A stretch of DNA of 64,000 bases. Origin: a virus. Lineage: Duplodnaviria > Heunggongvirae > Uroviricota > Caudoviricetes. The notes under the pieces are model-generated. The model had not been told where the DNA came from and did no database searches. It saw nothing but the letters and a program-made list of their open reading frames with translations. How positions within the stretch are numbered: position 1 is the stretch's first letter; every line of letters begins with the position of its first letter. Below, one piece after another: positions 1 to 64,000 of this stretch. Location: the IMG/VR virus record IMGVR_UViG_3300043425_000840. One strand, written 5' to 3'. Both the position numbers and the translations under genes were made by a program.

Positions 1-26
1 TACAAACCGGAACCACATTAAATGCT

Positions 27-431
27 ATGGTATCAGCCGAGGTTGATACAATTTACATTAGAATAACATTATCTGACGGTAGAACTTGGACTGATGCACC
101 TTCAGCAACATATTATATTGAAGAATCAGGTTCAACAGCAACAAGATTTGAGAGAGTTAATAAAATGTACGTTGGTGACAAATTAGTAATCACTGACACT
201 AACACTAATCTATTAACAACTGTAGAGATTACAGGATTGGAAATGGAACACGCACAAAAAACCATTTATAGTTTGGACTTTGAATCTTCAGATTTATTCT
301 TAGTTGATATTGGTGATGGTGATTTTAGTGTGATGCACAATACTTGTTGGTGTCCTTGGAACTATTGTGGACACTGGTGTAATAGCTGGTACTGTCCTGG
401 TTGTTCAAATGTACCCGTACCGAAAATATAA
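27..431 (+). CDS. hypothetical protein (Cys/Trp-rich C-terminus); may be truncated at the window start
   Basis: ORF track; upstream neighbour of the modification operon. No recognisable motif. Confidence 0.4.
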   Translation: MVSAEVDTIYIRITLSDGRTWTDAPSATYYIEESGSTATRFERVNKMYVGDKLVITDTNTNLLTTVEITGLEMEHAQKTIYSLDFESSDLFLVDIGDGDFSVMHNTCWCPWNYCGHWCNSWYCPGCSNVPVPKI

Positions 432-598
432 AATTAAAATATTATGGCACAAAAAGAAAGAATAGAAAGACCTGCACAAACAATTAAAGCAATTGTTGCA
501 CCCATTTCAAGTGAATTAAAAACAAAAGTAGCAACTGCGTTTCAAGCGGTTGTAACAGCTATTAAGGTTAAACACTTGGGGGAATAAGATAATGTTTT

Positions 599-1420
599 AT
601 GAAGTTATTCACATATGGAGATAGTTGGACTGAGGGTGTTGGGGGTAATGTTGATGAGGAATTAACAACAGAAATTCCTGAGGAAAGAACTAACATAAGA
701 CAAAAATATTGTTGGCCAAAACACTTATCAGAACTACTTGAATGTGAAGTTAAAAATAACGGAGTTGGGGCTTTTTCGAACAACTCAATATTCAATACAG
801 TTTGTTATCAATTAAAAAATGAAATCATCACTCAAGATGATTTTGTTGTTATTATGTGGTCCTCATCATTAAGAGACCAACTACCATTTTTTCCAAACGA
901 GAATAGTTTTCATATTTGGGGTCAACGATATAAGAGTAAACAACATCTTTTCAAATATATTTTCGACGGTGTTAGTGGGGATAATGTAAACTATAATAGG
1001 GCGGAAAAGAATTTTAGAGATTACTACATTAGTAATTTGTTTAATGACACGTACTATGACATAGTTAACCAAAACTACATTCTACACTTACAATTTATGT
1101 TTAAGGAGTTGGGGATTAGATATGTTTTTTGCGATGCGTTTGATACTATGATTAACAAAAACATCGATGTTCTGGTTGATAAAACTCATTTGATTGAGGG
1201 TGAAAGATATTGGGGTTATAGAGATAAAACAATGGCTAATTTGTTAATCGACACAAATAGAAAAGATGTTTGGGAGGATAATAATCGATGGGTGGACACA
1301 ACCGCAGGTAAACACCCAAGTAACAACGGATATAAATTAATTGCTGAGGAATTGTATAAATTCATAAATGAAGATAATTTACTAATCCATAATAAAAAGA
1401 AAAATTCATATCTACTATGA
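599..1420 (+). CDS. SGNH/GDSL-like hydrolase, paralogue 1 (Ser nucleophile)
   Basis: N-terminal block I 'FTYGDSWTEG'. 'GVGAFSNNSIF' is Gly/Asn block-like. C-terminal 'GKHPSNNGY' is block V-like. Stop overlaps the next start (ATGA). Confidence 0.55.
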   Translation: MKLFTYGDSWTEGVGGNVDEELTTEIPEERTNIRQKYCWPKHLSELLECEVKNNGVGAFSNNSIFNTVCYQLKNEIITQDDFVVIMWSSSLRDQLPFFPNENSFHIWGQRYKSKQHLFKYIFDGVSGDNVNYNRAEKNFRDYYISNLFNDTYYDIVNQNYILHLQFMFKELGIRYVFCDAFDTMINKNIDVLVDKTHLIEGERYWGYRDKTMANLLIDTNRKDVWEDNNRWVDTTAGKHPSNNGYKLIAEELYKFINEDNLLIHNKKKNSYLL

Positions 1421-1983
1421 ATTATAACATAAACAATAATTTTTGTGATAGAGGAACCGCTAAAGATATAATTGATTTTTGTCTTGAGTTCGGTGAACCC
1501 TTTTCATATAAACCAACCGAAGTATGGGATTGTAGAAGAATGTACGATTCCAATTTTAAGGAAAGAATTATTAATTTATTAACAAGTAACTACAAAAACG
1601 GAGATTTTAAATTATGGTTTGATTATTCGACATTTAATTTAAAAAATTTCAACATTAGTTTAACATCATACTATGATGGTAGGTATCTTAATCTACATAA
1701 AGATAAGTCAAGTGAATTAACTACAGTTATTGTTCTTTCTGACGATTTTGAAGGGGGTCAATTTGCGTTAACCCAAGACGAGAACCCACCATATAACTTC
1801 GAAACTTTGGGTGGGTTGACTTTATGTGATTTAAAATTGGGTGATAGTATTTCATTCAATGGTTCTGAAACATATCACGGAGTTCTGCCGGTAACTAAGG
1901 GAATAAGATATGCGTTGAATGTTTGGATGACCGAAACAGATTTTGATTATCCGAGAGTTAAAAGTAATAAAACATTGTTATGA
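1417..1983 (+). CDS. 2OG-Fe(II) oxygenase, prolyl-4-hydroxylase (P4H)-like
   Basis: H-x-D in 'LHKDKS', distal His in 'TYHGVLPV', 'GIRYALNVWM' resembling the P4H 'G.RY.L..W' C-terminal motif. Confidence 0.6.
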   Translation: MNYNINNNFCDRGTAKDIIDFCLEFGEPFSYKPTEVWDCRRMYDSNFKERIINLLTSNYKNGDFKLWFDYSTFNLKNFNISLTSYYDGRYLNLHKDKSSELTTVIVLSDDFEGGQFALTQDENPPYNFETLGGLTLCDLKLGDSISFNGSETYHGVLPVTKGIRYALNVWMTETDFDYPRVKSNKTLL

Positions 1984-2477
1984 GTGTACTAATAATCTCC
2001 CTACCAAGAACGGGTTCTACTTCATTGTTACACAAGATAGCGAAAGAGAAGAATTTAAAACCTTTATTTGAACCGTTTGATGGTACTGGTAGAGTTGAGT
2101 ATAATGGTGAAAAGAATGTTGTGGTTAAAACAATAATATGTCATCACAACGATAATATACAACTATCAAAAAACTTTGATGAGGTGATATTGTTAACGAG
2201 AAGAAACGTTAAAGAGTGTGCTGAGTCACACGCCTATCAAACATACTTTTCAAAGATTAAAAATTATGACTCAAACAAACCTTACGTTTATGAAGAGACA
2301 CCTACAGATATTTTTGAACTGTGCCATAACGACATTATGAAATGGAATGAGGAGTTAAATGAATTATCAACTAAACTCAACGTGTCAATAACATACTATG
2401 AGGATATTTTTGATTCGAATAGTGAAGACAGATTAAGAAAAGGTGATAGAGATAAAACAATTAAGAAACTAATTTAA
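1980..2477 (+). CDS. sulfotransferase-like protein (PAPS 5'-PSB-like loop), family member 1
   Basis: 'ISLPRTGSTSL' resembles the 5'-PSB motif (PKxGTT/PRTGST) of sulfotransferases. 'LTRRNVKECAES' resembles the 3'-PB R-x7-S motif. At 165 aa it is short for the fold. Confidence 0.45.
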   Translation: MSVLIISLPRTGSTSLLHKIAKEKNLKPLFEPFDGTGRVEYNGEKNVVVKTIICHHNDNIQLSKNFDEVILLTRRNVKECAESHAYQTYFSKIKNYDSNKPYVYEETPTDIFELCHNDIMKWNEELNELSTKLNVSITYYEDIFDSNSEDRLRKGDRDKTIKKLI

Positions 2478-2480
2478 TAT

Positions 2481-3725
2481 ATGAAAATATTTGTTCATCA
2501 TTATTATACCGATATGTTATTTCAAAAGTTCTTTCATAATGTTAAGAACAAAGAGATGGTTGAAGTGGATAACACAAATGGTGCGATTAGGGATATTACA
2601 TTTGAATACAGAGGAAAGAACTTTGAGGTATCCTTCAATCCTGAAATAAATGATGATGAAGGGATTCATATAATCGATTTCTTTGGTGCACTTAGACAAA
2701 GAGGTCAAGATACAAATTTTGATGGTACCGAACATAGAGGTTCGGATTCTTTTGCGATAATTGAAAGAATGGCAGACCTTATTGAAGATAAAAAGAATTG
2801 GGTAGTATCTTTATTTAGAACTGAAAAAATATTCATCAAGAATGATAATGCAAAAGTAAAGACGGACGGAACAATACAAATTGAGGAAATTGAGAATCAA
2901 ATTCTTAGACTATCAAATCATTTTATATTGACCGATAATGTTTTTACTAATAAGATTGTACTAAGTAAACACCCAAATTTATACAACCCGTTCACTAACA
3001 TCATATTTCAATGGAATGAAATGATTAGTATTAGATGGTTTTATGATTATAAGAATATTAGTGATGCAATCATACCAAAATATAAAATGGGTTATTCAGT
3101 AAGAGCCCACAAACCACTTAGAGTTAAAATTGCTGAGGAATTAACACAAATTGAAGACATCTTTGTTTCTCAAACAAATGTAATTGAAAAGGACTCCGTA
3201 CAGCCAAAGTATAGAAAAATTGAAGGAGCTTACTTAAATGACTACGATTCTGAGATTGATTTTCAGAACTTAAGGATATTAACAAACATAACAGTAGGTC
3301 TTGACTATTTCTTGAGGATTTTACCAATGTCTAAAATTCAAATATGTGATGAGTCTTGGGCACATAATTCCGCTGATTATCACAGTCAATACTTAAGTGA
3401 AAAGTCGTTAGGTTTAATTTTAGCGAACGTTCCTTTCGTTTCTACCCATTCATACCCATACGATTGTATTATGGATTTGGTTGGGATTAGAAAACATCCT
3501 TTTTATGATGAGTCCAAACAATACCAAGGAAACGCAAAACTATTTGCTGATTTTATAAGAACGTTCATTAGTGATTTTGATAACAATTATCAACTATGTA
3601 AGGATTGGATTAAAGAATGTCACGATATTTTCATTAATAGATTACATAAAGAAAATTCAATGTTAGATATGATGGTCAATGGCACAATATCTAACGAACC
3701 CATACCAAAACGACCATTATTATAG
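2481..3725 (+). CDS. hypothetical protein (414 aa)
   Basis: Long ORF in an operon with modification enzymes; no recognisable motif. Confidence 0.5.
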   Translation: MKIFVHHYYTDMLFQKFFHNVKNKEMVEVDNTNGAIRDITFEYRGKNFEVSFNPEINDDEGIHIIDFFGALRQRGQDTNFDGTEHRGSDSFAIIERMADLIEDKKNWVVSLFRTEKIFIKNDNAKVKTDGTIQIEEIENQILRLSNHFILTDNVFTNKIVLSKHPNLYNPFTNIIFQWNEMISIRWFYDYKNISDAIIPKYKMGYSVRAHKPLRVKIAEELTQIEDIFVSQTNVIEKDSVQPKYRKIEGAYLNDYDSEIDFQNLRILTNITVGLDYFLRILPMSKIQICDESWAHNSADYHSQYLSEKSLGLILANVPFVSTHSYPYDCIMDLVGIRKHPFYDESKQYQGNAKLFADFIRTFISDFDNNYQLCKDWIKECHDIFINRLHKENSMLDMMVNGTISNEPIPKRPLL

Positions 3726-4423
3726 TGAGAATAGTATTCACATATCTACCAACCAGACTTAAAGAGATTACTGAAGTTTACTTAAAGTACTCAATTAAAA
3801 GTTTGAATATACAAGGTGAAGTTCCTATAATATATTCCGATATTGATTATTTTAAAAATTTAGACTTAATATATGATTGGGTTGAGTTATCCTTACCCGA
3901 TAGATACCGAAAACCAACAATATGGTCATATCCTAAGTTAAAAGTTCTATCCGAAATTCAATTCCCCTTTATACATTTGGATAATGATTTAGTAGTTGAG
4001 GATATTAAAAAATTATTAGATATCATTAAAAAGGATAAACTAAATTTATGTTACAAACATCCTTTATCGAGTTCACAAATTGAACATTTTACCGAACTAC
4101 ATAAACTATATTCAAATACCTCGTTAGATTATACGGAATTGAATAACACCTCAATAATCGCGTCTTGCAACTTTAGAAATGTGAATAAAGCATATTCCGA
4201 AGTTTTAGATGTTATTGAGTCAAATTACGATTTTTTTAACAAACGTTACCACGGGATACCACCAATAACTTTAAACCAACAATATTTAAATTTATACTTT
4301 GATGATATAAATTACCTATATAAACATAACCCATCGTTTGATGAATTATCAATGAACGGGGTTTGTCACATTGCGGATAAAAATAAAGTTAGTTATTTCA
4401 TTAGAAACAAGAATTTAATATGA
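3725..4423 (+). CDS. hypothetical protein (232 aa)
   Basis: ORF with overlapping start/stop in the operon; no motif recognised. Confidence 0.5.
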   Translation: MRIVFTYLPTRLKEITEVYLKYSIKSLNIQGEVPIIYSDIDYFKNLDLIYDWVELSLPDRYRKPTIWSYPKLKVLSEIQFPFIHLDNDLVVEDIKKLLDIIKKDKLNLCYKHPLSSSQIEHFTELHKLYSNTSLDYTELNNTSIIASCNFRNVNKAYSEVLDVIESNYDFFNKRYHGIPPITLNQQYLNLYFDDINYLYKHNPSFDELSMNGVCHIADKNKVSYFIRNKNLI

Positions 4424-5193
4424 AATCAATGAAGTTTTGGACAAGTTCGGGGTTTGAGGTGGGTAACCATTCTTGGAGATTAGATGAACGTAGAAATAAA
4501 ACATTCAACACATCAGGTTCCGATATTTCCGAAACTAATACCTACACATACAATGAAATGGGGTTCAGGGGGGATTCATTATATAAGGATGGGTTTAGAA
4601 TAATGTCAGTTGGTTGTTCCCATACCGAAGGTGTCGGGGTTAGTGATAACCAAACTTGGCCTCATTATTTCTCAAGACAGATACAGAACGGGGTAGATTT
4701 AAATTTGGGGTTTGGTGGACGTAGTAACGATTACATTGCTAGATGTGTAATCACCCTAACTCAAAAGATAAGACCTAATTTGGTTAACTTAATGTATACC
4801 TATCCATCCCGTAAAGAATACTATCGATACAATGGAGAGTTGGAACCATTTCATATGACTCCTTGGGGTTATTTTAAGGAAGATAATGAAGGGAAGGAGG
4901 AGTATAAATCAATTGCGAGAATTACTCACGATGAGAATGATTTAATCAATTGGTATAAAAATCACCTCCTAATTACAAATTATTTGGAGAATAGGAATAT
5001 CCCATATATATGGAACGGTTCTTTCTTAATGGATAACGAATATTCTGACAAATACCGGTTTGACGGTGACTACGGAGATTTTCGTGAATTCTCTATCGAT
5101 GGTAAACACGCAACCCCAAAACACAACGAAGAATACTCCAAAAAACTACTTCAGTTTGTAAAATCCAATTTTCCCGATTATTTACCTAAATAA
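4420..5193 (+). CDS. SGNH-like hydrolase paralogue (Cys in nucleophile position)
   Basis: 'MSVGCSHTEGVG' (G-C-S-H-T in place of GDSxT), 'GFGGRSNDYIA', C-terminal 'IDGKHATP' (D-x-x-H). Confidence 0.5.
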   Translation: MKSMKFWTSSGFEVGNHSWRLDERRNKTFNTSGSDISETNTYTYNEMGFRGDSLYKDGFRIMSVGCSHTEGVGVSDNQTWPHYFSRQIQNGVDLNLGFGGRSNDYIARCVITLTQKIRPNLVNLMYTYPSRKEYYRYNGELEPFHMTPWGYFKEDNEGKEEYKSIARITHDENDLINWYKNHLLITNYLENRNIPYIWNGSFLMDNEYSDKYRFDGDYGDFREFSIDGKHATPKHNEEYSKKLLQFVKSNFPDYLPK

Positions 5194-5247
5194 ACGGAAG
5201 TCATAACCGACAAACAAAGTATTTATCTAAGTATAATAACATATTAG

Positions 5248-8200
5248 ATGAATATATTTGACGCACACATATCGGGTTCCCTGTCGGTATCCTCTTCAGC
5301 GGAAATACAGGGAGACTTAACGGTACTTGGAATAATTAATGCAACCATTAGTGGTAACACCACAAGTGCGGATACCGCATCGTTTGCACCAAAATATACC
5401 CTAACCTCAAGTTTTAATACTTTTACCAGTAGCACTAATTTAATGTTTGCAGGATTAAATCCCGTATTAAGCTCCATTCAAACATCAACCAGCTCGTTAA
5501 ACACATTCACATCAAGTGCAAACGGTAGATTAACTTCAATTGAGGGTGTTACTGGTTCTATATCCTCATTAAACACATATACAGGAAGTAACGATACTAT
5601 AATTGGTACATTACAAACATCAACCTCAAGTTTAAACACATTCACATCAAGTGCTGATGGTAGATTAACCGCGTTGGAAACGTCAACCGGTTCAATAAAC
5701 ACTTATACATCATCTAATACAACTAACATTAATGCCATTCATACCGCAACTGCGAGTTTGAATACATACACCGGAAGTAACGATACTATAATTGGTACAT
5801 TACAAACATCAACAGGGAGTTTGAACACTTATACAAGTTCAAACACAACTAATATTAATGCTATTCACACTGCAACCGCAAGTTTGAATTCATTTTCTTC
5901 AAGTGCGGACGGTAGATTAACATCTATTGAGGGGGTAACGGGTTCAATTGCGGCGTTGAATACTTACACAGGCTCAAACAATACCGCAATCAATTCATTA
6001 AATTCTTATACAAGTAGTAACACTACAAATATTAATGCAATTCATACTGCAACAAGTAGTTTAAATTCATATACAAGTTCTAACACAACAAACATAGATG
6101 CAATTCACACCGCAACGAGTAGTTTGAATAGTTTCACAAGCAGTGCTTCAGGTAGATTAACCGCATTAGAAACTGCATCAAGTAGTTTAAATTCTTATAC
6201 GAGTAGTAACACAACAGCAATTACCGCCTTGAACACATCTACAAGTTCGTTGAACTCATTCACAACATCATTTAACACTGCATTTGGTTTAAGTGGTGCA
6301 AACGTTACCGTTAAAGGTAATTTAACCGTACAAGGTTCCACAACTCAAGTCGATTCAACAACTGTTAATATTGGAGATAACATTATCCAATTAAATGGTA
6401 CGGGAGCAACTAATGCGGGTATTGTTGTAAGAGACGCTACATCACCAACATTCACTTCAGGTTCATTCCTTTGGGACTCAACAAACGATAAATGGGTTGC
6501 GGGTCCATTAGGTTCTGAAGACGAAGTTGTATTAAAGACAGCATCACAAGCATTAACAAACAAAACAATTAGTGGAGGTTCTAACACATTAACAAATATC
6601 GGTAACGCTTCACTTACAAATAGTTCAATCACAATTGCGGGTACGAGTACATCATTAGGTGGTTCAATAACTGCAGCAACAATATTAACATCAACAGGTG
6701 TTTGGTCAGGTTCGGCTCAGTTACCTGCAGGAGTTGTAAGTGGTTCCGCTCAGGTAATTGCTAGTTTACCCGCAGGTACGGTGTCAGGGTCTTCTCAAGT
6801 ACTTGCGGGAACAACAATACATTCAGGTGCATTCTTTAATGGTATAAGTGTTGTTTCAGGTTCTGCACAAATTTCTTTTAACGGAATTACCGATAAACCT
6901 ACGTTAGTTTCAGGTTCTTCCCAAGTATTAAATGGAAGTGGAGTTTGGTCAGGTTCCGCTCAATTACCTTCGGGTGTTGTGTCAGGTAGTTCACAAGTAT
7001 CTTACACAGGACTATCAAATATACCATCCGGTATTGTATCAGGTTCTTCACAGATTACTTTCTTAAGTATTAGTAGTATACCGAGTGGTTTAGTATCAGG
7101 GTCTTCCCAAGTATTAGCAGGTACCGGTATTTGGTCGGGTTCCGCTCAATTACCATCAGGTGTGGTATCGGGTAGTTCACAAGTACTTGCGGGAACAACA
7201 ATACACTCAGGAGCATTCTTTAACGGAATTTCTGTAGTATCGGGTTCAGGTCAAATATCATTTAACGGAATAACTGATAAACCGACTTTAGTTTCGGGTT
7301 CTTCTCAAATAACGTACGGTTCATTAAGTGGAATACCTTCAGGTATCGTATCAGGCTCATCACAAATATCATTTGGCAGTATTAGTGGAGTACCGTCGGG
7401 ACTTATCTCAGGTTCATCACAAGTAACATATGGTTCATTAAGTGGAATACCTTCAGGTATTGTGTCCGGTTCTTCTCAAATATCATTTGGTTCAATATCA
7501 GGAGTTCCGTCAGGTTTGGTATCAGGTTCGGCACAATTAACATCAACTTTTGTACAGAAAGTAGGAGACACAATGACAGGTGACCTTAGATTTAACAATA
7601 GTGGATATGGTAGAATAGCATTTACTGACAATTATCACGGAATGATTCTTAGAGGTAGTCCAAATAATGCAACAGGAGATATCACCGCCGGTGATGTGAC
7701 ATCCTTAGTCCAACATAGTGGAGACTTTAGATTTTATAGAACAAACGGTACTATAAATGAAATTTATTTCCAAGTAAATGCAACAGCTCCTTATTGGAGA
7801 GGGAATACTATATATCACGCGGGTAATATACCTACGTGGAATCAAAATACCACAGGAACTGCGAGTAACATTACATCATACACAATTAACCAAAACTTAG
7901 GTACAGGTAACTCACCATCATTCTCAAGTGTTTCGGCGACATCAATGGCGGCAACTTCTACCGCAGATGCTACTGGGTTATCACTTAGAAGTACCTCAGA
8001 AGTTTTAAGTGGTGAAGGGTGGTGTACCGCATTATATTGTTATAATAACAATGATGGTTTCTTAGTTGTAGGTAGAGATGCTAGTGCAAATGCACGACCT
8101 GTTTTTCACGTGGGTGGTTTTAACAACGCAGGCTATGGGGGATGGAGTGATGGAGATTCGATGATTACTTTAGTTAGAATGGATGGAACTAAATCTACAG

Positions 8201-8637
8201 GGAGTACATATGCTTATAAAGGTTTATCAAGTTCATCGTATTATTCCAACATTGTAAAAACAACATCAAGAACAGAGTTTAAAGATTCACAAGGGGCACA
8301 TTATTTCAATGGTACATTAACAACTGGTGGTAATATGACAGTTGGTGGTACGTTAACAGAAAACTCATCAATCCGATATAAGAAAGATATTGAAACGATT
8401 AGTTATGGTTTGGATAAAGTTTTACAATTAAGGGGTGTTACCTACGTTAAAAAAGAGAATAACGTTAAAGAAATGGGTGTTATTGCTGAAGAAATTGCCG
8501 AAATTTTACCTGATGTGGTACTTTACGATTCAGAAGGTAAAGTAGATTCCGTATCTTATGGTAGAATTACTGCGGTATTAATCGAGGCGATAAAAGATTT
8601 GAAAAAAGAAATAAACGAATTAAAGAATAATGGCTAA
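5248..8637 (+). CDS. tail fiber protein with C-terminal intramolecular chaperone (peptidase S74) domain
   Basis: 1129 aa. Ser/Thr-rich ~21-aa tandem repeats (SLNTYTSSNTTNINAIHTATAS...) and a second '(L/I)PSGVVSGSSQV' repeat block. The C-terminus 'IRYKKDIETISYGLDKVLQLRGVTYVKK...GVIAEEIAEILPDVV...ITAVLIEAIKDLKKEINELK' matches the auto-cleaving chaperone domain of tail fibers and endosialidases. Confidence 0.8.
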   Translation: MNIFDAHISGSLSVSSSAEIQGDLTVLGIINATISGNTTSADTASFAPKYTLTSSFNTFTSSTNLMFAGLNPVLSSIQTSTSSLNTFTSSANGRLTSIEGVTGSISSLNTYTGSNDTIIGTLQTSTSSLNTFTSSADGRLTALETSTGSINTYTSSNTTNINAIHTATASLNTYTGSNDTIIGTLQTSTGSLNTYTSSNTTNINAIHTATASLNSFSSSADGRLTSIEGVTGSIAALNTYTGSNNTAINSLNSYTSSNTTNINAIHTATSSLNSYTSSNTTNIDAIHTATSSLNSFTSSASGRLTALETASSSLNSYTSSNTTAITALNTSTSSLNSFTTSFNTAFGLSGANVTVKGNLTVQGSTTQVDSTTVNIGDNIIQLNGTGATNAGIVVRDATSPTFTSGSFLWDSTNDKWVAGPLGSEDEVVLKTASQALTNKTISGGSNTLTNIGNASLTNSSITIAGTSTSLGGSITAATILTSTGVWSGSAQLPAGVVSGSAQVIASLPAGTVSGSSQVLAGTTIHSGAFFNGISVVSGSAQISFNGITDKPTLVSGSSQVLNGSGVWSGSAQLPSGVVSGSSQVSYTGLSNIPSGIVSGSSQITFLSISSIPSGLVSGSSQVLAGTGIWSGSAQLPSGVVSGSSQVLAGTTIHSGAFFNGISVVSGSGQISFNGITDKPTLVSGSSQITYGSLSGIPSGIVSGSSQISFGSISGVPSGLISGSSQVTYGSLSGIPSGIVSGSSQISFGSISGVPSGLVSGSAQLTSTFVQKVGDTMTGDLRFNNSGYGRIAFTDNYHGMILRGSPNNATGDITAGDVTSLVQHSGDFRFYRTNGTINEIYFQVNATAPYWRGNTIYHAGNIPTWNQNTTGTASNITSYTINQNLGTGNSPSFSSVSATSMAATSTADATGLSLRSTSEVLSGEGWCTALYCYNNNDGFLVVGRDASANARPVFHVGGFNNAGYGGWSDGDSMITLVRMDGTKSTGSTYAYKGLSSSSYYSNIVKTTSRTEFKDSQGAHYFNGTLTTGGNMTVGGTLTENSSIRYKKDIETISYGLDKVLQLRGVTYVKKENNVKEMGVIAEEIAEILPDVVLYDSEGKVDSVSYGRITAVLIEAIKDLKKEINELKNNG

Positions 8638-9058
8638 TTTTTTAGCAAATACGAGACCAGCACCTGGCGTTCAGTTGGGATTTTTTAGAGATAGGTATTA
8701 TGGTGGAAACAATTATTTTCACTATAAAACAAATATCAATATGGCTAACATTATGTGTACCATTGAGGCTGTAGGTTATGCGTATGGTGCGAATCAAGCC
8801 ATCAGAGCCGCTTGGAGTTTTTACGCTTACGCCGCCAGTAACTCAACAATCAGTATTGGAACATCTAATGCTTATGGTGGTCTAAGTGCTCACGGAGTTT
8901 ACACATCATCAGATGGATATGTGGTTATAAGAGCTAACTGTGCATCGTATTATAGTGGGTGGATTCTTAATGCGTATTGTTTAAATCCAACAGGATATAA
9001 TTTTGAAGTTAGTATACTTGCTAGCGTTCAAACAGATAATGCGGGAAATTACTATTAA
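8630..9058 (+). CDS. tail-fiber-adjacent small protein, paralogue A (142 aa)
   Basis: Shares 'IEAVGY.YG...IR.AW.FY.Y', 'AHGVY..SDGY.VI.A' and a C-terminal 'NYY' with the next two ORFs. Confidence 0.55.
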   Translation: MANFLANTRPAPGVQLGFFRDRYYGGNNYFHYKTNINMANIMCTIEAVGYAYGANQAIRAAWSFYAYAASNSTISIGTSNAYGGLSAHGVYTSSDGYVVIRANCASYYSGWILNAYCLNPTGYNFEVSILASVQTDNAGNYY

Positions 9059-9495
9059 TGGCAAATTTACAAGGAACGGGGATATATCCTGAAGGAGGTT
9101 ATTTACAACAACTTGGTATATATAATGTTGCCAACTTATCATCTGGTGGTGGTCAATATTATCATATGAAATTGAATATTACCCATCAATCATACCAAAT
9201 GATAATGATTGAGGCTGTTGGATATAATTATGGAACATCCGCACCAATTAGATGTGCTTGGAATTTTTATACCTACACAAATTTTTTTGGTAACGTTCAA
9301 ACTACCGCATATGATGGGATGACAGCACATAGTCACTACGTTGCTGGTGACAATAAAATTGTTATTGTAGGGTATGCTAGTAGTTTATATTATTGTGGGT
9401 TTACGTTAAATGCGTACAATACCGCAGGAAATGGTTATGGAACCATAACATCCGTAGTATCTGCGGTTCAAACATCAGCAGCAACGTATTATTAA
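9058..9495 (+). CDS. tail-fiber-adjacent small protein, paralogue B (145 aa)
   Basis: 'IEAVGYNYGTSAPIRCAWNFYTY', '...GFTLNAYNT...', ends 'TYY'; tandem with A and C. Confidence 0.55.
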   Translation: MANLQGTGIYPEGGYLQQLGIYNVANLSSGGGQYYHMKLNITHQSYQMIMIEAVGYNYGTSAPIRCAWNFYTYTNFFGNVQTTAYDGMTAHSHYVAGDNKIVIVGYASSLYYCGFTLNAYNTAGNGYGTITSVVSAVQTSAATYY

Positions 9496-9498
9496 ACT

Positions 9499-9984
9499 AT
9501 GGCAATATTAACACCACCATTTAGAATAGGTTCAGTAAGTAGTTGGTACTTTCAACAAAAGCACATCTATAATTATAATACCACCGCAGGTAGTCCATTG
9601 TATATTCATATGAAGACTAGCTTAATTGGTGCAACTACGTATAATATGTGGATGTTTGAAGCGGTTGGATACAACTATGGTACCGCAGCACCTATTAGAT
9701 GTTCTTGGGGTTTTCACATAAGCACCGCAGGTATGCCATATACGAACGGATTTCTTTATAACATAGGTTTAAGAAACATATATCCAGGTATGTCCGCACA
9801 CGGAGTTTATATAGCATCTGATGGATATATCGTATTGAGAGCATATGCAAGTAGTAATTATTATAATGGATTTACATTAAACGCATACGCAACTAGAAGT
9901 GATGTGACACAATCAAACGTAAGTATAATTGCCTCAGTCCAAACAAGTGATGGAGGTAACTATTACGGAGGACCAGTACAATAA
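9499..9984 (+). CDS. tail-fiber-adjacent small protein, paralogue C (161 aa)
   Basis: 'FEAVGYNYGTAAPIRCSWGFHIS', 'AHGVYIASDGYIVLRAYASSNYYNGFTLNAY', '...GGNYY'. Confidence 0.55.
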   Translation: MAILTPPFRIGSVSSWYFQQKHIYNYNTTAGSPLYIHMKTSLIGATTYNMWMFEAVGYNYGTAAPIRCSWGFHISTAGMPYTNGFLYNIGLRNIYPGMSAHGVYIASDGYIVLRAYASSNYYNGFTLNAYATRSDVTQSNVSIIASVQTSDGGNYYGGPVQ

Positions 9985-9996
9985 AATTAAAAATAT

Positions 9997-10368
9997 ATGA
10001 GAAGATTTATTGACAATTTAGGAGTATTTCATTTATTACTCGACGGAGAAACTCCACAAGAAACTTGGACGGAGGTTATTGACCAATACAAAAGGTATAA
10101 AGCACCGAATGGTGATGTGCATACAATATTATTTGATGCGGAACCTGAAGAAGATTGGGTAGAAGATAACATTGAATATATGCCGTACCCTGACCCTTCA
10201 TATGTTCCACCATACGGAGCATTAAGAAAAATGAACTACCCTGATTTGGGAGAACAATTAGATATGTTATGGCACGAAATAAATGAAAATGGTTCAATAT
10301 CATCTTCGGGACAATGGTTTCAATCCATTAGTGATGTTAAAACTCAATTCCCTAAGGATGAGGAATAA
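9997..10368 (+). CDS. hypothetical acidic protein (123 aa)
   Basis: ORF; D/E-rich; its position after the fiber genes is compatible with an assembly/chaperone role (inference). Confidence 0.45.
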   Translation: MRRFIDNLGVFHLLLDGETPQETWTEVIDQYKRYKAPNGDVHTILFDAEPEEDWVEDNIEYMPYPDPSYVPPYGALRKMNYPDLGEQLDMLWHEINENGSISSSGQWFQSISDVKTQFPKDEE

Positions 10369-10370
10369 CA

Positions 10371-10399
10371 TTGACATTTGTGAAAATTTTTAGTATAAT
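10371..10399 (+). promoter_or_regulatory. sigma70-consensus promoter (TTGACA-17-TATAAT) upstream of 10406
   Basis: 'ttgacatttgtgaaaatttttagtataat' is an exact -35 and -10 with a 17-nt spacer. The ATG follows 6 nt after the -10, so the transcript would be near-leaderless. Confidence 0.4.
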
Positions 10400-10405
10400 T
10401 AATTT

Positions 10406-10873
10406 ATGGAAAAGATATCATTAAAATTAAAAGACGTTCTTCAATTAGAGAGTGAGATTAATGGACTCACAAATCCAGAAACGGGTGAAAAATATTATGA
10501 AGGATTTATAAATCAAAAATTATCAATCATCTTAAAATATGATTTAACTGAAACTACAAAATTTTTAGAAAGTGAAAGAAAAAAAGTAGATAACTTAAGA
10601 GATGAATTAGTAACCAAATATGGTAAGATGGACAATAATGGTAGAATTGTTGTCAATATGCACATTTTCGAAAAAGATGAAAATGGTGTTATCATCTCTA
10701 AAAAATTGAATCCTGACTATGTCGAATTTGAAAAGGAATACACTCAATTATTGGATAAAGAGATTGATGTAGAATATCCCGAAATCACGAAAGAGGATTT
10801 AGTAAATGCGGGAAAAACAAAAGACAATTATATAGTTTTATTCAGACTAATAAAAAATAAGGAGGTTATTTAA
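10406..10873 (+). CDS. hypothetical protein (155 aa)
   Basis: ORF downstream of a consensus promoter; K/E-rich. Confidence 0.5.
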   Translation: MEKISLKLKDVLQLESEINGLTNPETGEKYYEGFINQKLSIILKYDLTETTKFLESERKKVDNLRDELVTKYGKMDNNGRIVVNMHIFEKDENGVIISKKLNPDYVEFEKEYTQLLDKEIDVEYPEITKEDLVNAGKTKDNYIVLFRLIKNKEVI

Positions 10874-10890
10874 CCTCCTTTCTTATTTCT
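10859..10890. terminator. bidirectional stem-loop terminator at a convergent gene junction
   Basis: 'aaggaggtt attt aacctcctt' is a 9-bp perfect inverted repeat with T-rich flanks on both strands, between the + gene ending at 10873 and the - gene ending at 10866. Confidence 0.5.
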
Positions 10891-11978
10891 ATCATCATAT
10901 TACCAATTTGATATTCACCCACCTCATAATAAGGTATTGATAACCTTAATTTATGTAAAGTCATTATGTCCATATCATCGAATGGTGCAGTTTCATAAAT
11001 CATCACGTCTACGTTATCTGTGAACGTAAATTTTGACCTTAAATCATAACGGGTATTCTTCTGTTCATTTTCAATATAATCCTCAGGAATCGTCCCTATT
11101 TCGATTTTATCGAAGAACGGTTCAATCTCCATAAAACGATTTCTATTATTGGTTGTTAATCCCATTGTGAAAGTCTTATACTTAAAGTTTTTATCCTCCC
11201 AATATCTAAGTTCATTGAATGCTGAGAATGGTATACCCCACTTTCTAACAAAGTTTCTATTAGACGATACTTCGATGATTCTTCTATCAACCCTCATATC
11301 ATCACTGAATCTTGAAGTCTGCGAAACAAAATGATAAACAATTGCCGAATCACAAGTTTTTAGTTCGTAACCTTTTAGTTTCGCACGGACTAAGAAATCA
11401 TCATCCTCACAGAAACACGGAACGAAACTAAACCCATCAAAACCACCCACATCATCAAACATCTTTTTAGTTCCACTCATAAAGAATACCGCACCATCAT
11501 ATAAGTTCTTACTGTCCTTCCATTGATTTACATAACTGTTGAAATGGAAGTAATCGAAGTCATCGAAACCGGAACCTAAATTCAATAATACTTTACCTGG
11601 TCTTAAATGACCTTTGAATATTGGTGGTTCTATTGTTGTGTAACATATTAATGTATTTGGATTTTCATCCAACAAGGTTTCTAAGTTCTCAAGAAAGTGT
11701 TCACCTAAAATCATATCGTTATGAATCAACACTAATTTATCTGTATCAACCAACTTGATTCCTGCGTTATATGTGTCTGAGAATGTTATCCTATCATCAT
11801 CGTGTATGAATGATAAGTAGTCATCATTCAACGACTCTAACCACTCCTTTGTTCCGTCACTTGAACCACCACTACTAATTACAAATGGTGCTTCAGGATA
11901 TAACAAACGAACTCTTTCATAACATTTTTTTGTTAGGTCTAATTTATTGTAGACCGCCATTACTAAAGATATACTCAT
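10866..11978 (-). CDS. glycosyltransferase (GT2-like N-terminus)
   Basis: 'MSISLVMAVYNKLDLTKKCYERV' resembles the GT2 'hhhVYN' start. It lies in the minus-strand glycosylation island. Confidence 0.55.
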   Translation of the reverse strand: MSISLVMAVYNKLDLTKKCYERVRLLYPEAPFVISSGGSSDGTKEWLESLNDDYLSFIHDDDRITFSDTYNAGIKLVDTDKLVLIHNDMILGEHFLENLETLLDENPNTLICYTTIEPPIFKGHLRPGKVLLNLGSGFDDFDYFHFNSYVNQWKDSKNLYDGAVFFMSGTKKMFDDVGGFDGFSFVPCFCEDDDFLVRAKLKGYELKTCDSAIVYHFVSQTSRFSDDMRVDRRIIEVSSNRNFVRKWGIPFSAFNELRYWEDKNFKYKTFTMGLTTNNRNRFMEIEPFFDKIEIGTIPEDYIENEQKNTRYDLRSKFTFTDNVDVMIYETAPFDDMDIMTLHKLRLSIPYYEVGEYQIGNMMIEIRKEVK

Positions 11979-12598
11979 TTCATTCTACTTATTTTAGTTG
12001 ACCAAAGAACACCATCTTCTCTAATCACAGGGTTAAATTCGGATTTCAATACCGTTTTTGATATATGTCCACCCATTTTCCAATTCAACATTTGATACGC
12101 TTGTTTAGGGCCTTTGTGAATTAAAAAATTATCACCATACCATACTTTTAATTCTTCGGGAATGGGTCGATACGAATTTTTATGTATAAAAAACAAACAA
12201 GCAAATCCACCAATCAATTGATAAATTGGGGTTAATAAAAATCTACCCTTAGGTTCCGTCCAACATCCATCACCTAATCCAATAATACCTTTATCTTCAG
12301 TTATACTATCGTGAATTTTATCAAGTAAAGACCAATCGGTTGTTATGTCATCATTAAGAAACATTAACTTATCTTCCTTAGCCATTGAGTATCCTTTATT
12401 CCAAGCAGGATTTACATAAGTATTCTTCCCTTCTTTAACATATACCAATTTTGGTATATCTTCTTTTATGTGAATCTCATCATCATTTGTGTTATCAATC
12501 AAAATCAATTCACTAACTAAAGGATGTGAAGTAACTTCTTTAATTAATTCAACAACACCATCTGGCACGAACATTGTCGGCATTATTACACTTATCAT
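11975..12598 (-). CDS. glycosyltransferase-like protein (GT2-like)
   Basis: 'MISVIMPTMF...ELILIDNTNDDE' resembles the GT2 N-terminus and acidic motif. Start overlaps the upstream stop. Confidence 0.5.
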   Translation of the reverse strand: MISVIMPTMFVPDGVVELIKEVTSHPLVSELILIDNTNDDEIHIKEDIPKLVYVKEGKNTYVNPAWNKGYSMAKEDKLMFLNDDITTDWSLLDKIHDSITEDKGIIGLGDGCWTEPKGRFLLTPIYQLIGGFACLFFIHKNSYRPIPEELKVWYGDNFLIHKGPKQAYQMLNWKMGGHISKTVLKSEFNPVIREDGVLWSTKISRMK

Positions 12599-12601
12599 AT
12601 A

Positions 12602-13600
12602 TTATTTTTTATTTTTCCAAAATGAATAAATTCCTTTATCTAACTCATAGAACGGCCAAACAAATCTTTCCCTTATCGGTTGTTGTTTTGCCCAATCCCA
12701 CATCTTTGTTAGTCCTTCCTTCAAATCCGTTTTAAATTCAAAATCTAATAGGTCTATTGATTTTTGCCAAGTAGGTATCGAATGTTTAACTTCGTGTCTT
12801 TGTTCATAATATTGAACAGAACCACCACCGACAACTTCTCTCAATATCTCATTGGCTTCATTAATTGAATATTCTTTAATACCACCAAGATTAATAATTT
12901 GTTTACTTGCTCTATTGTCTTGAGACGCTTTCCATAATGGTTCAAGACTATCATCAATGTAACTAAACGCTCTTGTTTGAGTACCATCACCAAAGATTGT
13001 CATTGGTTCACCAATCATATGTTGATACATCCAAATACCTAAAACGTTTCTGTACTTGTCCCATATGTTTTGTTTAACTCCAAATACATTGTGAGGTCGA
13101 ATGATACACCAATCTAATCCGTGTTGTTCACCGGCAATTTGAATATCCATTTCACAACCATACTTAGCGACACCATACGGGTCAATAGGTTTAGGTACTT
13201 GAACCTCATCAAACATATTACCGTCTTGGTGACCGTACACTGCCAATGTTGATGTAAACACTAAACGTTTAACATCGTGTTTAATACATTGGGTAATAAT
13301 TCTTGATGTTGCAACCAAATTGTTTTGGTAGTTGTAAGTTCTGATGAATGGTGATAACCCTTCTGCAGCATATGCTGCAAAGTGATAAACATAATCAAAC
13401 TTATGAACCTCGAAACAATTTTCAATTGGATGTTCCACCAAATTCATTTGCCAAAACTCAACCTTTGGGTTTACGTTTTCTTTGTAACCACCGCTCAAGT
13501 CATCCATACCAACGATATGTACATCTGGATGATTTTCAGCAATGTAGTCCGCTAACCTTGACCCTAATAATCCTGCTACTCCTGTAATTAATATCTTCAT
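12602..13600 (-). CDS. NAD-dependent sugar-nucleotide epimerase/dehydratase (extended SDR)
   Basis: 'MKILITGVAGLLGSRLADYI' (TGxxGxxG Rossmann motif) and the 'YGVAKYGCE' YxxxK catalytic motif. Confidence 0.8.
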   Translation of the reverse strand: MKILITGVAGLLGSRLADYIAENHPDVHIVGMDDLSGGYKENVNPKVEFWQMNLVEHPIENCFEVHKFDYVYHFAAYAAEGLSPFIRTYNYQNNLVATSRIITQCIKHDVKRLVFTSTLAVYGHQDGNMFDEVQVPKPIDPYGVAKYGCEMDIQIAGEQHGLDWCIIRPHNVFGVKQNIWDKYRNVLGIWMYQHMIGEPMTIFGDGTQTRAFSYIDDSLEPLWKASQDNRASKQIINLGGIKEYSINEANEILREVVGGGSVQYYEQRHEVKHSIPTWQKSIDLLDFEFKTDLKEGLTKMWDWAKQQPIRERFVWPFYELDKGIYSFWKNKK

Positions 13601-13601
13601 T

Positions 13602-14222
13602 TTATAATGTTAAGTAAAAGTTATTTTGTTTTTCTTGTCTTTCGATTTTTTTGTGGTGGATTATACAAAAATCTTCACTATCAGGTAATGAGGTAATTGT
13701 TTCTGCACCCATTATTCTTTCGTGAACATTACCAAACCACTTTAAATTCTTTCTGAATATTCTACCCTGTTTATCAGGAAAGTTTATCCAACCATTTTGG
13801 TTCACACTCCAACCCCACTTCCTTATATGTTCATCAGTTATACCATCAACAATGTTTATTCTTGATAGATAATATAAATCAACTTCAGGGTTAGTCTCAA
13901 GAATAGGTTTAATGTTTAACATAAACATTTCACCAACCAATTCATCGGCGTCTAATTGGAATATGTAATCACCTTTACAATAGTCAGATAATTTGTTCTT
14001 CCAATCCGCAAAATTATTTTCAAAATCCAATCCTCTCCAAGTCTGTACATTTGGTAATTTATTAAACTCTAACAAATATTCAAGTACTTCTGGAGAACCA
14101 TTTTTCTCATCAAAAAGAATTACCACCTCATCATTAGTTCCTTTTTTCTCAATCAAGAAAGGTAACAATCTTTTGATTTCATCTAATTCATTACAAACTG
14201 TAATTGCGTAACTTAATATCAT
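13602..14222 (-). CDS. glycosyltransferase family 2-like protein
   Basis: 'MILSYAITVCNELDEIKRLL' and 'IFQLDADEL' (DxD). Confidence 0.5.
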   Translation of the reverse strand: MILSYAITVCNELDEIKRLLPFLIEKKGTNDEVVILFDEKNGSPEVLEYLLEFNKLPNVQTWRGLDFENNFADWKNKLSDYCKGDYIFQLDADELVGEMFMLNIKPILETNPEVDLYYLSRINIVDGITDEHIRKWGWSVNQNGWINFPDKQGRIFRKNLKWFGNVHERIMGAETITSLPDSEDFCIIHHKKIERQEKQNNFYLTL

Positions 14223-14225
14223 ATT

Positions 14226-14444
14226 TTATGCTCTTTGATTATATCCTCCGTTTATTCTTCTTGTTAGTTGATTCACAATGTCGTTATCGATTTCACGAGA
14301 AATCTGTTCAGAAAGTGCTCTTGATAATTCTGATACAATATCAGTATAATTGACACCTGTCTCTAATATTTCTGGTCTCCAATCTACACGTAACACTCTT
14401 GCCTTTTTAGAAATACCTCTAAAAAATTTAAATTCACTAATCAT
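14226..14444 (-). CDS. small protein with N-terminal FKFF motif (72 aa)
   Basis: Starts 'MISEFKFFRG', basic C-terminus; member of the FKFF-motif set. Confidence 0.5.
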   Translation of the reverse strand: MISEFKFFRGISKKARVLRVDWRPEILETGVNYTDIVSELSRALSEQISREIDNDIVNQLTRRINGGYNQRA

Positions 14445-14700
14445 TTCCTATCTCCCTTGCAAATAATTTAAATGTTGAACCTTCATTACTTGTAAATGTG
14501 ACATTACCATCAGGGCTCGGTGATAAACGAATGGTACATTCATTAGGACCTGTTGCAAATACCGTAGGTTCGTTGTCCCCGAACTGAAAACAAAATTCAA
14601 CATTTTGAGGATAATAAGCCGCTCGACTTAATGTTAAAATTTGTGTCGGTTCTAAATCAGAAAATAAACTATTATTATCCCTTAAAAATTTAAACGACAT
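14437..14700 (-). CDS. small protein with N-terminal FKFL motif (87 aa)
   Basis: Starts 'MSFKFLRDNN'; adjacent to the preceding FKFF protein. Confidence 0.5.
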   Translation of the reverse strand: MSFKFLRDNNSLFSDLEPTQILTLSRAAYYPQNVEFCFQFGDNEPTVFATGPNECTIRLSPSPDGNVTFTSNEGSTFKLFAREIGND

Positions 14701-15947
14701 TACTTAATTTTTGTCAACTTTGGTAAAACCAAATTATGTTCTTTAGGTTGAACGGTGTATGGTTTAATTAAGTCCATAAACACTTCTTTCATTTTTTCCA
14801 TTGAAAACTTTTCTTTATTTTCTTCTCTCAGTATTTCAGATTTTTCTTTGAATTTCTCATAATCATTTTTAACTAATCTTAACACTTCCGCAAATTCATT
14901 ATAATTTGCGGTAAACCATTTAGAACCCTTCAAAATAAAACTATCAGCGGCACTTTCGTGCACATCAGTCAATGAACCACCAATCATAATTGCTTTATCC
15001 ATAGGTAAGAAATCTTTATGTCCCGACCAATTAGATGCAACGATTGGTTTTCCCGTCATTGAAAATTCTAATAGAGGTCTACCGAAACCTTCACCCTTGG
15101 TGATTGATACCATTGATTTAATCTTAGGATGATTATACAATTCATTCATTTCTTGATTAGTCAATTCACCAAATAAAAGGTACACCGACGGCGGATTATC
15201 GTACCCCTTTGTTAATTCTTCAATCTTTCTTCTTACGTTCTCACGTTCTTTTATTGAAAAAGTTGCTGATGATGTTTTAAGTATTAGTGCGGGTTTATCC
15301 TCAACATCTTTGAATGATTCCATAAAACATTTAATCATCATTCCCACATCTTTTCTATCTTGTCCGAGAGAACCTTTTAACCAATGACCAACAAACAAGT
15401 AAGCAAAATCTTCTTTAATGTCCAAATCAATACCTTTGTACTCATTATTGAATGTAGAAATATCGACACCCTCAAATAGAACTTCGATTGGTTTTTGTAT
15501 TTTATGTTGTTTAATTAGTTTCCCTGTGTTGTTTTCATTTTCATTATAGACAGTTGATAACAACACTTCTTTTGAAAACTTTGATGTTGTAATAATTAAA
15601 TCCATCCTATTACAACCATCAACCCATTCTTTAGGTGCAACGGTTGTTTCAATTCCCGCAGTGATTCCAATGTTAAATTTACCTCTTCTGGTAAATTCAT
15701 TAGGTACTGTTACCTGAACGTATATATCTGATGTGATATTCATCGGATTAATTATATTAGATTCAATCCATCTATGAAACTGATTATCTTTTTCCAATGC
15801 GGTCATCGGAGTTGACCCCCACATACAACTATCTATCTTTATCTCAAACAAATCCATTTCGTATAGTGCTTGTAACAAATCTCTTGAATGTGCACCATAC
15901 CCACTTCTTGTTTTTACCGGTCCCCTAAATAATAAAAATGGTTTCAT
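14700..15947 (-). CDS. glycosyltransferase family 4 (GT-B, retaining type)
   Basis: 'GEGFGRPLLEFSMTGKPIVASNWSG' matches the GT4 EX7E motif region. Confidence 0.7.
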   Translation of the reverse strand: MKPFLLFRGPVKTRSGYGAHSRDLLQALYEMDLFEIKIDSCMWGSTPMTALEKDNQFHRWIESNIINPMNITSDIYVQVTVPNEFTRRGKFNIGITAGIETTVAPKEWVDGCNRMDLIITTSKFSKEVLLSTVYNENENNTGKLIKQHKIQKPIEVLFEGVDISTFNNEYKGIDLDIKEDFAYLFVGHWLKGSLGQDRKDVGMMIKCFMESFKDVEDKPALILKTSSATFSIKERENVRRKIEELTKGYDNPPSVYLLFGELTNQEMNELYNHPKIKSMVSITKGEGFGRPLLEFSMTGKPIVASNWSGHKDFLPMDKAIMIGGSLTDVHESAADSFILKGSKWFTANYNEFAEVLRLVKNDYEKFKEKSEILREENKEKFSMEKMKEVFMDLIKPYTVQPKEHNLVLPKLTKIK

Positions 15948-15948
15948 A

Positions 15949-17304
15949 TTATATTATCTTATATAAGTCAAATCTTTTTCTTGGTTTATAGTTTTCAAAA
16001 ACTCTTTCAATACCTTCAATCAATGAGTTATTCATAATGTCAGAAGATAAATTCTTAATCATAAATTCTCTACCCAACAAACCTCTTCTCTTTCTTTCTG
16101 GTCGACCCTGAGCATAAACTGTTGAAATAGTATTTGCAACTTCATCATCATTAACCCTATCATCAAAAATATATGGTGTAGGTACTGAACCGTTTAAATT
16201 AATTGCCGATGGCCAAATTGGGAAAGCCCATTCACCGTGTAATGTTGAACCGTGTGTCTTTCTATCGTGTAGAGTACCAAATGTTATGTAGTTATCGGCA
16301 CTATAATTAAATCCACATTGGTCTTGTAAACCACCAGTTACATTTACAATGATTGGTGTACCCGCCATTAATGATTCTGCAGTTGTTAAACCAAACCCTT
16401 CGTTATTTGCGATGTTGATTGTACAATCAACAAGATTATAAATCTCGTTTAATTTATCTTGTTCTAATTTCAACCCTGTAAACTTAACATCATAAGGACA
16501 TAACGCTTCAATTACCGCAGGTAAGTCAGTTCCGTTCTCATCCACAGCTGCAGTGTGCATTAATAATAAACATTTATCTGAATGTTCTTTTGGTAATTTA
16601 TCACAGAATAATTTATATGAATAAATCACATCAGATGGTTGTTTTCTTCTAATATTTCTGTTGTTATAGAATAACACAAAATCATATTCCTTATCACCAA
16701 AAATTAGTTTCTTGATGTCGTCACTAACATTATCTAAAGGTTTGAATACCTTTGGATTGATTCCGTGAGGTACGTAACTAATTTGCCAATCTTCCAATGG
16801 TTTATGTGTAACTTCATCAATCATTTTACCAACTCGATGAACAATACCATAAGTCTGTTTAGATATACAACCAATCCAATCACAACTCTCGTAGTAATCT
16901 CTATTATATTTTGGGTCAGGTAAATCGTCCCAAATATGGTAATATAATATTGGAACTTGTTGTCTTATTTCGTGTTCATTATCGTACAACCATTGCCAAT
17001 AATGTGGGTCTGTAAAGTGTAAGATAGCATCTGGTTTCTCAACCGCTAATAATGTTCTTAGAATATTAATATCACCATAACCGTGGTTAGGATATATTTT
17101 AAGGTTAGCATCTTCAATACCGGTTCTGTCTCTCACATCTTGATTTATATCTACTACTTTACCAAATTCAGGGTGTTGAATTGCAGCACCCAATTGTACC
17201 CAATCGTACTTGTGAATGGTACCCAATACAAGTTCTTTCGACATAGTAGATATACCTGATGTCATTCTCAAATCATCAGATAACAATAATATCTTTTTCT
17301 TCAT
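15949..17304 (-). CDS. glycosyltransferase family 4 (GT-B)
   Basis: 'NNEGFGLTTAESLMAGTPIIVNVTGGLQDQ' is an EX7E motif; N-terminal 'KKKILLLSDD'. Confidence 0.7.
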   Translation of the reverse strand: MKKKILLLSDDLRMTSGISTMSKELVLGTIHKYDWVQLGAAIQHPEFGKVVDINQDVRDRTGIEDANLKIYPNHGYGDINILRTLLAVEKPDAILHFTDPHYWQWLYDNEHEIRQQVPILYYHIWDDLPDPKYNRDYYESCDWIGCISKQTYGIVHRVGKMIDEVTHKPLEDWQISYVPHGINPKVFKPLDNVSDDIKKLIFGDKEYDFVLFYNNRNIRRKQPSDVIYSYKLFCDKLPKEHSDKCLLLMHTAAVDENGTDLPAVIEALCPYDVKFTGLKLEQDKLNEIYNLVDCTINIANNEGFGLTTAESLMAGTPIIVNVTGGLQDQCGFNYSADNYITFGTLHDRKTHGSTLHGEWAFPIWPSAINLNGSVPTPYIFDDRVNDDEVANTISTVYAQGRPERKRRGLLGREFMIKNLSSDIMNNSLIEGIERVFENYKPRKRFDLYKII

Positions 17305-17307
17305 TAA

Positions 17308-17505
17308 TTAAAACTTTGAACCACTGGATGCTAATCCATTATGATTGTCAATCTTGTCTTTGAAATCTTCGCTTTTTGTATATAAATCTAAAGACCTATT
17401 CACTAGTTTTTGTAGGTTAATTGAGCCGTCAATTGATTTAATTTTGAATTTTTTATAAACATCATCTAAAATGTTCACACTGGTTAATTTAACTTCAGCT
17501 TTCAT
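17308..17505 (-). CDS. hypothetical small protein (65 aa)
   Basis: ORF at the end of the minus-strand island. Confidence 0.4.
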   Translation of the reverse strand: MKAEVKLTSVNILDDVYKKFKIKSIDGSINLQKLVNRSLDLYTKSEDFKDKIDNHNGLASSGSKF

Positions 17506-17534
17506 ATTTGTATATAAATTTTTATATATTATAT

Positions 17535-17566
17535 AGATAAAAAATATCGGACAGAAGTCCGATATT
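17535..17566 (-). terminator. rho-independent terminator (minus strand)
   Basis: 'atatcggac agaa gtccgatat' is a 9-bp stem, followed on the minus strand by a TTTTTT run. Confidence 0.5.
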
Positions 17567-17573
17567 GTTAACT

Positions 17574-17762
17574 TTATTGAGGTTCCTCTGACGAATTAAT
17601 CTCTCTTAACTTGTTAGCAATTTCATTGATAAGAGTACTCTGTTCTTCAGTTACAGGACCTAATTCGGTAGATGTAGTTTCTTCCGAAAAATTTATTTGT
17701 ACTTCAACCGGTAGAGGTGTGTTTTGTGGTTGAACGTTTCTTTTTTTACATCCGCATCCCAT
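17574..17762 (-). CDS. small acidic protein with N-terminal 'MGCGCKKR' (62 aa)
   Basis: ORF; first gene of the minus-strand transcription unit. Confidence 0.4.
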   Translation of the reverse strand: MGCGCKKRNVQPQNTPLPVEVQINFSEETTSTELGPVTEEQSTLINEIANKLREINSSEEPQ

Positions 17763-17858
17763 ATTGTTTTCTTTTTATATAAATATTTTGGTTTATTGTT
17801 TTTTATTCACTATATTTTAATAAAATCTAACAAAGATTTATTTAAAAATCAAGTGAAT

Positions 17859-18551
17859 ATGAAAATAGGTGTGACAGGGTGTTCACATAGTTCGAAAAAT
17901 TACGGAGGTCAACCTTGGTGGTATCATATGGGTGAGACCTTAAATGCGGAAATTATTGATTCTTCATCAAGAGGAGGGTCCAATGAATTTAATATTGAGA
18001 AGGTTAAATTTATTATTGACAACAATCCTGATTTAGATTTATTTGTTTTTCAATTAACTCACCCGGCGAGAATTATGATGGGTGTGTCACATATTAAATC
18101 AGATGAGAGAGGACTTCACTCCCCAACAAATGTTAATGGAGTTAAGTATTTTAATTTCACTACAATGAGAAATGAAAAGGCGTTTGAAACTGAATTTAGT
18201 AATTGGTACGATTCTGAAAAAGTTTTAGATTTCATTTATCAACAATCAACGATTTCAACGTATAATCTTGAATATAAAATTCTACATACAATACTTCTAG
18301 TGTACCATATTTGTGAGTCATATGGTAAGAAAGTGGTATTTTTTAGTTGGTACACTGACATTCACGAATTGGCTAAAAAATCAGGATATTTGGAATTGAT
18401 AAAAAAAATACCTATACTTTATGGTACAGTCGATGACTTCACAAAAAACAACAATGTACCATCAATACCTAACGACTCACATTTTGGAAATGAATCACAA
18501 AAAATAATATTCGATAATTTCATATACCCACAACTTAAAAACTTAATTTAA
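17859..18551 (+). CDS. SGNH-like hydrolase paralogue (Cys variant); start moved to an internal Met
   Basis: 'MKIGVTGCSHSSKNYGG', 'SSSRGGSNEF', 'NDSHFGNESQKIIF' (DxH block V). The track ORF extends upstream into an AT-rich intergenic region, so the start is placed at 17859. Confidence 0.5.
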   Translation: MKIGVTGCSHSSKNYGGQPWWYHMGETLNAEIIDSSSRGGSNEFNIEKVKFIIDNNPDLDLFVFQLTHPARIMMGVSHIKSDERGLHSPTNVNGVKYFNFTTMRNEKAFETEFSNWYDSEKVLDFIYQQSTISTYNLEYKILHTILLVYHICESYGKKVVFFSWYTDIHELAKKSGYLELIKKIPILYGTVDDFTKNNNVPSIPNDSHFGNESQKIIFDNFIYPQLKNLI

Positions 18552-18552
18552 A

Positions 18553-19254
18553 ATGGAAAAAGACTTTCAACCGGTCAAAAGTGTTTACACATCTAACTTT
18601 GAAGCAATTAGAAACATAATGGATTTGTATAAAATCGAAAGATTCGATTTGGATTGTACCTATTCTAAAGGTAATTTTTGGAAAGACCTACCAGGACCAG
18701 TTTACAAAAGTGATTTATTTCCTGTAAATGAATCAGTTGTAGAGGCAAATTCTGAAAATCTTCCCTTCGAAGACAATTCAATGAAGAGTATTATGTACGA
18801 CCCACCGTTTGTGGTTGCTGGTTCATCTTACAAATCAAATAAAGAAGGTAGTTCGATTATTGCTAAAAGATTTGAGGGGTACACTACATATAACGACTTG
18901 AAAGTCAATTACTTCAACACACTTAAGGAACTATATAGAATCTGTGATAAAGGTGGATATGTGGTAATGAAATGTCAGGACACAGTATCGGGAGGTAAGA
19001 ATCACTTCACACACTGTTTGATTATGAATATGGCTTTACAGATTGGATTTTATCCAAGAGATATGTTTGTACTAACTTCTAATGTGAGAATCAATAGTTT
19101 TGGTACTAAATGGACTAAACAAGAACACGCTAGAAAATACCATAGTTACTTTTGGGTATTTGAAAAAGTAAAACCAAAAGTTAAGTACGATTTTATAAAT
19201 GCGGTTGATAGTTTTATCGAACAGGATTCTGTGGAGTCCCAAGATACATTTTAA
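18553..19254 (+). CDS. DNA methyltransferase (N6-adenine/N4-cytosine class, DPPF motif)
   Basis: 'ENLPFEDNSMKSIMYDPPF' matches the 'lp..sVDLI.tDPPY' motif IV region of amino-MTases. Confidence 0.55.
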   Translation: MEKDFQPVKSVYTSNFEAIRNIMDLYKIERFDLDCTYSKGNFWKDLPGPVYKSDLFPVNESVVEANSENLPFEDNSMKSIMYDPPFVVAGSSYKSNKEGSSIIAKRFEGYTTYNDLKVNYFNTLKELYRICDKGGYVVMKCQDTVSGGKNHFTHCLIMNMALQIGFYPRDMFVLTSNVRINSFGTKWTKQEHARKYHSYFWVFEKVKPKVKYDFINAVDSFIEQDSVESQDTF

Positions 19255-19573
19255 CTTTATCACCAATTTTAAAGTTAGCTGCGGCTCCTGAAGGAAATTC
19301 GATTACGTGGTCACCGATACCTCTGTATCTTTTATCACAATCGTCCTCACAAGGTTGACAATCACGATGTATGTTACTTATTCTGTCTTTATTAACGAAA
19401 ACAATATCAAGTGGTATTAGACACTTCTTCATCCAAAATGAATGTGTCCCCATACCCATTTTAAAGACCATACACCCGTTTAGAGACTCTCTACCCATCA
19501 TACCTCTTTGTAGTTCATCTGGTTGGGATAGGTACTCCGCGGGGAAGGTTTGGTTGTTAATTAAGACTGACAT
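19214..19573 (-). CDS. DUF192 (COG1430)-like protein
   Basis: 'GMGTHSFWMKKCLIPLDIVFVNKD...PCEDDCD...VIEFPSGAAANFKIGDKV' resembles the DUF192 pattern. Confidence 0.5.
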   Translation of the reverse strand: MSVLINNQTFPAEYLSQPDELQRGMMGRESLNGCMVFKMGMGTHSFWMKKCLIPLDIVFVNKDRISNIHRDCQPCEDDCDKRYRGIGDHVIEFPSGAAANFKIGDKVKMYLGTPQNPVR

Positions 19574-19620
19574 ACCTATAATTATTTGGTTTTCTCAAAA
19601 TAAATTCGTAATATTAAATT

Positions 19621-19839
19621 ATGGCAAGTATTTTTAATAATTTTTTAGAATATAGGACCCCCCAAGAATTGGATACCTATTTGGTTGATAAGTTAGATAA
19701 GGAGACGGCTCTGAAGATTATAGAACTCTCAATTGAGACTTTACAGAGTCAAGGTGCATATACCTTGGCAGAGTCCCATACCCTTTATAAATGTTTAAAT
19801 AAATTAAAAGAAGAAACTAAAAACATAAACAATGATTGA
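19621..19839 (+). CDS. hypothetical small protein
   Basis: ORF. Confidence 0.4.
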   Translation: MASIFNNFLEYRTPQELDTYLVDKLDKETALKIIELSIETLQSQGAYTLAESHTLYKCLNKLKEETKNINND

Positions 19840-20125
19840 TTTAACCGCAGAAATGGAAAATTACAACAAGGTAAAAGACATTGTACTTGGAAAACTTGTT
19901 GATGAGGGTTTATTAGACCAAGATGATGCAAACGAATTTTCTGACAGATGTCAAGTCCTTGCATATAAAGGTAAATGGTTTAGTAAATGGTTTGATAAGA
20001 ATATGAAAACCGAAACCAATAGTCCTGACACTTACTATATTCGTATGATTGAAATGAGAGAGAAAGAAGACGAAGTGGATAGACTTTTAAGAAGAACAAC
20101 AGGAAATTACGGTGATGATGATTAA
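19832..20125 (+). CDS. hypothetical small protein
   Basis: ORF; overlapping start/stop. Confidence 0.45.
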   Translation: MIDLTAEMENYNKVKDIVLGKLVDEGLLDQDDANEFSDRCQVLAYKGKWFSKWFDKNMKTETNSPDTYYIRMIEMREKEDEVDRLLRRTTGNYGDDD

Positions 20126-20423
20126 AAACTATCTTCTAATCTTATTCTTTCAAATTATGTTCAACATCTTCAAAGTTATGGAGATTAAGTACACATATGA
20201 AAACAAGATTAGAAGCTTATTACTTAATAGTGTTTGGACAAGTTTAGTATCGTTAGGTGCAACATATTATTCATTAGATAGTTTATTTAAAGGGGATTAT
20301 CTTGGGGTAGTATTTTACATCATTGGGAGTATCATAGGTAAATGGTTTGCAATGGTACATTATGAAAAAACAAAAGAAAAATTGACACCGATTTTTAAAA
20401 ACGAGAAAAGAACTAAAATTTAA
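20112..20423 (+). CDS. membrane protein (hypothetical)
   Basis: Hydrophobic segments. Confidence 0.45.
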   Translation: MMMIKNYLLILFFQIMFNIFKVMEIKYTYENKIRSLLLNSVWTSLVSLGATYYSLDSLFKGDYLGVVFYIIGSIIGKWFAMVHYEKTKEKLTPIFKNEKRTKI

Positions 20424-20424
20424 A

Positions 20425-20913
20425 ATGAAAATTTTAATATTCGGAATACCAAATTCGGGAACTAGTTCTTTGTACAATTTTATTGTGGATTCATATCCCA
20501 AACATTACATAACAAAATACGAGCCGTTCAAAAGAACAACTGAAGTTGAGTGGGGAAATGATTGTATTGTTAAAACTGTCTTCTCGAAAGAACCCGACCC
20601 ACTTTTATTTAAAGATGGGGAAACATTATTAGAACATTCAATTAGGATTGTTAAACAATTTGATAAAGTAATTTATATAAGAAGAAAGCCAACAATTGAA
20701 ACTCAATTTGGTGAGTGGAACATAATATTTGATTTAGTGGTTAGGGACAATAAAATTTATTATTATGAGGACATTTTTAAAGATGAACCATCACAATCTT
20801 TTTATGAGTTGTGTGAATATTTGAATATTGAGATGGATATAAAATTGTTTGATTCCTATATCCACGTAAAAAATAAATACATTAAACAAAAACGAGAAAA
20901 AACAGTCATATAA
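20425..20913 (+). CDS. sulfotransferase-like protein, family member 2
   Basis: 'ILIFGIPNSGTSSLYNFI', 'YEPF', 'VKT' and 'FDKVIYIRRKP' align with the 1980 ORF ('IISLPRTGSTSLL', 'FEPF', 'VKT', 'FDEVILLTRRN'). Confidence 0.4.
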   Translation: MKILIFGIPNSGTSSLYNFIVDSYPKHYITKYEPFKRTTEVEWGNDCIVKTVFSKEPDPLLFKDGETLLEHSIRIVKQFDKVIYIRRKPTIETQFGEWNIIFDLVVRDNKIYYYEDIFKDEPSQSFYELCEYLNIEMDIKLFDSYIHVKNKYIKQKREKTVI

Positions 20914-21116
20914 TGAAAGAGCCAAGATATTTAACTGATTTTTTCATTTACAAAAAGAAACATCATTGGTTTATAATACCAACAATTGTTTTCTTTTATA
21001 ATAAAGAAACCTTTTTTGAGACCGGCATATCTACACCAGCGTATGGTCTATCATTTAGATGGTTAACATTTTTTATGGGAGTACAAATACAAAAAAATGC
21101 ATACTACAAAAAATAA
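20913..21116 (+). CDS. hypothetical small protein
   Basis: ORF; weak. Confidence 0.3.
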   Translation: MKEPRYLTDFFIYKKKHHWFIIPTIVFFYNKETFFETGISTPAYGLSFRWLTFFMGVQIQKNAYYKK

Positions 21117-21741
21117 ACTTTGGTGTTTTGGTGATAGCTACACTCAAAGATATGACCCAAAAGTTGATTGGGGTAAAAGTTATATCGATTACAAAGGTTA
21201 TTTACCAAAAGTCTATTGTGATTTTTTAGGTGAACAATTGGGGATTGAATGTGAGAACTTAGGGGTTGGTGGATATGATAATTATTCCATTTTTGAGACC
21301 TTGTGTAATAACGTACATAGGATTAAAGAAAATGATATTGTTATTATTGGTTGGTCGAGTGTGATTAGATTTAGACTTGCCGCTAAAGACGGCGATTGGG
21401 TGAAATTTGTACCAGGAACCGTTACAGATTATCACATCACTCACCACACCGATATGTCAAGAAATACGATTGATGAGATATTTGTTAATAGGGATAATCT
21501 AATTTATTATAAAGAAGTTAACAATTGGATTCATTTTATTAATCACACAATGAAGAAAAATAAAATAATTCATTGGACACCGTTTGATGACAATACTGAT
21601 TTAAATGTACACAAGTTGTTAAAACTTGAAACAATAAAAATGGAGAGTGGTAATATTCTCACCGATAATCATTATGGTGAGAATGCACATAAAACTTTAA
21701 CTAATATATTTTTTGAATTATTAAAAGATAAATTGATATGA
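21097..21741 (+). CDS. SGNH/GDSL-like hydrolase paralogue (Ser nucleophile)
   Basis: 'KLWCFGDSYTQRY', 'GVGGYDNYSIF', 'TDNHYGENAHKTL' (DxH). Confidence 0.55.
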   Translation: MHTTKNKLWCFGDSYTQRYDPKVDWGKSYIDYKGYLPKVYCDFLGEQLGIECENLGVGGYDNYSIFETLCNNVHRIKENDIVIIGWSSVIRFRLAAKDGDWVKFVPGTVTDYHITHHTDMSRNTIDEIFVNRDNLIYYKEVNNWIHFINHTMKKNKIIHWTPFDDNTDLNVHKLLKLETIKMESGNILTDNHYGENAHKTLTNIFFELLKDKLI

Positions 21742-22109
21742 AAAGTGACAACATAACTATAAGACTTTTTATTGGTACTGTAATAATATTGGTATTATTA
21801 ATGGTTGCATTAAATAAACCAAACGAAACAACTCCTCAACCTAATGTTACTTGTAATGAAGATTCATTACGAAGTGAAATAGTTAATTTACAGGGGCAAA
21901 TAGAACAACTAGAGGATGGTTTTGATAAAAAAGAACGGAGATATGAAGATGTACTTTTTGAATATGAATATGGTTTAGATAGAATAAAAGAAACTCACCC
22001 GTCCGCATATAAAGAATTTCATAGAATTATATCGTACAAAGAAAGATACACCAATCAGGATAAAATTGAAAATGAAAAAAGATTAAACATTTATGAACAC
22101 ACTAGATAG
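21738..22109 (+). CDS. membrane-anchored coiled-coil protein (hypothetical)
   Basis: N-terminal TM segment then charged helix. Confidence 0.45.
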   Translation: MKSDNITIRLFIGTVIILVLLMVALNKPNETTPQPNVTCNEDSLRSEIVNLQGQIEQLEDGFDKKERRYEDVLFEYEYGLDRIKETHPSAYKEFHRIISYKERYTNQDKIENEKRLNIYEHTR

Positions 22110-23229
22110 TAAGTATCAAGAATTATTACAAGACATTTTAGATAATGGTGTTGTTAAAACCGATAGAACAGGCACTGGTACTATATCAGTATTCGGTCGT
22201 CAAATAAGACATAGGATGTCACAAGGGTTTCCATTACTCACCACTAAAAAGATGGCTTGGAAAACTATGGTAACCGAATTGATTTGGTTCTTAAGTGGAA
22301 GTACTAACATCAAATATCTTGTAGATAATAATTGTCATATTTGGGATGGTGACGCATATAAGAACTACACTAAAAAAATTAATGATGTTATTGATGGATA
22401 TAAGTGTGGTGATATAATGGGGATGCAACCACATATGGAAGTTTGGTTTAGTGATTCAGATAAATTAACACCATTAACACAGTCAGAGTTCATTAACAAA
22501 ATTAAAACCGACGATGAGTTTGCTAAGAAGTGGGGTGAGTTAGGGCCAATCTATGGTAAGCAATGGAGAAGTTGGAAATACCAAGAGAATGAATGGTATG
22601 ATGGTAACACACATTATCCTGAAATATCTACATCAATTGACCAAATCTCAAATCTAATATTACAACTTAAAACAAATCCAGATAGTAGAAGATTGATGGT
22701 TAGTGCTTGGAATGTAAGTGAATTAGGTCAAATGGTTTTACCACCTTGTCATTATGGATTTCAAGTTTATACAAGAGAGCTAACCGGTGAAGAGAGGTGG
22801 GATTTATTAAAGAAGAAAGTCGGTGACGATAAGTTTCAATTGATGGTAGATGACATAGTTCCATTCGGTGGAGGATTGAGTGAAGAACTGGAAGTATATA
22901 ACATACCTAAAAGAGCCATCTCATTAATGTGGAACCAACGTTCGGTAGATACATTCTTAGGATTACCATTCAATATCGCATCATATGGTTTATTGTTAAC
23001 AATGATTGCGGATGAAATGAATATGGTACCTGATGAATTGATAGGGAATTTAGGTGATGTACATTTATATAAGAATCATATAGAACAAGCAAAAGAACAA
23101 ATAAAAAGAGAACCATTTGATTTACCAACTGTGCACGTTAGAGATGGTATATTTTCATTTGGAGGGCAAGATGTGATATTGGAAAACTATCAATCACATC
23201 CACCAATAAAGGCACCACTAAGTAACTAA
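22093..23229 (+). CDS. thyA: thymidylate synthase (ThyA-family) with two large insertions
   Basis: 'KTDRTGTGTISVFG', 'LGPIYGKQWRSW', 'LPPCHYGFQVY', 'QRSVDTFLGLPFNIASYGLL', C-terminal '...HPPIKAPLSN'. At 378 aa it is long versus ~264 for the minimal enzyme. Confidence 0.85.
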   Translation: MNTLDSKYQELLQDILDNGVVKTDRTGTGTISVFGRQIRHRMSQGFPLLTTKKMAWKTMVTELIWFLSGSTNIKYLVDNNCHIWDGDAYKNYTKKINDVIDGYKCGDIMGMQPHMEVWFSDSDKLTPLTQSEFINKIKTDDEFAKKWGELGPIYGKQWRSWKYQENEWYDGNTHYPEISTSIDQISNLILQLKTNPDSRRLMVSAWNVSELGQMVLPPCHYGFQVYTRELTGEERWDLLKKKVGDDKFQLMVDDIVPFGGGLSEELEVYNIPKRAISLMWNQRSVDTFLGLPFNIASYGLLLTMIADEMNMVPDELIGNLGDVHLYKNHIEQAKEQIKREPFDLPTVHVRDGIFSFGGQDVILENYQSHPPIKAPLSN

Positions 23230-23357
23230 AATTATGAACCAACTAAATAAAAAAACGGATTCAATGAGGCTTGAAATACTAAGACTAAAGCTTCAAAAAA
23301 CACACTCAACTGATGATAAACTTAAAATACAACAGTTGCAACAAGAATTAGATAATA

Positions 23358-23858
23358 TTGAATATAATGAAAAGAGTAAAAAAAATTTATAAAGAGTTGA
23401 TATGGTTAATAATTCTTTTAACCGTATCAACAATACCATCATTTAGTCAGAATCAATTTTCTGATTATGTTAAACATATTGAAACACAAGAAGCACCTAA
23501 GTTAGATAAATTCATTACCGAGTGGATTGGTATTCCGTACAAATTAGGCGGTAAAACCAAGAAGGGTATTGACTGCTCTCAGTTCACCAAAAGATTATAT
23601 CGTGATGTCTATGGTTTAGAACTGAAAGATGTTGCATATAAACAATGGTCACAAACTAAAAGAATATCTAAGACTAATCTAATCATTGGTGATATAGTAT
23701 TCTTCAATAGTCGAATCAGTCCAAGTGGTTGGCATTGTGGAATTTACATTGGTAATGATAAATTTGTCCACGCGGCAAATAAATCTGAGGGGGTTAAAAT
23801 TAGTAGTTTAAGTGAACCAAAATATAAAAAATCATATAAAGGAGGAGGTAGACTATGA
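23358..23858 (+). CDS. NlpC/P60-family cell-wall peptidase with signal peptide
   Basis: Signal-like 'LIWLIILLTVSTIPSFSQ'. 'GIDCSQFTKRLY' (Cys), 'GWHCGIYIGNDKFVHAAN' (His). Confidence 0.7.
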   Translation: MNIMKRVKKIYKELIWLIILLTVSTIPSFSQNQFSDYVKHIETQEAPKLDKFITEWIGIPYKLGGKTKKGIDCSQFTKRLYRDVYGLELKDVAYKQWSQTKRISKTNLIIGDIVFFNSRISPSGWHCGIYIGNDKFVHAANKSEGVKISSLSEPKYKKSYKGGGRL

Positions 23859-24106
23859 TAACAAGAGAAAAAATATCGGAAATTAACCCTGACGCAATTC
23901 TATGGGACGAGTTAGACTTAGCCATTATTGGTTTTACACAGGAAGGTAAGGCAGTCTATGATATTAATAAACTGATATCCGAAACTCAAAGGATAAATGA
24001 GTTTACCTACGAAGATGCTTACGAATGGGTTGAATTCAACATACTAAATGCGTATGTTGGAGAGTACACACCGATTCACATATATCCAATATACGAAGAA
24101 GATTAA
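23855..24106 (+). CDS. hypothetical protein (83 aa)
   Basis: ORF. Confidence 0.45.
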   Translation: MITREKISEINPDAILWDELDLAIIGFTQEGKAVYDINKLISETQRINEFTYEDAYEWVEFNILNAYVGEYTPIHIYPIYEED

Positions 24107-24231
24107 CGTCCTTGACCTCTGTATCTCTTTGGTTTTTGGTCTTTTGGACCATAAGATTTACGTGCTTTACCCGTACTTTTCTTACCAAATGATACCTTCA
24201 TTGATGTAGAACTTCCCTTAGACTTTGCCAT
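24103..24231 (-). CDS. candidate small highly basic protein (42 aa), below the ORF-track size cutoff
   Basis: Manual minus-strand translation: MAKSKGSSTSMKVSFGKKSTGKARKSYGPKDQKPKRYRGQGR. It fills the intergenic gap between two + genes. Confidence 0.35.
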   Translation of the reverse strand: MAKSKGSSTSMKVSFGKKSTGKARKSYGPKDQKPKRYRGQGR

Positions 24232-24277
24232 ATATATAAAACTTTTTAAATAAATAGTGATATTCCAGTTTTTTTCC

Positions 24278-24285
24278 TATATTTG
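24278..24285 (+). promoter_or_regulatory. Bacteroidetes-type -7 promoter motif (TAnnTTTG) upstream of 24309
   Basis: 'tatatttg' lies 23 nt upstream of the ATG. Confidence 0.3.
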
Positions 24286-24308
24286 AATTCTACTAATAAA
24301 ACATTCAT

Positions 24309-26195
24309 ATGAGAAAAGAAATTCTTGTTCAGAGGTACTCCTTCTCCGAAATTCATCCATACAGGGATTATTGTAAATTATCCGAAAAACCTAAAAACAA
24401 CGCATTTAATACCTTCAAAGTTGATAATTGGGATTTTGACAGTGAATCTATGAATAATATATTCGTACGTTCATATAGTACTCATACACTTGAACTTGAG
24501 AATAAGTCGGAAATGAGAAAAAAGAACACTAAGTTTTTTTATTCTCCCGAATCTACCGGTGTCAACGTACAATTAAACGGATACTTCAAAAAAAATGGTG
24601 CATATTACACAAAAAATGATAGACAAATAAAACAACACTTTGGTAGGGCGTTCAGTTCTATTGAAACATATTATTACGAAAGGTCAATAGTACAGAACGG
24701 AGATAAATTAACAATCAAATTATATTCTCAAACAAAGAAACGATTTGTAAATTGTAAGTATTTTAAAAAAGCTGCAACCATCAACGGAATTTGTTTAAAC
24801 TTAAAGACAGGTGACATCACAACATTTGAGAAGGCGTACAATTCAAACATAATGAAAGCCAGAAAGAATACTTTTGCCAATCTATGGATGTCATTAGATT
24901 CTTTATTAACTCATTTTGGTGGTAGGGTGGACAAGTTTATCACTAATAACGATTTTAAAAGCTCAATAAAGATACAAAAAGAACTATCTGAAGAATTTAG
25001 TGATAAGGTCTTCTTTGAGACGTTATATCATTTCTTCAATACCTTTCAAAACCATAAAACAACAGAACCAAATTATGGTGTGAAAAGGGATTCTAACCAA
25101 TGGATATATAACAATTTAATCGACTTGTTCGTGATGATTAAAGGTATTAAAACACCTGATAATTACAGAAATTTAATTACGTTTTGTTACCCAACAAAAC
25201 CCTTTCTTAAAAAGAACGATAATAAATTAGTTGCAGCAATATTAGATAGATTAGGAATTAAATCTAAACAAACAATTAAACTTCTACATAAAAATCCTGA
25301 TATTGATATTACAAGTCTATTCAGATTGAAAAGATATTTTGGTGAGGAGATGTTCAAGTACCTATCAAATATTAATATTGATATTTTTTGTAAAAATATG
25401 TCAGATAAGACTATTTCACCTTACACTAACAATTTCTACAAAGAAAAGGTCACATACGATAACACGTTCTATTTAAACGATACTGAGAAATATAATCTAA
25501 TTAAATTGTTTAATGAGTACGCAACGGTAAATGAAAACAATCATAGAATGGATACCGTTTTAAACAGTCAGTTAAATCAAATTGATGACCATTTTTTAAT
25601 GATTAAAAAGTTGAGGGATTATTATCCTGATATGATGTTGAGAGCTAAGAATTGGAAAGAGTTTCATAATGAACACTTAGAATTATCACGTCTTGACAGA
25701 TTGATAAAAAAGGGTAGTGTAATTGAATATGTCTTTGATGAGAAACTAATTTCAATGATAGAAGAACCAATTAAAGTTTGGGAATTAGATGGTATCTATC
25801 CAAGTATGGAAAAATATAGAATGTACTATCCTGTACTATTGAAACAGGAAATGGAATATTCTGAGGAAGGTTCACATATGCATCATTGTGTTGCATCATA
25901 CTCCAATAAAGAATTATCTATAATTGTATCATTAAGAGCCGACAGTGTTTTTGGTAGTGAAAGAGTTACTAATGAGTTCGATGTTAGAGATAAGACCTGT
26001 ACACAATCAAGATATTTCTGTAATCAAGCACCGCCAGAACACTTTGAGGATGCTTTGGATGCACTAAAAAGAAGAATTTCAAAATATAAGTATTCAATTA
26101 AGTCAATAGAAAAAAGAGTTATCCCATTAACTATCAATGGTATAGATGTTACAAAGACAAAAATTCCTACCGATGATGTGTTAGGATTATTTTAA
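24309..26195 (+). CDS. large hypothetical protein (628 aa) with C-terminal PcfJ-like 'EG..M.HCV' motif
   Basis: 'SEEGSHMHHCVASYSNKELSIIVSLR' near the C-terminus. It shares 'KPFLKKNDNKLVAAILDRLGIKSKQTIKLL' with the next ORF. Confidence 0.45.
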   Translation: MRKEILVQRYSFSEIHPYRDYCKLSEKPKNNAFNTFKVDNWDFDSESMNNIFVRSYSTHTLELENKSEMRKKNTKFFYSPESTGVNVQLNGYFKKNGAYYTKNDRQIKQHFGRAFSSIETYYYERSIVQNGDKLTIKLYSQTKKRFVNCKYFKKAATINGICLNLKTGDITTFEKAYNSNIMKARKNTFANLWMSLDSLLTHFGGRVDKFITNNDFKSSIKIQKELSEEFSDKVFFETLYHFFNTFQNHKTTEPNYGVKRDSNQWIYNNLIDLFVMIKGIKTPDNYRNLITFCYPTKPFLKKNDNKLVAAILDRLGIKSKQTIKLLHKNPDIDITSLFRLKRYFGEEMFKYLSNINIDIFCKNMSDKTISPYTNNFYKEKVTYDNTFYLNDTEKYNLIKLFNEYATVNENNHRMDTVLNSQLNQIDDHFLMIKKLRDYYPDMMLRAKNWKEFHNEHLELSRLDRLIKKGSVIEYVFDEKLISMIEEPIKVWELDGIYPSMEKYRMYYPVLLKQEMEYSEEGSHMHHCVASYSNKELSIIVSLRADSVFGSERVTNEFDVRDKTCTQSRYFCNQAPPEHFEDALDALKRRISKYKYSIKSIEKRVIPLTINGIDVTKTKIPTDDVLGLF

Positions 26196-26233
26196 CTACA
26201 CAATGTAAATGTTATTGTCTACATTTTATGTAG

Positions 26234-27631
26234 ATGATAACGCACGAACATTATTTTCAAGAAAAGGTAGAGAGAAATAAACAGTCAAGTTCAACTTGTG
26301 AATTAAGACTCGGTTCTGATGATACCACATTAATTTACTACGCGGACTTCTACATTAACTACACCAGACTCGGTGATGGCAATAAATTAAGGTTTTGTCA
26401 CGAATTAATAATCAATAAGGTAACAGGTGATATACAGGTAACTTATAGATTACAAAACGACCGCATAAAGAATGGTGAATCTGTTAAATCAGTTTTAACA
26501 GTAAAAAAGAACAACTTCGATAAGTTGTGTGATTTAGTTGATAGGGGATTTTACTACGGTGAGAAAAGATTAAACTATTGGGGGGTCAAGTATAAAAGAA
26601 TTACTGAGACCATCTTTACCCATATCAAAAATGAATTACTATCAAATGTAGATGATGAATTCATCAAGAACAAAACTTACGATGAGAAAACCAAAATCAA
26701 TCCTTTATTTGATTTGATTGTTGATTTTCACTTACACAAAAAAGGAATTAAATTCCACGATAATGTTTATCTAAACATTATGGACGAGTACCCAAAAAAG
26801 AAATATCTTAAATTAAACGACAACAAGTTTTTACCTGCAGTATTAGATTCTTACGGAATCAAATCAAAGTATTTGGTAGGCGCATTATCCTCAAACAAAT
26901 ATGGTAAAGTTAATATCAAATGTTTAAGTTTTCTTTGTAAATTGTTTGGTGACAACTATATTGAATACATCAAACGATTTGATTGGTGGTCAGTGTGTAG
27001 TGTTCAAAATACACCTAAGAAAACATTTGTATGTAAGAATGATGCAGAGAAAGAGGCATTAACAAAAGTACTCGAGAAGTGGATGGCGGACGATGATAGA
27101 TTAGAGAGCCCGTTTAGTGTCATCCAAGATTTGTTTACACTTAGACATTACTTAGAAGAAAGAGGATATGATTTAAAAATCAAGTTGAGGAAACCCGATG
27201 ATATTGATTACTTAATAAGTGAATGGTCCTTACTTAAAAAACATTTGTCTCTTGGATACAAATTAAAATATAACATTCCTGATGATATTGTTAATGCAAT
27301 TGAAGAACCAATTGTTCTTGGTGATAATGTTTACATACCAAAAGTAATTTTATCTGAAGATGATTTTATTCTTGAGGGAACATTGATGAAGAACTGTATG
27401 TCCAAACAATTTTTTCACGGAGCATTATACATTTATGTTGCGTTATCGTATGGTAGAAAAAGAATTAATTTACAATATCGAAGAGGTTCATTTGTTCAAG
27501 CGTATGGAAAGGCAAATACACCGGTAAATAAAGAAATATTCGAAAATGCTATGGCAATTTTATGTGAACGTTTGAAAGAATATCCATATTTGGTGTGGAA
27601 AAAAGAGAAATACGAAATCATAACTAATTGA
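26234..27631 (+). CDS. paralogue of the preceding protein (465 aa), degenerate C-terminal motif
   Basis: 'KKYLKLNDNKFLPAVLDSYGIKSKYLVGAL' and 'LEGTLMKNCMSKQFF' (HCV becomes NCM). Confidence 0.45.
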   Translation: MITHEHYFQEKVERNKQSSSTCELRLGSDDTTLIYYADFYINYTRLGDGNKLRFCHELIINKVTGDIQVTYRLQNDRIKNGESVKSVLTVKKNNFDKLCDLVDRGFYYGEKRLNYWGVKYKRITETIFTHIKNELLSNVDDEFIKNKTYDEKTKINPLFDLIVDFHLHKKGIKFHDNVYLNIMDEYPKKKYLKLNDNKFLPAVLDSYGIKSKYLVGALSSNKYGKVNIKCLSFLCKLFGDNYIEYIKRFDWWSVCSVQNTPKKTFVCKNDAEKEALTKVLEKWMADDDRLESPFSVIQDLFTLRHYLEERGYDLKIKLRKPDDIDYLISEWSLLKKHLSLGYKLKYNIPDDIVNAIEEPIVLGDNVYIPKVILSEDDFILEGTLMKNCMSKQFFHGALYIYVALSYGRKRINLQYRRGSFVQAYGKANTPVNKEIFENAMAILCERLKEYPYLVWKKEKYEIITN

Positions 27632-27699
27632 TTTATAGTTAGTTATATTATATTTTTAAAAAGATTTCAAAAAAATTTTCAATTTTATTTTTTTATTGT

Positions 27700-27707
27700 T
27701 AGATTTG
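27700..27707 (+). promoter_or_regulatory. Bacteroidetes-type -7 promoter motif (TAnnTTTG) upstream of the dcm-like gene
   Basis: 'tagatttg' lies 20 nt upstream of the ATG at 27728. Confidence 0.3.
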
Positions 27708-27727
27708 TTTAACTAAACTATAACACA

Positions 27728-28681
27728 ATGAAATACCTATCTGTTTGCAGTGGAATCGAAGCGGCTACCGTAGCTTGGTCACCACTTGGTTGGGAATGTA
27801 AAGGTGTATGTGACTTTGCAAAGTTCCCACAACAAGTTCTATCACATCACTACCCAAACACACCTTTATTTACTGACATTACTAAACTCAACACAAATGA
27901 AACGTACAAAAAAACAAAATTCGACTTATTGGTCGGAGGAACGCCTTGTCAATCTTTTTCCGATGCAGGACTCAACAAAGGAATGGATGATATCCGTGGT
28001 CAAATCGCCCTTAGCTATGGACAAATTCTTAAAGAAAAACGACCTAAGTGGTTCATTTGGGAAAATGTCGAAGGCGTTTTTAAAAGTCAACACAAAAAAG
28101 CCTTATGTCAAATCATCACCTCTTTCACAGGAGTTGACTTCAGACCTGAACACATCGAAAAACAAGGGGTTGTCCAAGGGGAAAATTACTCAATCGCTTA
28201 TAGGGTTTTCGACTCGCAATACTTCGGAGTTCCCCAACGACGCAAAAGAATCTATATTGTCGGATATCGTGGAAAAGACTGGAGAGTCCCATTCTCAGTA
28301 TTATTTGAAGAAGGATGTTTTGAAAGCGTTGAAGAAAAGAATAAACTCAAGAGGGATGAGTACACCAAAAATATTCTCGGACAAATTAAACTCGCTGGTA
28401 CGGTAACCAAATCCTACGCAAGAACATTGGTTGATGGGTTTGGTAAAGTATCTACCTCAAACTATTGGGTAGATGATAATGGTATCAGAACATTTACTGA
28501 AAGAGAACTAGAAAGATTACAAGGGTTTCCCGATGGTTATTTAGATTTTGAAATCAACGGAAAAAAACCTTCATATTCAAACGTGAAAGGTGCTGTGGGT
28601 AATTCAATGACAGTTAATGTTATGTATTGGATTGGTCAAAGAATAAATTTTATTCACAATTATTTGGAATCTTCAAAATAA
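27728..28681 (+). CDS. dcm: DNA (cytosine-5)-methyltransferase
   Basis: Motif I 'LSVCSGIEAATVAW', motif IV 'GGTPCQSFSDAG', motif VI 'FIWENVEGV', motif VIII 'QRRKRIYIVG'. Confidence 0.85.
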   Translation: MKYLSVCSGIEAATVAWSPLGWECKGVCDFAKFPQQVLSHHYPNTPLFTDITKLNTNETYKKTKFDLLVGGTPCQSFSDAGLNKGMDDIRGQIALSYGQILKEKRPKWFIWENVEGVFKSQHKKALCQIITSFTGVDFRPEHIEKQGVVQGENYSIAYRVFDSQYFGVPQRRKRIYIVGYRGKDWRVPFSVLFEEGCFESVEEKNKLKRDEYTKNILGQIKLAGTVTKSYARTLVDGFGKVSTSNYWVDDNGIRTFTERELERLQGFPDGYLDFEINGKKPSYSNVKGAVGNSMTVNVMYWIGQRINFIHNYLESSK

Positions 28682-28698
28682 TTTAATATATTTTTATT

Positions 28699-28965
28699 AT
28701 GAAAGCACTTACTTACGACCAAAGAACCCTTAACAAAGTATATGCGGAGTTAAGAAACAAAAAGGAAGACCTCAAAAGACAAGCTTTAGGTTTTCGCAAA
28801 GAATCTTTAAGATATCTTAAACTTGGAGATAGCGAAAATTTCCAACTATCAAGTGAAGTTTCACTTGGTCTTGGGATGGCAGTCAATGAGGTTGATGAGA
28901 TAATTTACACATTGAAGAAAAGTTTTAAAAAGAAAACAAATGCAACCAAAAGAATCAAAAAGTAA
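28699..28965 (+). CDS. hypothetical protein (88 aa)
   Basis: ORF. Confidence 0.45.
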   Translation: MKALTYDQRTLNKVYAELRNKKEDLKRQALGFRKESLRYLKLGDSENFQLSSEVSLGLGMAVNEVDEIIYTLKKSFKKKTNATKRIKK

Positions 28966-29084
28966 TTCACATTTTTGGATAAGTTTATTCAAGAGTGTGT
29001 TAAGATTAACCGCTTGTTGGTTTTTATTTAACGAGCAATTTGGTAACACTGCAATATTATTAGGATTAGCGGAGTTATTAGGAA

Positions 29085-29303
29085 TTGTTGAAGAGTTATA
29101 AAACAAATAGTATGATAGAATTTATTAAAAATAATCAAAAGAATATCACAATGGGTGGTGCAATTGCTTTGTTGATTATCTGTTTCTTCCAACAAAAAGA
29201 ATTAGCTAAATTAAGAGCTGAGAAAAATGTTAACATTGTTAAAGAAGTGGATTTAAAGAAAGCGGATTCATTAAAATCCATTTTGATAGAAACTAAAAAA
29301 TAA
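29085..29303 (+). CDS. small membrane protein (hypothetical)
   Basis: One TM segment. Confidence 0.4.
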   Translation: MLKSYKTNSMIEFIKNNQKNITMGGAIALLIICFFQQKELAKLRAEKNVNIVKEVDLKKADSLKSILIETKK

Positions 29304-29307
29304 TAGT

Positions 29308-29589
29308 ATGCCAGAATTTACGTCCGAAATTGACATCGACCCAAGTGAATTTATTGATGCTTGTAGTAAAAGAGAAAGAGATAGATTGATTGAGATATTA
29401 GAAGAAGATGGATATATCCAATCCTCTACAGAAACTACTGGTAAGAACAATGGTGTTCGCAGACCAAACATCAATGACCAAAGATTTTGGGATAGTCTTA
29501 ATAAGTTAGCTAAGTGTAGAGATTTACTTTCAATTGAGGAAGAAAACTTCATCAATAACTTGGGAGATAAATTCAAACATTTGCGTTAA
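29308..29589 (+). CDS. hypothetical protein (93 aa)
   Basis: ORF. Confidence 0.45.
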   Translation: MPEFTSEIDIDPSEFIDACSKRERDRLIEILEEDGYIQSSTETTGKNNGVRRPNINDQRFWDSLNKLAKCRDLLSIEEENFINNLGDKFKHLR

Positions 29590-30008
29590 TGTTGTCAATT
29601 GAAAAGAAAAGACTTCTTATCAATTTAAACGAAGAAAAACTTTTTAATCTTCTTAAAACTAAGTTGATTCCTGATTTGGAAAAGACTGACCAGTATAATC
29701 CGACGGATGCATTTAGTATTCAAAGAAAAAAAATCTATGAGTTAAAATGTAGACGAGCGGATTATTCTGATTTATTGATAGAAAAAATAAAATGGGATTC
29801 TCTAATTCAAAAAGGGTCCGTTTATTATATCAACTCAACACCTCGAGGTATTTTTTCATTCAATCTAAAAAAGATTGAAGAACCTAAATGGGTTGTTGGT
29901 ATGATGCCGAAAACAACTGAGTTTGAGAATACTAATAAGATACCCAAAGTCGTGGGGTATCTTGACATATATAAGGATGGTAACGACATTACAAATTTAC
30001 TTATATAA
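29589..30008 (+). CDS. hypothetical protein (139 aa)
   Basis: ORF. Confidence 0.45.
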   Translation: MLSIEKKRLLINLNEEKLFNLLKTKLIPDLEKTDQYNPTDAFSIQRKKIYELKCRRADYSDLLIEKIKWDSLIQKGSVYYINSTPRGIFSFNLKKIEEPKWVVGMMPKTTEFENTNKIPKVVGYLDIYKDGNDITNLLI

Positions 30009-30688
30009 TGAAAATTAAACATCCTTTAGTTAAAGGGAAAGTTAAAGAAATCAAACCAAAAATTTATTGTGTATTAGTTGATGACGACTATGACAGGGCA
30101 ATGTTGTTTTGTCGTTATCAAGAATTTTATGAATCTCCATACAAAGAGTTTAGAGGTAAAAAATTTAGTTGGATGGAGTATATGAGATTCTATAAAAGTG
30201 CTTGGAAGAAAAGGGTGTTCACATATCCAGAAGATTGGTCAGGTTATAATATCCCATCTAATGTGTTGGAGAAAGCTAACGACACTTTTTATAAGGAAAC
30301 AGAATATGACGAAGTAATGAATAACATTTACTTCTATTGTGCTCTTGACTCTCAACATAAAAATAATGGTACAAGTACACCTTGGTATTTAATCGGTGCT
30401 AGTAGTAAAGACCTAAAAACTTTAGACCACGAAATTGCTCACGGACTATACTACACCAATAAAGAATATAAGAAGGAAGTTGAAAAACTTGTCAGTAAAA
30501 TAAAACCATCACATTACGAAAAGTTAAAAAAGAAATTAATAAAGATGGGATATGTGGATGATAAAAAAATTATTGATGATGAAATTAATGCCTTTATGTC
30601 AACCGGTTTATACAACGGATTGGACACTAAAGAACTTAAAAAATATGAAAAAGGATTCATTAGTAACTTCAAAAAATTTACAAAATGA
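30008..30688 (+). CDS. hypothetical protein with HExxH zincin-like motif
   Basis: 'LDHEIAHGLYY'. Confidence 0.4.
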   Translation: MKIKHPLVKGKVKEIKPKIYCVLVDDDYDRAMLFCRYQEFYESPYKEFRGKKFSWMEYMRFYKSAWKKRVFTYPEDWSGYNIPSNVLEKANDTFYKETEYDEVMNNIYFYCALDSQHKNNGTSTPWYLIGASSKDLKTLDHEIAHGLYYTNKEYKKEVEKLVSKIKPSHYEKLKKKLIKMGYVDDKKIIDDEINAFMSTGLYNGLDTKELKKYEKGFISNFKKFTK

Positions 30689-31032
30689 AACATTACAGAT
30701 TCTATAAAGACAACTACGGATGGTTTATAGATATACCTGAATGGGAAGGGGAACGTTGGGACCTTCAAATGGTTTCAGGGGCTGACACTTTTTTGGAGCT
30801 TTTATCACAAGGTGAAAATGAAGTTTACGTGATTTTATCGGATAAACCATTTGAAAATTGTGAAGTATTGGAATTTGAATATTATGGAAGACTTGAGGCT
30901 TGGGAATTAGGTGAGGGGGGTTGGTACAGATTGATGTCATATAAGGGATTAAGTTATGATTTAAGTATGTGGTTATGTGACGTTACGAAGTTTGTTTTCG
31001 GTGATTTTCCCGATAGAATTTATTTTAGGTAA
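30685..31032 (+). CDS. hypothetical protein (115 aa)
   Basis: ORF. Confidence 0.45.
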   Translation: MKHYRFYKDNYGWFIDIPEWEGERWDLQMVSGADTFLELLSQGENEVYVILSDKPFENCEVLEFEYYGRLEAWELGEGGWYRLMSYKGLSYDLSMWLCDVTKFVFGDFPDRIYFR

Positions 31033-31084
31033 TTCTATAAAAAATACAATTTTTATGATATATATGTAATGTAAAAAGACATAT

Positions 31085-31501
31085 ATGATTGAAAAGTTTG
31101 AACCCTACCACCAACATCTTTTAATGAAGATTTGGGTTAAGAATCCCCCTAAAGAGGTAGAAGTTTTAAATAAATGGTTTGTTGACTTAGTTCACAAAGT
31201 TAAGATGGAGGTTGTTGGGGGACCAACAAGTGTTTACGTAGATTATCCTGGTAATGAAGGTTTAACGGGTACAGTAACATTAGCAACATCACACTCATCA
31301 ATACACATTTGGGACCACCATCAACCCGCAATGGTTCAATTTGACATTTACAGTTGTAAATGTTTCACATTACAAGACGTTATAGAACAATTTGAGCCTT
31401 GGGGAATCGTTGAAGCGGAGTGGGTTATGATTGATAGAAATAGTACCCCAGCCATTACGTCTGAAGGTAAATGGACACCTCAACCGGAACATATTGACTA
31501 G
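31085..31501 (+). CDS. pyruvoyl-dependent decarboxylase proenzyme homologue (SpeD/AdoMetDC-like)
   Basis: 'VTLATSHSSIHIWDHH' resembles the self-cleavage/pyruvoyl site 'ESH(L/S)(S/T)IHTWPE' of class-1 AdoMetDC; the size (~138 aa) fits. Confidence 0.55.
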   Translation: MIEKFEPYHQHLLMKIWVKNPPKEVEVLNKWFVDLVHKVKMEVVGGPTSVYVDYPGNEGLTGTVTLATSHSSIHIWDHHQPAMVQFDIYSCKCFTLQDVIEQFEPWGIVEAEWVMIDRNSTPAITSEGKWTPQPEHID

Positions 31502-31589
31502 ATATCCTAAAATAAATTGGAATATACAAGAAATTCACGTAATTTCGTGGTTGTTTAAAGATATATTTTGGTGCTTAAAATTTACGTGG

Positions 31590-31829
31590 ATGGCAACATT
31601 TATGGTCATCCCAACGTCAATCATTACAATTTATATTTTTATAAAGGAAAAAAATGGTAGGGAAAGTAACCTAACATTGTTGTCTTGGGTTTTTATGAAC
31701 ATCTTTTGGATGTTACACGAGTTACACAATTTACCATTTTGGCCCGTACAAATTTTTATGTTGTTAGGAATTTTTAGTACATTTAGAATAATAATTAAAG
31801 GAAGAAAAAATGAAGGTAATATTTCTTGA
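31590..31829 (+). CDS. small membrane protein; start at an internal Met of track ORF 31431
   Basis: 'MATFMVIPTSIITIYIF...' is hydrophobic. The track ORF would overlap 31085-31501 by 70 nt. Confidence 0.35.
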   Translation: MATFMVIPTSIITIYIFIKEKNGRESNLTLLSWVFMNIFWMLHELHNLPFWPVQIFMLLGIFSTFRIIIKGRKNEGNIS

Positions 31830-32406
31830 CCACGATGGTGTGATATGTTTAGCAACCGAGTGGGGTGGTAGAGTTAAAAAACAACAAAAAGCAAAACGCA
31901 AGTTGAGTCAATCAGTTTCATCTTTACCTGTTGATGTAAGATTCGATAATTTTAATAAAAAAGCTATTGAGGTATTAAATGAAATACTTGAAGAGACAGA
32001 TGCTGAGATTGTTGTTTCGTCTGATTGGAAAAAGTGGGCGAATGTTGAGGAGATGGGTGAGTATTATGAATCTCAAGGAATTATAAAGAAACCGATAGGA
32101 TTTACTAAAAGTGTGTCCGATTGTACTTGTTATAATGAACACACATTTGCTTGGTCACCAAGATGGATGTTAGAACAGGAACGTTCAATTGAAATTACTC
32201 AGTATCTACACGACCATCCTGAGATTACTCATTGGGTTGCTGTCGATGATTTGAATATGGGAATCCCTCAAGTTCACGAATCGTGGGGTGATATGGAAAT
32301 GGATTGGGGATTAACCAATTTTGTCCTAACAACTAGAAGAACTGAGGGGATAAAACAATCAGGTATTAAAGAGAAAATTTTAAACTACTTAACAGAAAAC
32401 AAATGA
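31810..32406 (+). CDS. HAD-superfamily phosphatase, 5'(3')-deoxyribonucleotidase-like
   Basis: Motif I 'VIFLDHDGVI' (DxDGV), motif II 'VVSSDW', motif IV 'WVAVDDL'. Confidence 0.5.
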   Translation: MKVIFLDHDGVICLATEWGGRVKKQQKAKRKLSQSVSSLPVDVRFDNFNKKAIEVLNEILEETDAEIVVSSDWKKWANVEEMGEYYESQGIIKKPIGFTKSVSDCTCYNEHTFAWSPRWMLEQERSIEITQYLHDHPEITHWVAVDDLNMGIPQVHESWGDMEMDWGLTNFVLTTRRTEGIKQSGIKEKILNYLTENK

Positions 32407-32606
32407 TGGAAAGTTATCTAATTGGAATTGGTTGCAGTTTTGGATTGGCAGCAATCATCTCATTTTTTTGGGTGAGGGGTATTGATTATATGCAAAAAAA
32501 TCACCCTGATTATAAAGGAGAAGATTTCTTAGATTGGAATATCGAAAAACCAGAAAAACCCAAACACCAACATAAGAGAAATATGGATTCTCATTATGGG
32601 TATTAA
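32403..32606 (+). CDS. small membrane protein
   Basis: N-terminal TM segment. Confidence 0.4.
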   Translation: MMESYLIGIGCSFGLAAIISFFWVRGIDYMQKNHPDYKGEDFLDWNIEKPEKPKHQHKRNMDSHYGY

Positions 32607-32633
32607 TTGTGATGTTCATATATTTATAATATT

Positions 32634-34229
32634 ATGAAAAGAACATTACTTGAGGAAATTACAAGAATACATACATTAACCTACGGAATATTATCGGAAG
32701 ATTTATTGGGTAAAGTAATGGAAGTTGCTTCAACTACAGGGACAACTCAAAACGGTACAGACCCAAAGAAGGCAGATACGGTAAAAGATGACTTAGCTAA
32801 CTTTTATGAAACCTTAGAGAAGGCTGCTGCTGGTGAAGGAATTACTCAACAAGAAAAAGGTTCAATAACATTTAAAAATGAAGTTGAATCGATGCAAATC
32901 GGTTTAAAATTATTAGGATACGAATTACCGAATTATGGTATTGATGGTTTATTTGGTCCTGAAACTGCTGCTGCGGTTCAAAAGTTCACAAATGATTATG
33001 TAACATCAGGTAGTACCAATACTCAATCAGGTAAAACAGTAAACGAAGCTGTAAACTTAACAAGTGCGGGTGGTGGTTCTTTGATTGGATATCCAGGTCA
33101 AGGTACCCATAGTGCTGAAGGATGGCCAAGTCATAATGCTTGGGATGTCGCAGCACCTGCAGGTACTGATGTTTATTCCATAACAAATGGAACGGTTACA
33201 GGATTTGTTAAAGGTAGTGGTGGACTTAAAAAGGTAGGTGTTAAAAAAATATATGGCGACCAAGTAAAAGTACAAAGTTCTGATGGTAAACCAGATGTTT
33301 TCTACACACATATTGAAAGTAATGTAAAAAAAGGAGACCAAGTAAAAGAGGGTGATGTTATCGGTAAGATTATGACATTACCAGGTATGGCTTCTCACGT
33401 TCACGTAGGTTTATCAAGTGGTAACTTAGCGGACTATGTAAATGGATTAACAAAGGCAACTGGAGGTTCAACAGCCTCAGGTGGGGGAAGTTCATTGAGT
33501 ATGGTTAAAGCATCAAAGGAGATGTTACTTAAAATGATTGAACTTCTTAAACTTAAAAATATCACAAAAGAAGATATTGCAAAATTAAGTAATGCATCTA
33601 TGAAAGGACTGAAAGGTGCGGTTGACTTAAAAGGTGTTGCAGCAACTGATTTTGAAAAAATGGCTAACATCGTAATTGATAATTTGGAGGGTGGTTATTA
33701 CCATCCTGATATGTTAGCTGACGGTAGAATCAAAGATTCAAGATATGGTGCATCGGGTGAGACTATGATGGGTATGGATAGAAAAACCGGTGGTTGGGAA
33801 ACACAAGGCCCCGATGCTAGAGAGTTTTGGAGACTAATTGATGAAGCGGGTGCAAGAACTAATTGGAAATATGGATATATGGGTGGTCCTTTAGAATCAA
33901 AACTTAGAGAGTTGGTTCCTAAAATGATGAAACCATTATTCCAAAAATATATGGGAAGTTATATGTCCGAACCGGCAAGAGCAATTGTAATGAGTGACCC
34001 AGGACTTACGTTTAATTTCGTGTATGCGGTATGGAATGGTCCGGGATGGTTCCAAAGATTCGCAAGAGTTATGAATGAAAAAGTGGCTTCAGGAATTACC
34101 GACCCTAAAGAACTTTTAAATATTGCGGTTGAAACAAGAAAGAATTGGAGTTCTTCCAATAAGGCATCTAACAGTCTAATTGCCCAAGGGGGTAGAAAGA
34201 TAGAGAAGATTGTTAGTAGTATGGCTTAA
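32634..34229 (+). CDS. peptidoglycan-binding M23 (LytM-type) metallopeptidase; virion-associated lysin or endolysin candidate
   Basis: PG_binding_1-like 'MQIGLKLLGYELPNYGIDGLFGPETAAAVQKFTNDY'. M23 motifs 'SHNAWDVAAPAGTDV' (HxxxD) and 'ASHVHVGL' (HxH). Confidence 0.8.
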   Translation: MKRTLLEEITRIHTLTYGILSEDLLGKVMEVASTTGTTQNGTDPKKADTVKDDLANFYETLEKAAAGEGITQQEKGSITFKNEVESMQIGLKLLGYELPNYGIDGLFGPETAAAVQKFTNDYVTSGSTNTQSGKTVNEAVNLTSAGGGSLIGYPGQGTHSAEGWPSHNAWDVAAPAGTDVYSITNGTVTGFVKGSGGLKKVGVKKIYGDQVKVQSSDGKPDVFYTHIESNVKKGDQVKEGDVIGKIMTLPGMASHVHVGLSSGNLADYVNGLTKATGGSTASGGGSSLSMVKASKEMLLKMIELLKLKNITKEDIAKLSNASMKGLKGAVDLKGVAATDFEKMANIVIDNLEGGYYHPDMLADGRIKDSRYGASGETMMGMDRKTGGWETQGPDAREFWRLIDEAGARTNWKYGYMGGPLESKLRELVPKMMKPLFQKYMGSYMSEPARAIVMSDPGLTFNFVYAVWNGPGWFQRFARVMNEKVASGITDPKELLNIAVETRKNWSSSNKASNSLIAQGGRKIEKIVSSMA

Positions 34230-34279
34230 TTATTTCTTAAAATTTTTCAATATTGTTTTGGATTTATCAAATATATTCT

Positions 34280-34287
34280 TATATTTG
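34280..34287 (+). promoter_or_regulatory. Bacteroidetes-type -7 motif (TAnnTTTG) immediately upstream of 34292
   Basis: 'tatatttg' sits 4 nt before the ATG, so the mRNA would be leaderless or nearly so. Confidence 0.3.
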
Positions 34288-34291
34288 ACTT

Positions 34292-34582
34292 ATGAACAAT
34301 TTCGATTTAAGACATATAGGACAAGGTGACCACATTGGTGTGACCACGTCAAAACCTGTCGAATTAAGAAACACATTACTTCTGACAGACAATACTGATG
34401 ACATAACACTAGACGTTAAGATAACCGCCGACTTCAGTACAATACCCGAAAAATATCACGAGGTTTTTTTAAATATAATGACATCAAAATACTATGGTAA
34501 GGTGTCGTTTGGTGATAATCCATTCTCACAATGTTTACCACCAAAAGAAAAGAAATGGTGGCAATTTTGGAAAATCAAATAA
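34292..34582 (+). CDS. hypothetical protein (96 aa)
   Basis: ORF. Confidence 0.45.
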   Translation: MNNFDLRHIGQGDHIGVTTSKPVELRNTLLLTDNTDDITLDVKITADFSTIPEKYHEVFLNIMTSKYYGKVSFGDNPFSQCLPPKEKKWWQFWKIK

Positions 34583-34857
34583 CTATGAAATCAGAAACTA
34601 AATTAAAAGGTGTCATTGTATTATTGACATTAATCTTATTGTGGATGACAGTTATGTGGAACAATGACATATCAACCATCGAAGAACAAAAATCCACAAT
34701 AAATGAACTCGGTATGAAAAATGATAGTCTACACGATGAACTATTCATTATATCTATTGAAGTAGGTAGACACGAGCTCACTCGAGACTTTTTCTTCGAA
34801 AAACACAAAAATCTTCAACTCGAATACGAGAATTACCTTAATCACGAAACTGAATAA
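34531..34857 (+). CDS. TM plus coiled-coil protein (lysis/spanin-like candidate)
   Basis: 'GVIVLLTLILLWMTVMW' TM segment followed by a charged helix. Confidence 0.4.
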   Translation: MFTTKRKEMVAILENQITMKSETKLKGVIVLLTLILLWMTVMWNNDISTIEEQKSTINELGMKNDSLHDELFIISIEVGRHELTRDFFFEKHKNLQLEYENYLNHETE

Positions 34858-34858
34858 A

Positions 34859-35005
34859 TATGTTTTTCTACATTGGAATTGGTATGATAGTGGTAGGTCT
34901 ATGGACTGCTTTTGAAATCTACAGAGCACCTATGATGGACGAAAACACAGGTAAAATTCTAAAACCGGGTAAAAAACTATCAGACCTATTCAAGAAAAAG
35001 AAATA
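34859..35005 (+). CDS. small membrane protein (48 aa; holin-like size), below the track cutoff
   Basis: Manual translation: MFFYIGIGMIVVGLWTAFEIYRAPMMDENTGKILKPGKKLSDLFKKKK. Confidence 0.3.
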
Positions 35006-35079
35006 AAGTTCCTATTGCTTTACTAATATAAAGAATTAAAGTACGTTTTGGTATATTTATAGAATAAAACCAAAACATA

Positions 35080-36381
35080 ATGGAATTTTTAACTAAAGAA
35101 TTTATATCTAAACTCATACTTGAAGAAGTTCAAAGCTATGAGTTATCGGAAATGGCCCTTAACGCTATGTGGGTTCCCTCTCAATTACCCCAACAAATGA
35201 CATTTAACGTGGATTCTATAAGAGGAATTCCTGTAAATGCTATTGATTCAAAGACAGGTGAGCAATTAGAACCAGGTATCATTAAGGCTCATAAATTGAG
35301 AACCGGTCCATTGGAACATCGATTACTACAATTTCTCAATTTAGAAAATGGAAAAAAAGAAACGAGATATATTGAGATTGACCAAAATAATAATGTGATT
35401 AGTACATTCACCGCACCACCGAGAACACCGAAGTACGGTACGAAATATGGCGGTGCCGTTGACACCGAAGTAAAAGTGGATAGAAGAATTGATAAATTAG
35501 CGGCAAGACAAAAGAAATTCGGTTGGAATAAAGAAGATGAGGAACAAAGAGCCAAAGTAAGAGAAAGACTTGAGTTAAGTGCGAAAGATGCTAGAGCTAA
35601 GAGAACACTTGTAAACCCATTAATTAATGCGTTCTTTAATCAAAAAAGTATAATAACACATTTGGATAAATGTGGAATTCCTGAATTAAAGGGAGAATCA
35701 ACTTTTACTGAACCAACATCAAACATTAATATTTTATCTCCATATAGAAATAAAGAATCTAAGTTTTGTGGACCTGAGATATACTTCAATTATCACACTG
35801 TTAGAGATGATGATGATATTCAAGACGCAATTGAAAAAATTCTTAATTTTAGAGGGTCTTTAGAGATGGGAGAAAAACCAAAAGGCAAGAGACCGGACCC
35901 AAGTAAAATGGTTAGAAATTATGCTGGTCAAGTTTACTCAGGTGGAAAGTGGGACCCATCACAAAGAGCATATGACAAATCACAATTTGAATTAACACCG
36001 GTTTATAAATTATTTAAACAAGCAGTTCAAAGAGGTGAGAAAGCATTTAACGTTATTTCTGACTTAACCGTTATTGGAAACGTTACAGGTGATGTTTATA
36101 AATTAAACGCAATATTCACCGCAACAAATTCGGTTAGAACAGTCCAACAAACATTCGCATCTAAAAGAGGAAATTTATTTGACCCAATTAGGGCAAGTGT
36201 AACATATCCACTTGGTGATATGGACCCAAATTCAATGAATTGTGTTGAGAATGAGGACATATTCAAACAACTATACTTAGAGTTATTCCAAGAATTAACA
36301 TCTAGAATTTTAGAGGTTAGTCCTGATAGTGTCCTTGAAAAATTATTAATTGAACCAAGCGACGTTACTAATCTTGATTAA
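35080..36381 (+). CDS. hypothetical protein (433 aa)
   Basis: Long ORF preceded by an AT-rich promoter-like region and followed (after one small gene) by a strong terminator. No motif recognised. Confidence 0.55.
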   Translation: MEFLTKEFISKLILEEVQSYELSEMALNAMWVPSQLPQQMTFNVDSIRGIPVNAIDSKTGEQLEPGIIKAHKLRTGPLEHRLLQFLNLENGKKETRYIEIDQNNNVISTFTAPPRTPKYGTKYGGAVDTEVKVDRRIDKLAARQKKFGWNKEDEEQRAKVRERLELSAKDARAKRTLVNPLINAFFNQKSIITHLDKCGIPELKGESTFTEPTSNINILSPYRNKESKFCGPEIYFNYHTVRDDDDIQDAIEKILNFRGSLEMGEKPKGKRPDPSKMVRNYAGQVYSGGKWDPSQRAYDKSQFELTPVYKLFKQAVQRGEKAFNVISDLTVIGNVTGDVYKLNAIFTATNSVRTVQQTFASKRGNLFDPIRASVTYPLGDMDPNSMNCVENEDIFKQLYLELFQELTSRILEVSPDSVLEKLLIEPSDVTNLD

Positions 36382-36410
36382 TAAAATATTATAAAAAAAA
36401 CATATATCAA

Positions 36411-36653
36411 ATGGGAAAGAAAATAGCAATTACCGAATCACAACTTAAAAATGTAGTAAAATTAGTCGAAGACTATACTTGGGATGAAATGTTGAAAAAT
36501 TACCAATCTAATAAAGAAAGTGAAGTTTCAATGTCTCGTGATGATGCATCTTTACTTACAAATTTAGCAATTAGATGGTGTGAAGGAAAGGACAATCTAC
36601 CTGATTGTAAACACGTTATGAAACTACACTCCAAACATCAATTATTTATGTAA
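36411..36653 (+). CDS. hypothetical protein (80 aa)
   Basis: ORF. Confidence 0.45.
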   Translation: MGKKIAITESQLKNVVKLVEDYTWDEMLKNYQSNKESEVSMSRDDASLLTNLAIRWCEGKDNLPDCKHVMKLHSKHQLFM

Positions 36654-36660
36654 AAAATTA

Positions 36661-36690
36661 ACCTCACAAATGTGAGGTTTTTTTTTGTTA
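36661..36690 (+). terminator. rho-independent terminator
   Basis: 'aacctcaca aatg tgtgaggtt' stem followed by a run of T residues. Confidence 0.65.
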
Positions 36691-36721
36691 TTCAAGAATA
36701 TATTTTATATTTGTATTTTAA

Positions 36722-36907
36722 TTGAATATTATGAAAAATACAAGTAAATTCCTTAAAGTACTCTTAGTGATGGCATCACCCGGATTGTTCATCATTTTTT
36801 ACCCAAAAATCAATACGGATTTTGGATTGTTGATTTTTTTTGTTATATTTTTTACATCTGTTATTCACACCTTTAATTTCATAAAAAATGATTTACGTAT
36901 CAATTGA
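36722..36907 (+). CDS. small membrane protein
   Basis: Hydrophobic 61-aa ORF; a TAnnTTTG motif lies at 36706-36713. Confidence 0.35.
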   Translation: MNIMKNTSKFLKVLLVMASPGLFIIFYPKINTDFGLLIFFVIFFTSVIHTFNFIKNDLRIN

Positions 36908-37553
36908 TATTGAGACATCCGGTCTTGACCACGAGAAACACAAAGTATTATCCATCGGTGCCATCATCGAAGATACTGAAAACAAATTACCGTACGAAGA
37001 TTGTCCTAAGTTCAATGCAGTTGTTCTTCAGAATGAAATCGTTGGTTCACCGAGAGCACTTACAATGAATAAGGAACTTATCTCTATGATTGGTGACTAC
37101 CTTGAAGGTGATGATGAGACCAAACAAAACCTCGACACCCATAGTGGTTATAGTTTCTATAAAGAAGATGATGTCGTTAAAGAATTCTATTGGTGGTTAG
37201 AAAGGAATGGATATTTCCAAGGAAGTAATAGTGGAGGATATGTTCAAATGGGTGGTGGATATCTTAAACCTGTAATTAATGGAGCAACTAAACCAATCAC
37301 ATTGAATGTTGCAGGTAAAAACTTCGGAACATTCGATAAACTATTCCTACAAGAACTTCCTTGGTGGCAAAAGTTAATTCGTACACGTCAAAGAGTATTG
37401 GACCCTGCAATCTTAATGGTTGATTGGGTGAACGATAAGTCATTACCAAATTTAACAACTTGTAAAGAACGTGCTGGGGTTAAGGGTATTGTTACACATA
37501 ACGCATTGGAAGATGCTTGGGATGTGATTGAAGTATTGAGAAAGTTTTATTAA
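36888..37553 (+). CDS. DEDD-family 3'-5' exonuclease (DnaQ-like)
   Basis: Exo I 'VSIDIETSGLD' and Exo III 'HNALEDAWDVIEVL'. Confidence 0.75.
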   Translation: MIYVSIDIETSGLDHEKHKVLSIGAIIEDTENKLPYEDCPKFNAVVLQNEIVGSPRALTMNKELISMIGDYLEGDDETKQNLDTHSGYSFYKEDDVVKEFYWWLERNGYFQGSNSGGYVQMGGGYLKPVINGATKPITLNVAGKNFGTFDKLFLQELPWWQKLIRTRQRVLDPAILMVDWVNDKSLPNLTTCKERAGVKGIVTHNALEDAWDVIEVLRKFY

Positions 37554-37555
37554 TA

Positions 37556-38152
37556 ATGATATTAAAGAGGTATTGGTATAGTGGAGGATTTAATATTACG
37601 GCACCATTAAAATGTGGTACTCGATGGTTAGCTGACTATACAGAACCTTTAGGATTTTCAAAGTACGAATCACATTATGAACTTAGTAAATTGTATATTG
37701 GTAAAGATAAAATAAACTATTTTCTTTATAGAGAACCAAGTGAACATTTCATAACCGCTTTACATACTGAAGTCCTAACATATGCTAGAGAAAAGAATTT
37801 AGAATCATTAAATTTAAAACCGATAGTTGATAGATTTAAAATAAATTATGGAGAACATTGGTCATTAAATTTATGGGAAAAATTGTACGAAGACATACCA
37901 AATATGGAGAGAAATTTTGATTTTGTTAATTTGAAAAACTTGTCAAAATTATTCAACAATAAGTTTCCACATAAAAAAGAAGAGTATGATTTTTTAAATA
38001 ATAAATTACACTTAACAAAACCAGAATTATTAATTAAACTTAAAAAAGAATATCCAAATGAGTGGATATATTTTAATGAGATAATAAAAAAAGAAACAGT
38101 TATTATGAATAAAGTAATATACCAATCAAAAAAAATGAATTATGGGTTGTGA
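37556..38152 (+). CDS. sulfotransferase-like protein, family member 3 (divergent)
   Basis: 'ITAPLKCGTRWLADYTEP' resembles the PKxGTTWL 5'-PSB motif. 'YFLYREPSEHF' aligns with the 'LLTRRNVKE' region of member 1. Confidence 0.35.
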   Translation: MILKRYWYSGGFNITAPLKCGTRWLADYTEPLGFSKYESHYELSKLYIGKDKINYFLYREPSEHFITALHTEVLTYAREKNLESLNLKPIVDRFKINYGEHWSLNLWEKLYEDIPNMERNFDFVNLKNLSKLFNNKFPHKKEEYDFLNNKLHLTKPELLIKLKKEYPNEWIYFNEIIKKETVIMNKVIYQSKKMNYGL

Positions 38153-38558
38153 CATTCACGGATTTATTGAGTATCGTAGTAAGGACGATAAAAGAGATGA
38201 ACCGCAATGGAATGCGGTTTCGGAAGAACTTAGTTTAGGTAGAAACTATAATGTCTTTGGTTATTTAACTGATGGTGCGGTTAGATATAACCCCGAATTG
38301 GAATTTGGTGTGAGACCAAAAGGATTACCAAAAGATAATCTAAGTTTTGAAGTTAGGGAAGCTAATGGTGATGACGAATACAATCATTCACATTCTTGGT
38401 TATCATTAAATGAATATGAGATGTTAATTGATGAGATGTTAAAGAATGAAGATGAAGATGTATTTGTTGGAACCGATTACCATCTTGTATTAGATATAAT
38501 GAAAGCACTTGACAGTCGCGGAATGGTTCCTCGATTTGTCTTTTGGTTTGATAGTTAA
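38142..38558 (+). CDS. hypothetical protein (138 aa)
   Basis: ORF. Confidence 0.45.
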   Translation: MGCDIHGFIEYRSKDDKRDEPQWNAVSEELSLGRNYNVFGYLTDGAVRYNPELEFGVRPKGLPKDNLSFEVREANGDDEYNHSHSWLSLNEYEMLIDEMLKNEDEDVFVGTDYHLVLDIMKALDSRGMVPRFVFWFDS

Positions 38559-38567
38559 AATTATTAT

Positions 38568-38888
38568 ATGTCATATATTATTGGAAAAAAATGTATTAAT
38601 TGTTTAGATACCAGTTGTGTATCTGTTTGTCCTGTTGATGCCATCAATGGACCAATTCATACAGATAGAATTGCTTCGGAGATTTCCACAATGTCGAAGG
38701 AAGAATTATTTGGTAAACAATTATATATTAATCCTGACACTTGTATTGATTGCGGTGCTTGTGAACCCGAATGTCCTGTCGATGCAATCTTCCCAACAGA
38801 AGAAGTTGCTGTTTCAATGGGAGACAAAGAATCGGTAATAACAAATTACGGGTTTTATGGGATGACTTATAAAAAATTCGAGCAATAA
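38568..38888 (+). CDS. ferredoxin with two Fe-S cluster motifs (7Fe/8Fe type)
   Basis: '[14 protein letters not shown]' (C-x2-C-x4-C-x3-CP) and '[12 protein letters not shown]' (C-x2-C-x2-C-x3-CP). Confidence 0.8.
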
Positions 38889-38937
38889 TTTGGAAATACG
38901 AAAATTATTCAATATATTTTAATAAAACACACTAACT

Positions 38938-39336
38938 ATGAAAGACATTTTTAAAAAAGTTTTCTCGGAGAAAACATCTTCACCAATTTTTATTGGTTTC
39001 GGGGTATTTGCAATTTTTACATTCATTGTATTTCCAGGATTAACCGCATCAAATACGATGTTTAATATTTTATCTGCGGTCATTGGTTTATTCAGTTTAA
39101 TATTTGTTTATTACTACATTAAAATGGATAAGTTCGTTGATGGTTTGATGAATATTGAACCGGGTGAAACCGAACTCGATTACATTAATCCTGATGAATT
39201 AAAACCGAAGAAAAAAAGAAATCCAAAACAATTTGATGGGGTTAAGACCGACGAACCTTTTGTGAAAACCAGAAAGAAAAACAAACCTGAATTTCCAATA
39301 GAACCTCATCGTACAACAATAAATAAAACAAAATAA
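38938..39336 (+). CDS. membrane protein (hypothetical)
   Basis: Two TM segments, then a basic tail. Confidence 0.45.
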   Translation: MKDIFKKVFSEKTSSPIFIGFGVFAIFTFIVFPGLTASNTMFNILSAVIGLFSLIFVYYYIKMDKFVDGLMNIEPGETELDYINPDELKPKKKRNPKQFDGVKTDEPFVKTRKKNKPEFPIEPHRTTINKTK

Positions 39337-39337
39337 T

Positions 39338-40282
39338 ATGGCATCATTTAGTAGATACGATAATCAGTACGATAGATACGGAAATCGTAGAACAAAAGAA
39401 GAGCTCGACCGAATGGAGAGCGAATTTAATCAACAACAACAACAAAAAAGAAAACAAATTATGAGAAACATTTTAATCGGAGTAGGATTATTTTTTACAT
39501 TAACTTTTTTATTTTTCTCTTGTGAGAGAATCGACGCAGGACACGTTGGTGTCAAAGTAAATCAATATGGTGATGATAAGGGAGTTGATGCCGTGGTTGC
39601 GGTGACCGGTATGGTATTTTACAACCCAATTACCACAACAGTATATGAATTTCCTACATTCATCCAACATAAAGAATATAAAGGTGAGAATTCATTTGTT
39701 GTGAATAGTAAGGACGGTAGTGAATTTAGTGTCTCACCAATTATGAACTATTCAGTACAAAGAGAAAAAGTACCATCCATATTTAGTAAGTATCGTAGAC
39801 CATTAGAGGACATTGAAGAAGGTTTCTTAAAGACTGCGGTGTACGATGCGTTCAGATTGGCTACTAACAAATATACTGCCGATGAATTAATTAGTAACAG
39901 AGCGGTATTTGAAATTGAAGTTCGTAGATTATTGGATGGGCAGTTATTAAAAGAAGGATTTGTTATCAACCAATTCACATCTAACTTGATTTATCCTGAG
40001 ACATTTAAGAAGTCTATTGAAGCTAAGAACAACGCAGTTCAAGCGGCATTGAGAGCGGAGAATGAAGTTAAAACGGCCGAGGCACAAGCTAAGATTAAAG
40101 TGGCAACCGCCGAAGGTAACGCTCAAGCAATGTTGACATCTGCAAAGGCGGAAGCGGAATCAAACAGATTAAAACAAGCAACATTAACTCCATTGTTGTT
40201 ACAATTAGAGTACATTAATAAATGGGATGGTAAGTTACCGGTGTATGGAACAGTACCTCAAATGTTTAAAAACATTCAATAA
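39338..40282 (+). CDS. SPFH/band-7 (prohibitin/HflKC-like) domain membrane protein
   Basis: N-terminal TM segment, SPFH core, and the characteristic Ala/Glu-rich helix 'ENEVKTAEAQAKIKVATAEGNAQAMLTSAKAEAESNRLK'. Confidence 0.7.
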   Translation: MASFSRYDNQYDRYGNRRTKEELDRMESEFNQQQQQKRKQIMRNILIGVGLFFTLTFLFFSCERIDAGHVGVKVNQYGDDKGVDAVVAVTGMVFYNPITTTVYEFPTFIQHKEYKGENSFVVNSKDGSEFSVSPIMNYSVQREKVPSIFSKYRRPLEDIEEGFLKTAVYDAFRLATNKYTADELISNRAVFEIEVRRLLDGQLLKEGFVINQFTSNLIYPETFKKSIEAKNNAVQAALRAENEVKTAEAQAKIKVATAEGNAQAMLTSAKAEAESNRLKQATLTPLLLQLEYINKWDGKLPVYGTVPQMFKNIQ

Positions 40283-40821
40283 TGAAGTTTATCAAGACAG
40301 ACATCGAGGGATGTTTTCTTATCACATACGAATCGTTTCACGACGATAGAGGATTCTTCTCGGTACCATACAATAAAGAAGACTTTAATCAAAATGTGGG
40401 ATATGATGTTGAGTTCGTTCAGGATAATATGTCATATTCTCATTATGGGACCATTAGAGGACTTCATTTCCAAAAGGGAGAGTATGAACAGGCTAAGTTA
40501 GTAACGTGTACACAAGGACGTGTTTTGGACGTTGTGGTGGATATTAGAAAGGACTCCTTAACCTACGGTGAAGTTGTTAAGGTGGAGTTGGGTTGGTCTT
40601 TGAATAGACAACTCTTTGTCCCAAGGGGATGTGCACACGGATTCTCAGTATTAAGTACCAATGCAATCTTTCAATATAAGGTTGATAATCAATACAATAA
40701 GGAGTCTGAAGGTGGAATCGTTTACAATGACGAAACCTTAAAAATTGATTGGAAAATACCAGAAACTCAAAAAAGAATATCAGATAAGGATTTAGAATTA
40801 CCAAGTTTTATATCTTTGTAG
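40282..40821 (+). CDS. rmlC: dTDP-4-dehydrorhamnose 3,5-epimerase (RmlC-like cupin)
   Basis: 'IRGLHFQ', 'KLVTCTQGRVLDVVVDIRKDSLTYGE', and a 'MKFIKTDIEGCFLI' N-terminus typical of RmlC. Confidence 0.75.
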   Translation: MKFIKTDIEGCFLITYESFHDDRGFFSVPYNKEDFNQNVGYDVEFVQDNMSYSHYGTIRGLHFQKGEYEQAKLVTCTQGRVLDVVVDIRKDSLTYGEVVKVELGWSLNRQLFVPRGCAHGFSVLSTNAIFQYKVDNQYNKESEGGIVYNDETLKIDWKIPETQKRISDKDLELPSFISL

Positions 40822-40834
40822 GGTATTTATAAAA

Positions 40835-41269
40835 ATGTACAATATGGAAGATAAAGAATATATTGGTGATTTAATCTTACTACGAGGAGTACCTGGTTCA
40901 GGGAAAACTACTGTAGGTGAGGTTATTTTGAGATGTGTGAGAGGTGATAATCCCGATGTTTTATCTGCGGATAACTTCTTTATGTCTGATAAAGGAATTT
41001 ACAATTTCGACGGTTCAAAATTGAAAGAGGCTCATAATGATTGTCTTTTGAAATGTGCTGAGAGAATGAAGAATGAATTCAGTAGAATCGTTGTTGCAAA
41101 TACATTTACCGAGGAGTGGGAAATGGAGAAGTATTTTGAAATTGCGGAAAGATACAAATATCGTGTCCATACTCTTGTTGTTGAGAATCGTCACGGAAGT
41201 AGTAATGTACACGGGGTACCGGATGAAAAAGTCAAACAAATGAAAGACCGATTCAACGTTAAGTTATAA
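40835..41269 (+). CDS. P-loop polynucleotide kinase-like protein (T4 Pnk kinase-domain-like)
   Basis: Walker A 'GVPGSGKTT'; 'VVANTFTEEWE' parallels T4 Pnk 'ISDTNLNPERR'; ~144 aa. Confidence 0.6.
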   Translation: MYNMEDKEYIGDLILLRGVPGSGKTTVGEVILRCVRGDNPDVLSADNFFMSDKGIYNFDGSKLKEAHNDCLLKCAERMKNEFSRIVVANTFTEEWEMEKYFEIAERYKYRVHTLVVENRHGSSNVHGVPDEKVKQMKDRFNVKL

Positions 41270-41271
41270 TT

Positions 41272-41300
41272 TAATCCCCGATTTTTCGGGGATTTTTTTT
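41272..41300 (+). terminator. rho-independent terminator
   Basis: 'atccccga ttttt cggggat' stem followed by an 8-T run. Confidence 0.65.
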
Positions 41301-41357
41301 TGATATTTTGTAATATCAATAATAATATGTATTTTTACGTAAAAGAACTTACTAACA

Positions 41358-41858
41358 ATGGGAACAAATTATTATCGAATTCCAACTGTGGAAGAGATGG
41401 AAAACAAAAAGATTAAACTAATTCATAGTATCACCAATTTAGACATATCACCATCTAACATTGAATGTGGATTTAGAGTCGCTGTTGATGACCAATGGGG
41501 TTCAGAATCACCTTGGGACACTTTCATTAATGGTACCAATATTCACTTAGGTAAACGAAGTAGTGGTTGGAAATTCTGTTGGAATTTTCACGATAACAAA
41601 TACTACTCCAATAAAGAAGAACTACTTAAATTCATTAGAGATGGTCGTGTTGTTGATGAATATGGAGAAGAGTTAGATGTAAATGAGTTTATTGTGATGG
41701 CACTTAATTGGGGTGAACCTGATGGTTTGGTTGTTAATAAAGAATATCGTAAAGAACAAAGACTAAAAGGTCACGGGTCATTTTGGACTGATAATGAAAA
41801 ATATGACGATTTAATAATCGATGGACTTCGAGTAAGTACATCAACAGATTTTTGTTAG
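41358..41858 (+). CDS. hypothetical protein (166 aa)
   Basis: ORF. Confidence 0.5.
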   Translation: MGTNYYRIPTVEEMENKKIKLIHSITNLDISPSNIECGFRVAVDDQWGSESPWDTFINGTNIHLGKRSSGWKFCWNFHDNKYYSNKEELLKFIRDGRVVDEYGEELDVNEFIVMALNWGEPDGLVVNKEYRKEQRLKGHGSFWTDNEKYDDLIIDGLRVSTSTDFC

Positions 41859-41862
41859 TAAG

Positions 41863-42516
41863 ATGATAAAGATAGATAATCACATAAAGGTTTGGATAAC
41901 ATCCGACACACATTACAATCATAGTAATATATGTCGAGGAACTACCAAATGGAGAATGCCTGATGGTTCAATACCGATAGCACAAACTAGAGATTTCGAA
42001 ACTATCGATAAAATGAATTCTGCAATTGTAAATAACATTAATGAATTGGTTGGTCAAGATGATGTGTTAATACATTTGGGTGACTGGTCGTTTGGTGGAT
42101 TTGAACAAATAGAAGAATTTTACAACAGATTAATTTGTAAGAATATTCATTTAGTTTTAGGTAATCACGACCATCACATTGACAGAAATCGAGATGATAT
42201 TCGTAACAAATTTCTAAGCGTGAATTGGTTTGAACAATTCTCATATCAAGGCGAAACAATAGAGATGTGTCACTATCCAATATCGTCGTGGAATGGATTA
42301 CGTAAAGGACGTGTTCATCTTCACGGACACTGTCACTTACCTAACCATAAAAAGTATAGTAATGGACGTAGAATGGATGTTGGTATGGATGGTAACCCTG
42401 AGTTCGCACCATATGATTTGAAGAAGATATTGAACGATATGAAGAAAAGAGAAATAGGTTCAGAACTTGGTGCTGATGACCATCACACAGATGATATGTT
42501 AAACGTTGATAGATGA
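41863..42516 (+). CDS. calcineurin-like metallophosphoesterase
   Basis: 'VWITSDTHYNH', 'LIHLGDWSFGG', 'LVLGNHDHH', 'HLHGHCH'. Confidence 0.75.
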   Translation: MIKIDNHIKVWITSDTHYNHSNICRGTTKWRMPDGSIPIAQTRDFETIDKMNSAIVNNINELVGQDDVLIHLGDWSFGGFEQIEEFYNRLICKNIHLVLGNHDHHIDRNRDDIRNKFLSVNWFEQFSYQGETIEMCHYPISSWNGLRKGRVHLHGHCHLPNHKKYSNGRRMDVGMDGNPEFAPYDLKKILNDMKKREIGSELGADDHHTDDMLNVDR

Positions 42517-43709
42517 AATTAGAGACATTAGAAAAATATCATAAAGATGGGTTGTTACATAAACAGACTCACCCAACTCTCGATTTAACTATTTGGAATT
42601 ATAGTCCAAGAGTTCAATATGAAAAGTTGTGGGATGATGTTACAATTCAATGTCGCGGATTGGTTACCAATTCTAAAGGTGATATTGTTGCAAGACCATT
42701 TAAGAAATTCTTTAACTACGAAGAACATAAACCTGAAGATTTACCAAACGAATTTTTTGAGGTTTATGAAAAAATGGATGGGTCATTAGGTATTCTTTTT
42801 TATTATGAATATGAATTGAGTGACGAAAGAAGATACAACATATGGTTTAATAACAATTATGAAACAGGTATGGAAAAGTTTTTTGACCCAAAGAACTTAC
42901 CTGATTTTGATAATCCATATTATGAACCAACACCTAAAATAAAAGGTGAATGGATTATGGCAACTCGTGGGTCATTTACATCGTCACAAGCAATTAAAGG
43001 AAAAGAACTTTTAGATAGATATGATTTCGAAAGACTACACAAGGGTTACACATATTTGTTTGAGATAATTTACAAAGAGAATAGAATAGTGTGTGAATAT
43101 GATTATGAAGATATTGTTTTGTTAGGAATGATTGAAACAAAATCAGGTAATGAAGTTGATATTCATAACAGCGATGAAGACATTCGATTTCAAAATATGA
43201 TTTCCAATATTGGATTTCGTGTTGTTATGTTATATAAAACTTGGGGAGAAGGTTATGATTTGTTGAAGGAGGAGATATCAAAGGATAGAGAGGGATATGT
43301 TGTTCGTTTCAAGAATGGTTTTCGTATGAAAATCAAAGGAGAAGAGTATAAACGACTTCATAGAATTTTAACTAATGTATCCAATCGTGACATATGGGAA
43401 TATCTAAGAGCAGGTAAACCACTCGATGAAATATTGGATAAAGTACCAGATGAATTCTATGATTGGGTAAAGGGTGAGGAAAGTAAGTTCTTGGAAATGT
43501 ATCGAATAACCGACACAATGTGTCAGTTAACATTTATGAACATTATTAAACCTGAAATGACAAGAAAAGAATCTGCATTAAAAATTAAAGAACAAAAATT
43601 AGATTTGCAGGCACTTCTATTTAGAATGTTAGATAATAAAGATTACTCGGATTTGATTTGGAAAAATCTATATCCAAAATATTCAAAACCATTTAAAAAA
43701 GATGAATAA
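42513..43709 (+). CDS. RNA ligase, T4 Rnl1 family
   Basis: Nucleotidyltransferase motif I 'KMDGSLGILFYY' (T4 RnlA 'KEDGSL'); N-terminal 'CRGLV...KFFNYEE' matches T4 'CRGIMF...KFFNLNE'. Confidence 0.75.
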   Translation: MKLETLEKYHKDGLLHKQTHPTLDLTIWNYSPRVQYEKLWDDVTIQCRGLVTNSKGDIVARPFKKFFNYEEHKPEDLPNEFFEVYEKMDGSLGILFYYEYELSDERRYNIWFNNNYETGMEKFFDPKNLPDFDNPYYEPTPKIKGEWIMATRGSFTSSQAIKGKELLDRYDFERLHKGYTYLFEIIYKENRIVCEYDYEDIVLLGMIETKSGNEVDIHNSDEDIRFQNMISNIGFRVVMLYKTWGEGYDLLKEEISKDREGYVVRFKNGFRMKIKGEEYKRLHRILTNVSNRDIWEYLRAGKPLDEILDKVPDEFYDWVKGEESKFLEMYRITDTMCQLTFMNIIKPEMTRKESALKIKEQKLDLQALLFRMLDNKDYSDLIWKNLYPKYSKPFKKDE

Positions 43710-44190
43710 AAATAAAATTTACTTATATCTTGATGATGTAAGAACACCAACAGAAGGTGATTGGAAAGTAGTAAGAAACTATGATGAGTTTGTTAGTCAT
43801 ATAAGACTGAATGGTTTAGAGAACTATGAAGTTATATCATTGGACCACGACTTAGGTGAACTGTCAATGGTTGAATATTATACAAACGTAAAAAATAACT
43901 ACACATTAAACTATGACAATATAGTTAATGAGAAAACAGGTTATGATTGTTGTAAGTGGTTAGTTGCTGAGAGTATGAATAAAAACATACCACTACCACA
44001 GATTTATATCCACTCCGCGAACCCAATAGGCTCTGCAAATATGATGGGCTACATCAACAATTATTTTATGAATAGTAGATTACCGCAAACGTGTGTAAGA
44101 GTTCAAATCCCTCATACAATTGATGAGAGTCATATGTTATCACCAGAAGCAAGAAAAGCTAAATGGGATAGAACAAATAACATCAAATAA
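43702..44190 (+). CDS. hypothetical protein (162 aa)
   Basis: ORF. Confidence 0.5.
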   Translation: MNKNKIYLYLDDVRTPTEGDWKVVRNYDEFVSHIRLNGLENYEVISLDHDLGELSMVEYYTNVKNNYTLNYDNIVNEKTGYDCCKWLVAESMNKNIPLPQIYIHSANPIGSANMMGYINNYFMNSRLPQTCVRVQIPHTIDESHMLSPEARKAKWDRTNNIK

Positions 44191-44241
44191 TTTGTTATTT
44201 TAAAATAAAAACTCTATATTTTTATTAAAAACTTTTTAATA

Positions 44242-45324
44242 ATGTCAAAGATAAAAGAACTAAAAACTGATACACAAAATGTCTTAAATTTAATAGATGT
44301 TTTAGAGCTGTTCAGTCCTGAAAAGAAATCAAAGTACACAGACACGTTACTAAGATTAATGAGAAACACCAGTTCATTAGATGAACACATACTTGAAATC
44401 AAAACATCATTGATTAATAAATTTGATTTCATTCGAATGGAGGATTTGAATAATTTTTCTGACATTCAAGTTTTATTAATGTTTAGATTTCTTGACGCGT
44501 TCTTTAATTTTGAAGATTTAAGAAGTTTTAGAAAGTTTTGTGAATACAATGAAAGAGGTTTAATTTCACAAAATGATTTAAGTAAGTATAAATCATTTGA
44601 AGATGTTTTAAATCAATTGAGTATGGCTGAAATGAAAGTCACCACAAAACAGATGGAAACCCAAATAGTTAAACTAATGGACACTGACGAGTGGTTAATT
44701 GTTAGACCATTAACATACTTAGCATCTAAAAAGTATGGTTCAAATACTAAATGGTGCACAACATCTGAAGGTAATCCTGAATATTTTATTAAGTATTCGT
44801 CTAAAGGAGTATTAATATATTGTATTAACAAAGTAACGGGATATAAAGTTGCAAGTTTTTATTCTTTAGATAAAAATGACCCTGAGTTTTCTTTTTGGAA
44901 TCAAAAAGATAGTAGAATTGATTCATTAGATACTGAATTGACTGATGAGATTAGACTCTTGATTCAATCTGTTTCTAAAGAGAAGAAAGCAAAAACAAAT
45001 AGATTTTTATTGTCCGATGAACAAAGGGTAATCGAAGATAAATTAATGAAAAGTAAATCAGATTTGTTCGACGCACCATCTCCCATAGGAGAAGAGTTAA
45101 GAGAAACTGTTTCAATGGAAGAACCATCTCCAGTTATGGAAGAACCGGTCCAAGAAGAGAGACAAGATAGATTAAACCCTTTTAGTCAAGCAATTGAAAG
45201 AAGAAATGAAGAAAGAAGAATAAGAGAAAGAAGATTGATGGGTGAACTCGAAGAAAGAAATGAAGAACGTCAATATGAAGATAGAGAAAACCAACCTCAA
45301 ACATTCCGTTCAGGCTCACTTTAA
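44242..45324 (+). CDS. hypothetical protein (360 aa) with charged E/R-rich C-terminal repeats
   Basis: 'EERQDRLNPFSQAIERRNEERRIRERRLMGELEERNEERQYEDRENQ'. Confidence 0.5.
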   Translation: MSKIKELKTDTQNVLNLIDVLELFSPEKKSKYTDTLLRLMRNTSSLDEHILEIKTSLINKFDFIRMEDLNNFSDIQVLLMFRFLDAFFNFEDLRSFRKFCEYNERGLISQNDLSKYKSFEDVLNQLSMAEMKVTTKQMETQIVKLMDTDEWLIVRPLTYLASKKYGSNTKWCTTSEGNPEYFIKYSSKGVLIYCINKVTGYKVASFYSLDKNDPEFSFWNQKDSRIDSLDTELTDEIRLLIQSVSKEKKAKTNRFLLSDEQRVIEDKLMKSKSDLFDAPSPIGEELRETVSMEEPSPVMEEPVQEERQDRLNPFSQAIERRNEERRIRERRLMGELEERNEERQYEDRENQPQTFRSGSL

Positions 45325-45335
45325 ACAAATATATT

Positions 45336-45836
45336 ATGCAAGTTAAACAATATAAAGTACAATTAAAAGAAGGTATCTGTACTGATATCTTTGATTCACC
45401 ACAAGCGGCAATGAAGAAGTTTGGTTCCAATCTTGCTAGACTTATTGAGTACGAATCAAAAGTTAAGAAGGAATTAAAAGCACCAACAGATATTGCACTT
45501 TTGATTTCAGCAAGAAGTGATGCAGATTTAGAAGTATCAGTTTCTTGTGGTTATGCGGTTATGTATAATTGTCCAAATAAAACAAAATTATATGAAGGAA
45601 TGCCGTATCTTGAAGTATCTGAAAATAGTGTTTTAGAGGGTACGGTTATAAGATTAGAAAGTTATTCTAAATCATTACATCACCATTGGAAAGGTCCTGG
45701 TTATAGACCTGATAAAGAATGGAAATGGGCAATCTACCACAAGAATTCTAAAATAATTCCGAGAGATGTTGCACAGAAAAAATACAACAACTCACTCAAC
45801 GGAACTCAAGGTGGTATAAGTTACATCAAATATTAA
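45336..45836 (+). CDS. hypothetical protein (166 aa)
   Basis: ORF. Confidence 0.5.
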   Translation: MQVKQYKVQLKEGICTDIFDSPQAAMKKFGSNLARLIEYESKVKKELKAPTDIALLISARSDADLEVSVSCGYAVMYNCPNKTKLYEGMPYLEVSENSVLEGTVIRLESYSKSLHHHWKGPGYRPDKEWKWAIYHKNSKIIPRDVAQKKYNNSLNGTQGGISYIKY

Positions 45837-45857
45837 TTAATCATAAAAAACGAATGA

Positions 45858-46223
45858 ATGATTAGTCCTTACGTTTATCCGGGTATTAAACAAACATTAT
45901 TACCTAAAAAGAAGAGAATCAAAAGAAGTCTTATTTCCCCTGAAAAAATTATGAGTATCGTCGCAGAACATTGCGGTGTGACTGTAACTGAGATTCTTTC
46001 AAGAGGAAGAAAAAGAGAAGTATGTGACGCAAGACACATATTTTGTGCGGTAATGAGAAAAGAATTTTCTTACCCTTTGAAAAGTATTGGTGAAATGGTT
46101 AGTGGTAGAGACCACACAACCGCAATTCATTCTATCCAAACCTTCAATGATAGATATAAAACAGAAGAGGGTTACAAAGAGTTGGCAGACTCAATCGTTG
46201 ATGACGTTTTCCAAAGAATATAA
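45858..46223 (+). CDS. DnaA domain IV-like helix-turn-helix protein
   Basis: 'DARHIFCAVMRKEFSYPLKSIGEMVSGRDHTTAIHSIQTF' resembles DnaA C-terminal 'R.IAMYL.REL...SL..IG..FGGRDHTTV.HA..KI'. Confidence 0.55.
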   Translation: MISPYVYPGIKQTLLPKKKRIKRSLISPEKIMSIVAEHCGVTVTEILSRGRKREVCDARHIFCAVMRKEFSYPLKSIGEMVSGRDHTTAIHSIQTFNDRYKTEEGYKELADSIVDDVFQRI

Positions 46224-46281
46224 CGGAATATCTTTTTTATAAAAAATACTAGATATTTTTTGGAATATTCAAAAACATTAT

Positions 46282-46289
46282 TATCTTTG
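46282..46289 (+). promoter_or_regulatory. Bacteroidetes-type -7 motif (TAnnTTTG) just upstream of 46294
   Basis: 'tatctttg' sits 4 nt before the ATG. Confidence 0.3.
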
Positions 46290-46293
46290 TAAT

Positions 46294-46854
46294 ATGAAAA
46301 CATTAATTATACATCCAGAGGATGAGAGCACATCCTTCCTCGACATTGTCTACAAAGACGTTGTGGATAAGACTGTTGTGAAAGGTGGTATGTCTAAAAT
46401 GGACGTAATGAACCTTATCAACGAACACGACCGAGTTATGATGATGGGTCACGGAAGTCCTGGTGGACTTTTTTCCGTGGGACAATTCAAATATTCTGGT
46501 TGGAGAAACACGGGGTATATCATTGACCAACATTGTGTACCACTTTTAAAAGAAAAGAAAGATAATGTGTTTATTTGGTGTAACGCCGATAAGTTTGTTA
46601 ACTTATTTGGTTTGAAAGGTTTCTATTCAGGAATGTTCATTAGTGAAGTTGGTGAGGCACTATATTGTGGATTACCTAACACACCACAAAAAATTGTTGA
46701 TGAATCTAATTACGGTTTTGTTAATATCATATCAAAATATATTAATGAACCAACCAACATCATTTATGAAAATGTTCGAAAAGAATATGGTTTAATCGCC
46801 GAGAATAATGATGTTGCTGAATACAATAATATGAGACTATATGCATCAGAATAA
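46294..46854 (+). CDS. hypothetical protein (186 aa) with 'MMGHGSPGG' and 'DQHC' motifs
   Basis: ORF. The His-Gly ... Asp-x-His-Cys spacing is loosely clan-CD-peptidase-like. This is speculative. Confidence 0.45.
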   Translation: MKTLIIHPEDESTSFLDIVYKDVVDKTVVKGGMSKMDVMNLINEHDRVMMMGHGSPGGLFSVGQFKYSGWRNTGYIIDQHCVPLLKEKKDNVFIWCNADKFVNLFGLKGFYSGMFISEVGEALYCGLPNTPQKIVDESNYGFVNIISKYINEPTNIIYENVRKEYGLIAENNDVAEYNNMRLYASE

Positions 46855-47182
46855 ACTTGAATTTGAGGCTTTAGATAAGAGATTTAATAAGTACAAAATA
46901 AAAGTCAAAGGAAGTTCTAAGTTCTTAACCGAGGATAATAAACACTTTAGAATGTGTTTTGAATCTAAAAACGAATTAGGTTTAGATAACACTCTTTGGG
47001 TTTTAGAAACTGATGTTGAGTTTATTGCTGATAATTTTGATGTGTACAATTACGAGGCTTCTGAAATATTAACTCAGTGGTTCTCAAACAAATTTAACGT
47101 CAAAGTTAGTACAGTTGGTCAACTGATACCTGAATATGTTAAACCATTATCTATTAACTTGATTGAAAATGTCACAGAATAA
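46841..47182 (+). CDS. hypothetical protein (113 aa)
   Basis: ORF. Confidence 0.45.
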   Translation: MHQNKLEFEALDKRFNKYKIKVKGSSKFLTEDNKHFRMCFESKNELGLDNTLWVLETDVEFIADNFDVYNYEASEILTQWFSNKFNVKVSTVGQLIPEYVKPLSINLIENVTE

Positions 47183-47378
47183 TACCCAAGACGAGAAAAA
47201 CATCTATAAAAGACAAATGATTCAAATGTCTGAAGATGCCAAAAAAACAATCACATTAAAATCAGAAATGATTTTAAATTGTTCTAATGATTTCGAGTTA
47301 GGTAAAATGGTTAGAATGTTATTATATGAAAAAATAAACGCGTGTGATGAACATATAAAACACGTTAATTCATTATGA
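47163..47378 (+). CDS. hypothetical small protein
   Basis: ORF. Confidence 0.4.
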   Translation: MKMSQNNTQDEKNIYKRQMIQMSEDAKKTITLKSEMILNCSNDFELGKMVRMLLYEKINACDEHIKHVNSL

Positions 47379-47653
47379 GTTATAAAACTTTTAAAGACAT
47401 TGAATTTACTCACGATAGAGATGGACAGTATTCAATGTTGATGTTCGAAAATGAATGGGGAGTTAGTGTAACAAGGTCTTTCGCTTGTTCTTTAGGTGCC
47501 GAACAAGGTTTATTTGAATTGGTTACATTAGATGAAAACGCTAATGTGGTTTATAACACACCATTAGTAGGACCTATTGGTTTTTTAACTGAAGATGAGG
47601 TAACTGAATTAATGATTGAAGTTCAAAATTTTCCAAAAAAACAAATAATATGA
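47375..47653 (+). CDS. hypothetical protein; paralogue of 52285-52560
   Basis: 'EWGVSVTRSF...LFELVTLDENANVVYNTPLVGPIGFLTEDEVTELMIEVQNF' versus 'GYGVSVVKHD...LYELAVVSEETGEILYDTPITEDVVGWLRPTDVTDIMSIVQKF'. Confidence 0.45.
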   Translation: MSYKTFKDIEFTHDRDGQYSMLMFENEWGVSVTRSFACSLGAEQGLFELVTLDENANVVYNTPLVGPIGFLTEDEVTELMIEVQNFPKKQII

Positions 47654-47943
47654 CAAACGTAGAAACAACTGAGGATTTGTATTATCCAGCAGCACAAAAC
47701 TTTTTAAAGAGATATGCAATTGATGCTAGTGACCACATCGTTGATATCATAGTTTCTGTGATGAGAACAAGAGATAAGGTAGGATTTCAAGGAGGTGACT
47801 TTGTACAATCAGTAGTAAATAACGACCTAACAAATGCAGCACTGAGAGCTGATAACGATTGTGTTAAACATTTGAAAACATTTGTTTTAGCTTTACGCAA
47901 TTGTTACCCTGTTGAGGAGATGACATTCCATAAAGTAGATTAA
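47650..47943 (+). CDS. hypothetical protein (97 aa)
   Basis: ORF. Confidence 0.45.
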   Translation: MTNVETTEDLYYPAAQNFLKRYAIDASDHIVDIIVSVMRTRDKVGFQGGDFVQSVVNNDLTNAALRADNDCVKHLKTFVLALRNCYPVEEMTFHKVD

Positions 47944-47957
47944 AGATATATATTGTA

Positions 47958-48710
47958 ATGAGTAAATTGTGGACATTTGGATGTAGTTTCACCGCAGAAT
48001 ATGATTTTACATCATATTTGAAACCCGGTCAAAGTGATGAATCTGAAAATAATAACATCAGATATAGAAATTACCGAGGTGGTGATATAAATGATGTGTG
48101 GCCCACAATTGTTGCAAGAGAATTAGGGTTAGAAAAAGAAAATATGGGGTACCCTGGTTTTTCTAACTACAGAATATTCAACAGATTTTCCGCAAACTGT
48201 CAAAGAATTCAAAAAGGTGATGTGGTAATTGTCGAATGGTCGAGAAAAGAACGATTCGATATTGTCAATAAAAATATGGGTAGACACCATCAAATGGTTT
48301 CTGTTATTCCATCAGAAGCACATAGCCACGTACAATATGATTTAAAAGTGATGCAACAAATATTGGTTAACAGAATTAACCCTGTTTGGTGTGATGAGAT
48401 ATATTCCTTTATGAAGTTAATGAAGGAATTAAGTCTTGCTAAGCAATTCGAATTATATTTTTGGTCGGCAGATAAACAAATAATCAACAAAGAAGATAAC
48501 TCATTTAAGTACAAATACAATTGTTTAGTGCCTGAAGCAAATACGGATATGACTAAGTTTCTCCGTGAATATGGTGCACAAAGTTTTCACGAAGAGACTA
48601 ATAGAATTCTACCGGATGATGAACATTATGGTGAAGTTGGTCATAGAGTAATGTCAGAAATGTTTCTAAGAGACATAAACAGATATAGAAACGGATATTA
48701 CAATGAATAA
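47958..48710 (+). CDS. SGNH-like hydrolase paralogue (Cys variant), tandem array member 1
   Basis: 'MSKLWTFGCSFTAEY', 'GYPGFSNYRIF', 'DDEHYGEVGHRVMSEMF' (DxxH). Confidence 0.55.
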   Translation: MSKLWTFGCSFTAEYDFTSYLKPGQSDESENNNIRYRNYRGGDINDVWPTIVARELGLEKENMGYPGFSNYRIFNRFSANCQRIQKGDVVIVEWSRKERFDIVNKNMGRHHQMVSVIPSEAHSHVQYDLKVMQQILVNRINPVWCDEIYSFMKLMKELSLAKQFELYFWSADKQIINKEDNSFKYKYNCLVPEANTDMTKFLREYGAQSFHEETNRILPDDEHYGEVGHRVMSEMFLRDINRYRNGYYNE

Positions 48711-49449
48711 GTTATGGACATTTGGTTGTAGTTACACCGCAGAATATCATCCACTGAGTTCTATGAATGGTGAGAAAAACAACTATATGTTATATCGAGA
48801 TTGGTTAGGTGGAACGTTACCTGAAACTTGGCCACATAGATTGGGTAAGATGTTGGGTATGGAGGTTGAAAATAAAGGAGTGGGAGGTAGTTCTAATGAC
48901 CATATTTTCGGTGCGTTCTGTGACAATTGTGAAATGATTAATGAGGGTGACATTGTGGTAATTGGTTGGACGCAACTCGCAAGATTTTGGATTAGCAGTT
49001 ATGATGAAAAACAACTACCAAAATTAATCTCAGTACTCCCAAACCACACAAAAAATAGTGACGTCAACTCAACCCATATGTCAACGGAGACGTTAGATTT
49101 CCTTTTAGTTGAGAGAACTAATCCAATATATACAAGAGAAATTTACGATAGACAAAATTTAATAGAAGAACTCTCAAAACACAAAGGTTTTGAGATATTT
49201 TTTTGGTCAAGTGATAGTAAAATTATCTACGATGAACCAAAAGAATTTAAAAATAAAAAAAAGTACCTTTGTTCAGATTCTGTTGATGGTGTATTAGCAC
49301 ACCTAATTAGAAAAAAGGGTGCAAAAACCGTTGAAATGGAAACAAAGGGTAAAATACCCGATTTACATTTTGGTGAAATTGGACATCGGGTTCAGGCGGA
49401 AGTTTTTTACAAAGAAATCTCCACCAAAATAAAAAAGAGTTTATTATGA
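48703..49449 (+). CDS. SGNH-like hydrolase paralogue (Cys variant), tandem array member 2
   Basis: 'MNKLWTFGCSYTAEY', 'GVGGSSNDHIF', 'DLHFGEIGHRVQAEVF'. Confidence 0.55.
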   Translation: MNKLWTFGCSYTAEYHPLSSMNGEKNNYMLYRDWLGGTLPETWPHRLGKMLGMEVENKGVGGSSNDHIFGAFCDNCEMINEGDIVVIGWTQLARFWISSYDEKQLPKLISVLPNHTKNSDVNSTHMSTETLDFLLVERTNPIYTREIYDRQNLIEELSKHKGFEIFFWSSDSKIIYDEPKEFKNKKKYLCSDSVDGVLAHLIRKKGAKTVEMETKGKIPDLHFGEIGHRVQAEVFYKEISTKIKKSLL

Positions 49450-50051
49450 TTAGAGTAATGTGGGTATTTGGTGATGGTTTCAGTAATAGTAGTTGGACAA
49501 CTTTATTAGGTGAGAAATTAGGATACCAAGTTAAAAACTTATCAAAAGATAAAACTTGCAACTATCAAATCTTTGATGATTTCTGTGGTGTATGTGATTT
49601 GATTCATAGTGATGATATTGTTATTATTGGTTGGGGTAATGTTTGTAATTTTAGAACACCAATCAATGATGAGTTTATTTGTTACAGCCCAAATGATTTA
49701 GGTGACGAACACATTGACTCAACATATATTGAGAATGTGGTTAGAGATAGGTTATCTGAAAAATGGTGTGAACAGATTTATTACTATGAAAATATTTTAG
49801 ATGAACTTGCGAAATCGAAGAGATATAATTTGTTTTTTTGGTCAAGTGATGAGGATAGGTTGATATATCCCGCAAGACCATCATTTAAAGCAAAAAGAAG
49901 TTACTTATGTAATGAATCAACAACTTGTTTGGTTAAGTATTTTGAAGAGAAAGGTGCAACTGTAATTGATAATAAGTTCGATGAGGTTGGAAATGAAATA
50001 GTTGCAGATAAATTTTATAATGAAATAAAAACGAGAATACATTCTTTATAA
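49446..50051 (+). CDS. SGNH-like paralogue with Gly at the nucleophile position (probably inactive), tandem array member 3
   Basis: 'VMWVFGDGFSNSSW'; the C-terminus lacks a DxxH His ('DEVGNEIVADKF'). Confidence 0.5.
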   Translation: MIRVMWVFGDGFSNSSWTTLLGEKLGYQVKNLSKDKTCNYQIFDDFCGVCDLIHSDDIVIIGWGNVCNFRTPINDEFICYSPNDLGDEHIDSTYIENVVRDRLSEKWCEQIYYYENILDELAKSKRYNLFFWSSDEDRLIYPARPSFKAKRSYLCNESTTCLVKYFEEKGATVIDNKFDEVGNEIVADKFYNEIKTRIHSL

Positions 50052-50746
50052 TGAAACTGTGGATATTCGGAGATTCCTTTAGTCAGAAGTTCAGTGACTT
50101 TGACCAAAAACTTTACGACCCTATTGATTATAGGGTTCGATACCACATTTGGAAAGGTTATTCACCGAAGTGTTATGGTGAGATTATATCGGATAAATTG
50201 GAATGTGATTTAGAGATATTGGCATCGGCAGGAAACTCGAATGATGAAATATTTCATAGTTTTATTGAGGTGATGGACCAAATCCGACCTGGTGACATTG
50301 TGATAGTCAATTGGACATATCCTAATAGGTTTAGAATTGCGGATGATAATAACAAGTTTGAAAAGGTTATGATTCAGGCGGGTTGTAAATCACCCAACAG
50401 GTTCGTGTCCGAAAAAAGTTTGGAGGAGATTGGTGTAAATCGTAATTCCTCAAGTATATATTATAAGGAGGTTTCTAACTACACCAAAATAATAAAAAAG
50501 GTTTGTGGTGAAGATATCTTCTCAATATTTTGGTATTTTTCGAATATGAATATTCAAAGAAAATATGACGAAAATATCATTAGTTTTTTTGAAAATGTGA
50601 TTCCATTACACGAATATGAAACACTCACAATTGAGACATTGGGTGTGATGGAGGATGGTCACTATTCAGAGGACGGACATAAGGATTTGGCTAACGACTT
50701 ATATAAAATTATAGAAATATGGACTCAAGCAAAACAGATAAAGTAG
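50051..50746 (+). CDS. SGNH/GDSL-like hydrolase paralogue (Ser nucleophile), tandem array member 4
   Basis: 'MKLWIFGDSFSQKF', 'ASAGNSNDEIF', 'EDGHYSEDGHKDLANDLY'. Confidence 0.55.
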   Translation: MKLWIFGDSFSQKFSDFDQKLYDPIDYRVRYHIWKGYSPKCYGEIISDKLECDLEILASAGNSNDEIFHSFIEVMDQIRPGDIVIVNWTYPNRFRIADDNNKFEKVMIQAGCKSPNRFVSEKSLEEIGVNRNSSSIYYKEVSNYTKIIKKVCGEDIFSIFWYFSNMNIQRKYDENIISFFENVIPLHEYETLTIETLGVMEDGHYSEDGHKDLANDLYKIIEIWTQAKQIK

Positions 50747-50891
50747 CAAGAATCATTGCACTTATTATCGCAGTAGGTATCGGTGGTTTAGTATTTTGGA
50801 CCGGTGGTACTATACTTTACTACATTATAAAATATTCATTCTTTTCATAGTATCTTTTGGAATTTTAAATTTTATTTCTTATATTTTTTCT

Positions 50892-51221
50892 ATGAGAAGT
50901 TTTAAATTTTTTTCAGGGAGAAGTACCGGATTAGATTTAGACTCTTCTCCAAGTTGGATATATGACACTAATGTAAATTTAGATGGGTTAGACCATTTCA
51001 TAGTTACCGAACAATACAGAGGTATCTATGACTTCCTAAATCATTTTCCCGATAACTTTGTTGTCGTTGTGAAATCAATAACCTGTAATGGTAGAACACA
51101 TACAGGTACTAGTGAATATCCTGATGGTTGGGGTTTTGATATTACTTCAGATTTATTGACCATTGAACATTATAGATTCACGGAAAACGACGACACTTAT
51201 GACGATACTAATCACTCCTGA
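50892..51221 (+). CDS. FKFF-motif protein (109 aa); start moved to an internal Met of track ORF 50796
   Basis: Starts 'MRSFKFFSGRS'. The longer track ORF overlaps a possible 43-aa TM ORF (50718-50849) and the upstream gene. Confidence 0.4.
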   Translation: MRSFKFFSGRSTGLDLDSSPSWIYDTNVNLDGLDHFIVTEQYRGIYDFLNHFPDNFVVVVKSITCNGRTHTGTSEYPDGWGFDITSDLLTIEHYRFTENDDTYDDTNHS

Positions 51222-51438
51222 CGAATTAGAAGAAGAGTTTAGAGAGAGTTGGAAAATGGGGTTTATACTGCAACCTTCTATCGATTATGCGGATAACGCA
51301 ATCTACGCCAATTTTGAAGGGAAACAGCATATCATATTCAGATTCAAGGACTTCGGTTGGATAAACGATAACCGATTTAATTCCTATACCGTTTCTTCAG
51401 GGTTAGCAGGAATTATGATTAATATTGTTCGAAAATAA
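51199..51438 (+). CDS. hypothetical protein (internal start of track ORF 51163)
   Basis: ORF; the start is uncertain. Confidence 0.35.
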   Translation: MTILITPDELEEEFRESWKMGFILQPSIDYADNAIYANFEGKQHIIFRFKDFGWINDNRFNSYTVSSGLAGIMINIVRK

Positions 51439-51473
51439 TTTGGAATATTCCAAAAATATAATAACTTTACACT

Positions 51474-51716
51474 ATGTTATTCAAATACAGAATTAAATTA
51501 GAATTAGAAGTTGAGTTTGAAGCACCTTTGTTAGGTGTTGATACCACCAAACAAAAAAGAAAATTGGCAGATTCAATAGCTAAAAAAACATTACAAGAAG
51601 TACTTGCAACAAAGATAAACGTTCAACATTTAGAAAGAGATATTGATTTTGAAAATTTGAAAGGAAGTGTTGAGGTTTTAAAAGAGTTAAGTAAATCAGA
51701 AAAGAACAAATATTAA
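51474..51716 (+). CDS. hypothetical protein (80 aa)
   Basis: ORF. Confidence 0.4.
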   Translation: MLFKYRIKLELEVEFEAPLLGVDTTKQKRKLADSIAKKTLQEVLATKINVQHLERDIDFENLKGSVEVLKELSKSEKNKY

Positions 51717-52288
51717 TGGTAAAACTATACGTCACCAAATCTGATATTGATAACATTGTGAGTCAAAAGAATTTCACAAAGGATAATCGTATTGGTAAGA
51801 TTGGTGAGAAGATGGCTGCACAATATTTGATGGACTATAAAGGTTTAGAATTTGTAAGAGAATCGGAAGAGAGAGGTGATTTAAAAAAATGGGATTTAGA
51901 ATTAAAACATAAATCAAAACCATTTAAGTACGAAATCAAAACCGATGTTTATATTATACCAGGTAAGTGGTTTAAACCACAAGGATGGGAAAGAGAGATA
52001 TGGATTGAAGGAAAGGATACTGGAAATATATTCATAGAGTTTCATAGTAGAGGAGTTGATTCAGGAATAACAACAACGACCGCAGATGTGTGGATGAATT
52101 TCTTTTTTCACTTGGACGAATTGTGGTCAATACCTGTAACAAAACTTAGAGAGATTATATCAAACAATGAGTTTCCTGTATCAGAAGAATCGGGTGATAT
52201 AAACAGTCACACGATGGGGTATCTGATACCGAGAGAAAAATATAGAGAACATTTCAAAGTAATTAAGTACCAAAAAATAATAGTATGA
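51716..52288 (+). CDS. hypothetical protein, possible PD-(D/E)xK-like nuclease
   Basis: 'GEKMAAQYL...GLEFVRE...KKWDLELKHK' gives a weak D...E-x-K arrangement. Confidence 0.35.
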   Translation: MVKLYVTKSDIDNIVSQKNFTKDNRIGKIGEKMAAQYLMDYKGLEFVRESEERGDLKKWDLELKHKSKPFKYEIKTDVYIIPGKWFKPQGWEREIWIEGKDTGNIFIEFHSRGVDSGITTTTADVWMNFFFHLDELWSIPVTKLREIISNNEFPVSEESGDINSHTMGYLIPREKYREHFKVIKYQKIIV

Positions 52289-52560
52289 AAACATTTAATG
52301 ATTTGGTTTTTAATCCTCACCCAATAAATAATGGTGTAGTTAGTCGTCTTTATTTTGGGAATGGATACGGTGTATCAGTAGTTAAACACGACTACTCATA
52401 TGGAAATGAAAAAGATTTGTATGAGTTGGCGGTTGTTAGTGAGGAAACCGGAGAAATTCTATATGACACACCAATAACCGAAGATGTTGTGGGTTGGTTA
52501 AGACCAACAGACGTCACAGATATAATGTCGATAGTTCAAAAATTCGATACAAGAAAATAA
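52285..52560 (+). CDS. hypothetical protein; paralogue of 47375-47653
   Basis: See 47375. Confidence 0.45.
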   Translation: MKTFNDLVFNPHPINNGVVSRLYFGNGYGVSVVKHDYSYGNEKDLYELAVVSEETGEILYDTPITEDVVGWLRPTDVTDIMSIVQKFDTRK

Positions 52561-52868
52561 TGTCAAGAAAAAAATTACAAAGAATAATAAAAGAGTGGAA
52601 TGAAGCCACTTCACTAGAGGTATGGGAAGGAGTTAGGGATAATTTTTTCTTTGGATTTCTTGGTGCAACAATCGTAGTGTTTATATCCACAAGAACTGAT
52701 TTGATGGTTATGGTTGGTTACTTGAGTTATTATTATATGTTGGGTAGGATACAAAACAGACCGAGATATGTAACAAGTTTAGGTAAGTTAATCGTATTCC
52801 CAATCCCATCAGCACTTGGTGCATTTACAGGATATAAACTTTCATACTTAATTGAATCATTATTTTAA
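52560..52868 (+). CDS. membrane protein (internal start of track ORF 52494)
   Basis: 'MSRKKLQRII...' begins right at the upstream stop; TM segments follow. Confidence 0.4.
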   Translation: MSRKKLQRIIKEWNEATSLEVWEGVRDNFFFGFLGATIVVFISTRTDLMVMVGYLSYYYMLGRIQNRPRYVTSLGKLIVFPIPSALGAFTGYKLSYLIESLF

Positions 52869-52880
52869 ACAAACAAAAAT

Positions 52881-53108
52881 ATGAATCAGAATTTAATTAA
52901 AATGTTACAAACATCGGCGGAAGCTGATAAAGCGAAAGCATTACTATCATTAGACCTTTTAGGTAATAAAGGTGTAGGTATTGGTGACCATTCAACGAAA
53001 GACTTCTACAACAATGCGGAAGATGCTCTTAAGATGTTAATTGATGCTGATGATAGGTTAGAGGCAATTGAAAAATATTTCACATCAACTGACAAAAGTG
53101 ATAGATAA
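52881..53108 (+). CDS. hypothetical small protein
   Basis: ORF. Confidence 0.4.
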   Translation: MNQNLIKMLQTSAEADKAKALLSLDLLGNKGVGIGDHSTKDFYNNAEDALKMLIDADDRLEAIEKYFTSTDKSDR

Positions 53109-53742
53109 TATCGAAAAAATTAAGCAGTTGTTAAATTTCTCCGAAGTCGGAGATTTTTATATGCTTTATGTTTTCAAACGCAAGAAGGACCAACCCGAAG
53201 GTGAGAAAGATAATCATCAGTCAGTCAGGACAATAAAGACATATTGTGTTGATAGTATTTCATATCTCGATATGAGATATGACGAGATAAAACAATTATG
53301 TGAGGTGTTTAAGGCGAGAGCATACATCCATATTCAAAAACAAAATCACAAAGATGTTTCATTGGATATGTTGGCAACCTTGGCGGAAAGAATTAAGAAC
53401 GGAGTACAAAATCAAAAAGGATTATTTGATTCCGTTGTTGGTCAATTAAAAACACAGGAGAAGAGATGGATTGTTGACATTGATAATCCACAAGTCTCAC
53501 CACTAATGGTTGCCCATATTGAATATGGTTGTGAACCAATTACTGTTGTTGAATATGACGAGGTAGGAATACCGATTGGGTATAAGGTTGGACCGAAAGT
53601 TGAATCGATTATCCCAACAAAAAACGGACATCATTTAATTACCAAAAAATTTGATGTTATGAAATTCAAACAAGAGTATCCCGATGTTGACATTCAAAAA
53701 AAGAATCCAACTTTATTATATTATCCAAACAGTTTAAATTAA
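53068..53742 (+). CDS. hypothetical protein (224 aa; start uncertain)
   Basis: ORF. Confidence 0.45.
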   Translation: MKNISHQLTKVIDNIEKIKQLLNFSEVGDFYMLYVFKRKKDQPEGEKDNHQSVRTIKTYCVDSISYLDMRYDEIKQLCEVFKARAYIHIQKQNHKDVSLDMLATLAERIKNGVQNQKGLFDSVVGQLKTQEKRWIVDIDNPQVSPLMVAHIEYGCEPITVVEYDEVGIPIGYKVGPKVESIIPTKNGHHLITKKFDVMKFKQEYPDVDIQKKNPTLLYYPNSLN

Positions 53743-53748
53743 AAAATT

Positions 53749-53922
53749 ATGAAGAAGTTCAGTATAAGTGAAATGCTTATTTTAATGGTGTGTGTAATTT
53801 GTATTTTTGTGAGTGAATACATTTACTTAGTACAAAACAATCCTTTGAAAGCAATTTTTATTGGGTTATGGCCACCAACAATTTTAGGGTTGTTGAATTT
53901 TGTAAACATTAAAAGAAAATAA
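53749..53922 (+). CDS. small membrane protein (57 aa), below the track cutoff
   Basis: Manual translation: MKKFSISEMLILMVCVICIFVSEYIYLVQNNPLKAIFIGLWPPTILGLLNFVNIKRK. Confidence 0.3.
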   Translation: MKKFSISEMLILMVCVICIFVSEYIYLVQNNPLKAIFIGLWPPTILGLLNFVNIKRK

Positions 53923-53925
53923 AAA

Positions 53926-54294
53926 ATGGAGAATTTAGATATTATAATTCTTACAACTATTGTGTCTACCTTATTTTTAGTATTCGGTATTCTTGTGTAT
54001 AAGGAATTTATGAGTATGGAAAAGAACGGGTATCAATATGACCCGAACGCAAAAAAATATGGAAGAGACGCATTGTTTGTTATGATGCAAAGATTGTTTG
54101 ATGAACAATCTATTCCTAAAAGAGAAAAGAAAATAATTTATAAATCGGTTAACAGAACTATTGCTGATATGGAATCTAATGGTATGTACTTTCCCGAGGA
54201 GATTAAAGAAAAACTAAGAGAGTACCGAGAAGATTTTCATTGTGAATATAGTGGTTTACCATCACCAAAAGCATATGAACAAATTAATAATTAA
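53926..54294 (+). CDS. membrane-anchored protein (122 aa)
   Basis: N-terminal TM segment. Confidence 0.45.
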   Translation: MENLDIIILTTIVSTLFLVFGILVYKEFMSMEKNGYQYDPNAKKYGRDALFVMMQRLFDEQSIPKREKKIIYKSVNRTIADMESNGMYFPEEIKEKLREYREDFHCEYSGLPSPKAYEQINN

Positions 54295-54693
54295 ATTTAA
54301 AAAAACCCTTCAAGAAATATGGTTGGGTTTTAAGATTGCCGAAGAGAATAGACACAAATCCCAATGGGGTAAATGGTAAGAAATATGAAAAGATTATTTG
54401 CAACCTTTATTGAATATCGTTTCACTGACGTAGTGAATGGTAGACGAGTTAATTTATATCGATGTAAAGACGGTAGTTATTTTCTCGCACATTCAAAATT
54501 TGATTCATTATTTTTTTACATACCATTATGAGATTAAACATAGAACTATTCGATATTGAAATCGAAGGTAGAGGAAGAAGTTGGTTTTCGTTATTAGAAA
54601 TCAACCACAACGAATCACTACTCTATATAGAATGGGGTAGAACTGGAAAATTACAAATTAGTTTTTTATTTGGATTAATTAAAAATTACTAAG

Positions 54694-54876
54694 ATGAAGA
54701 AATTAATTTGTAAAATATTCGGACACAAGTACACATACAATTTTGGGTGGGCACCTAATCGTTGTAAGTGTAATAGATGTGGTATGAGTTGGAAAAGTGT
54801 AAAGAATCCAAATTATATACCAAACAAGACATCACCATTTGACGAACCGATAGAAATTTGGGTTGAGGATAAATAA
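54694..54876 (+). CDS. small Cys-rich (zinc-ribbon-like) protein
   Basis: 'CKIFGHKY...CKCNRCGMSW'. Confidence 0.4.
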   Translation: MKKLICKIFGHKYTYNFGWAPNRCKCNRCGMSWKSVKNPNYIPNKTSPFDEPIEIWVEDK

Positions 54877-54889
54877 TTAAATTTTTTTT

Positions 54890-55249
54890 ATGAATCGAAT
54901 TGCCACATTACCTTATGATGAGTTAAAATTTTTTTGGGTGAATAGTCATTATGACATTCATCTCTCAGGATTGTGTAAAATAGGTGACACCATTTTTTAT
55001 TTTAAAACAATTAACAGTAATGAATACTACTACGATGAAACCGAGTTAATGTGTGATGTTTATATGTTATCGTTTAGTGAAGAAATAAAATGGAGATTAA
55101 GAAAGTTTTTCTTTGAACAAATGGTAGGTTATCATTGGTCTTATCCACAGAAAAAAGAATGGGCTCGATTTTATTATAGACGACCGGTATGGTTGAGTAA
55201 ATTACTATTCAAACTCTATTATAAAATTAAAAAAATTTATGGTAAGTGA
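54890..55249 (+). CDS. hypothetical protein (119 aa)
   Basis: ORF. Confidence 0.45.
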   Translation: MNRIATLPYDELKFFWVNSHYDIHLSGLCKIGDTIFYFKTINSNEYYYDETELMCDVYMLSFSEEIKWRLRKFFFEQMVGYHWSYPQKKEWARFYYRRPVWLSKLLFKLYYKIKKIYGK

Positions 55250-55469
55250 ATTTAAATTCTTTCAGAAGAACAAGTATAAAGATAGGTGTCGATTGGAAGT
55301 TGGTTCTTCATTTATCTTGCGTGGATATTATTGTACGGTTACACAAATGTTACCCGATTTTTTTAGATGTGTCATCCAAGAAGATGGTAGAGAATTTGTA
55401 ATGTACTATAACAATTATTTACAAACACCGTCTGCTGCTGGTAGACAATTAAACAGGAGGTATCGTTAA
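55239..55469 (+). CDS. small protein with N-terminal FKFF motif (76 aa)
   Basis: Starts 'MVSEFKFFQKNKYK'; the DNA there is the palindrome 'gaatttaaattc'. Confidence 0.45.
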   Translation: MVSEFKFFQKNKYKDRCRLEVGSSFILRGYYCTVTQMLPDFFRCVIQEDGREFVMYYNNYLQTPSAAGRQLNRRYR

Positions 55470-55510
55470 AAGTTTTTATTATAATATTTTTTTAGTATAT
55501 TTTATATACG

Positions 55511-55795
55511 ATGAAAAAAATTATTTTATTACTAATGTTATTGGGAGTGATAACATCAGAAGCTAAACCTAAGTATCGTATCGAAACGTGGGTATATAAT
55601 GGAACGACATATTACTTACCCCAAGAAAGGATATGGTATAGAACAAACTACTTCTACCTACCATTTAAGGTGTGGAGGTCAGGAGCATATCCATTCCAAC
55701 ACAAAGAACAAGCATTGGATATTATCCAAAATTGGAAAGACTCACATCAAGAAAAAATTGATTACAGAAAGTCAAAATATTATTTGGTAGATTGA
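55511..55795 (+). CDS. small secreted protein (signal peptide)
   Basis: 'MKKIILLLMLLGVITSEA'. Confidence 0.5.
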   Translation: MKKIILLLMLLGVITSEAKPKYRIETWVYNGTTYYLPQERIWYRTNYFYLPFKVWRSGAYPFQHKEQALDIIQNWKDSHQEKIDYRKSKYYLVD

Positions 55796-55959
55796 TGAGA
55801 AATAGACAAGATGAGTTAATTTTGAGGGTTGAGAAACTTGAGAGAAGGTTGAGAGAATTGGAGGATAGGTTAAGGGATGATACAACTAGGTCAAGAGTTG
55901 CCGAACTTGAGAGGAGGGTGAGTAGGGCTATTGAACAAAAAAATGTTACCGCAGAATAA
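55795..55959 (+). CDS. small coiled-coil protein (54 aa), below the track cutoff
   Basis: Manual translation: MRNRQDELILRVEKLERRLRELEDRLRDDTTRSRVAELERRVSRAIEQKNVTAE. Confidence 0.3.
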   Translation: MRNRQDELILRVEKLERRLRELEDRLRDDTTRSRVAELERRVSRAIEQKNVTAE

Positions 55960-55965
55960 TAGTTT

Positions 55966-56397
55966 ATGATTAAACCGTTCAAATTTTTTAAGGGTTATGT
56001 TTATAGTGATGAGTACACCTTTCAGGACACCCCTGAGGGCCATATGAGTAGAAGAATGTTATATCACACAAACCGTGGTCAATATGATAGACTTCGTCAT
56101 CCCAATAATGAGATGGAACGATACTTTTATGATAGGAACTTACGTCACGATAGATTAACGGAGGAGAGACGAGCGGAAGTTACAAGACGGATTAATGAAG
56201 GAAGAGATTTAAATGATAACCCAATAAAATTATTCCAAACAACAACGGTAACAAAGGTGAATCCAAAATGGTGGATGAAGATTAAAATTGTTCTTCAAGA
56301 AAGTTGGTTATATGACCCAATTGGTGTGGTTGTTGTGAGTGCATTGACAACCATTGTTACAATTATCGGAATTGCAAAATTATTAAATGCTTGGTAA
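55966..56397 (+). CDS. protein with N-terminal FKFF motif and C-terminal TM anchor (143 aa)
   Basis: Starts 'MIKPFKFFKGYVYS'; C-terminal 'IGVVVVSALTTIVTIIGIAKLL'. Confidence 0.5.
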   Translation: MIKPFKFFKGYVYSDEYTFQDTPEGHMSRRMLYHTNRGQYDRLRHPNNEMERYFYDRNLRHDRLTEERRAEVTRRINEGRDLNDNPIKLFQTTTVTKVNPKWWMKIKIVLQESWLYDPIGVVVVSALTTIVTIIGIAKLLNAW

Positions 56398-56870
56398 TGA
56401 ATATATTTTACTTGGATAAGAACCCCACAAGATGTGCAAGATACCACAATGACAAACACGTTGTTAAGATGATACTTGAAACCGCACAACTATTGTGTGG
56501 TGCACATTGGGTAACCGGTTCTGAAGCACCATACAAACTATCTCATAAGAATCATCCTTGTGCTATATGGACAAGAACTAATACTGAAAACTATAGATGG
56601 TTATGTATGTTGGGTATTCAATTGTGTTGGGAGTACAAACGTAGATATCTTAAAACACACAAATCATATGACATTATTCTATGGTGTTGTGATAACCCAC
56701 CAAACATACCAGAAGGTAAGTTTATCGAACCACCACTAGCGATGCCTAATGAGTACAAAGAAATGTGTCACGTCCAATCCTACAGAAACTATTACAACTT
56801 TACCAAGAGTTCATTTTCAAAGTGGAAGAATGGTGAGATTCCCGAATGGTTTATTCCAAATTCAGTATAA
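56391..56870 (+). CDS. hypothetical protein (159 aa), conserved-looking His/Cys-rich
   Basis: ORF; I could not place a family. Confidence 0.5.
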   Translation: MVMNIFYLDKNPTRCARYHNDKHVVKMILETAQLLCGAHWVTGSEAPYKLSHKNHPCAIWTRTNTENYRWLCMLGIQLCWEYKRRYLKTHKSYDIILWCCDNPPNIPEGKFIEPPLAMPNEYKEMCHVQSYRNYYNFTKSSFSKWKNGEIPEWFIPNSV

Positions 56871-56928
56871 ATACTGAGCATTTTATTGATTTTTTTGTAT
56901 ATTTTTGTAATATAAAAAGAAATAACTT

Positions 56929-57276
56929 ATGAAAATTAAAAAACGTGGTTTTTTAAATCCGTGGAGAACAATAGCCATTTGGTATATACCGATGTGTACA
57001 TATATTATACACAAGTTGATGGGGACCATTGTGCCCGATAAAGAATGGTATTGGTGGTTATGTATTTCTTTAGCACTATTAGGATGGTTAACACTCAACT
57101 TCAAAATTGTTAAAAATGACGATTGGGGTGGATTGAGTAATGAAGAGTTGATTGGTGATGATGAAATCCCTGGCTCGCATAAAAATAAATGTGAACATCC
57201 TTTAAGAAGAAGAGAAGGTTATCGTGAGGGTGTTTATAAATGTTGGGAATGTGGTAAAATAATATTTGAAGATTAA
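56929..57276 (+). CDS. membrane protein with C-terminal zinc-ribbon-like CxxC
   Basis: Two TM segments; 'CEHPLRRREGYREGVYKCWECG'. Confidence 0.45.
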   Translation: MKIKKRGFLNPWRTIAIWYIPMCTYIIHKLMGTIVPDKEWYWWLCISLALLGWLTLNFKIVKNDDWGGLSNEELIGDDEIPGSHKNKCEHPLRRREGYREGVYKCWECGKIIFED

Positions 57277-57287
57277 AACATAACAAT

Positions 57288-57473
57288 ATGTTACAAAATA
57301 CATTTAGAAAAACAATCATAGACAAACGTCTTGAAGAATTATCTGATAAGGTAAGAAGAGGAACACCAATCTCAATGAGTGAAGCGATTGAAGTAGTAGA
57401 ATATCAAGAGATGTTAAAGAAAAACAAAATTACTTTAAAAGATAGATTTGTTAATTTTTTTAAAATTAAATAA
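57288..57473 (+). CDS. hypothetical small protein
   Basis: ORF. Confidence 0.4.
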   Translation: MLQNTFRKTIIDKRLEELSDKVRRGTPISMSEAIEVVEYQEMLKKNKITLKDRFVNFFKIK

Positions 57474-57474
57474 T

Positions 57475-57732
57475 ATGACACAGATTTGGAAATATAGAGT
57501 TGATGTAGGTACTATAATGATGCCGAAAGGAGCAAAGATATTAACCGTTCAAATGCAAAATGACATCCCTCATATGTGGGCGATTGTTAATGTTGATGCT
57601 GAGTTAGAAGAGAGAGTATTTGAAATTCACGGTACAGGTCATAACATTAGAAATATTGATGAATATGAGTACATTGGTACATATATCGATAATCCTTTTG
57701 TTTGGCATCTATTTGAATTAATTAAAAAATAA
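57475..57732 (+). CDS. hypothetical protein (internal start of track ORF 57448)
   Basis: 'MTQIWKYRVDV...' starts 2 nt after the upstream stop. Confidence 0.45.
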   Translation: MTQIWKYRVDVGTIMMPKGAKILTVQMQNDIPHMWAIVNVDAELEERVFEIHGTGHNIRNIDEYEYIGTYIDNPFVWHLFELIKK

Positions 57733-57736
57733 TAAT

Positions 57737-58048
57737 ATGAAACTAGGAGAATTTATTAAGAACTTCAGTCATAACAATATTGTTAGATTGGTACACAAAG
57801 ATAAGGGTGGACATAAACTTGTATTGGACTATTGGGATGATGTGTCGATGGACCACGAAATATTAAAAGGTAAAGGTAAAAACCGCCACTACATAGATAA
57901 TGAAGTGTTGGGTTTAACCGGAATCTATTTCCAACCGGGAGAAACCCGATATCGTGAAGCAATTAACATTGTTATTGAGGAGTTGGAGAACCAACCAATG
58001 ATTGAAGAGACCGTGGATGAAATTGTTTACGAAGCCGAAGCAAATTAA
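57737..58048 (+). CDS. hypothetical protein (103 aa)
   Basis: ORF. Confidence 0.45.
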   Translation: MKLGEFIKNFSHNNIVRLVHKDKGGHKLVLDYWDDVSMDHEILKGKGKNRHYIDNEVLGLTGIYFQPGETRYREAINIVIEELENQPMIEETVDEIVYEAEAN

Positions 58049-58058
58049 AATTTATTTT

Positions 58059-58253
58059 ATGTTAGAAGTTTTAAAAGTTATATTAATATTCTTATTGAGT
58101 GTATTAATATCATTTGGTTTTTGGTACCTAATCTTTTGGTTCCTAACCGGAGAATCGGATTTGTTTGGTTGGTTTTGGGGTGTGAAATTACTTTACTTAG
58201 TTTTTGGATTTACAACTTTAAGTTCAATACTTGAATTTTTAATGGACATATGA
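58059..58253 (+). CDS. small membrane protein (internal start of track ORF 58002)
   Basis: 'MLEVLKVILIFLLSVLISFGFWYLIFWFL'. Confidence 0.4.
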   Translation: MLEVLKVILIFLLSVLISFGFWYLIFWFLTGESDLFGWFWGVKLLYLVFGFTTLSSILEFLMDI

Positions 58254-58435
58254 AAAATTATATTAAAAGATTAAATTGGTCCGGATTTGTTCTTGTGTTA
58301 GCATTAACAGGTGCGGCATCATTTTCAAGAGACCAAGACCCATCACTACTCGTAAGTTTTTATGTATGGATGATATTAGGGTTGCCAATTTCTTTATTGG
58401 TTCTTTTTATCGGGATTAAACCAAAAGATAAATAA
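58250..58435 (+). CDS. small membrane protein
   Basis: Two TM segments. Confidence 0.4.
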   Translation: MKNYIKRLNWSGFVLVLALTGAASFSRDQDPSLLVSFYVWMILGLPISLLVLFIGIKPKDK

Positions 58436-58555
58436 GTTATGAAAAAAGAAAAAACATATTTTGATGGCATTATGGTAGGATTTACAATAACCGCTGTAAT
58501 TTTTTCAATCTTATTAGGTATTGTGATTACGATGTTAACACAATAATAAAAATAT

Positions 58556-58653
58556 AGTCAGGTGGCGGAATTGGTAACGATTACGTTAATGGACGTTAGG
58601 CAGAGTCGCTCTTGGTAAGCCCTATCCTACAGGTTCGAATCCTGTCCTGACTA
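58556..58653 (+). tRNA. tRNA-like gene (~98 nt, long-variable-arm size class); anticodon not assignable by eye
   Basis: Perfect 7-bp acceptor stem (agtcagg/cctgact), U8, canonical T-arm 'acagg TTCGAAT cctgt', and a D-loop 'aattggtaa' resembling type-II (Leu/Ser/Tyr) tRNAs. A clean D-stem and 5-bp anticodon stem could not be drawn: the best anticodon arm has 1 mismatch and an 8-nt loop. Confidence 0.5.
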
Positions 58654-58669
58654 CAAAAACAAATAATAT

Positions 58670-59002
58670 ATGAACAAAGAATTTATACCATACGAACAAG
58701 CATTAGAACTTAAAGAATTAGGTTTTAATGAAGAATGCTTTGGATTTTATACATTGGAAGGTTGCTACTTTCCAAATACAACTGAACTAAATTCACTTAG
58801 TTATGCTTGTGCTTCACCACTCTACCAACAAGCATTTAGATGGTTTAGGGAGAAGTATGATTTGTTTATAAGCATAACTCATTATGAAAATGGTTATTCT
58901 ATAAATGATTTAAGAAGATTTGATACATACGAAGAAGTAGAGAATGCTTGTATAGATAAACTTATAGAACTTGCTAAACAACAAGACAATGGGAATATCT
59001 GA
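58670..59002 (+). CDS. hypothetical protein (110 aa)
   Basis: ORF immediately downstream of the tRNA. Confidence 0.45.
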   Translation: MNKEFIPYEQALELKELGFNEECFGFYTLEGCYFPNTTELNSLSYACASPLYQQAFRWFREKYDLFISITHYENGYSINDLRRFDTYEEVENACIDKLIELAKQQDNGNI

Positions 59003-59333
59003 CTTCATTGAGGAACTAAACCATACGGACGAATACATTCACCACATATATTCCAAGGGTGGATGTTATAAGTTTCATTTGCTCCTATCCAAGATGTATA
59101 AAGGGTGTATTCCTTATACAAATGGGAATCATATCATCACCAGATACAAAGGTAAGTACTATGACATATATGGTGAGGTGGATAATCAAGATGGTTTCAG
59201 GAAACTAAAACCCGAGGAAGTTCCAATGGTATCCAAATGGAGTTTCCATATGAATAATCTATTGGTTCTTAAGGATTGTCCCCATTGTGATGAACCTATT
59301 ATAATAAAGAATCTAACAGATGAGACAGTTTAA
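58971..59333 (+). CDS. hypothetical protein (120 aa)
   Basis: ORF. Confidence 0.45.
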   Translation: MLNNKTMGISDFIEELNHTDEYIHHIYSKGGCYKFHLLLSKMYKGCIPYTNGNHIITRYKGKYYDIYGEVDNQDGFRKLKPEEVPMVSKWSFHMNNLLVLKDCPHCDEPIIIKNLTDETV

Positions 59334-59553
59334 GTTCTTTCAAAAGGAGATAAAGAATGAATCATATACTCTTTATTATATGAGGGATAATATTCCATTG
59401 GATATTGTTGAGTGTGGGGAAATTGGGACATATAGGGAAGGATTCGATGCGGGGGTTGGTAATAATAGGAATTGTCCATACACGGATGAACTAAGGTCGG
59501 AGATATGGAATAGAGGATATTATACAGGAAACTATGCAAATACATTAAGATGA
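59320..59553 (+). CDS. small protein with N-terminal FKFF motif (77 aa)
   Basis: Starts 'MRQFKFFQKEIKNE'. Confidence 0.45.
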   Translation: MRQFKFFQKEIKNESYTLYYMRDNIPLDIVECGEIGTYREGFDAGVGNNRNCPYTDELRSEIWNRGYYTGNYANTLR

Positions 59554-59981
59554 AAGAATTTAAGTTCTTAAGAAAGAATGACCATTATGTTCTAAGTCTT
59601 CCGTTAATAAGAAGAATGGCGGGTAGAACTGTCTATAATGAATTATTTGATGTAGTTCCGGCAGTACCGAGAACAAGGGAATGTGCGGTAATAGCATCAT
59701 CCATACAGGATTTCAATTATTGGAGAAATGGAACGTTTGATAGGAGTCACGCTTTTATTGTAACCAATAGAGATTTCCTACATACCAATGGAGTTAGTGG
59801 TATTCCCACAAGATACAGAGCAATAACACGGATTGATGATTGTTATGGACTCACCTTTGATGATTATATAACAACGGATAGAATTGAGGATATATTATTG
59901 AGTGGTTATGAAGATACCATAGACTATATTAGACAATTGATTGTTGAAGTTAACTTACATACAAGAGATGAAGACATTTAA
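59550..59981 (+). CDS. protein with N-terminal FKFL motif (143 aa)
   Basis: Starts 'MKEFKFLRKNDHY'; adjacent to the preceding FKFF protein. Confidence 0.5.
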   Translation: MKEFKFLRKNDHYVLSLPLIRRMAGRTVYNELFDVVPAVPRTRECAVIASSIQDFNYWRNGTFDRSHAFIVTNRDFLHTNGVSGIPTRYRAITRIDDCYGLTFDDYITTDRIEDILLSGYEDTIDYIRQLIVEVNLHTRDEDI

Positions 59982-60038
59982 GTTTTTATATGACAAACTC
60001 GGAAGTAAAAATGGTCCAAACTCGGAAGTTATAATATT

Positions 60039-60764
60039 TTGTTAACAGATTCCCGTATCCATTCAGGATATTTATTGGGAATGAAGATACAAGCATTATT
60101 CATCTCAGATGTTCATCTGGGTTCAAAAGGTTCCAATGCGGAACAAGTCCTAACAATTTTAAAACAATACCAACCTGAGTATCTATTTCTTGTTGGGGAT
60201 ATAATTGACGGATGGTTATTAAAGAGGAAATTCCGTTGGCCCCAATCACATACCAATGTATTGAGGAAGATATTATCTCATTCAAAGAATGGGACAAAGG
60301 TTATATACATACCGGGGAATCACGACCAGTTTCTAAGGGAGTACGGGGAATTCTCTTTTGGAAATGTGGAGATTCACAATGAATATGTATGGAACAATAC
60401 GTTTATAACCCACGGGGATTTATATGATGGTGTTGTTAAGTTAAAGTGGTTGGGCGTTCTTGGTTCCGTTGGATATGATATGGCGATATCGATTGATAGG
60501 TCATTAAAGAAGATGGGATTTAAGCGTTCGTTATCCAAATTCCTTAAGAATAAGGTAAAGGAGGCGGTTAAGTTTATCACACAATATGAGGTGGAACTAA
60601 CAAGACAGGCAAAGAAACATCACTGTTCAACGGTTATCTCGGGTCACATTCATCATCCTGAGGATAGAATGGTTGATGGGATAAGGTATCTGAACTGCGG
60701 GGATTGGATTGAAAATAATAGTTACATCATATATAACAACAATGAATATACGGTCATTAAGTAG
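60039..60764 (+). CDS. metallophosphoesterase (LpxH/UDP-2,3-diacylglucosamine-hydrolase-like calcineurin fold)
   Basis: 'LFISDVHLG', 'LFLVGDIIDGW', 'YIPGNHDQF', 'FITHGDLYDG', 'VISGHIHHPED'. Confidence 0.7.
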   Translation: MLTDSRIHSGYLLGMKIQALFISDVHLGSKGSNAEQVLTILKQYQPEYLFLVGDIIDGWLLKRKFRWPQSHTNVLRKILSHSKNGTKVIYIPGNHDQFLREYGEFSFGNVEIHNEYVWNNTFITHGDLYDGVVKLKWLGVLGSVGYDMAISIDRSLKKMGFKRSLSKFLKNKVKEAVKFITQYEVELTRQAKKHHCSTVISGHIHHPEDRMVDGIRYLNCGDWIENNSYIIYNNNEYTVIK

Positions 60765-61458
60765 GAAACTAACAATTGTAATCCCATCCAAGAATGAGGG
60801 AAGAACCTTATATGACTGTATATATAATATTTCCAAACAAAACCACATTTCGGGGGTAAGAGTAATCATAGCAGATATATCAGATGAAGAAGAATCTTTA
60901 CAGTATATAGAAAGATTGCAATCAGACTTCAAACATATATTAAAGATTACGGTAATAGAAGGTGGATATCCAAGTACAGGAAGATTAAACGGTAGTAAAT
61001 TGGTAATAACCCCATATATGTTATTCTTGGACTCAGATGTATTCTTAACCAATCCAAGTATATTGGAAGAATGTATGGGGTATAAGAAGGATTTGATTAC
61101 CGTTCCGTTCTATACGGACTATCCATATAGATGGACGTTCAGAGTATTCGATACGTTCCAATCTCTATCCACTTATATGGGGACACCTTTCGCGGTGGGA
61201 GGATTTCAATTATGGAAGACCCATACGTATTGGAACCTCGGGGGATATAACCCCAATGAACTTTTTGCTGAGGATTATTCCATATCACAGAAGGTAAACC
61301 CAAAGGAATTTAAGATACATAAGATAAAGGGAACCTACACATCACCCAGACGTTTTAAGAACAAGGGTATTTTATGGATGTTTTATATAATGATTAAGTC
61401 CTATCTTAACAGAAACAATCCAGAATTTTTCAGAAAATCACACGGTTATTGGGACTAA
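60742..61458 (+). CDS. glycosyltransferase family 2-like protein (start uncertain; track start 60709)
   Basis: 'LTIVIPSKNEGRTLYDCIYNIS', 'RVIIADISDEEES', 'LFLDSDVFL' (DxD). Confidence 0.55.
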   Translation: MNIRSLSRKLTIVIPSKNEGRTLYDCIYNISKQNHISGVRVIIADISDEEESLQYIERLQSDFKHILKITVIEGGYPSTGRLNGSKLVITPYMLFLDSDVFLTNPSILEECMGYKKDLITVPFYTDYPYRWTFRVFDTFQSLSTYMGTPFAVGGFQLWKTHTYWNLGGYNPNELFAEDYSISQKVNPKEFKIHKIKGTYTSPRRFKNKGILWMFYIMIKSYLNRNNPEFFRKSHGYWD

Positions 61459-61527
61459 ACCCGGTTCCGGCGGGGGGAGGATTGAATATTATTTGGAATA
61501 TACAAGAATATATCATATCTTTACCGT

Positions 61528-61788
61528 ATGAAAACAAACAAAGAAGTATTGGAGTATCTGAAACCCTATACGGAGATGAAGGGAGTTTACCTTAACACAT
61601 TGGTAGTTGTTCATCCCAATATAATGGAGTATATGTGGGTTTATATTGATATAAAGTCGTCTTGGAAGGGAATCGGGGGGACTGACACTAGACATCAAAC
61701 TATCAAACAGTATCTAAAGAAGAATGGGTTTAGATATGATGAAAGGGGTTTATGTTATTTTAGACCTGTACATAAGAAGTATTGGTAG
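61528..61788 (+). CDS. hypothetical protein (86 aa)
   Basis: ORF. Confidence 0.4.
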   Translation: MKTNKEVLEYLKPYTEMKGVYLNTLVVVHPNIMEYMWVYIDIKSSWKGIGGTDTRHQTIKQYLKKNGFRYDERGLCYFRPVHKKYW

Positions 61789-61803
61789 TATAATTTAATA
61801 AGA

Positions 61804-63099
61804 ATGAAAGGTAAAAGAGCTGAGTATTATAAATTATTTTCTGAAGGAAAGAAAAGGTGTACAGTATGTAATCTAATTAAAGATTTATCTAATTTCTACA
61901 ATAGACCATTTGATAAAAGATATCAAAGTAAGTGTAATGAATGTATGGTGGGTTATAGGTTAAAATTTAAACCTCCCACCGAGGAATACTTACTAAAATT
62001 GGAATTACATAAACAACAACTGAAAAAATGTCCGGGGTGTGATATAATTAAACCCTATAATGACTACAGTAAATTAAAATCTAATTTCGGAGGAATTCAA
62101 TCTTATTGTAAAGAATGTAAAAGTAAAATAGATAAGAGGTATAGGGATGACCCTAAATTCAGGGAACAACTATTAAATAAAAAATCTGAGTATTATCATA
62201 GAATTAAGAATACGGATAAATTTAAGGAACATTACAAAAATAGGATAAGAGACTATAAAAAAGAATTGGAAGCTGTTAAATCTTGTGAGTATCGAAGAGT
62301 AAAAGATTCCCTAAGAAAGTTAACCAATTCAGCGTTTAAGAGAAAACACAGGGAATGGATTAAAAAGGATACTAAAACTGAGAAGTTATTAGGTGTAGAT
62401 TTCTTTACGGTAAAGGAGTTTATTGAGAGACAATTTTTAAGTGGGATGAATTGGGATAACTATGGAACGGTTTGGAACCTTGACCACGTTATTCCATTGG
62501 ATGCTGCAGGAGAAGATGTTGAAATGATTAATAGATTATGTTACTACCAAAACCTATCTCCGACCTGGGTAGAACAGAATGGAAGTAAAGGATATAAGAT
62601 ACCCGATATTTGTACACTGTGGGCAAATCCGATTGTACCCTATATGGAAAAGGATATAGTAATTGTCCCGAGATATAACGGTATAATTGGTAGGTATAAA
62701 TTACAAATCGAACCGGGTACTCGATATAACAAACTAACGGTAATTTCGGAGTCGGAACCTAAAGTTTTAAAATCAGGTATTGAGAAAAGGACAATGAAAT
62801 GTAAATGTGATTGTGGGACTGTAAAGGACATATCGTTAAATTCTTTAAGAATGGGTAATGCAACATCTTGCGGGTGTGAACAAAAAATAAAATCATCTTT
62901 GTTTAACTCAACAAAGAAAAAGACAATATTCTCTAATGAAGAATTGATAGAACTAAAGGAAATTGTAAAGAATATTCCAAAACGAACTGCTCCCCCAAAA
63001 GAACTATTAGAAAGATATAAAGGAAGAACTTATGTACAATTATTAAGGGTAATTAGAGACATAAGAAATAACACAATGAAAAGGTTAAATTACATATGA
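61804..63099 (+). CDS. HNH homing-endonuclease-like protein with N-terminal Cys-rich zinc-finger repeats
   Basis: 'WNLDHVIPLDAAGEDVEMINRLCYYQNLSPTWVEQN' (HNH core). Repeated CxxC pairs (CTVCN...CNEC, CPGCD...CKEC) and C-terminal 'CKCDCG...CGCE'. Confidence 0.65.
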   Translation: MKGKRAEYYKLFSEGKKRCTVCNLIKDLSNFYNRPFDKRYQSKCNECMVGYRLKFKPPTEEYLLKLELHKQQLKKCPGCDIIKPYNDYSKLKSNFGGIQSYCKECKSKIDKRYRDDPKFREQLLNKKSEYYHRIKNTDKFKEHYKNRIRDYKKELEAVKSCEYRRVKDSLRKLTNSAFKRKHREWIKKDTKTEKLLGVDFFTVKEFIERQFLSGMNWDNYGTVWNLDHVIPLDAAGEDVEMINRLCYYQNLSPTWVEQNGSKGYKIPDICTLWANPIVPYMEKDIVIVPRYNGIIGRYKLQIEPGTRYNKLTVISESEPKVLKSGIEKRTMKCKCDCGTVKDISLNSLRMGNATSCGCEQKIKSSLFNSTKKKTIFSNEELIELKEIVKNIPKRTAPPKELLERYKGRTYVQLLRVIRDIRNNTMKRLNYI

Positions 63100-63542
63100 A
63101 TATTATTAAATGTTTTGAATGTGATTCGGTGGAGAATATACATAATCACCACGTAGTTCCTAAAGTAAAAGGGGGAACTAAGACTATTCCATTATGTGAG
63201 GTTTGTCACGGAAAGGTTCACGGAAGGGATTTTACAAATCATAAGAGACTTACTAAGGAAGGATTAAAACGTGCAAAGGATAGAGGAGTTATATTGGGTT
63301 CCCCTGAAAATCTCACAAAAGAAGCTAAGAAAAAAAGTCTTGAGTCTATAAAGAGGAATAGATTAGAGAATGAGAATTGGAAGATATGTAAGGAATTTAT
63401 CGATGACTTTATTAAGAGTAATGGTAAAGTTCACTATAGTAAAATTAGTAATTTACTGAATGAACAAGGATATAGAACTAGAAGAGGTTGTCTATATAAA
63501 CCCGGTAGTGTACAAAGGATACATTTAAATTTTCCCCGTTAA
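63096..63542 (+). CDS. HNH endonuclease
   Basis: 'CFECDSVENIHNHHVVPKVKGGTKTIPLCEVCHGKVHG'. Confidence 0.7.
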   Translation: MNIIKCFECDSVENIHNHHVVPKVKGGTKTIPLCEVCHGKVHGRDFTNHKRLTKEGLKRAKDRGVILGSPENLTKEAKKKSLESIKRNRLENENWKICKEFIDDFIKSNGKVHYSKISNLLNEQGYRTRRGCLYKPGSVQRIHLNFPR

Positions 63543-64000
63543 GGGAGGTCCCGAAAGGGACCGACCAATTATGTCAGGTTCTAGAATTTTACTAGAAAAT
63601 ACCCCTAAAATACCAGACATTCTGTCATACATTTTATCGTAATATATTTTTATATTGATATATAGGTATTACACCCTAAAATTCCCCCTCGTAATACAGA
63701 GAAACCAGTTTTGGGGATAAAGTGGGGAAAAGTGGTAATATGTGGGGGATTGTCCTGTCCGCGAATCACGACCCGTTTTTTATTTTTTTATAAAGGTCAT
63801 ACATTTATATCCACAATTTGTACACATACATATACACATATATGTCGTCATACACTCCTTTGTCGTGACGTAGTACGTCAGTTTCCTGTCGGGACCGACC
63901 GTAGGGAGGTCCCATACTTTGTTTAATGTTTCGGGGGTTTAGTTAAACAGAATTAAACAATGTCATACGGCTAATTCAGTCATACACTCCTTTGTCGTGA
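63542..64000. repeat. GC-rich non-coding region with paired hairpin motifs, a 7-1-7 palindrome and a 22-bp direct repeat
   Basis: 'agggaggtccc gaaa gggaccgacc' (63542-63568) and the same two 10-11-mers in swapped order at 63890-63913. Palindrome 'tgacgta g tacgtca' at 63866-63880. Direct repeat 'gtcatacactcctttgtcgtga' at 63847-63868 and 63979-64000. Local GC is far above the window average. Confidence 0.5.

Follow-up and report, generated by a model that had tools for sequence, protein, structure and literature searches.

The DNA analysed here, a window of 64,000 nucleotides from an uncultivated tailed phage, carries a tight run of six genes directly upstream of a long Ser/Thr-rich tail fiber gene, and the question raised by this locus is what the encoded enzymes act upon. 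A first-pass annotation had read the run as an operon whose products modify the fiber after translation.

Layout of the run and its upstream neighbours

All six open reading frames, here called A to F, lie on the + strand exactly where that annotation had placed them (599-1420, 1417-1983, 1980-2477, 2481-3725, 3725-4423 and 4420-5193). The ATGA coupling described for the whole run is present at three of the five junctions (A/B, B/C and E/F), whereas C and D are separated by a gap of 3 nt and D and E overlap by 1 nt in a TAGTG. Between F and the fiber gene there are 54 nt, not 55, in which a terminator-like hairpin was sought and none found, and sigma-70-like promoters were no more frequent than the shuffled expectation. 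Tight gene packing and common orientation are normal in phage genomes, so that this layout is not significant by itself. None of the six proteins has a transmembrane or signal-like segment, which argues that they act in the infected cytoplasm.

Nor is the run self-contained. In a sister contig, identical over A-F, ~7 kb more of enzyme genes are found upstream, beyond the window edge, and P496 precedes the run; the six genes are one stretch of a far bigger enzyme island, whose content is shuffled and which lies between two likely host-attachment genes, rather than a six-gene operon. The P496 gene is cut by the window edge, leaving its C-terminal 142 codons (3-431, + strand, open to the edge; ORF 27-431); the intact gene, seen in locus L083, encodes 496 aa. 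It is followed in most loci by s47, a conserved ORF of 44-47 aa (here 444-587, + strand) with 28 unique, well-conserved homologs in the same position.

Enzyme families encoded by A to F

The two proteins that had been left as unknowns have the sizes reported (414 and 232 aa), and the fold check proposed for both returned glycosyltransferase folds, GT-B for D and GT-A for E. D (2481-3725, + strand) has two Rossmann-like domains in GT-B topology, and its best matches are GT4-type enzymes. Its family is confined to viruses and has no Pfam model: searches of Pfam, PHROG and NCBIfam gave no match, and none of 119 D homolog clusters carries a Pfam domain. Its 'Y-L-S-E-K' motif resembles, by eye only, the FucT 'YxTEK' and GT4 motifs. 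E (3725-4423, + strand, GTG start) has the GT-A Rossmann fold, is GT8/GT6-like and DUF6734-related, and keeps an invariant DxD metal/nucleotide-sugar motif. With two glycosyltransferases in the run, its glycan or PTM-type enzymology is clearer than the first-pass annotation could see.

B (188 aa, 1417-1983, + strand) had been called a P4H-type oxygenase, in good agreement with our searches. It matches Pfam 2OG-FeII_Oxy_3 (PF13640; 2.8e-8, 35 bits, above the cut-off of 27), residues H94, D96, H154 and R164 are invariant (21 homologs and paralogs), and the HxD…H iron triad is present together with a basic residue to bind the C5 carboxylate of 2OG. The closest solved relatives of the family profile in the PDB are PKHD hydroxylase (5.9e-10), P3H1 (4.4e-8) and the P4H of PBCV-1 (2e-6), placing B in the prolyl/lysyl-hydroxylase-like (PKHD/P3H/P4H) clade of 2OG-Fe(II) oxygenases.

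C (165 aa, 1980-2477, + strand) is a putative PAPS-dependent sulfotransferase, much as first suggested, although the sequence match is weak: Pfam Sulfotransfer_1/3 align colinearly at an E of ~0.07, below every curated threshold, nine of 21 family members touch Sulfotransfer_3 (weakly, best E 0.027), and the family profile found nothing in the PDB. In its favour, the family conserves a 'PRTGST' loop and R74…E82-S83, which are PAPS-loop-like motifs, and the island also encodes an APS-kinase-like protein in L083, L084 and L086 as well as in many further loci. This kinase is short (144 aa) and matches NCBIfam adenylyl-sulfate kinase at 9e-19, under the curated cut-off.

A (273 aa, 599-1420, + strand) and F (257 aa, 4420-5193, + strand) are, judging from their alignment, paralogous proteins of the SGNH esterase/acyltransferase type, with a tetrad from blocks I, II, III and V (S9, G55, N61 and H239) that is invariant in 19 sequences covering both families. 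For A this fits the SGNH hydrolase originally proposed; some sources label it 'lysophospholipase L1-like esterase', and it has homologs in 74 related loci. F had been taken for a Cys variant. Its block I reads G-C-S, which retains the Ser nucleophile and has Cys in place of Asp, and a Cys nucleophile was rejected. Block V is D-G-K-H in F and A-G-K-H in A, the latter with no Asp at -3; SGNH enzymes without a full triad exist. Lipase_GDSL_2 was matched far under the cut-off by both (E 0.027 for A, 0.12 for F), DUF6071 reached 26.9 bits with A (cut-off 27), and NCBIfam gave no match for either.

The fiber and the island across related phages

The fiber gene (5248-8637, + strand) encodes 1129 aa, of which 18% are Ser and 13.5% Thr, ending in an S74 intramolecular chaperone (Peptidase_S74, 1.2e-12) and with many matches to PHROG tail fibers. 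Both repeat types noticed in the first pass could be counted, a 21-aa S/T/N-rich unit in 12 copies and a Pro-containing '..[LIV]P[SA]G.VSGS[SA]Q..' unit in 17, and residues 101-340 are 45% S+T. The fiber had also been likened to the collagen-like fibrils of giant viruses, an analogy that we rejected on the substrate side. It has 10 P[SA]G prolines, no PG or PP dipeptides and no G-X-Y run longer than two, and none of five or more was found in a six-frame scan of the window, leaving the fiber with no collagen-type motif for a canonical P4H. Giant viruses do have related machinery, such as A64R/B736L in chlorovirus capsid glycosylation and the mimivirus collagen lysyl hydroxylase-glycosyltransferase L230. 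That machinery belongs to viruses of eukaryotic hosts and its hydroxylation substrates are collagen-like or Pro-rich, which are absent here, so that the likeness is at the level of fold only.

Downstream of the fiber come three small paralogous proteins of 142, 145 and 161 aa (8630-9984, + strand), 39-49% identical to each other and without a Pfam match, which are conserved after fiber homologs and travel with the fiber. A bidirectional terminator-like hairpin (10859-10880) then leads into a convergent sugar cluster (10866-17304, - strand) that is kept with the fiber in close relatives. From Pfam and PHROG matches its mostly untagged products are GT2 (370 aa), GT2 (207 aa), an NAD-dependent epimerase/dehydratase (332 aa), GT2 (206 aa), GT4 (415 aa) and GT4 (451 aa). 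Counting both sides, the fiber gene is flanked by D, E and six further glycosyltransferases.

We compared the island across more than 80 related loci from an uncultivated jumbo-phage lineage (contigs up to ~324-337 kb); megablast, blastn and tblastn of the region, or of A and D, found no match among GenBank phages. The enzyme set is freely shuffled in a slot that begins at the conserved P496, and the cassette ranges from six enzymes down to one. The most conserved block is u95-P496-s47-A-B, with A and B directly after P496/s47 in nearly all loci. Of 31 informative non-redundant loci, 21 show the order P496, variable cassette, fiber, even where P496 identity is as low as 23%, and genomes that are very divergent again have an enzyme cassette immediately before a fiber homolog. 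Other fiber paralogs are located in enzyme-free arrays. F itself directly precedes the fiber in the window, L001, L010, L012 and L086, and in L134, L136 and L147 with an F that is 42% identical; the close relatives share this order, as do several genomes whose F has no more than 42-48% identity.

The constant neighbour of the island is nevertheless P496, not the fiber. Roughly half of the related loci have a fiber gene after the slot, and among loci not chosen via the fiber only about half show one within 9-11 kb; unrelated genes (HSP20, UvdE and others) follow the island in L040, L045, L051, L053, L057, L058, L061, L063, L068 and L085. A-F keep 95-99% identity while the neighbouring fibers span 46-88%, with drops to 46-60%, and E can be swapped for another family, f25, while the adjoining fiber remains 88% identical.

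Twelve unrelated island enzyme families share a C-terminal (K/N/S/T)-x-[LI]-[LI] tail, conserved at the protein level and absent from flanking genes, which marks the enzymes as one group. The tail is found in A to E (…SYLL, …KTLL, …KKLI, …RPLL and …KNLI, respectively) and is missing from F in this subclade. Homologous islands also encode two SET-domain proteins, f16, which is a twitch radical-SAM enzyme, and a flavoenzyme whose best curated matches (33 bits against a cut-off of 400) are LodB, QhpG and GoxB, enzymes that modify Trp in proteins. No Wzx/Wzy-type flippase, polymerase or priming transferase was seen among the annotated island genes.

Candidate targets of the enzymes

In the account that we favour, while giving it somewhat less than an even chance, the soluble A-E would add sugars to a phage attachment protein, be it the fiber, P496 or each of the two, and tailor it further before it is assembled; a phage decorating its own attachment proteins is plausible. 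A-E would be five representatives of a wider guild of tailoring enzymes, all soluble. The genes of this guild occupy a slot for swappable cassettes that opens immediately behind P496 and, in many genomes (that of the window among them), runs as far as a long tail-fiber gene; the enzymes would act in the host cytoplasm on a protein made by the phage. D and E would attach and extend O-linked sugars, supplied and further extended, perhaps, by the convergent cluster at 10.9-17.3 kb, and the most obvious acceptor would be the repeat-bearing part of the fiber that is 45% Ser/Thr. A phage APS kinase could provide the PAPS with which C would sulfate glycan or protein, A may add or trim O-acyl groups, and B may oxidise a residue or a sugar. 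F would be a separate SGNH esterase, often directly before the fiber and possibly virion-associated.

Beyond the layout, folds, catalytic residues, modular shuffling, recurrent fiber linkage and shared tail described above, we infer that the enzymes act jointly and that they modify a protein of the virion, and the choice of that protein is likewise inferred. For the sugar enzymes the fiber would rank first; in the case of the flavoenzyme and radical-SAM representatives of the guild, the P496 tail is no less likely a target. The original idea of fiber modification gains from the two glycosyltransferases, the hydroxylase-like B, the APS kinase, the soluble character of the proteins and the recurrent linkage, and loses from a fiber that is not the constant neighbour and does not co-vary with the enzymes. 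The region adjoining tail-fiber genes is, moreover, a known accessory-gene hot-spot in large phages, which makes adjacency by itself weak evidence for the fiber as target.

Parts of this scheme have counterparts elsewhere. Mycobacteriophages bear glycans on capsid and tail-tube proteins (Freeman et al. 2023, as relayed in PMC12619734). Phage glycosyltransferases act there in the infected cytoplasm and the glycans end on virion proteins, as they would here; the acceptors there are capsid and tail-tube C-termini served by one or two glycosyltransferases, whereas here a fiber or adhesin is the candidate (PMC12619734). The enzyme set of the island is also far larger and hypervariable (hydroxylase, sulfotransferase-like, SGNH, halogenase-like and radical-SAM members). 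Ser-rich adhesins are acted on by an intracellular GT-B enzyme, further glycosyltransferases and an esterase-fold O-acetyltransferase (PMC5578698). The likeness to their islands (GtfAB, further Gtfs, Asp2; PMC5578698, PMC7948813) is in the enzyme set only, at 5-15% identity: those islands are Gram-positive bacterial, dependent on aSec export and without sulfation or hydroxylation, whereas aSec is absent from the phage island and unnecessary. T4-like cyanomyoviruses carry 2OG oxygenases (up to five per genome), a prnA-type halogenase, a carbamoyltransferase and sugar epimerases and transferases (PMC1079782, PMC3037559). These are the same enzyme types, likewise in multiple copies and in variable regions of large aquatic myoviruses, but in another lineage; here there is one ordered, P496-anchored slot with a shared C-terminal tail and with APS kinase and sulfotransferase-like genes.

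It is unlikely that the true target of the tagged A-E is P496, whose tail or body the island enzymes would mature in a RiPP-like manner, the fiber being a neighbour in some lineages only. The chemistry envisaged there includes hydroxylation, Trp halogenation or oxidation, crosslinks, glycosylation and sulfation; the body of ~465 aa is conserved. Besides membership in the most conserved island block, P496 has a suggestive C-terminus: after a conserved 'MHN', its last 29 residues (~342-428; TCWCPWNYCGHWCNSWYCPGCSNVPVPKI) form a Trp/Tyr-rich tail that is hypervariable on a fixed scaffold of six Cys (43 unique homologs), and orthologs exchange this tail for self-processing modules, either two Hint modules or one that is Peptidase_S74-like. 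The Trp content of the tail goes with the presence of the flavoenzyme, at a mean of 3.3 W in HALO+ tails (n=20) against 0.6 W in HALO- ones (n=5), a correlation confounded by phylogeny that amounts to ~2-3 independent contrasts. The Trp-maturase matches of the flavoenzyme and the radical-SAM f16 point the same way, the former from far under the curated cut-offs. The P496 body, however, matched nothing among Pfam and PDB sequences and has no recognisable fold or family, D and E are missing from many islands that retain P496, and the window-encoded part is only 20% S+T, which makes it a poorer O-glycan acceptor than the fiber.

We regard as similarly unlikely that, during infection, the enzymes work from the cytoplasmic face to alter a glycan of the host envelope (LPS, capsule or glycolipid), with F de-O-acetylating the receptor, possibly on the virion. 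Such remodelling could, for example, block superinfection or keep progeny off cell debris. GT2, GT4, GT9 and NAD-dependent epimerase genes are characteristic of loci for polysaccharides, the SGNH enzyme F directly precedes the fiber in several divergent genomes, and LPS modification has been proposed for the same enzyme types in T4-like cyanophages (PMC1079782, PMC3037559), but that proposal is itself only a hypothesis. A-F are fully soluble, and neither a priming transferase nor a flippase, a polymerase or any further membrane component was seen; the D family is virus-restricted and not borrowed from host glycan loci, and the presence of SET-domain, Trp-maturase-like and radical-SAM enzymes suggests that the substrates are proteins or peptides. 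Remodelling of host polysaccharide during adsorption, the alternative originally offered, is disfavoured for A-E because they are small, soluble, stand-alone enzymes; F, directly before the fiber, could still act in this way.

Returning to attachment proteins, a more specific version, which we hold to be rather doubtful, has the guild recruited through the (K/N/S/T)-x-[LI]-[LI] tail as a docking signal, with the P496 tip matured RiPP-like and the fiber glycosylated, sulfated and acylated. Trp halogenation or oxidation, radical-SAM crosslinks and hydroxylation are the reactions considered for P496. If true, host recognition would be diversified by exchanging enzymes and not only by fiber mutation or, alternatively, enzyme exchange would serve evasion of host and grazer recognition. 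We know of no precedent for a sulfated phage virion glycan or for a sorting tag shared among phage enzymes.

Less probable again is that the enzymes lack a shared target and that P496 and the fiber border a recombination hot-spot in which unrelated accessory genes collect, each with a separate role (metabolic tuning, 2OG turnover, repair). The range of cassette content, from six enzymes to a single one, would suit this, and phage 2OG oxygenases have earlier been proposed to serve DNA repair or 2OG modulation (PMC3037559). Yet the genes are non-random, almost all being group-transfer or oxidative tailoring enzymes, the same tail recurs in 12 unrelated families while flanking genes lack it, and an APS kinase would be hard to explain if nothing used PAPS.

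It is very improbable that the glycosyltransferases, with the oxygenase, hypermodify phage DNA, whether by glycosylating bases as in T4 or by a TET-type oxidation with later glycosylation, given that the TS homolog resembles a standard ThyA (best PDB match 5e-76, dUMP-specifying Asn retained), that B is much nearer to prolyl hydroxylases than to TET/JBP, that the best matches of D are GT4-type and not DNA glycosyltransferases, and that we know of no precedent for DNA modification with sulfotransferase, SGNH, SET and radical-SAM partners.

The window from 20 to 64 kb carries nucleotide-metabolism and replication genes and not a late structural module, which counts against the favoured account. 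Two outlying relatives of the island enzymes lie at its beginning, a C-like paralog of 162 aa (20425-20913, + strand), assigned by family clustering and ending in …KTVI, and an A-like SGNH protein of 214 aa (21097-21741, + strand), which has a weak GDSL_2 match and ends in …DKLI.

An exchangeable enzyme island in a jumbo-phage lineage

The six plus-strand enzyme genes that precede the tail fiber gene (A to F, 599–5193) are part of a larger, cassette-swappable guild of putative tailoring enzymes, largely tagged, which is anchored on a conserved 496-aa protein (P496) and often abuts a fiber. The first-pass annotation had presented them as a six-gene operon; the observation is real but was mis-bounded and partly mis-annotated. 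Its gene layout and its description of the fiber were accurate in substance, with open reading frames at exactly 599–1420 (A), 1417–1983 (B), 1980–2477 (C), 2481–3725 (D), 3725–4423 (E, GTG start) and 4420–5193 (F), all on the + strand, and Ser/Thr-rich repeats in the fiber. The ATGA overlaps thought to couple the whole run do occur at the A/B, B/C and E/F junctions, but C and D are separated by a 3-nt gap and D and E share a 1-nt TAGTG overlap. Between F and the fiber there are 54 nt, in which no terminator-like hairpin was found, and a scan for promoter-like sites gave no signal (55 sites versus 54.7 expected from shuffled sequence).

What moves the boundary is a sister contig (L083), identical over A–F, where the enzyme run extends upstream of P496. 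In order, this contig encodes an APS kinase, a 120-aa protein plus DUF2061, a 2OG oxygenase, a Trp-halogenase-family flavoenzyme (L083 1580–2824; best curated matches LodB, QhpG, GoxB and CmlS, all far under cut-offs), a weak 2OG-like protein, another 2OG oxygenase, a 263-aa protein with a C-like P-loop, a 95-aa Cys-rich protein, P496, a 47-aa ORF (s47) and A–F. Further along the window lie a convergent cluster of three GT2, two GT4 and an NAD-dependent epimerase (10866–17304) and additional C-like and A-like paralogs (20.4–21.7 kb). A perfect 12/12 sigma-70-type promoter (TTGACA-17-TATAAT, 10371–10399) sits just 5' of a 155-aa gene at 10406, and a bidirectional terminator-like hairpin with a 9-bp stem (10859–10880) marks where this gene meets the convergent cluster.

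The window matches an NCBI contig of 324 kb and related contigs reach 316–337 kb, which places it in a jumbo-phage lineage. This lineage is known from metagenomes only: GenBank phages gave no match by megablast of 1–9000, blastn of 599–5193, or tblastn of D and of A. No tie to the 'moraphage' jumbo phages (PMC12619734) was found.

Gene-family clustering of 86 loci showed a conserved block (family u95, P496, s47, A and B), everything 3' of which was variable. One variant carries a longer C and a twitch radical-SAM enzyme (f16; NCBIfam 1.2e-15, CX3CX2C motif) in place of C, D and E. Others have additional copies of SGNH and 2OG genes, an FkbM methyltransferase, or a 906-aa fusion of GT1 and FkbM with a further methyltransferase (weak Methyltransf_24) and a GT9 behind it; the island of L085 includes two SET-domain proteins. 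The cleanest exchange is that of E (3725–4423) for an unrelated 194-aa protein (f25) in L002, L005, L014, L088 and L089, where the neighbouring genes are 94–99% identical; here the cassette was swapped recently, and always in one place. By eye, f25 displays a sulfotransferase-2-like motif ('KCGSRF…RDPLSHLVSA').

Enzymes of the six-gene run

A and F are paralogous SGNH enzymes. A 19-sequence alignment of the two families shows no substitution of the block I Ser, block II Gly, block III Asn or block V His. Calling F a "Cys variant" was a misreading, as block I is G-C-S in F versus G-D-S in A and the Ser nucleophile is kept. Curated models are touched without being passed (DUF6071 at 26.9 bits for A, just under its cut-off of 27; GDSL_2 far under its own). 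F is directly 5' of the fiber in close relatives and also in L134, L136 and L147, where it is only 42% identical; in other divergent loci an F-like gene is found apart from the fiber, or with no fiber nearby. The oxygenase B passes the Pfam 2OG-FeII_Oxy_3 threshold, and H94, D96, H154 and R164 are invariant among 21 homologs plus paralogs. Its family profile matches PKHD hydroxylases (5.9e-10), prolyl 3-hydroxylase 1 (4.4e-8), the prolyl 4-hydroxylase of chlorovirus PBCV-1 (2e-6), bacterial and algal P4Hs and, more weakly, the mimivirus collagen lysyl hydroxylase, so that the label "P4H-type" is fair at the clade level.

C is a putative sulfotransferase. A 'PRTGST' loop and an R…ES motif, both retained in C, resemble the elements with which sulfotransferases bind PAPS. 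The sequence matches are weak: against Pfam it reached an E-value of about 0.07, and nine of 21 family members touched Sulfotransfer_3 (best E 0.027). The family profile had no matches in the PDB, and the best 120 matches listed from a 5.8-billion-protein database were all unannotated close family members. The best support for this reading comes from the APS-kinase-like gene (NCBIfam adenylyl-sulfate kinase, 9e-19) that shares the island with C in many loci.

D and E have GT-B and GT-A folds, respectively, and would represent two glycosyltransferase families that are new, one of which is confined to viruses and has no family model to date. The matches of D in a BFVD fold search were limited to uncharacterised phage proteins and giant-virus glycosyltransferases, with low TM-scores. 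Among 185,579 species genomes D had a single relative, on a 2.4-kb contig (L154, VHCC01000116.1) of a freshwater 'Candidatus Pelagibacterales' MAG. This contig, whose low GC is similar, probably stems from a phage and was mis-binned; we set it aside as host evidence. None of A–F has a transmembrane or signal-like hydrophobic segment.

A C-terminal tail shared by the island enzymes

The same short tail, (K/N/S/T)-x-[LI]-[LI], closes 88–100% of the unique sequences in each of twelve unrelated enzyme families from the island. It is universal in C (46 unique sequences), E (16), the halogenase-like flavoenzyme (22), the SGNH family f23 (9) and f58 (4), and nearly so in all 2OG oxygenases (98% of 94), u263 (97% of 37), A (SGNH, 92% of 74), D (92% of 24), u95 (91% of 32), u217 (90% of 29) and the radical-SAM enzyme f16 (88% of 16). 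The frequency was 0% in P496, s47, the fiber and its small paralogs, and likewise in the APS kinase, epimerase, GT2b, carbamoyltransferase, HSP20 and UvdE. F has no tail in the subclade of the window, so the tail divides the six genes into tagged A–E and untagged F. In the window, A–E are five consecutive tailed genes, and six of the 104 other predicted genes are tailed too (expected frequency 2.5%); tailed genes outside A–E include those at 15949–17304, 17724–18551, 20425–20913 and 21097–21741.

Over 296 distinct junctions, 12 and 8 different codons encode the two tail positions, and each of the three stop codons is found behind them. By junction type there are 102 ATGA overlaps, 70 overlaps of a single base, 7 of other kinds and 106 gaps. 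Given these varied codons, stops and junction types, conservation acts at the protein level and not on a fixed DNA junction. ATGA overlaps do favour L/I ends (14 of 39 control genes), but this bias cannot explain frequencies of 88–100%. To us the tail looks like a tag, acting at the protein level, that marks the enzyme guild; it may serve in docking, sorting or turnover.

Candidate acceptors

Numerous 2OG oxygenases, halogenases, carbamoyltransferases and sugar enzymes are encoded by large aquatic phages, cyanomyoviruses among them, and their role has been a standing question for twenty years. Relative to known systems, the island is a variant of virus-encoded glycosylation or post-translational modification machinery. 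To our knowledge, the putative sulfation arm, the two new glycosyltransferase families (one virus-restricted), the shared C-terminal tail and a hypervariable Cys/Trp tip with matching enzymes (see below) are new in phages. Our tentative reading is that A–E glycosylate or otherwise tailor a phage attachment protein, the fiber being the first candidate; post-translational decoration of the fiber would be a reasonable, though unproven, special case of the broader guild. The enzymes are soluble, and no lipid-carrier, flippase or polymerase genes were seen among the annotated island genes. Homologous islands also contain enzyme types directed at proteins, namely SET domains, a twitch radical-SAM enzyme and a LodB/QhpG/GoxB-like flavoenzyme (far under cut-offs), and the slot is bracketed by two candidate attachment proteins, P496 and the fiber. 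Precedents exist in mycobacteriophages, whose glycan-carrying capsid and tail-tube proteins are among the cases summarised in PMC12619734, and in a Gram-positive Ser-rich adhesin, glycosylated inside the cell by a GT-B enzyme and further glycosyltransferases and O-acetylated by an esterase-fold enzyme (PMC5578698). Chlorovirus and mimivirus enzymes, too, are among our fold and profile matches.

The fiber (5248–8637, 1129 aa) ends in a Peptidase_S74 chaperone and has numerous tail-fiber matches in PHROG. Ser (18%) and Thr (13.5%) are abundant, together making up 45% of residues 101–340, and the sequence includes 12 copies of a 21-aa S/T/N-rich unit and 17 of '[LIV]P[SA]G.VSGS[SA]Q'. Comparison with collagen-like fibrils fails, because no G-X-Y runs exist in any frame and the fiber has no Pro-Gly. 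Three tandem paralogs follow (8630–9984; 142, 145 and 161 aa; 39–49% mutual identity), ending in …NYY, …TYY and …NYYGGPVQ. They had no family match, are always behind a fiber of the window type and may be fiber tip or assembly proteins. A fiber search with neighbour mapping revealed two kinds of fiber locus, which can coexist within one genome: directly 3' of a P496-started enzyme cassette, or in an enzyme-free tandem fiber array.

In favour of the fiber as acceptor are its abundant Ser/Thr and the glycosyltransferase-rich cassettes that end at a fiber in three configurations (window type, L025 and L084). A fiber homolog lies 2–10 kb after P496 in 21 of the 31 non-redundant loci that were informative, a set in which the fiber-based search favours such cases; 1 to 10 enzymes lie between, and P496 identities go down to 23%. 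Against a firm claim for any acceptor, about half of the loci found without this bias, through A or D only, have no nearby fiber and run into HSP20, UvdE or other core genes, and the remainder of the window (thymidylate synthase, DNA methyltransferases, RNA ligase, nucleases) is not a structural module. By eye, fiber sequence and enzyme content did not co-vary.

It is possible, though doubtful, that P496 is the true target. The window edge cuts the gene and leaves the C-terminal part inside (3–431, with an ORF at 27–431; full gene L083 5217–6707). A conserved body of about 465 aa is followed by an exchangeable module, usually a ~28-aa tail after a conserved 'MHN' (about 342–428 in the window) with six fixed Cys, otherwise hypervariable and Trp/Tyr-rich. 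P496 is the constant neighbour of the enzyme genes, and presence of the flavoenzyme tracks the Trp content of this tail (mean 3.3 W in 20 tails from loci with the enzyme versus 0.6 W in five from loci lacking it; Mann-Whitney p 4e-4), a link that is uncorrected for phylogeny and comprises only ~2–3 phylogenetically independent contrasts. In L084 a Peptidase_S74-like module replaces the tail; in the 755-aa L085 ortholog the family aligns to the first 463 residues (hhalign probability 99.3%) and two Hint modules occupy 464–754. S74 and Hint are self-processing modules, S74 being typical of fibers and spikes, and their presence in orthologs makes a virion surface role for P496 plausible. A 'Hint protein' label, suggested by the 'MHN'/C ending and the L085 matches, was dropped since those modules lie after the shared body and the 496-aa family has no Pfam or PDB match. 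Behind P496 in most loci is s47 (444–587, MAQKERIERPAQTIKAIVAPISSELKTKVATAFQAVVTAIKVKHLGE), a conserved ORF of 44–47 aa, to which ORFs of 45–49 aa in the same place correspond even in L084 and L085, the islands most distant from the window; it was ruled out as a RiPP-type precursor, being conserved rather than hypervariable.

Remodelling of host glycans, proposed for similar enzyme sets in cyanomyoviruses (PMC1079782, PMC3037559), appears to us an unlikely function here, and it is more improbable still that the enzymes have no common target. This lineage makes the role of such enzyme sets testable, owing to the one ordered slot between the two candidate attachment proteins, the cassette-like exchange between near-identical genomes and the common tail. 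Should a virion protein prove to be the acceptor, phage virion glycosylation would reach beyond simple capsid glycans to receptor-binding proteins whose decoration is complex, sulfated or acylated and varies from strain to strain, with consequences for sequence-based host-range prediction and phage engineering.

DNA modification or glycosylation is very unlikely, as B is much nearer to prolyl hydroxylases than to TET enzymes and the thymidylate-synthase homolog (22093–23229), a lead for hypermodification, looks like ordinary ThyA (best PDB match 5e-76). At 378 aa this protein is unusually long, owing to insertions within it that set it apart from the bacterial enzymes of 264 aa. Also among the replication and nucleotide-metabolism genes are an NlpC/P60 peptidase (23358–23858, 2.3e-25) and a 531-aa protein (32634–34229) with endolysin and metallopeptidase PHROG matches, both with possible cell-wall-degrading functions.

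Follow-up and report, generated by a model that had tools for sequence, protein, structure and literature searches.

Three small genes with a shared N-terminal loop

The window (the whole 64,000-nucleotide stretch that was analysed) belongs to a very large uncultured phage, and proteins identical to those of the window are found on a 324-kb contig. Three ORFs of its plus strand are considered here: member 1 (1980-2477, 165 amino acids), member 2 (20425-20913, 162 amino acids) and member 3 (37556-38152, 198 amino acids). Their coordinates are exactly those of the initial annotation. They are genuine genes, each under purifying selection (dN/dS of 0.07-0.19 for all three). Their products are labelled 'hypothetical' in every source consulted. 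Tblastn of the three proteins against 50,697 phage records gives no match, none of them reaches the gathering score of the curated sulfotransferase HMMs of Pfam or NCBIfam, and the NCBIfam search returns no hit for any of the three.

Each product carries the N-terminal loop initially described, which reads LPRTGSTSL in member 1, IPNSGTSSL in member 2 and APLKCGTRWL in member 3. The pattern is confined to these proteins among 117 non-overlapping ORFs of the window. Three or more hits occur in none of 500 composition-preserving shuffles (mean 0.05), a test that is biased because the pattern was set after the three members had been seen. The ORFs, the loop and the homology of members 1 and 2 hold, but the proposed 'three-member paralogue family' does not: the genes form two families unrelated at the sequence level.

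Members 1 and 2

Members 1 and 2 are homologous (BLASTP E 3e-9, 27% identity): their profiles retrieve each other at E 1e-10 to 1e-12, and the hhalign probability is 98.8% (E 1e-16). The EPF, VKT and FD.VI blocks noted in the initial annotation are confirmed; like a YYED block, they show little or no variation over the two families. Exact invariants over the two families are P9, G12, E31, K50, R74, Y140 and E141, with R10 and S83 nearly so.

Member 1 is a minimal sulfotransferase-like protein of family A1/A4. A high-confidence structure model places its PRTGST segment between strand 2-7 and helix 13-24, so that the 5'-phosphosulfate-binding motif P-[KR]-x-G-[ST]-[ST] lies in a strand-loop-helix, as it also does in member 3; in the families of both proteins it is invariant. 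The R-x7-S motif reported earlier is present as R75-x7-S83; the invariant arginine, however, is R74, which makes the conserved element R-x8-S. R74/R75 and S83 lie on strand 68-73 and helix 77-93 of the model, the arrangement of a 3'-phosphate-binding motif. We propose P9-R10-T11-G12-S13-T14, E31, K50, R74 and S83 as the PAPS-site residues. The R10-E31 spacing of 21 equals that of Arg78 and Glu99 in human TPST2, whose catalytic residues are Arg78, Glu99 and Lys158 (PMC10951654). The catalytic histidine at the position of the SULT K-T-H motif is absent, and compared with characterised enzymes member 1 is missing the greater part of the acceptor-binding and cap regions.

Member 1 scores 13.0 and 13.7 bits with Pfam sulfotransferase models, against cutoffs of 22 and 27, and Sulfotransfer_3 is matched by 6 of 27 sequences of its family. 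PDB sequence searches with the member-1 family profile and with a merged profile retrieve no sulfotransferase. By structure, sulfotransferases are the top match, Stf0 being the best, with longer alignments and higher identity than kinases, which follow closely. The best explanation is that member 1, and ancestrally member 2, are of the TPST/Stf0/NodH-like type, with a P-R-[ST]-G-[ST]-[ST] loop in a strand-loop-helix.

Member 2 is a shortened paralogue. Its loop, PNSGTS, has Asn in place of the basic residue, which is R or K in its relatives, and about 24 amino acids bearing the 3'-phosphate-binding Ser helix, present in longer relatives, are deleted, leaving the window's copy without that motif. 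E33, K50 and the YYED block are kept. Pfam gives no sulfotransferase hit for the window's protein, while among 21 sequences of its family Sulfotransfer_1 is matched by 15 (best E 5.5e-6), Sulfotransfer_3 by 14 and Sulfotransfer_4 by 9. The family profile also aligns with SULT1B1 (E 0.009) over the 3'-phosphate-binding and YYED/IIHH blocks. Activity of member 2 is doubtful because both the basic loop residue and the 3'-phosphate-binding Ser are lost. The window's copy is probably impaired or repurposed, yet still under selection (dN/dS 0.067).

Member 3

Member 3 represents a separate sulfotransferase-like family of 157 clusters. BLASTP against members 1 and 2 gives E values of at least 0.6, and hhalign probabilities are 0.2-1.2% even with a 128-sequence profile. 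Its FDFVNLKNL segment had been wrongly aligned to FDEVILLTRR of member 1; the true strand-Arg/helix-Ser element is INYFLYREPSEHFITA, at residues 53-68. The motifs of the protein are A16-P-L-K19-C-G21-T22-R23-W-L, Y58-R59-E-P-x-E-H64-x-x-T67 and H101-W102, with H64 and H101 conserved, and those of the family are P-x-K-C-G-[TS]-R-[WYF] and [VIY]-R-[DEN]-P-x-E-H-x-x-[ST]. Conservation over 128 clusters is 90% or more for each of K19, G21, R23, R59, S/T67 and H101. In the AF2 model (pLDDT 88.3) PLKCGTR lies between strand 12-17 and helix 22-28, and R59-x7-T67 on strand 53-58 and helix 61-79, again as a 3'-phosphate-binding motif.

Foldseek against the PDB gives sulfotransferases as 15 of the best 15 hits, all weak (E 0.03-0.3, TM 0.27-0.37). 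Pfam reports no sulfotransferase hit for member 3 itself; Sulfotransfer_1 is the sole recurrent Pfam family among its relatives (6 of 26 and 6 of 128). The family profile matches an amine sulfotransferase at the YRxP..H..S block, with no significant PDB sequence hit. Member 3 has a dN/dS of 0.18-0.19, and its neighbours in the window are nuclease and SPFH genes.

Gene neighbourhood

Immediately upstream of member 1, a plus-strand gene (1417-1983) codes for a P4H-like 2OG-Fe(II) oxygenase (PF13640, Pfam E 2.8e-8) and overlaps the start of member 1 by 4 nt. Its single PDB hit is prolyl 3-hydroxylase 1 (E 0.011). In 64 of 71 loci such an oxygenase gene is the direct upstream neighbour of the member-1 homologue. 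The same gene block includes an SGNH-like/DUF6071 protein (599-1420, plus strand; DUF6071 E 4.5e-6), one of eight SGNH-like copies in the window, the number given in the initial annotation. Downstream, again on the plus strand, follow a 414-aa protein (2481-3725) with no hit in Pfam, NCBIfam or PDB, whose homologue occupies this position in 38 of 69 loci, then a 232-aa DUF6734-like and a 257-aa SGNH-like protein (3725-5193), and a repeat-containing, Ser/Thr-rich tail fibre of 1129 aa (5248-8637), whose C-terminal domain is a Peptidase_S74 chaperone (Pfam E 1.2e-12). We infer this tail fibre to be a candidate target of modification. Carbamoyltransferase, halogenase-like, SGNH-like and glycosyltransferase genes complete this tailoring island.

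An APS-kinase gene (L001:1792-2226) lies outside the window, some 6 kb before its start and hence beyond the sequence that the initial annotation saw. Its product scores 62.1 bits with Pfam APS_kinase (cutoff 21.1), its PDB hits, 21 in all, are without exception APS kinases (best E 1.2e-10), and its Walker A, DGD..R, NIRR-like and ISPY-like motifs align with theirs, which identifies it as an APS kinase; at 144 aa it is short and misses the curated NCBIfam cutoffs (68 versus 127). The exact protein shares a 122.6-kb contig with exact members 2 and 3. In related viral contigs, 23 loci have a full flank, and 17 of these carry an APS-kinase homologue on the same strand, 5.2-9.7 kb before the member-1 gene. 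No ATP sulfurylase motif was found in the DNA retrieved for the analysis. Both sulfotransferase-like families lie within a few kb of each other in the divergent contigs L022, L023 (adjacent), L027, L028 and L098.

Further into the window, a minus-strand glycan-synthesis block (10866-17304) holds three GT2 genes, one NAD-dependent epimerase/dehydratase gene and two GT4 genes; of the six glycosyltransferases and two epimerases initially counted, five and one are retained. Just downstream of member 2 an SGNH/GDSL-like protein is encoded (21097-21741, plus strand; Lipase_GDSL_2 E 0.0097) with visible GDS, G, N and DxH blocks, and its homologues adjoin family members in L007, L022 and L023.

Predicted activity and alternative readings

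The sulfotransferase-like reading made initially is borne out for the family of members 1 and 2 and less strongly so for member 3, given the motifs, the Pfam matches of relatives, the fold searches and the lack of a Walker A motif. Gene context adds the weightiest new evidence: the linked APS-kinase gene of the phage supports the reading strongly and independently. The interpretation built on it is supported in part. We lean towards the view that the window encodes two distinct families of unusually small sulfotransferase-fold proteins, and the phage probably sulfates some molecule. Since member 1 is translationally coupled to the P4H-like oxygenase, 'hydroxylate, then O-sulfate' is the most likely logic.

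In the mechanism that we propose, the phage APS kinase would turn host-made APS into PAPS, which the 5'-phosphosulfate loop of the small enzymes would bind through R10 of member 1 or K19 of member 3. The 3'-phosphate would be held by the strand-Arg/helix-Ser element (R74/S83 in member 1, R59/T67 in member 3), and in-line transfer would bring the sulfo group to an acceptor hydroxyl. In member 1, the invariant E31 may act as general base and K50 as leaving-group stabiliser. As acceptor, within the tailoring island, we envisage a protein or peptide, for which the neighbouring tail fibre is one possibility, or else a small molecule or a glycan. A bolder version, which we regard as quite improbable, has a self-contained phage hydroxylate-then-sulfate system (P4H-like dioxygenase, the smallest known sulfotransferases and its own APS kinase) decorating the phage's own Ser/Thr-rich tail fibres or a host receptor with sulfate esters, and diversifying rapidly by gene shuffling in the tail-fibre island.

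A confident placement among P-loop kinases had been named beforehand as the outcome that would speak against sulfotransferases; it did not occur, though kinases are close runners-up by fold. That we are dealing with P-loop-fold kinases of small size, acting on nucleotides or small molecules, or with NTP-binding proteins, is very improbable: no member shows a Walker A GxxxxGK[ST], G-K-[ST] being missing from SLPRTGST, GIPNSGTS and APLKCGTR and the Lys position being Ser/Thr in members 1 and 2; sulfotransferases lead the structural hits with more residues aligned and higher identity; the recurrent Pfam families are sulfotransferases, with matches that reach beyond the loop into the C-terminal half; and the linked APS-kinase gene supplies the maker of the sulfotransferase co-substrate. 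More serious, if still doubtful, is the idea that one or more members keep the fold and are catalytically dead, serving as PAP(S)-binding or structural/regulatory proteins. It applies especially to the window's member 2, with its Asn loop residue and missing 24-aa segment, and draws on the loss of most TPST2 activity upon mutation of Arg78 (PMC10951654) and on the acceptor-binding regions that member 1 lacks; the strong purifying selection on member 2, the E33, K50 and YYED block that it retains and the invariance of every predicted donor-site residue in member 1 argue otherwise. For member 3, it is unlikely that the loop resemblance is convergent and the function lies elsewhere. The failure of sequence and profile comparisons to connect it with members 1 or 2, the absence of significant Pfam or PDB sequence hits, Foldseek values no better than E 0.03 and TM 0.37, a location outside the tailoring island and a homologue once named 'predicted lipase' by JGI are consistent with such convergence, but the Foldseek hits are almost purely sulfotransferases, the six conserved residues fall at the expected 5'-phosphosulfate- and 3'-phosphate-binding positions and secondary structure, and other phages again have the gene beside APS kinase and genes of the member-1 type.

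The initial annotation took the substrate to be a sulfated glycan. In that scheme the three enzymes would sulfate a glycan built by the glycosyltransferase/epimerase block and edited by SGNH esterases, giving a sulfated, acetylated polysaccharide on host or virion. The five glycosyltransferases with their epimerase and the eight SGNH-like paralogues, some adjoining family members, fit it, as do the member-1 and full-length member-2 homologues of L007, which lie next to a tail fibre and a gene block containing GT4/methyltransferase and GT9, and the sugar substrate of Stf0, the best structural match. A NodU-like carbamoyltransferase and a GT25 lie upstream, and together with the APS kinase they recall Nod-factor-type sugar decoration. 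We nevertheless hold the scheme to be rather unlikely, for the tightest, overlapping partner of member 1 is the 2OG oxygenase and not a glycosyltransferase, the glycosyltransferase block is on the other strand 8 kb away, no glycosyltransferase was noted in the annotation of other member-1 loci, such as L005, an SGNH neighbour occurs only now and then (in 7 of 79 loci and in 6 of 21), and the window's member 3 sits among nuclease and SPFH genes. The suggested link to marine Flavobacteriia polysaccharides is not supported; its one basis is a thymidylate synthase 62.7% identical to that of a Flavobacterium phage. Gene context favours hydroxylate-then-sulfate tailoring over the glycan scheme.

Relation to known systems

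The closest known proteins are Stf0 (mycobacterial trehalose 2-sulfotransferase, PDB 1TEX) and the TPST/NodH-type 'PR[ST]G[ST]T' enzymes (Sulfotransfer_3, PF13469). These are about 240-370 aa long, whereas member 1 has 165 aa, 13% identity and a score below the Pfam cutoff, and is without most acceptor-binding and dimerisation elements. Compared with cytosolic sulfotransferases (Sulfotransfer_1, PF00685; SULT1B1, SULT7A1), the window copies have no His after K-T and score below threshold, and they lack the first 40 aa as well as the C-terminal cap. Unlike P-loop nucleotide and shikimate kinases, they have no Walker A Lys or Ser/Thr pattern, and their conserved residues fit a sulfotransferase donor site.

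Neighbourhoods that hydroxylate and then sulfate were predicted by Iyer, Abhiman, de Souza and Aravind (2010; PMC2938197), with genes for a dioxygenase, a sulfotransferase, a PAPS synthetase and tail-collar proteins. The present locus resembles them in its 2OG-Fe(II) dioxygenases, tryptophan-halogenase-like enzymes, sulfotransferase, PAPS-making capacity and fibre protein. Those neighbourhoods are in bacterial genomes, with larger sulfotransferases, full PAPS synthetases and tail-collar or collagen-like proteins; ours is phage-borne, with an APS kinase only and two novel minimal sulfotransferase-like families.

If active, these proteins would be the smallest sulfotransferases known (165-198 aa), defining a minimal PAPS-using core, and very large phages would own a sulfation module made of an APS kinase, two kinds of sulfotransferase and coupled dioxygenases. 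Lying in a fast-evolving island by tail-fibre genes, the module could affect host range or immune evasion. Were tail-fibre decoration true, it would be the first case of sulfation of a bacteriophage virion protein, along with a minimal sulfotransferase catalytic core. A validated annotation would spread widely through viral metagenomes because the three proteins and several hundred relatives are now 'hypothetical' in the databases consulted.

The statement that phage sulfotransferases are rare was too strong, as both phages and viral metagenome contigs already have genes annotated as such: OM43-phage-related metagenomic viral genomes encode PF13469 proteins similar to one of Synechococcus phage S-SRM01, and glacier-ice viral contigs also carry sulfotransferase genes (PMC10580990, PMC8290583). 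Like those genes, some of them from marine waters, the window's are sulfotransferase-like genes of phages or viral contigs; unlike them, found by standard Pfam annotation, the window's three are 'hypothetical' and much smaller. Judged by sequence, the three genes are unannotated, unusually small variants of previously known phage sulfotransferase genes.

Three ORFs and two families

Three plus-strand ORFs of the window encode short proteins: member 1 (positions 1980-2477, 165 aa), member 2 (20425-20913, 162 aa) and member 3 (37556-38152, 198 aa). Their coordinates agree exactly with the initial annotation, as does the N-terminal loop described there, which reads LPRTGSTSL in member 1, IPNSGTSSL in member 2 and APLKCGTRWL in member 3. 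This loop pattern is limited to the three proteins among 117 non-overlapping ORFs of the window, and three hits were obtained in 0 of 500 shuffles, for a pattern that was defined post hoc. All three genes are packed tightly against their neighbors, the start of member 1 overlapping the upstream gene by 4 nt. They are conserved across many metagenomic contigs and are under purifying selection, with dN/dS values of 0.09-0.13 (member 1), 0.067 (member 2), and 0.18-0.19 (member 3).

Members 1 and 2 are homologous (BLASTP E-value 3e-9; hhalign probability 98.8%, E-value 1e-16) and their family profiles detect each other with E-values of 1e-10 to 1e-12. Residues P9, G12, E31, P32, K50, D67, R74, W122, Y140, and E141 are invariant in both families, while R10, S83, F33, and Y139 are nearly so. 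The single family of three paralogues proposed initially holds for this pair and does not extend detectably to member 3. BLASTP of member 3 against members 1 and 2 found no relationship, and hhalign gave a probability of 0.2-1.2% even with a 128-sequence family profile and relaxed settings. Member 3 founds a separate family of 157 clusters at 50% identity, with the motifs P-x-K-C-G-[TS]-R-[WYF]-L and [VIY]-R-[DEN]-P-x-E-H-x-x-[ST] and an H-W pair. The earlier pairing of FDFVNL in member 3 with FDEVILLTRR in member 1 is incorrect; in member 3, the stretch that truly corresponds to the strand-Arg/helix-Ser element is YFLYREPSEHFITA. A profile search found no additional members of either family in the window.

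Similarity to sulfotransferases

Scans of the three window proteins against Pfam, PHROGs, and NCBIfam gave nothing above threshold. Member 1 scores 13 bits with Pfam family Sulfotransfer_1 (cutoff 22) and 13.7 bits with Sulfotransfer_3 (cutoff 27), and members 2 and 3 have no Pfam sulfotransferase match in the direct scan. Among 21 relatives of member 2, 15 match Sulfotransfer_1 (best E-value 5.5e-6), 14 Sulfotransfer_3, and 9 Sulfotransfer_4. The profile of this family aligns human SULT1B1 (E-value 0.009) over the 3'-phosphate-binding block and the YYED...IIHH region. Sulfotransfer_3 is matched by 6/27 relatives of member 1, and Sulfotransfer_1 is the sole recurrent Pfam family among those of member 3 (6/26 and 6/128 sequences), whose profile touches an amine sulfotransferase at the YRxP..H..S block (E-value 0.23). 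PDB searches with member 1, its family profile, and a merged profile retrieved no sulfotransferase; those with the member 2 and member 3 profiles gave weak hits only. As wholes, the member 1/2 and member 3 families both point to sulfotransferases.

AlphaFold2 models of members 1 and 3 (pLDDT 90.6 and 88.3) place the loop in a strand-loop-helix and an Arg...Ser/Thr pair in a strand-helix element. This is the arrangement described for the 5'-phosphosulfate-binding and 3'-phosphate-binding (3'-PB) motifs of all sulfotransferases (PMC10951654). The loop arginine of member 1 is like that of Sulfotransfer_3/TPST-type enzymes. Its spacing of 21 residues to the invariant E31 equals that between Arg78 and Glu99, which are catalytic in human TPST2 together with Lys158 (PMC10951654). 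The three window proteins fail formal sulfotransferase HMM membership and their fold match is not exclusive to sulfotransferases. We infer that they probably descend from PAPS-dependent sulfotransferases and work like them, a function that is entirely deduced.

Member 2 is a reduced copy. Its longer relatives have 181-187 aa, compared to 162 aa in the window. In the window protein and its closest kin, Asn replaces the loop Arg/Lys of the longer relatives and about 24 residues directly after IRRKPT are missing, a segment that in those relatives supplies the 3'-PB motif with its conserved Ser and its helix. Its catalytic competence is thus doubtful from the sequence; strong purifying selection nevertheless acts on it despite the loss of these elements.

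Genes linked to the sulfotransferase-like families

Of the new evidence, gene context is the most informative. The window sequence continues upstream in an identical contig (loci L001/L116), which codes for a CysC-like APS kinase of 144 aa (L001:1792-2226 = L116:7920-8354), located ~6 kb before the window start and ~8 kb before member 1. The protein, named adenylylsulfate kinase by JGI, scores 62 bits with Pfam APS_kinase (cutoff 21) and lies below the NCBIfam cutoffs. All its PDB sequence hits (21/21, best E-value 1.2e-10) are APS kinases, and the alignments match the DGD..R, NI..R-like, and SPY motifs. Cellular APS kinases are longer than this protein. The exact protein shares a 122.6-kb contig with exact copies of members 2 and 3. 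Among the 80 IMG/VR loci recovered with the member 1 family (43-95% identity), 23 have a complete 10-kb upstream flank, and 17 of these carry an APS kinase homologue 5.2-9.7 kb upstream of the member 1 gene on the same strand. PAPS has few known uses, namely by sulfotransferases and by the assimilatory PAPS reductase. Conservation of a dedicated phage APS kinase near the member 1 gene thus makes a PAPS-using function likely. A motif search of all DNA fetched, which is a limited test, revealed no ATP sulfurylase or PP-loop (CysD/CysH) signatures, so that the host would have to supply APS.

The gene directly upstream of member 1 (1417-1983) codes for a P4H-like 2OG-Fe(II) oxygenase whose sole PDB hit is prolyl 3-hydroxylase 1 (E-value 0.011). 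Of 71 loci that could be assessed, 64 have a homologue directly before the member 1 gene, in the same orientation and at most 60 nt away. Immediately downstream, 38/69 loci encode a homologue of a 414-aa protein of unknown function, with no PDB sequence match.

Genes of the member 1/2 and member 3 families, though unrelated in sequence, lie within a few kb of each other in several divergent contigs (L022, L027, L028/L029, L038, L048, L059, L066, L098, L104, and L023, where the genes are adjacent). In L028/L029 an APS kinase gene is found 1.2 kb upstream of the member 3-type gene. Locus L007, from a relative, has homologues of member 1 and of full-length member 2 spaced by 2 kb; a tail fiber, glycosyltransferases, and methyltransferases are encoded next to them. 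In L038:5933-8262, L039, and L048, whose member 1 proteins are 94% identical to that of the window, a member 3-family gene follows member 1 at a distance of 1.2 kb. The distance is 35 kb in the window, pointing to rapid gene shuffling in the island.

Predicted reaction and acceptor

The overlapping P4H-like oxygenase suggests that hydroxylation would create the acceptor hydroxyl, which would then be sulfated. The same gene logic was predicted by Iyer et al. (2010) for bacterial neighborhoods of dioxygenase, sulfotransferase, and PAPS synthetase, including tail-collar/collagen-like proteins; they also recorded cyanophage arrays of dioxygenases and halogenases (PMC2938197). The island upstream of the window (L116:943-7895 and L116:8351-14580) is densely packed with tailoring functions: it encodes a NodU/CmcH-type carbamoyltransferase, GT25, DUF6734, DUF2061, a tryptophan-halogenase-like flavoprotein, and three additional 2OG-Fe(II) oxygenases.

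A protein acceptor could be the adjacent tail fiber (5248-8637, 1129 aa), although this is speculation. It carries a C-terminal endosialidase-chaperone (Peptidase_S74) domain and long Ser/Thr-rich periodic repeats (SLNTYTSSNTTNI..., VSGSSQV...); a test for collagen-like repeats was negative. Related islands encode proteins of 500-650 aa that also contain modules homologous to its C-terminal part.

The acceptor could possibly be a glycan, as initially proposed. The carbamoyltransferase, the glycosyltransferases, and a resemblance to Stf0 speak for it. A minus-strand block of the window contains three GT2, one epimerase, and two GT4 genes, which accounts for five of the six glycosyltransferases and one of the two epimerases announced; the others were not found in the window. 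The glycan is, however, less well backed by conserved linkage than hydroxylation followed by sulfation, and SGNH-like genes are adjacent only occasionally. The eight SGNH/GDSL-like paralogues counted initially are indeed present (599-1420, 4420-5193, 17724-18551, 21097-21741, and the tandem 47958-48710, 48703-49449, 49446-50051, and 50051-50746), with weak Pfam support (Lipase_GDSL_2, E-value 0.0097; DUF6071, E-value 4.5e-6). Several have G-C-S in place of G-D-S in block I, and 49446-50051 lacks this block. They are not constant neighbors of the sulfotransferase-like genes, with adjacency at only 7/79 and 6/21 loci.

Sulfotransferase genes of unknown role were already annotated in phage and viral metagenome studies (PMC10580990, PMC8290583), and the kind is thus known. 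What is new are two families of very small proteins that lack annotation, being called 'hypothetical' by every source, and that have so far turned up on viral contigs alone. Their conserved association with a 2OG oxygenase and with an APS kinase of the phage is new as well, as is the naturally reduced paralogue, member 2.

Source phage and host

Among 50,697 deposited phage genomes, none is closely related to the window: neither tblastn with each of the three members nor megablast of positions 1-20000 gave a match in these records, which hold no annotated relative. Pattern-based scans of GTDB genomes for both families, a limited test, detected no homologue in cellular organisms. Phage hallmarks of the window are the Peptidase_S74 tail fiber, a T4-type RNA ligase, an NlpC/P60 peptidase, DNA methyltransferases, and a thymidylate synthase. 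Cluster look-up places exact copies of window proteins on two contigs, 324,478 bp and 122,566 bp long, and IMG/VR viral contigs with relatives reach 334 kb, indicating a jumbo-class phage with a very large genome as the source. A related IMG/VR contig bears the label of a giant-virus MAG (GVMAG), probably owing to a binning artefact.

The thymidylate synthase (22093-23229) has its best match, at 62.7% identity, in Flavobacterium phage vB_FspM_immuto, which is the sole hint to the host. At 378 aa it covers the whole 266-position Pfam profile and has ~110 extra residues. DNA methyltransferases of N6/N4 and C5-cytosine type are encoded in the same region (18553-19254 and 27728-28681), suggesting DNA modification. 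An unusual fusion of 431 aa (61804-63099) combines PHROG matches to endonuclease VII, HNH, and Lar-like restriction alleviation proteins.

Follow-up and report, generated by a model that had tools for sequence, protein, structure and literature searches.

A short peptide of the form M-x(1-4)-F-K-F-[FL] opens a set of otherwise unrelated small proteins encoded in the window, the 64,000-nucleotide stretch of phage DNA analyzed here, and we read it, with a probability slightly above even (about 55%), as a modular N-terminal docking tag for one shared partner. A short linear motif at the extreme N terminus would be followed by a variable linker and then a cargo domain, recombination would have spread the tag to small accessory proteins of more than 30 unrelated families, and the Phe-Lys-Phe hook would bring all of them to one common partner. 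The tagged genes of the window, with one promoter-like site and one further copy of the tag, are as follows.

14226..14444, minus strand: tagged gene, MISEFKFFRG..., 72 aa; cargo resembles a segment of T4-type major capsid proteins
14437..14700, minus strand: tagged gene, MSFKFLRD..., 87 aa; first of a conserved adjacent pair
50856..50887, plus strand: Bacteroidota-type promoter-like site TTTGGAATTTTAAATTTTATTTCTTATATTTT
50892..51221, plus strand: tagged gene, MRSFKFFSG..., 109 aa; first gene after the promoter-like site
55239..55469, plus strand: tagged gene, MVSEFKFFQK..., 76 aa; contains the sole window copy of GAATTTAAATTC (55248-55259)
55966..56397, plus strand: tagged gene, MIKPFKFFKG..., 143 aa; tail-anchored membrane protein
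59320..59553, plus strand: tagged gene, MRQFKFFQK..., 77 aa; cargo weakly similar to ribosome modulation factor (RMF)
59550..59981, plus strand: tagged gene, MKEFKFLRK..., 143 aa; 118 homologues
59968..60045, plus strand: eighth copy, a 25-codon remnant ORF reading MKTFKFLYDKLGSKNGPNSEVIIFC and then a stop; its first 14 nt lie within the 59550 gene

The seven full-length ORFs lie where a preliminary description of this DNA had placed them and begin as it had claimed, and the N-terminal enrichment of FKF[FL] that it proposed is real and far above chance. Seven of the ~118 genes in the window open with M-x(1-3)-FKF[FL] against an expected 0.016 (Poisson P of ~6e-17), and in 20,000 composition shuffles, the N-terminal count averaged 0.024 and never exceeded 2. 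The objection that the motif might be equally frequent at random internal positions did not hold, as there were no internal copies of FKF[FL] in the 20,356 residues of the 118-gene call. Six-frame translation of the window gave FKF[FL] 13 times, and 8 of these fell within 4 codons of an ATG. Outside the tag, the seven proteins are indeed dissimilar and fall into seven different blastp clusters. The proposed pairing of genes was also borne out, with an 8-nt overlap between 14437 and 14226, a 4-nt overlap between 59320 and 59550, and two small ORFs between 55239 and 55966, as was the C-terminal transmembrane (TM) helix of the 55966 protein (residues ~119 to 137).

These phages are an uncultured T4-type giant lineage, with related contigs of up to ~335 kb that carry up to 21 tagged genes per 20 kb, and the tagged genes stand in tandem, overlapping arrays. 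We collected 106 distinct tagged proteins, which group into at least 32 clusters unrelated apart from the tag (blastp clustering gave 34, two of which were judged to be false positives), and profile comparison with hhalign found 2 of 190 family pairs to be related. The consensus over the 106 proteins is M-(I)-K-P-F-K-F-F-Q-[GK]. Met and 1 to 4 further residues precede the first Phe in all 106, the residue just before FKF is P, E, D, or S, and the flanks of the tag are usually basic or polar. Across more than 30 families, F0 is conserved in 100%, K in 96%, and F2 in 97%, and conservation this strict suggests one specific pocket. In the three families that were aligned, the FKF residues are essentially invariant and are followed by an indel-rich linker: in the 59550 family (alignment A1), F4 and K5 do not vary and F6 is kept in more than 90%, and all three are invariant in the 50892 family (alignment A3), where the linker is acidic.

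The tag is modular and separable from its cargo. The core domain of the 14437 protein occurs without it, behind a different N terminus, in distant homologues (L114 to L116), and a longer module, FKFF.G.VYSDEYT, recurs in the families of 55966 and 59550 (P0010) and in RMF-like families. The preliminary claim of a shared tag on unrelated cargo is thus upheld by the number of clusters, the invariant FKF, and the tagless homologues of cargo, whereas the operator that it had offered as an alternative did not survive the analysis of tag DNA described below.

In the AlphaFold model of the 59550 protein, residues 1 to 39 have pLDDT values below 50 and an alpha/beta domain spans residues 43 to 140; in that of the 50892 protein, residues 1 to 4 and 8 to 13 are below 50 and a folded, beta-rich domain follows. 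Foldseek searches of the PDB with both models gave nothing at E ≤ 0.001. Residue 6 of the 50892 model sits in a weak beta-bridge with the domain, so an intramolecular role for the tag is possible in some families. This bridge would also suit common descent, by which all tagged proteins would be diverged paralogues that kept an N-terminal strand for folding or oligomerization. The tandem arrays suggest duplication, and FKFF-x-G of the 14226 family may correspond to the opening strand of an E-loop hairpin of capsid type, where capsid proteins read YLDF[KR]YG and divergent members of the family read FKFG, FKLG, and FKYF. We nevertheless regard common descent as very improbable: 188 of the 190 family profile pairs show no relation, the order of secondary-structure elements differs between the two models, the linkers vary in length and are modeled with low confidence, and the 14437 core domain occurs elsewhere without a tag. 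A single diverged paralogue family was accordingly rejected on the blastp clusters, the hhalign comparisons, and the two AlphaFold models.

A secretion tag was among the functions first suggested. Positions +4 to +10 after the tag are 70% polar and 20% hydrophobic, no hydrophobic h-region was found behind it, and a strong TM helix is present in one cluster only and is C-terminal there. The polar stretch rules against a Sec, Tat, or lipoprotein signal peptide, and a classical secretion signal is unsupported because the h-region is missing.

Selection acts on the peptide rather than on the nucleic acid, as the preliminary description had held. Variation in tag DNA is three-periodic, falls at third codon positions, and is synonymous or conservative: TTY encodes F0 throughout, AAR stands at the K position except for AGA (Arg) in 4 of the 106, and TTY, TTR, and CTN codons are all used at the fourth position. 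The shares of TTT and AAA equal background codon usage, and no information content was found 5' of position -10 of the tagged genes. This pattern of variation, with the background codon usage, excludes a nucleic-acid motif. Two copies of the tag were said to sit on a palindrome, but GAATTTAAATTC occurs only once in the window, and the 14226 copy reads GAATTTAAATTT. The three-periodic variation and the single GAATTTAAATTC rule out a DNA palindrome or operator, for which there is no frame-independent nucleotide conservation; an RNA operator or slippery sequence is ruled out by the same synonymous variation and by the lack of a slippery heptamer in register with the reading frame at the tag.

The first codons or the nascent peptide could instead tune initiation, re-initiation, or early elongation. 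The genes have no Shine-Dalgarno sequences, many overlap the gene upstream, and in 19 of 106 the upstream stop codon is the TAA inside TTT-AAR of the tag, as for the gene upstream of 59320, which stops at the TAA within the TTT-AAG codons and overlaps by 14 nt. Some operon-first tagged genes also look leaderless. The promoter-like site TTTGGAATTTTAAATTTTATTTCTTATATTTT ends at 50887, 4 nt before the ATG at 50892, so the mRNA of that gene may be leaderless. The mechanical ORF for 50892 has an alternative start, TTG at 50796; the ATG is supported by this site and by the N termini of homologues, since all 12 that were aligned open with M/V-[RK]-x-FKF[FL], one of them with a longer called N terminus. 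Against a role in translation, the tag is equally conserved in genes without an overlap and is missing from the majority of genes in these operons. Together with the exclusion of a nucleic-acid motif and the solitary palindrome, these observations make a translation-level effect or an operator extremely unlikely.

The tag is specific to one lineage. Loci of the lineage contain 126 N-terminal tags in 251 kb, compared with 1 in 988 kb of loci from related phages (a set of ~1 Mb made up of head-module loci of related phages of Bacteroidota hosts). Flavobacterium phage immuto has no tagged genes in the 62 kb scanned despite a related capsid protein. The MIKPFKFF variant was not found in any other IMG/VR phage group, nor, across 596 Gb of bacterial genomes, at the start of a real gene; GTDB genomes gave 36 pattern matches, nearly all of them short or out-of-frame chance ORFs. 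No close relatives among cultured phages were recovered by blastn or tblastn, a capsid-protein search of IMG/VR gave more than 600 matches, all to immuto-like phages, and auxiliary metabolic genes, not head genes, occupy the 10 kb that precede the window. The host is probably a member of the Bacteroidota. Since the tag is missing from the sampled parts of related phages, and its MIKPFKFF variant from real bacterial gene starts, its reader is more likely to be phage-encoded than a conserved host factor.

Our single best guess for the common partner, although a doubtful one, is the assembling prohead. [quoted passage not shown] In favor of this, the phages are T4-type, the lineage-specific tag suggests a phage-encoded reader, and two tagged families carry fragments of the T4-type major capsid protein. 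The 14226 cargo matches PF07068 (E = 4.8e-4) and copies two elements of these proteins, the spine helix and the return strand of the E-loop. Its family numbers 52 representatives, 51 with lengths of 62 to 142 aa and a single 2141-aa outlier, and over ~48 aa one family member, P0168, shares 57 to 62% identity with the capsid proteins of Flavobacterium phage immuto, Microcystis phage Mel-JY01, and LR756508. In relatives from the 59550 family, the tag stands at the position of a capsid propeptide, directly before an N-arm-like LPIARRGAGRTIAQDLVPVQP.

Several features count against the prohead. No L/I-x-E prohead-protease site or conserved Glu was seen after the tag (the commonest residues at positions +4 to +13 are Q/R/T, then G/K/N, then N/P/Y), and the largest tagged cluster, that of 55966 with 16 members, consists of a tail-anchored membrane protein. 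The average cargo is neutral to acidic, in contrast to the DNA-associated internal proteins of T4. Expression context may point the same way. Tagged operons are headed by Bacteroidota-type sites of the form TTTG-N17-21-TAnnTTT[GT], those of relatives by the same class (TTTGGAATAT...TAnnTTTG), and host-type -7 boxes lie upstream of tagged genes at twice the expected rate. None of the 106 tagged genes has TATAAATA within 100 nt upstream, although this may not be the late-promoter consensus of the lineage; no late-promoter consensus emerged from the DNA upstream of immuto-like capsid genes. The operons lie amid early-type functions (a DenV-like glycosylase, thymidylate synthase, and RNA ligase).

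The main rival to docking at the prohead is recognition of the tag by a host AAA+ protease or chaperone (for example ClpX, ClpS through a latent N-degron, DnaK, or trigger factor), which would make the tagged proteins short-lived early accessory proteins or would recruit or titrate a chaperone. The early-looking operons suit this view, as does a tail-anchored protein that faces the cytoplasm. The extreme N-terminal position and flexible polar linker are what engagement by an unfoldase needs. F-K-F fits the hydrophobic-basic-hydrophobic core of the ClpX N-motif-1 class, reportedly described by Flynn and colleagues in 2003 with lambda O and Dps as examples. In that class the core lies in the first ~10 residues and is preceded by a polar-T/hydrophobic residue, whereas here the preceding residue is P, E, D, or S. 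DnaK, trigger factor, and SecB prefer aromatic residues with basic flanks, a pattern that the tag shares. Known degrons are loose, however, and the near-invariance of F0, K, and F2 over more than 30 families is not; MIKPFKFF is confined to this lineage among IMG/VR phage groups, and the sampled Flavobacterium-phage loci lack tagged starts. A ClpS N-degron is a free N-terminal F, L, W, or Y, but the Phe of the tag is never N-terminal as encoded, so a processing step would be needed. On balance, we consider a protease or chaperone handle unlikely.

Binding to another hub of host or phage, such as the sliding clamp, RNA polymerase, the ribosome, a modification enzyme, or a phage compartment or export route, seems to us quite improbable. 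The general layout of tag, linker, and cargo would allow it, and weakly RMF-like cargos may act on central machinery; the match of the 59320 cargo to PF04957 (ribosome modulation factor) has an E value of 7e-4 and lies under the curated cut-off. At E ≤ 0.01, Pfam and PHROGs searches of the cargos gave only weak Gp23 and RMF matches. Aromatic terminal peptides also dock partners of the T4-family clamp, as in the polymerase, gp33, and gp55. The tag is nonetheless unlike known docking consensus sequences for the clamp, SSB, or RNA polymerase, by our own comparison, and it lacks the hydrophobic core of a signal peptide.

Known systems resemble the FKFF tag in different respects. Diverse internal proteins of T4 have only a capsid-targeting sequence in common (PMC3012670). 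In those proteins (IPI-III), as here, a short peptide at the extreme N terminus is the sole common part of diverse, fast-evolving accessory proteins encoded in variable loci of a T4-type phage, and the tag is likewise a conserved N-terminal peptide of ~10 aa on otherwise unrelated phage proteins. By eye, however, it matches the T4 sequence MKTYQEFIAE only at M, K, and an aromatic residue; no prohead-protease site follows it, dozens of families carry it compared with a handful in T4, its operons look early, one member is a membrane protein, and packaging is putative. Encapsulin and microcompartment peptides are also short terminal peptides on flexible linkers, which bring unrelated cargo to one shell, and encapsulin shells share the HK97 fold of phage capsids; these peptides are usually C-terminal (GSL-type) or an 18-residue amphipathic helix, and shell binding by the FKFF tag is putative. 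RxLR in oomycetes, PEXEL in Plasmodium, and MIX in type VI secretion system (T6SS) effectors each mark large, fast-diversifying gene families of unrelated cargo with one short N-terminal motif, which a single trafficking step reads, but they belong to eukaryotic pathogens or bacterial secretion, and either a signal peptide precedes them or they form part of a larger domain. ClpX motifs and N-degrons share the N-terminal hydrophobic-basic-hydrophobic core and the unstructured segment behind it; the FKFF tag is far stricter, does not begin with Phe, and is found in one lineage only, and its role in degradation is putative.

We propose, tentatively and at less than even odds, that a phage-encoded receptor for the Phe-Lys-Phe hook routes more than 30 families to one destination, either the prohead interior or an unrecognized machine. 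Cargos would be recruited by recombination at their 5' ends, and some would be mini-proteins copied from the capsid protein, which would modulate assembly or act as decoys against host defenses that sense capsids. Should the tag prove to be a sorting signal, the whole accessory or effector repertoire of the lineage is labeled by a peptide of eight residues, and such genes could be found by sequence alone in any related genome or metagenome. If the reader is the prohead, the principle of capsid targeting in T4 reaches beyond a handful of proteins to dozens of families of an environmental giant phage, and protein delivery would gain a very short encapsidation tag of natural origin. With a protease or chaperone as reader, the lineage would provide the first case of a phage that programs the turnover or folding of its whole early proteome through a common degron. 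A sorting system of this scale is not known in phages, and the FKFF tag looks to be undescribed: a literature search gave no paper combining "FKFF" and "phage" and, for giant phages, nothing relevant on N-terminal motif conservation or capsid targeting, and a 2025 "moraphage" paper on large Bacteroidota phages, which may not cover this lineage, mentions no such motif.

Whatever the reader, the arrays illustrate phage gene birth, in which one constant N-terminal module is joined to new domains by recombination. The 14437 gene and its neighbor form a conserved pair within a sugar/glycosyltransferase cluster; among 42 related loci of this gene, lineage members that keep the N terminus open with M-x-FK[FL][FL]. 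The 55239 gene belongs to cluster 2, with 7 members in relatives, and homologues of 55966 are followed in related loci by further tagged genes. The exact N-terminal motif is kept by 107 of the 118 homologues of 59550, and the others have FKLL or a different or truncated N terminus. The remnant at 59968 was absent from the original list of seven; it is probably a decayed tagged gene, which would be in keeping with gene turnover in tagged arrays.

All seven tagged open reading frames reported in the preliminary description were recovered as described, and we name them here by their starts: 14226(-), 14437(-), 50892, 55239, 55966, 59320, and 59550. Six-frame translation of the window gave 13 occurrences of FKF[FL], 8 of them at most four codons from an ATG, and the remaining 5 are about what composition predicts. 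The N-terminal enrichment check proposed earlier was run on a simple gene call of 118 genes: M-x(1-3)-FKF[FL] opens 7 of them against 0.016 expected (Poisson P ~ 6e-17), and no internal copy of FKF[FL] occurs among the 20,356 residues. Across 20,000 composition shuffles, the mean number of N-terminal tags was 0.024 and the maximum was 2. A remnant of 25 codons at 59968 represents an eighth copy.

The window and its relatives supplied 106 distinct tagged genes for a comparison of codons and consensus. The first tag residue (F0) is encoded by TTY in every gene, the following Lys by AAR or, in 4 cases, replaced by Arg (AGA), the third residue (F2) by TTY in 103 of 106, and the fourth, Phe or Leu, by TTY, TTR, or CTN. 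The consensus is M-(I)-K-P-F-K-F-F-Q-[GK], with conservation of 100% at F0, 96% at K, 97% at F2, and 100% at F/L. TTT and AAA are used within the tag in shares (72% and 60% for TTT, 71% for AAA) that agree with those of the genome background (69% and 71.5%, respectively), and no nucleotide information content was detected upstream of position -10. Such in-frame, three-periodic, and conservative variation indicates selection on the protein, in agreement with the earlier proposal of protein-level conservation. The accompanying claim that the palindrome GAATTTAAATTC underlies two of the copies does not hold, as it occurs once in the window. With three-periodic variation, nothing shared upstream, and a single palindrome, a nucleic-acid element was excluded as the explanation; translation-level effects are highly improbable.

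The window (32% GC) has T4-type gene content, including a tail fibre, thymidylate synthase, RNA ligase 1, endonuclease VII, and a DenV-like glycosylase. No close relative was found among GenBank phages, and related IMG/VR and JGI contigs reach up to 316-335 kb. Flavobacterium phage immuto is among the best cultured-phage capsid-protein matches to the 14226-family segment; we infer a Bacteroidota host. Loci of 11-20 kb around 55966 homologues carry 3-16 tagged genes each, and in a 20.5-kb stretch of the 335-kb contig IMGVR_UViG_3300042391_000634 21 of 49 called genes are tagged, including a consecutive overlapping run. A 24-nt degenerate MIKPFKFF pattern matched 12 stretches in all of IMG/VR, at least 10 of them on contigs identified as this lineage. 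In 596 Gb of bacterial and archaeal genomes it matched 36 stretches, nearly all of them short or out-of-frame chance open reading frames. No tagged gene start was present within the 62 kb of immuto scanned, and N-terminal tags numbered 126 in 251 kb of lineage loci versus 1 in 988 kb of immuto-like head-module loci. Contigs of many relatives (L001, L002, L003, L005, L009, and L010) end in or beside tagged-gene arrays, which fits population-level hypervariability there.

With the N terminus trimmed, the 106 tagged proteins fell into 34 blastp clusters, two of which were judged false positives, and Pfam and PHROGs named almost none of the cargos. Profile-profile comparison of the 20 clusters with at least 2 members related only 2 of 190 pairs, which argues against common descent with a structural strand, a very unlikely origin of the tag. 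Among the 47 aligned sequences of the 59550 family, F4 and K5 never vary and F6 is kept in more than 90%; about 40 indel-rich residues and then a conserved domain follow. In the AlphaFold model of 59550, pLDDT is below 50 at residues 1-39, and residues 43-140 form a confident alpha/beta domain. The 50892 family keeps F4, K5, and F6 invariant, with an acidic, indel-rich linker ahead of a beta-rich domain. Neither domain matched a solved fold. Taken over all families, residues at +4 to +10 are 70% polar and 23% basic. A strong transmembrane helix occurs in one family, 55966, and its C-terminal position places the tag in the cytoplasm. An RMF-like (ribosome modulation factor) motif, GYxxG...CPY...W..GW, was seen in several cargos (59320-59553(+) and clusters 11, 14, 15, and 32), with a PF04957 match (E 7e-4) under its cut-off.

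N-terminal modules are shared across differing cargos. The 55966 family, members of the 59550 family (P0010), and an RMF-like family all carry FKFF.G.VYSDEYT, and FKFFEGR.KRLYHY and FKFL[TS]DNDDD also recur on more than one cargo, which indicates that the tag moved between genes by 5'-end recombination. The 14437 family spans 42 related loci, and lineage members with a preserved N terminus start M-x-FK[FL][FL]; distant homologues of its core domain (L114-L116), located in a T4-type replication module, have an unrelated N terminus. The conserved tagged pair is directly preceded by a group 1 glycosyltransferase, 14700-15947(-), whose N terminus MKPFLLFRGPV is near MKPFKFFRG and identical in a 297-kb relative (L072); it probably reflects no more than the first Rossmann strand.

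Most of the 106 tagged genes abut or overlap the gene upstream, through ATGA in 21 cases and by 14 nt in 19. In the 14-nt overlaps, the TAA within TTT-AAR is the stop of the upstream gene, which we read as a by-product of the tag, since non-overlapping genes conserve the tag equally. The C termini ...NETI, ...ETI, and ...ENI are common among array proteins (L015, L012, L007, and L008; window 59320-59333 and 59968-59981) because the end of each coding sequence overlaps the opening ATG-AAA-CCA-TTT-AA of the following gene, whose tag thus dictates the preceding C terminus. Intergenic TTTG-N17-21-TAnnTTT[GT] sites, which are of the Bacteroidota sigma-A promoter type, are present in the window, and many end 4-5 nt ahead of an ATG, which implies mRNAs with little or no leader; no Shine-Dalgarno sequences were seen ahead of window genes. 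Tagged arrays sit behind such host-type promoter-like sites, as at 50856-50887 directly preceding 50892. One promoter class, TTTGGAATAT(A/T)C(C/T)A(A/G)AA...TAnnTTTG, has an extended, partly palindromic -33 region (TTTGGAATATTCCAAA), as if a regulator site overlapped it. Its copies are:
28663-28694, window
46259-46289, window
50856-50887, window
38889-38920, window
L008 and L015 (related loci), intergenic regions

The late-promoter motif TATAAATA, a consensus that is T4's and may not be the lineage's, was absent from the 100 nt upstream of all 106 tagged genes, whereas host-type -7 boxes were twice as frequent as expected. This points to pre-late expression of the tagged genes. A different element, AGTATAAT (or AGTATAAATA), precedes three other genes by 7-11 nt, is absent upstream of tagged genes, and may be the late-promoter motif of the lineage:
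5231-5237, upstream of tail-fibre gene 5248
10393-10399, upstream of gene 10406
61788-61794, upstream of endonuclease VII-like gene 61804
56865-56873, further site

Two families resemble capsid protein. One, that of 14226, is large, with 52 representatives at 50% identity, almost all 62-142 aa long, and one 2141-aa outlier; nearly all members start M-x-x-FKFF-x-G, and the C terminus has a conserved ...RRINGG...NRA. Used as tblastn query, its member P0168 shares 57-62% identity with T4-type major capsid proteins across a core of about 48 residues, which corresponds to their E-loop return strand plus spine helix. The Pfam hits of both families fall under the curated cut-offs. In 59550 relatives (P0084 and P0031), the linker after the tag, LPIARRGAGRTIAQDLVPVQPLGPP, resembles the capsid N-arm LPLVRKVFAQIASKDFVSVQPMNLPSG, so the tag would stand at the place of the capsid propeptide; this segment is the region equivalent to the T4 gp23 Gol peptide. 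P0198 fuses both capsid-like pieces. Judged by tblastn identity, the capsid relationship is convincing for the 14226 family only, and the two families are the sole hint to where the tag might act. Capsid-copying mini-proteins may modulate assembly or act as decoys for capsid-sensing defences.

These data support a modular N-terminal docking peptide that would bring many unrelated small proteins to a single partner, and strict invariance together with lineage restriction favours a phage-encoded reader. The closest precedent is the T4 capsid-targeting sequence (PMC3012670), an analogy already drawn in the preliminary description; the principle is alike, whereas sequence, scale, apparent timing, and the missing cleavage site differ. 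Given this precedent and the capsid-derived cargos, our first guess for the reader is the prohead, at a probability of roughly 30%. Weighing against it are the lack of a protease site after the tag, the early-looking operon context, the absence of TATAAATA upstream, one tail-anchored membrane family, and cargos that are not basic. The main rival, a protease or chaperone handle, is unlikely; the F-K-F core resembles ClpX N-motif-1, and the basic-flanked aromatics resemble DnaK or trigger-factor sites. Binding to another hub is less probable still. No paper in the searched library pairs "FKFF" with "phage", and nothing comparable was found on conserved N-terminal motifs, giant-phage capsid-targeting sequences, or Bacteroidota giant phages; that the docking tag belongs to an unprecedented kind of phage sorting system is a tentative proposal.

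Seven paralogues open M-x-K-L-W-x-F-G-D/C-S-(F/Y/W), resembling the first block of SGNH/GDSL-hydrolases, with weak Pfam matches (DUF6071, Lipase_GDSL_2), and four stand in tandem just upstream of tagged gene 50892:
599-1420 (+), SGNH/GDSL-like, shared N terminus
17859-18551 (+), same
21097-21741 (+), same
47958-48710 (+), same
48703-49449 (+), same
49446-50051 (+), same
50051-50746 (+), same

A 98-nt tRNA called by Rfam at 58556-58653(+) (35.2 bits) and missed by ARAGORN may have an intron or long variable arm. The sole blastn matches of the window, at about 58632-58847, partly overlap it and are to huge uncultured phages (LR756500, LR756502, and LR756504). The 10 kb immediately preceding the window (L117) hold a dense auxiliary-enzyme block with a carbamoyltransferase, a GT25 glycosyltransferase, three 2OG-Fe(II) oxygenases, a tryptophan-halogenase-like protein, and an APS-kinase-like protein.
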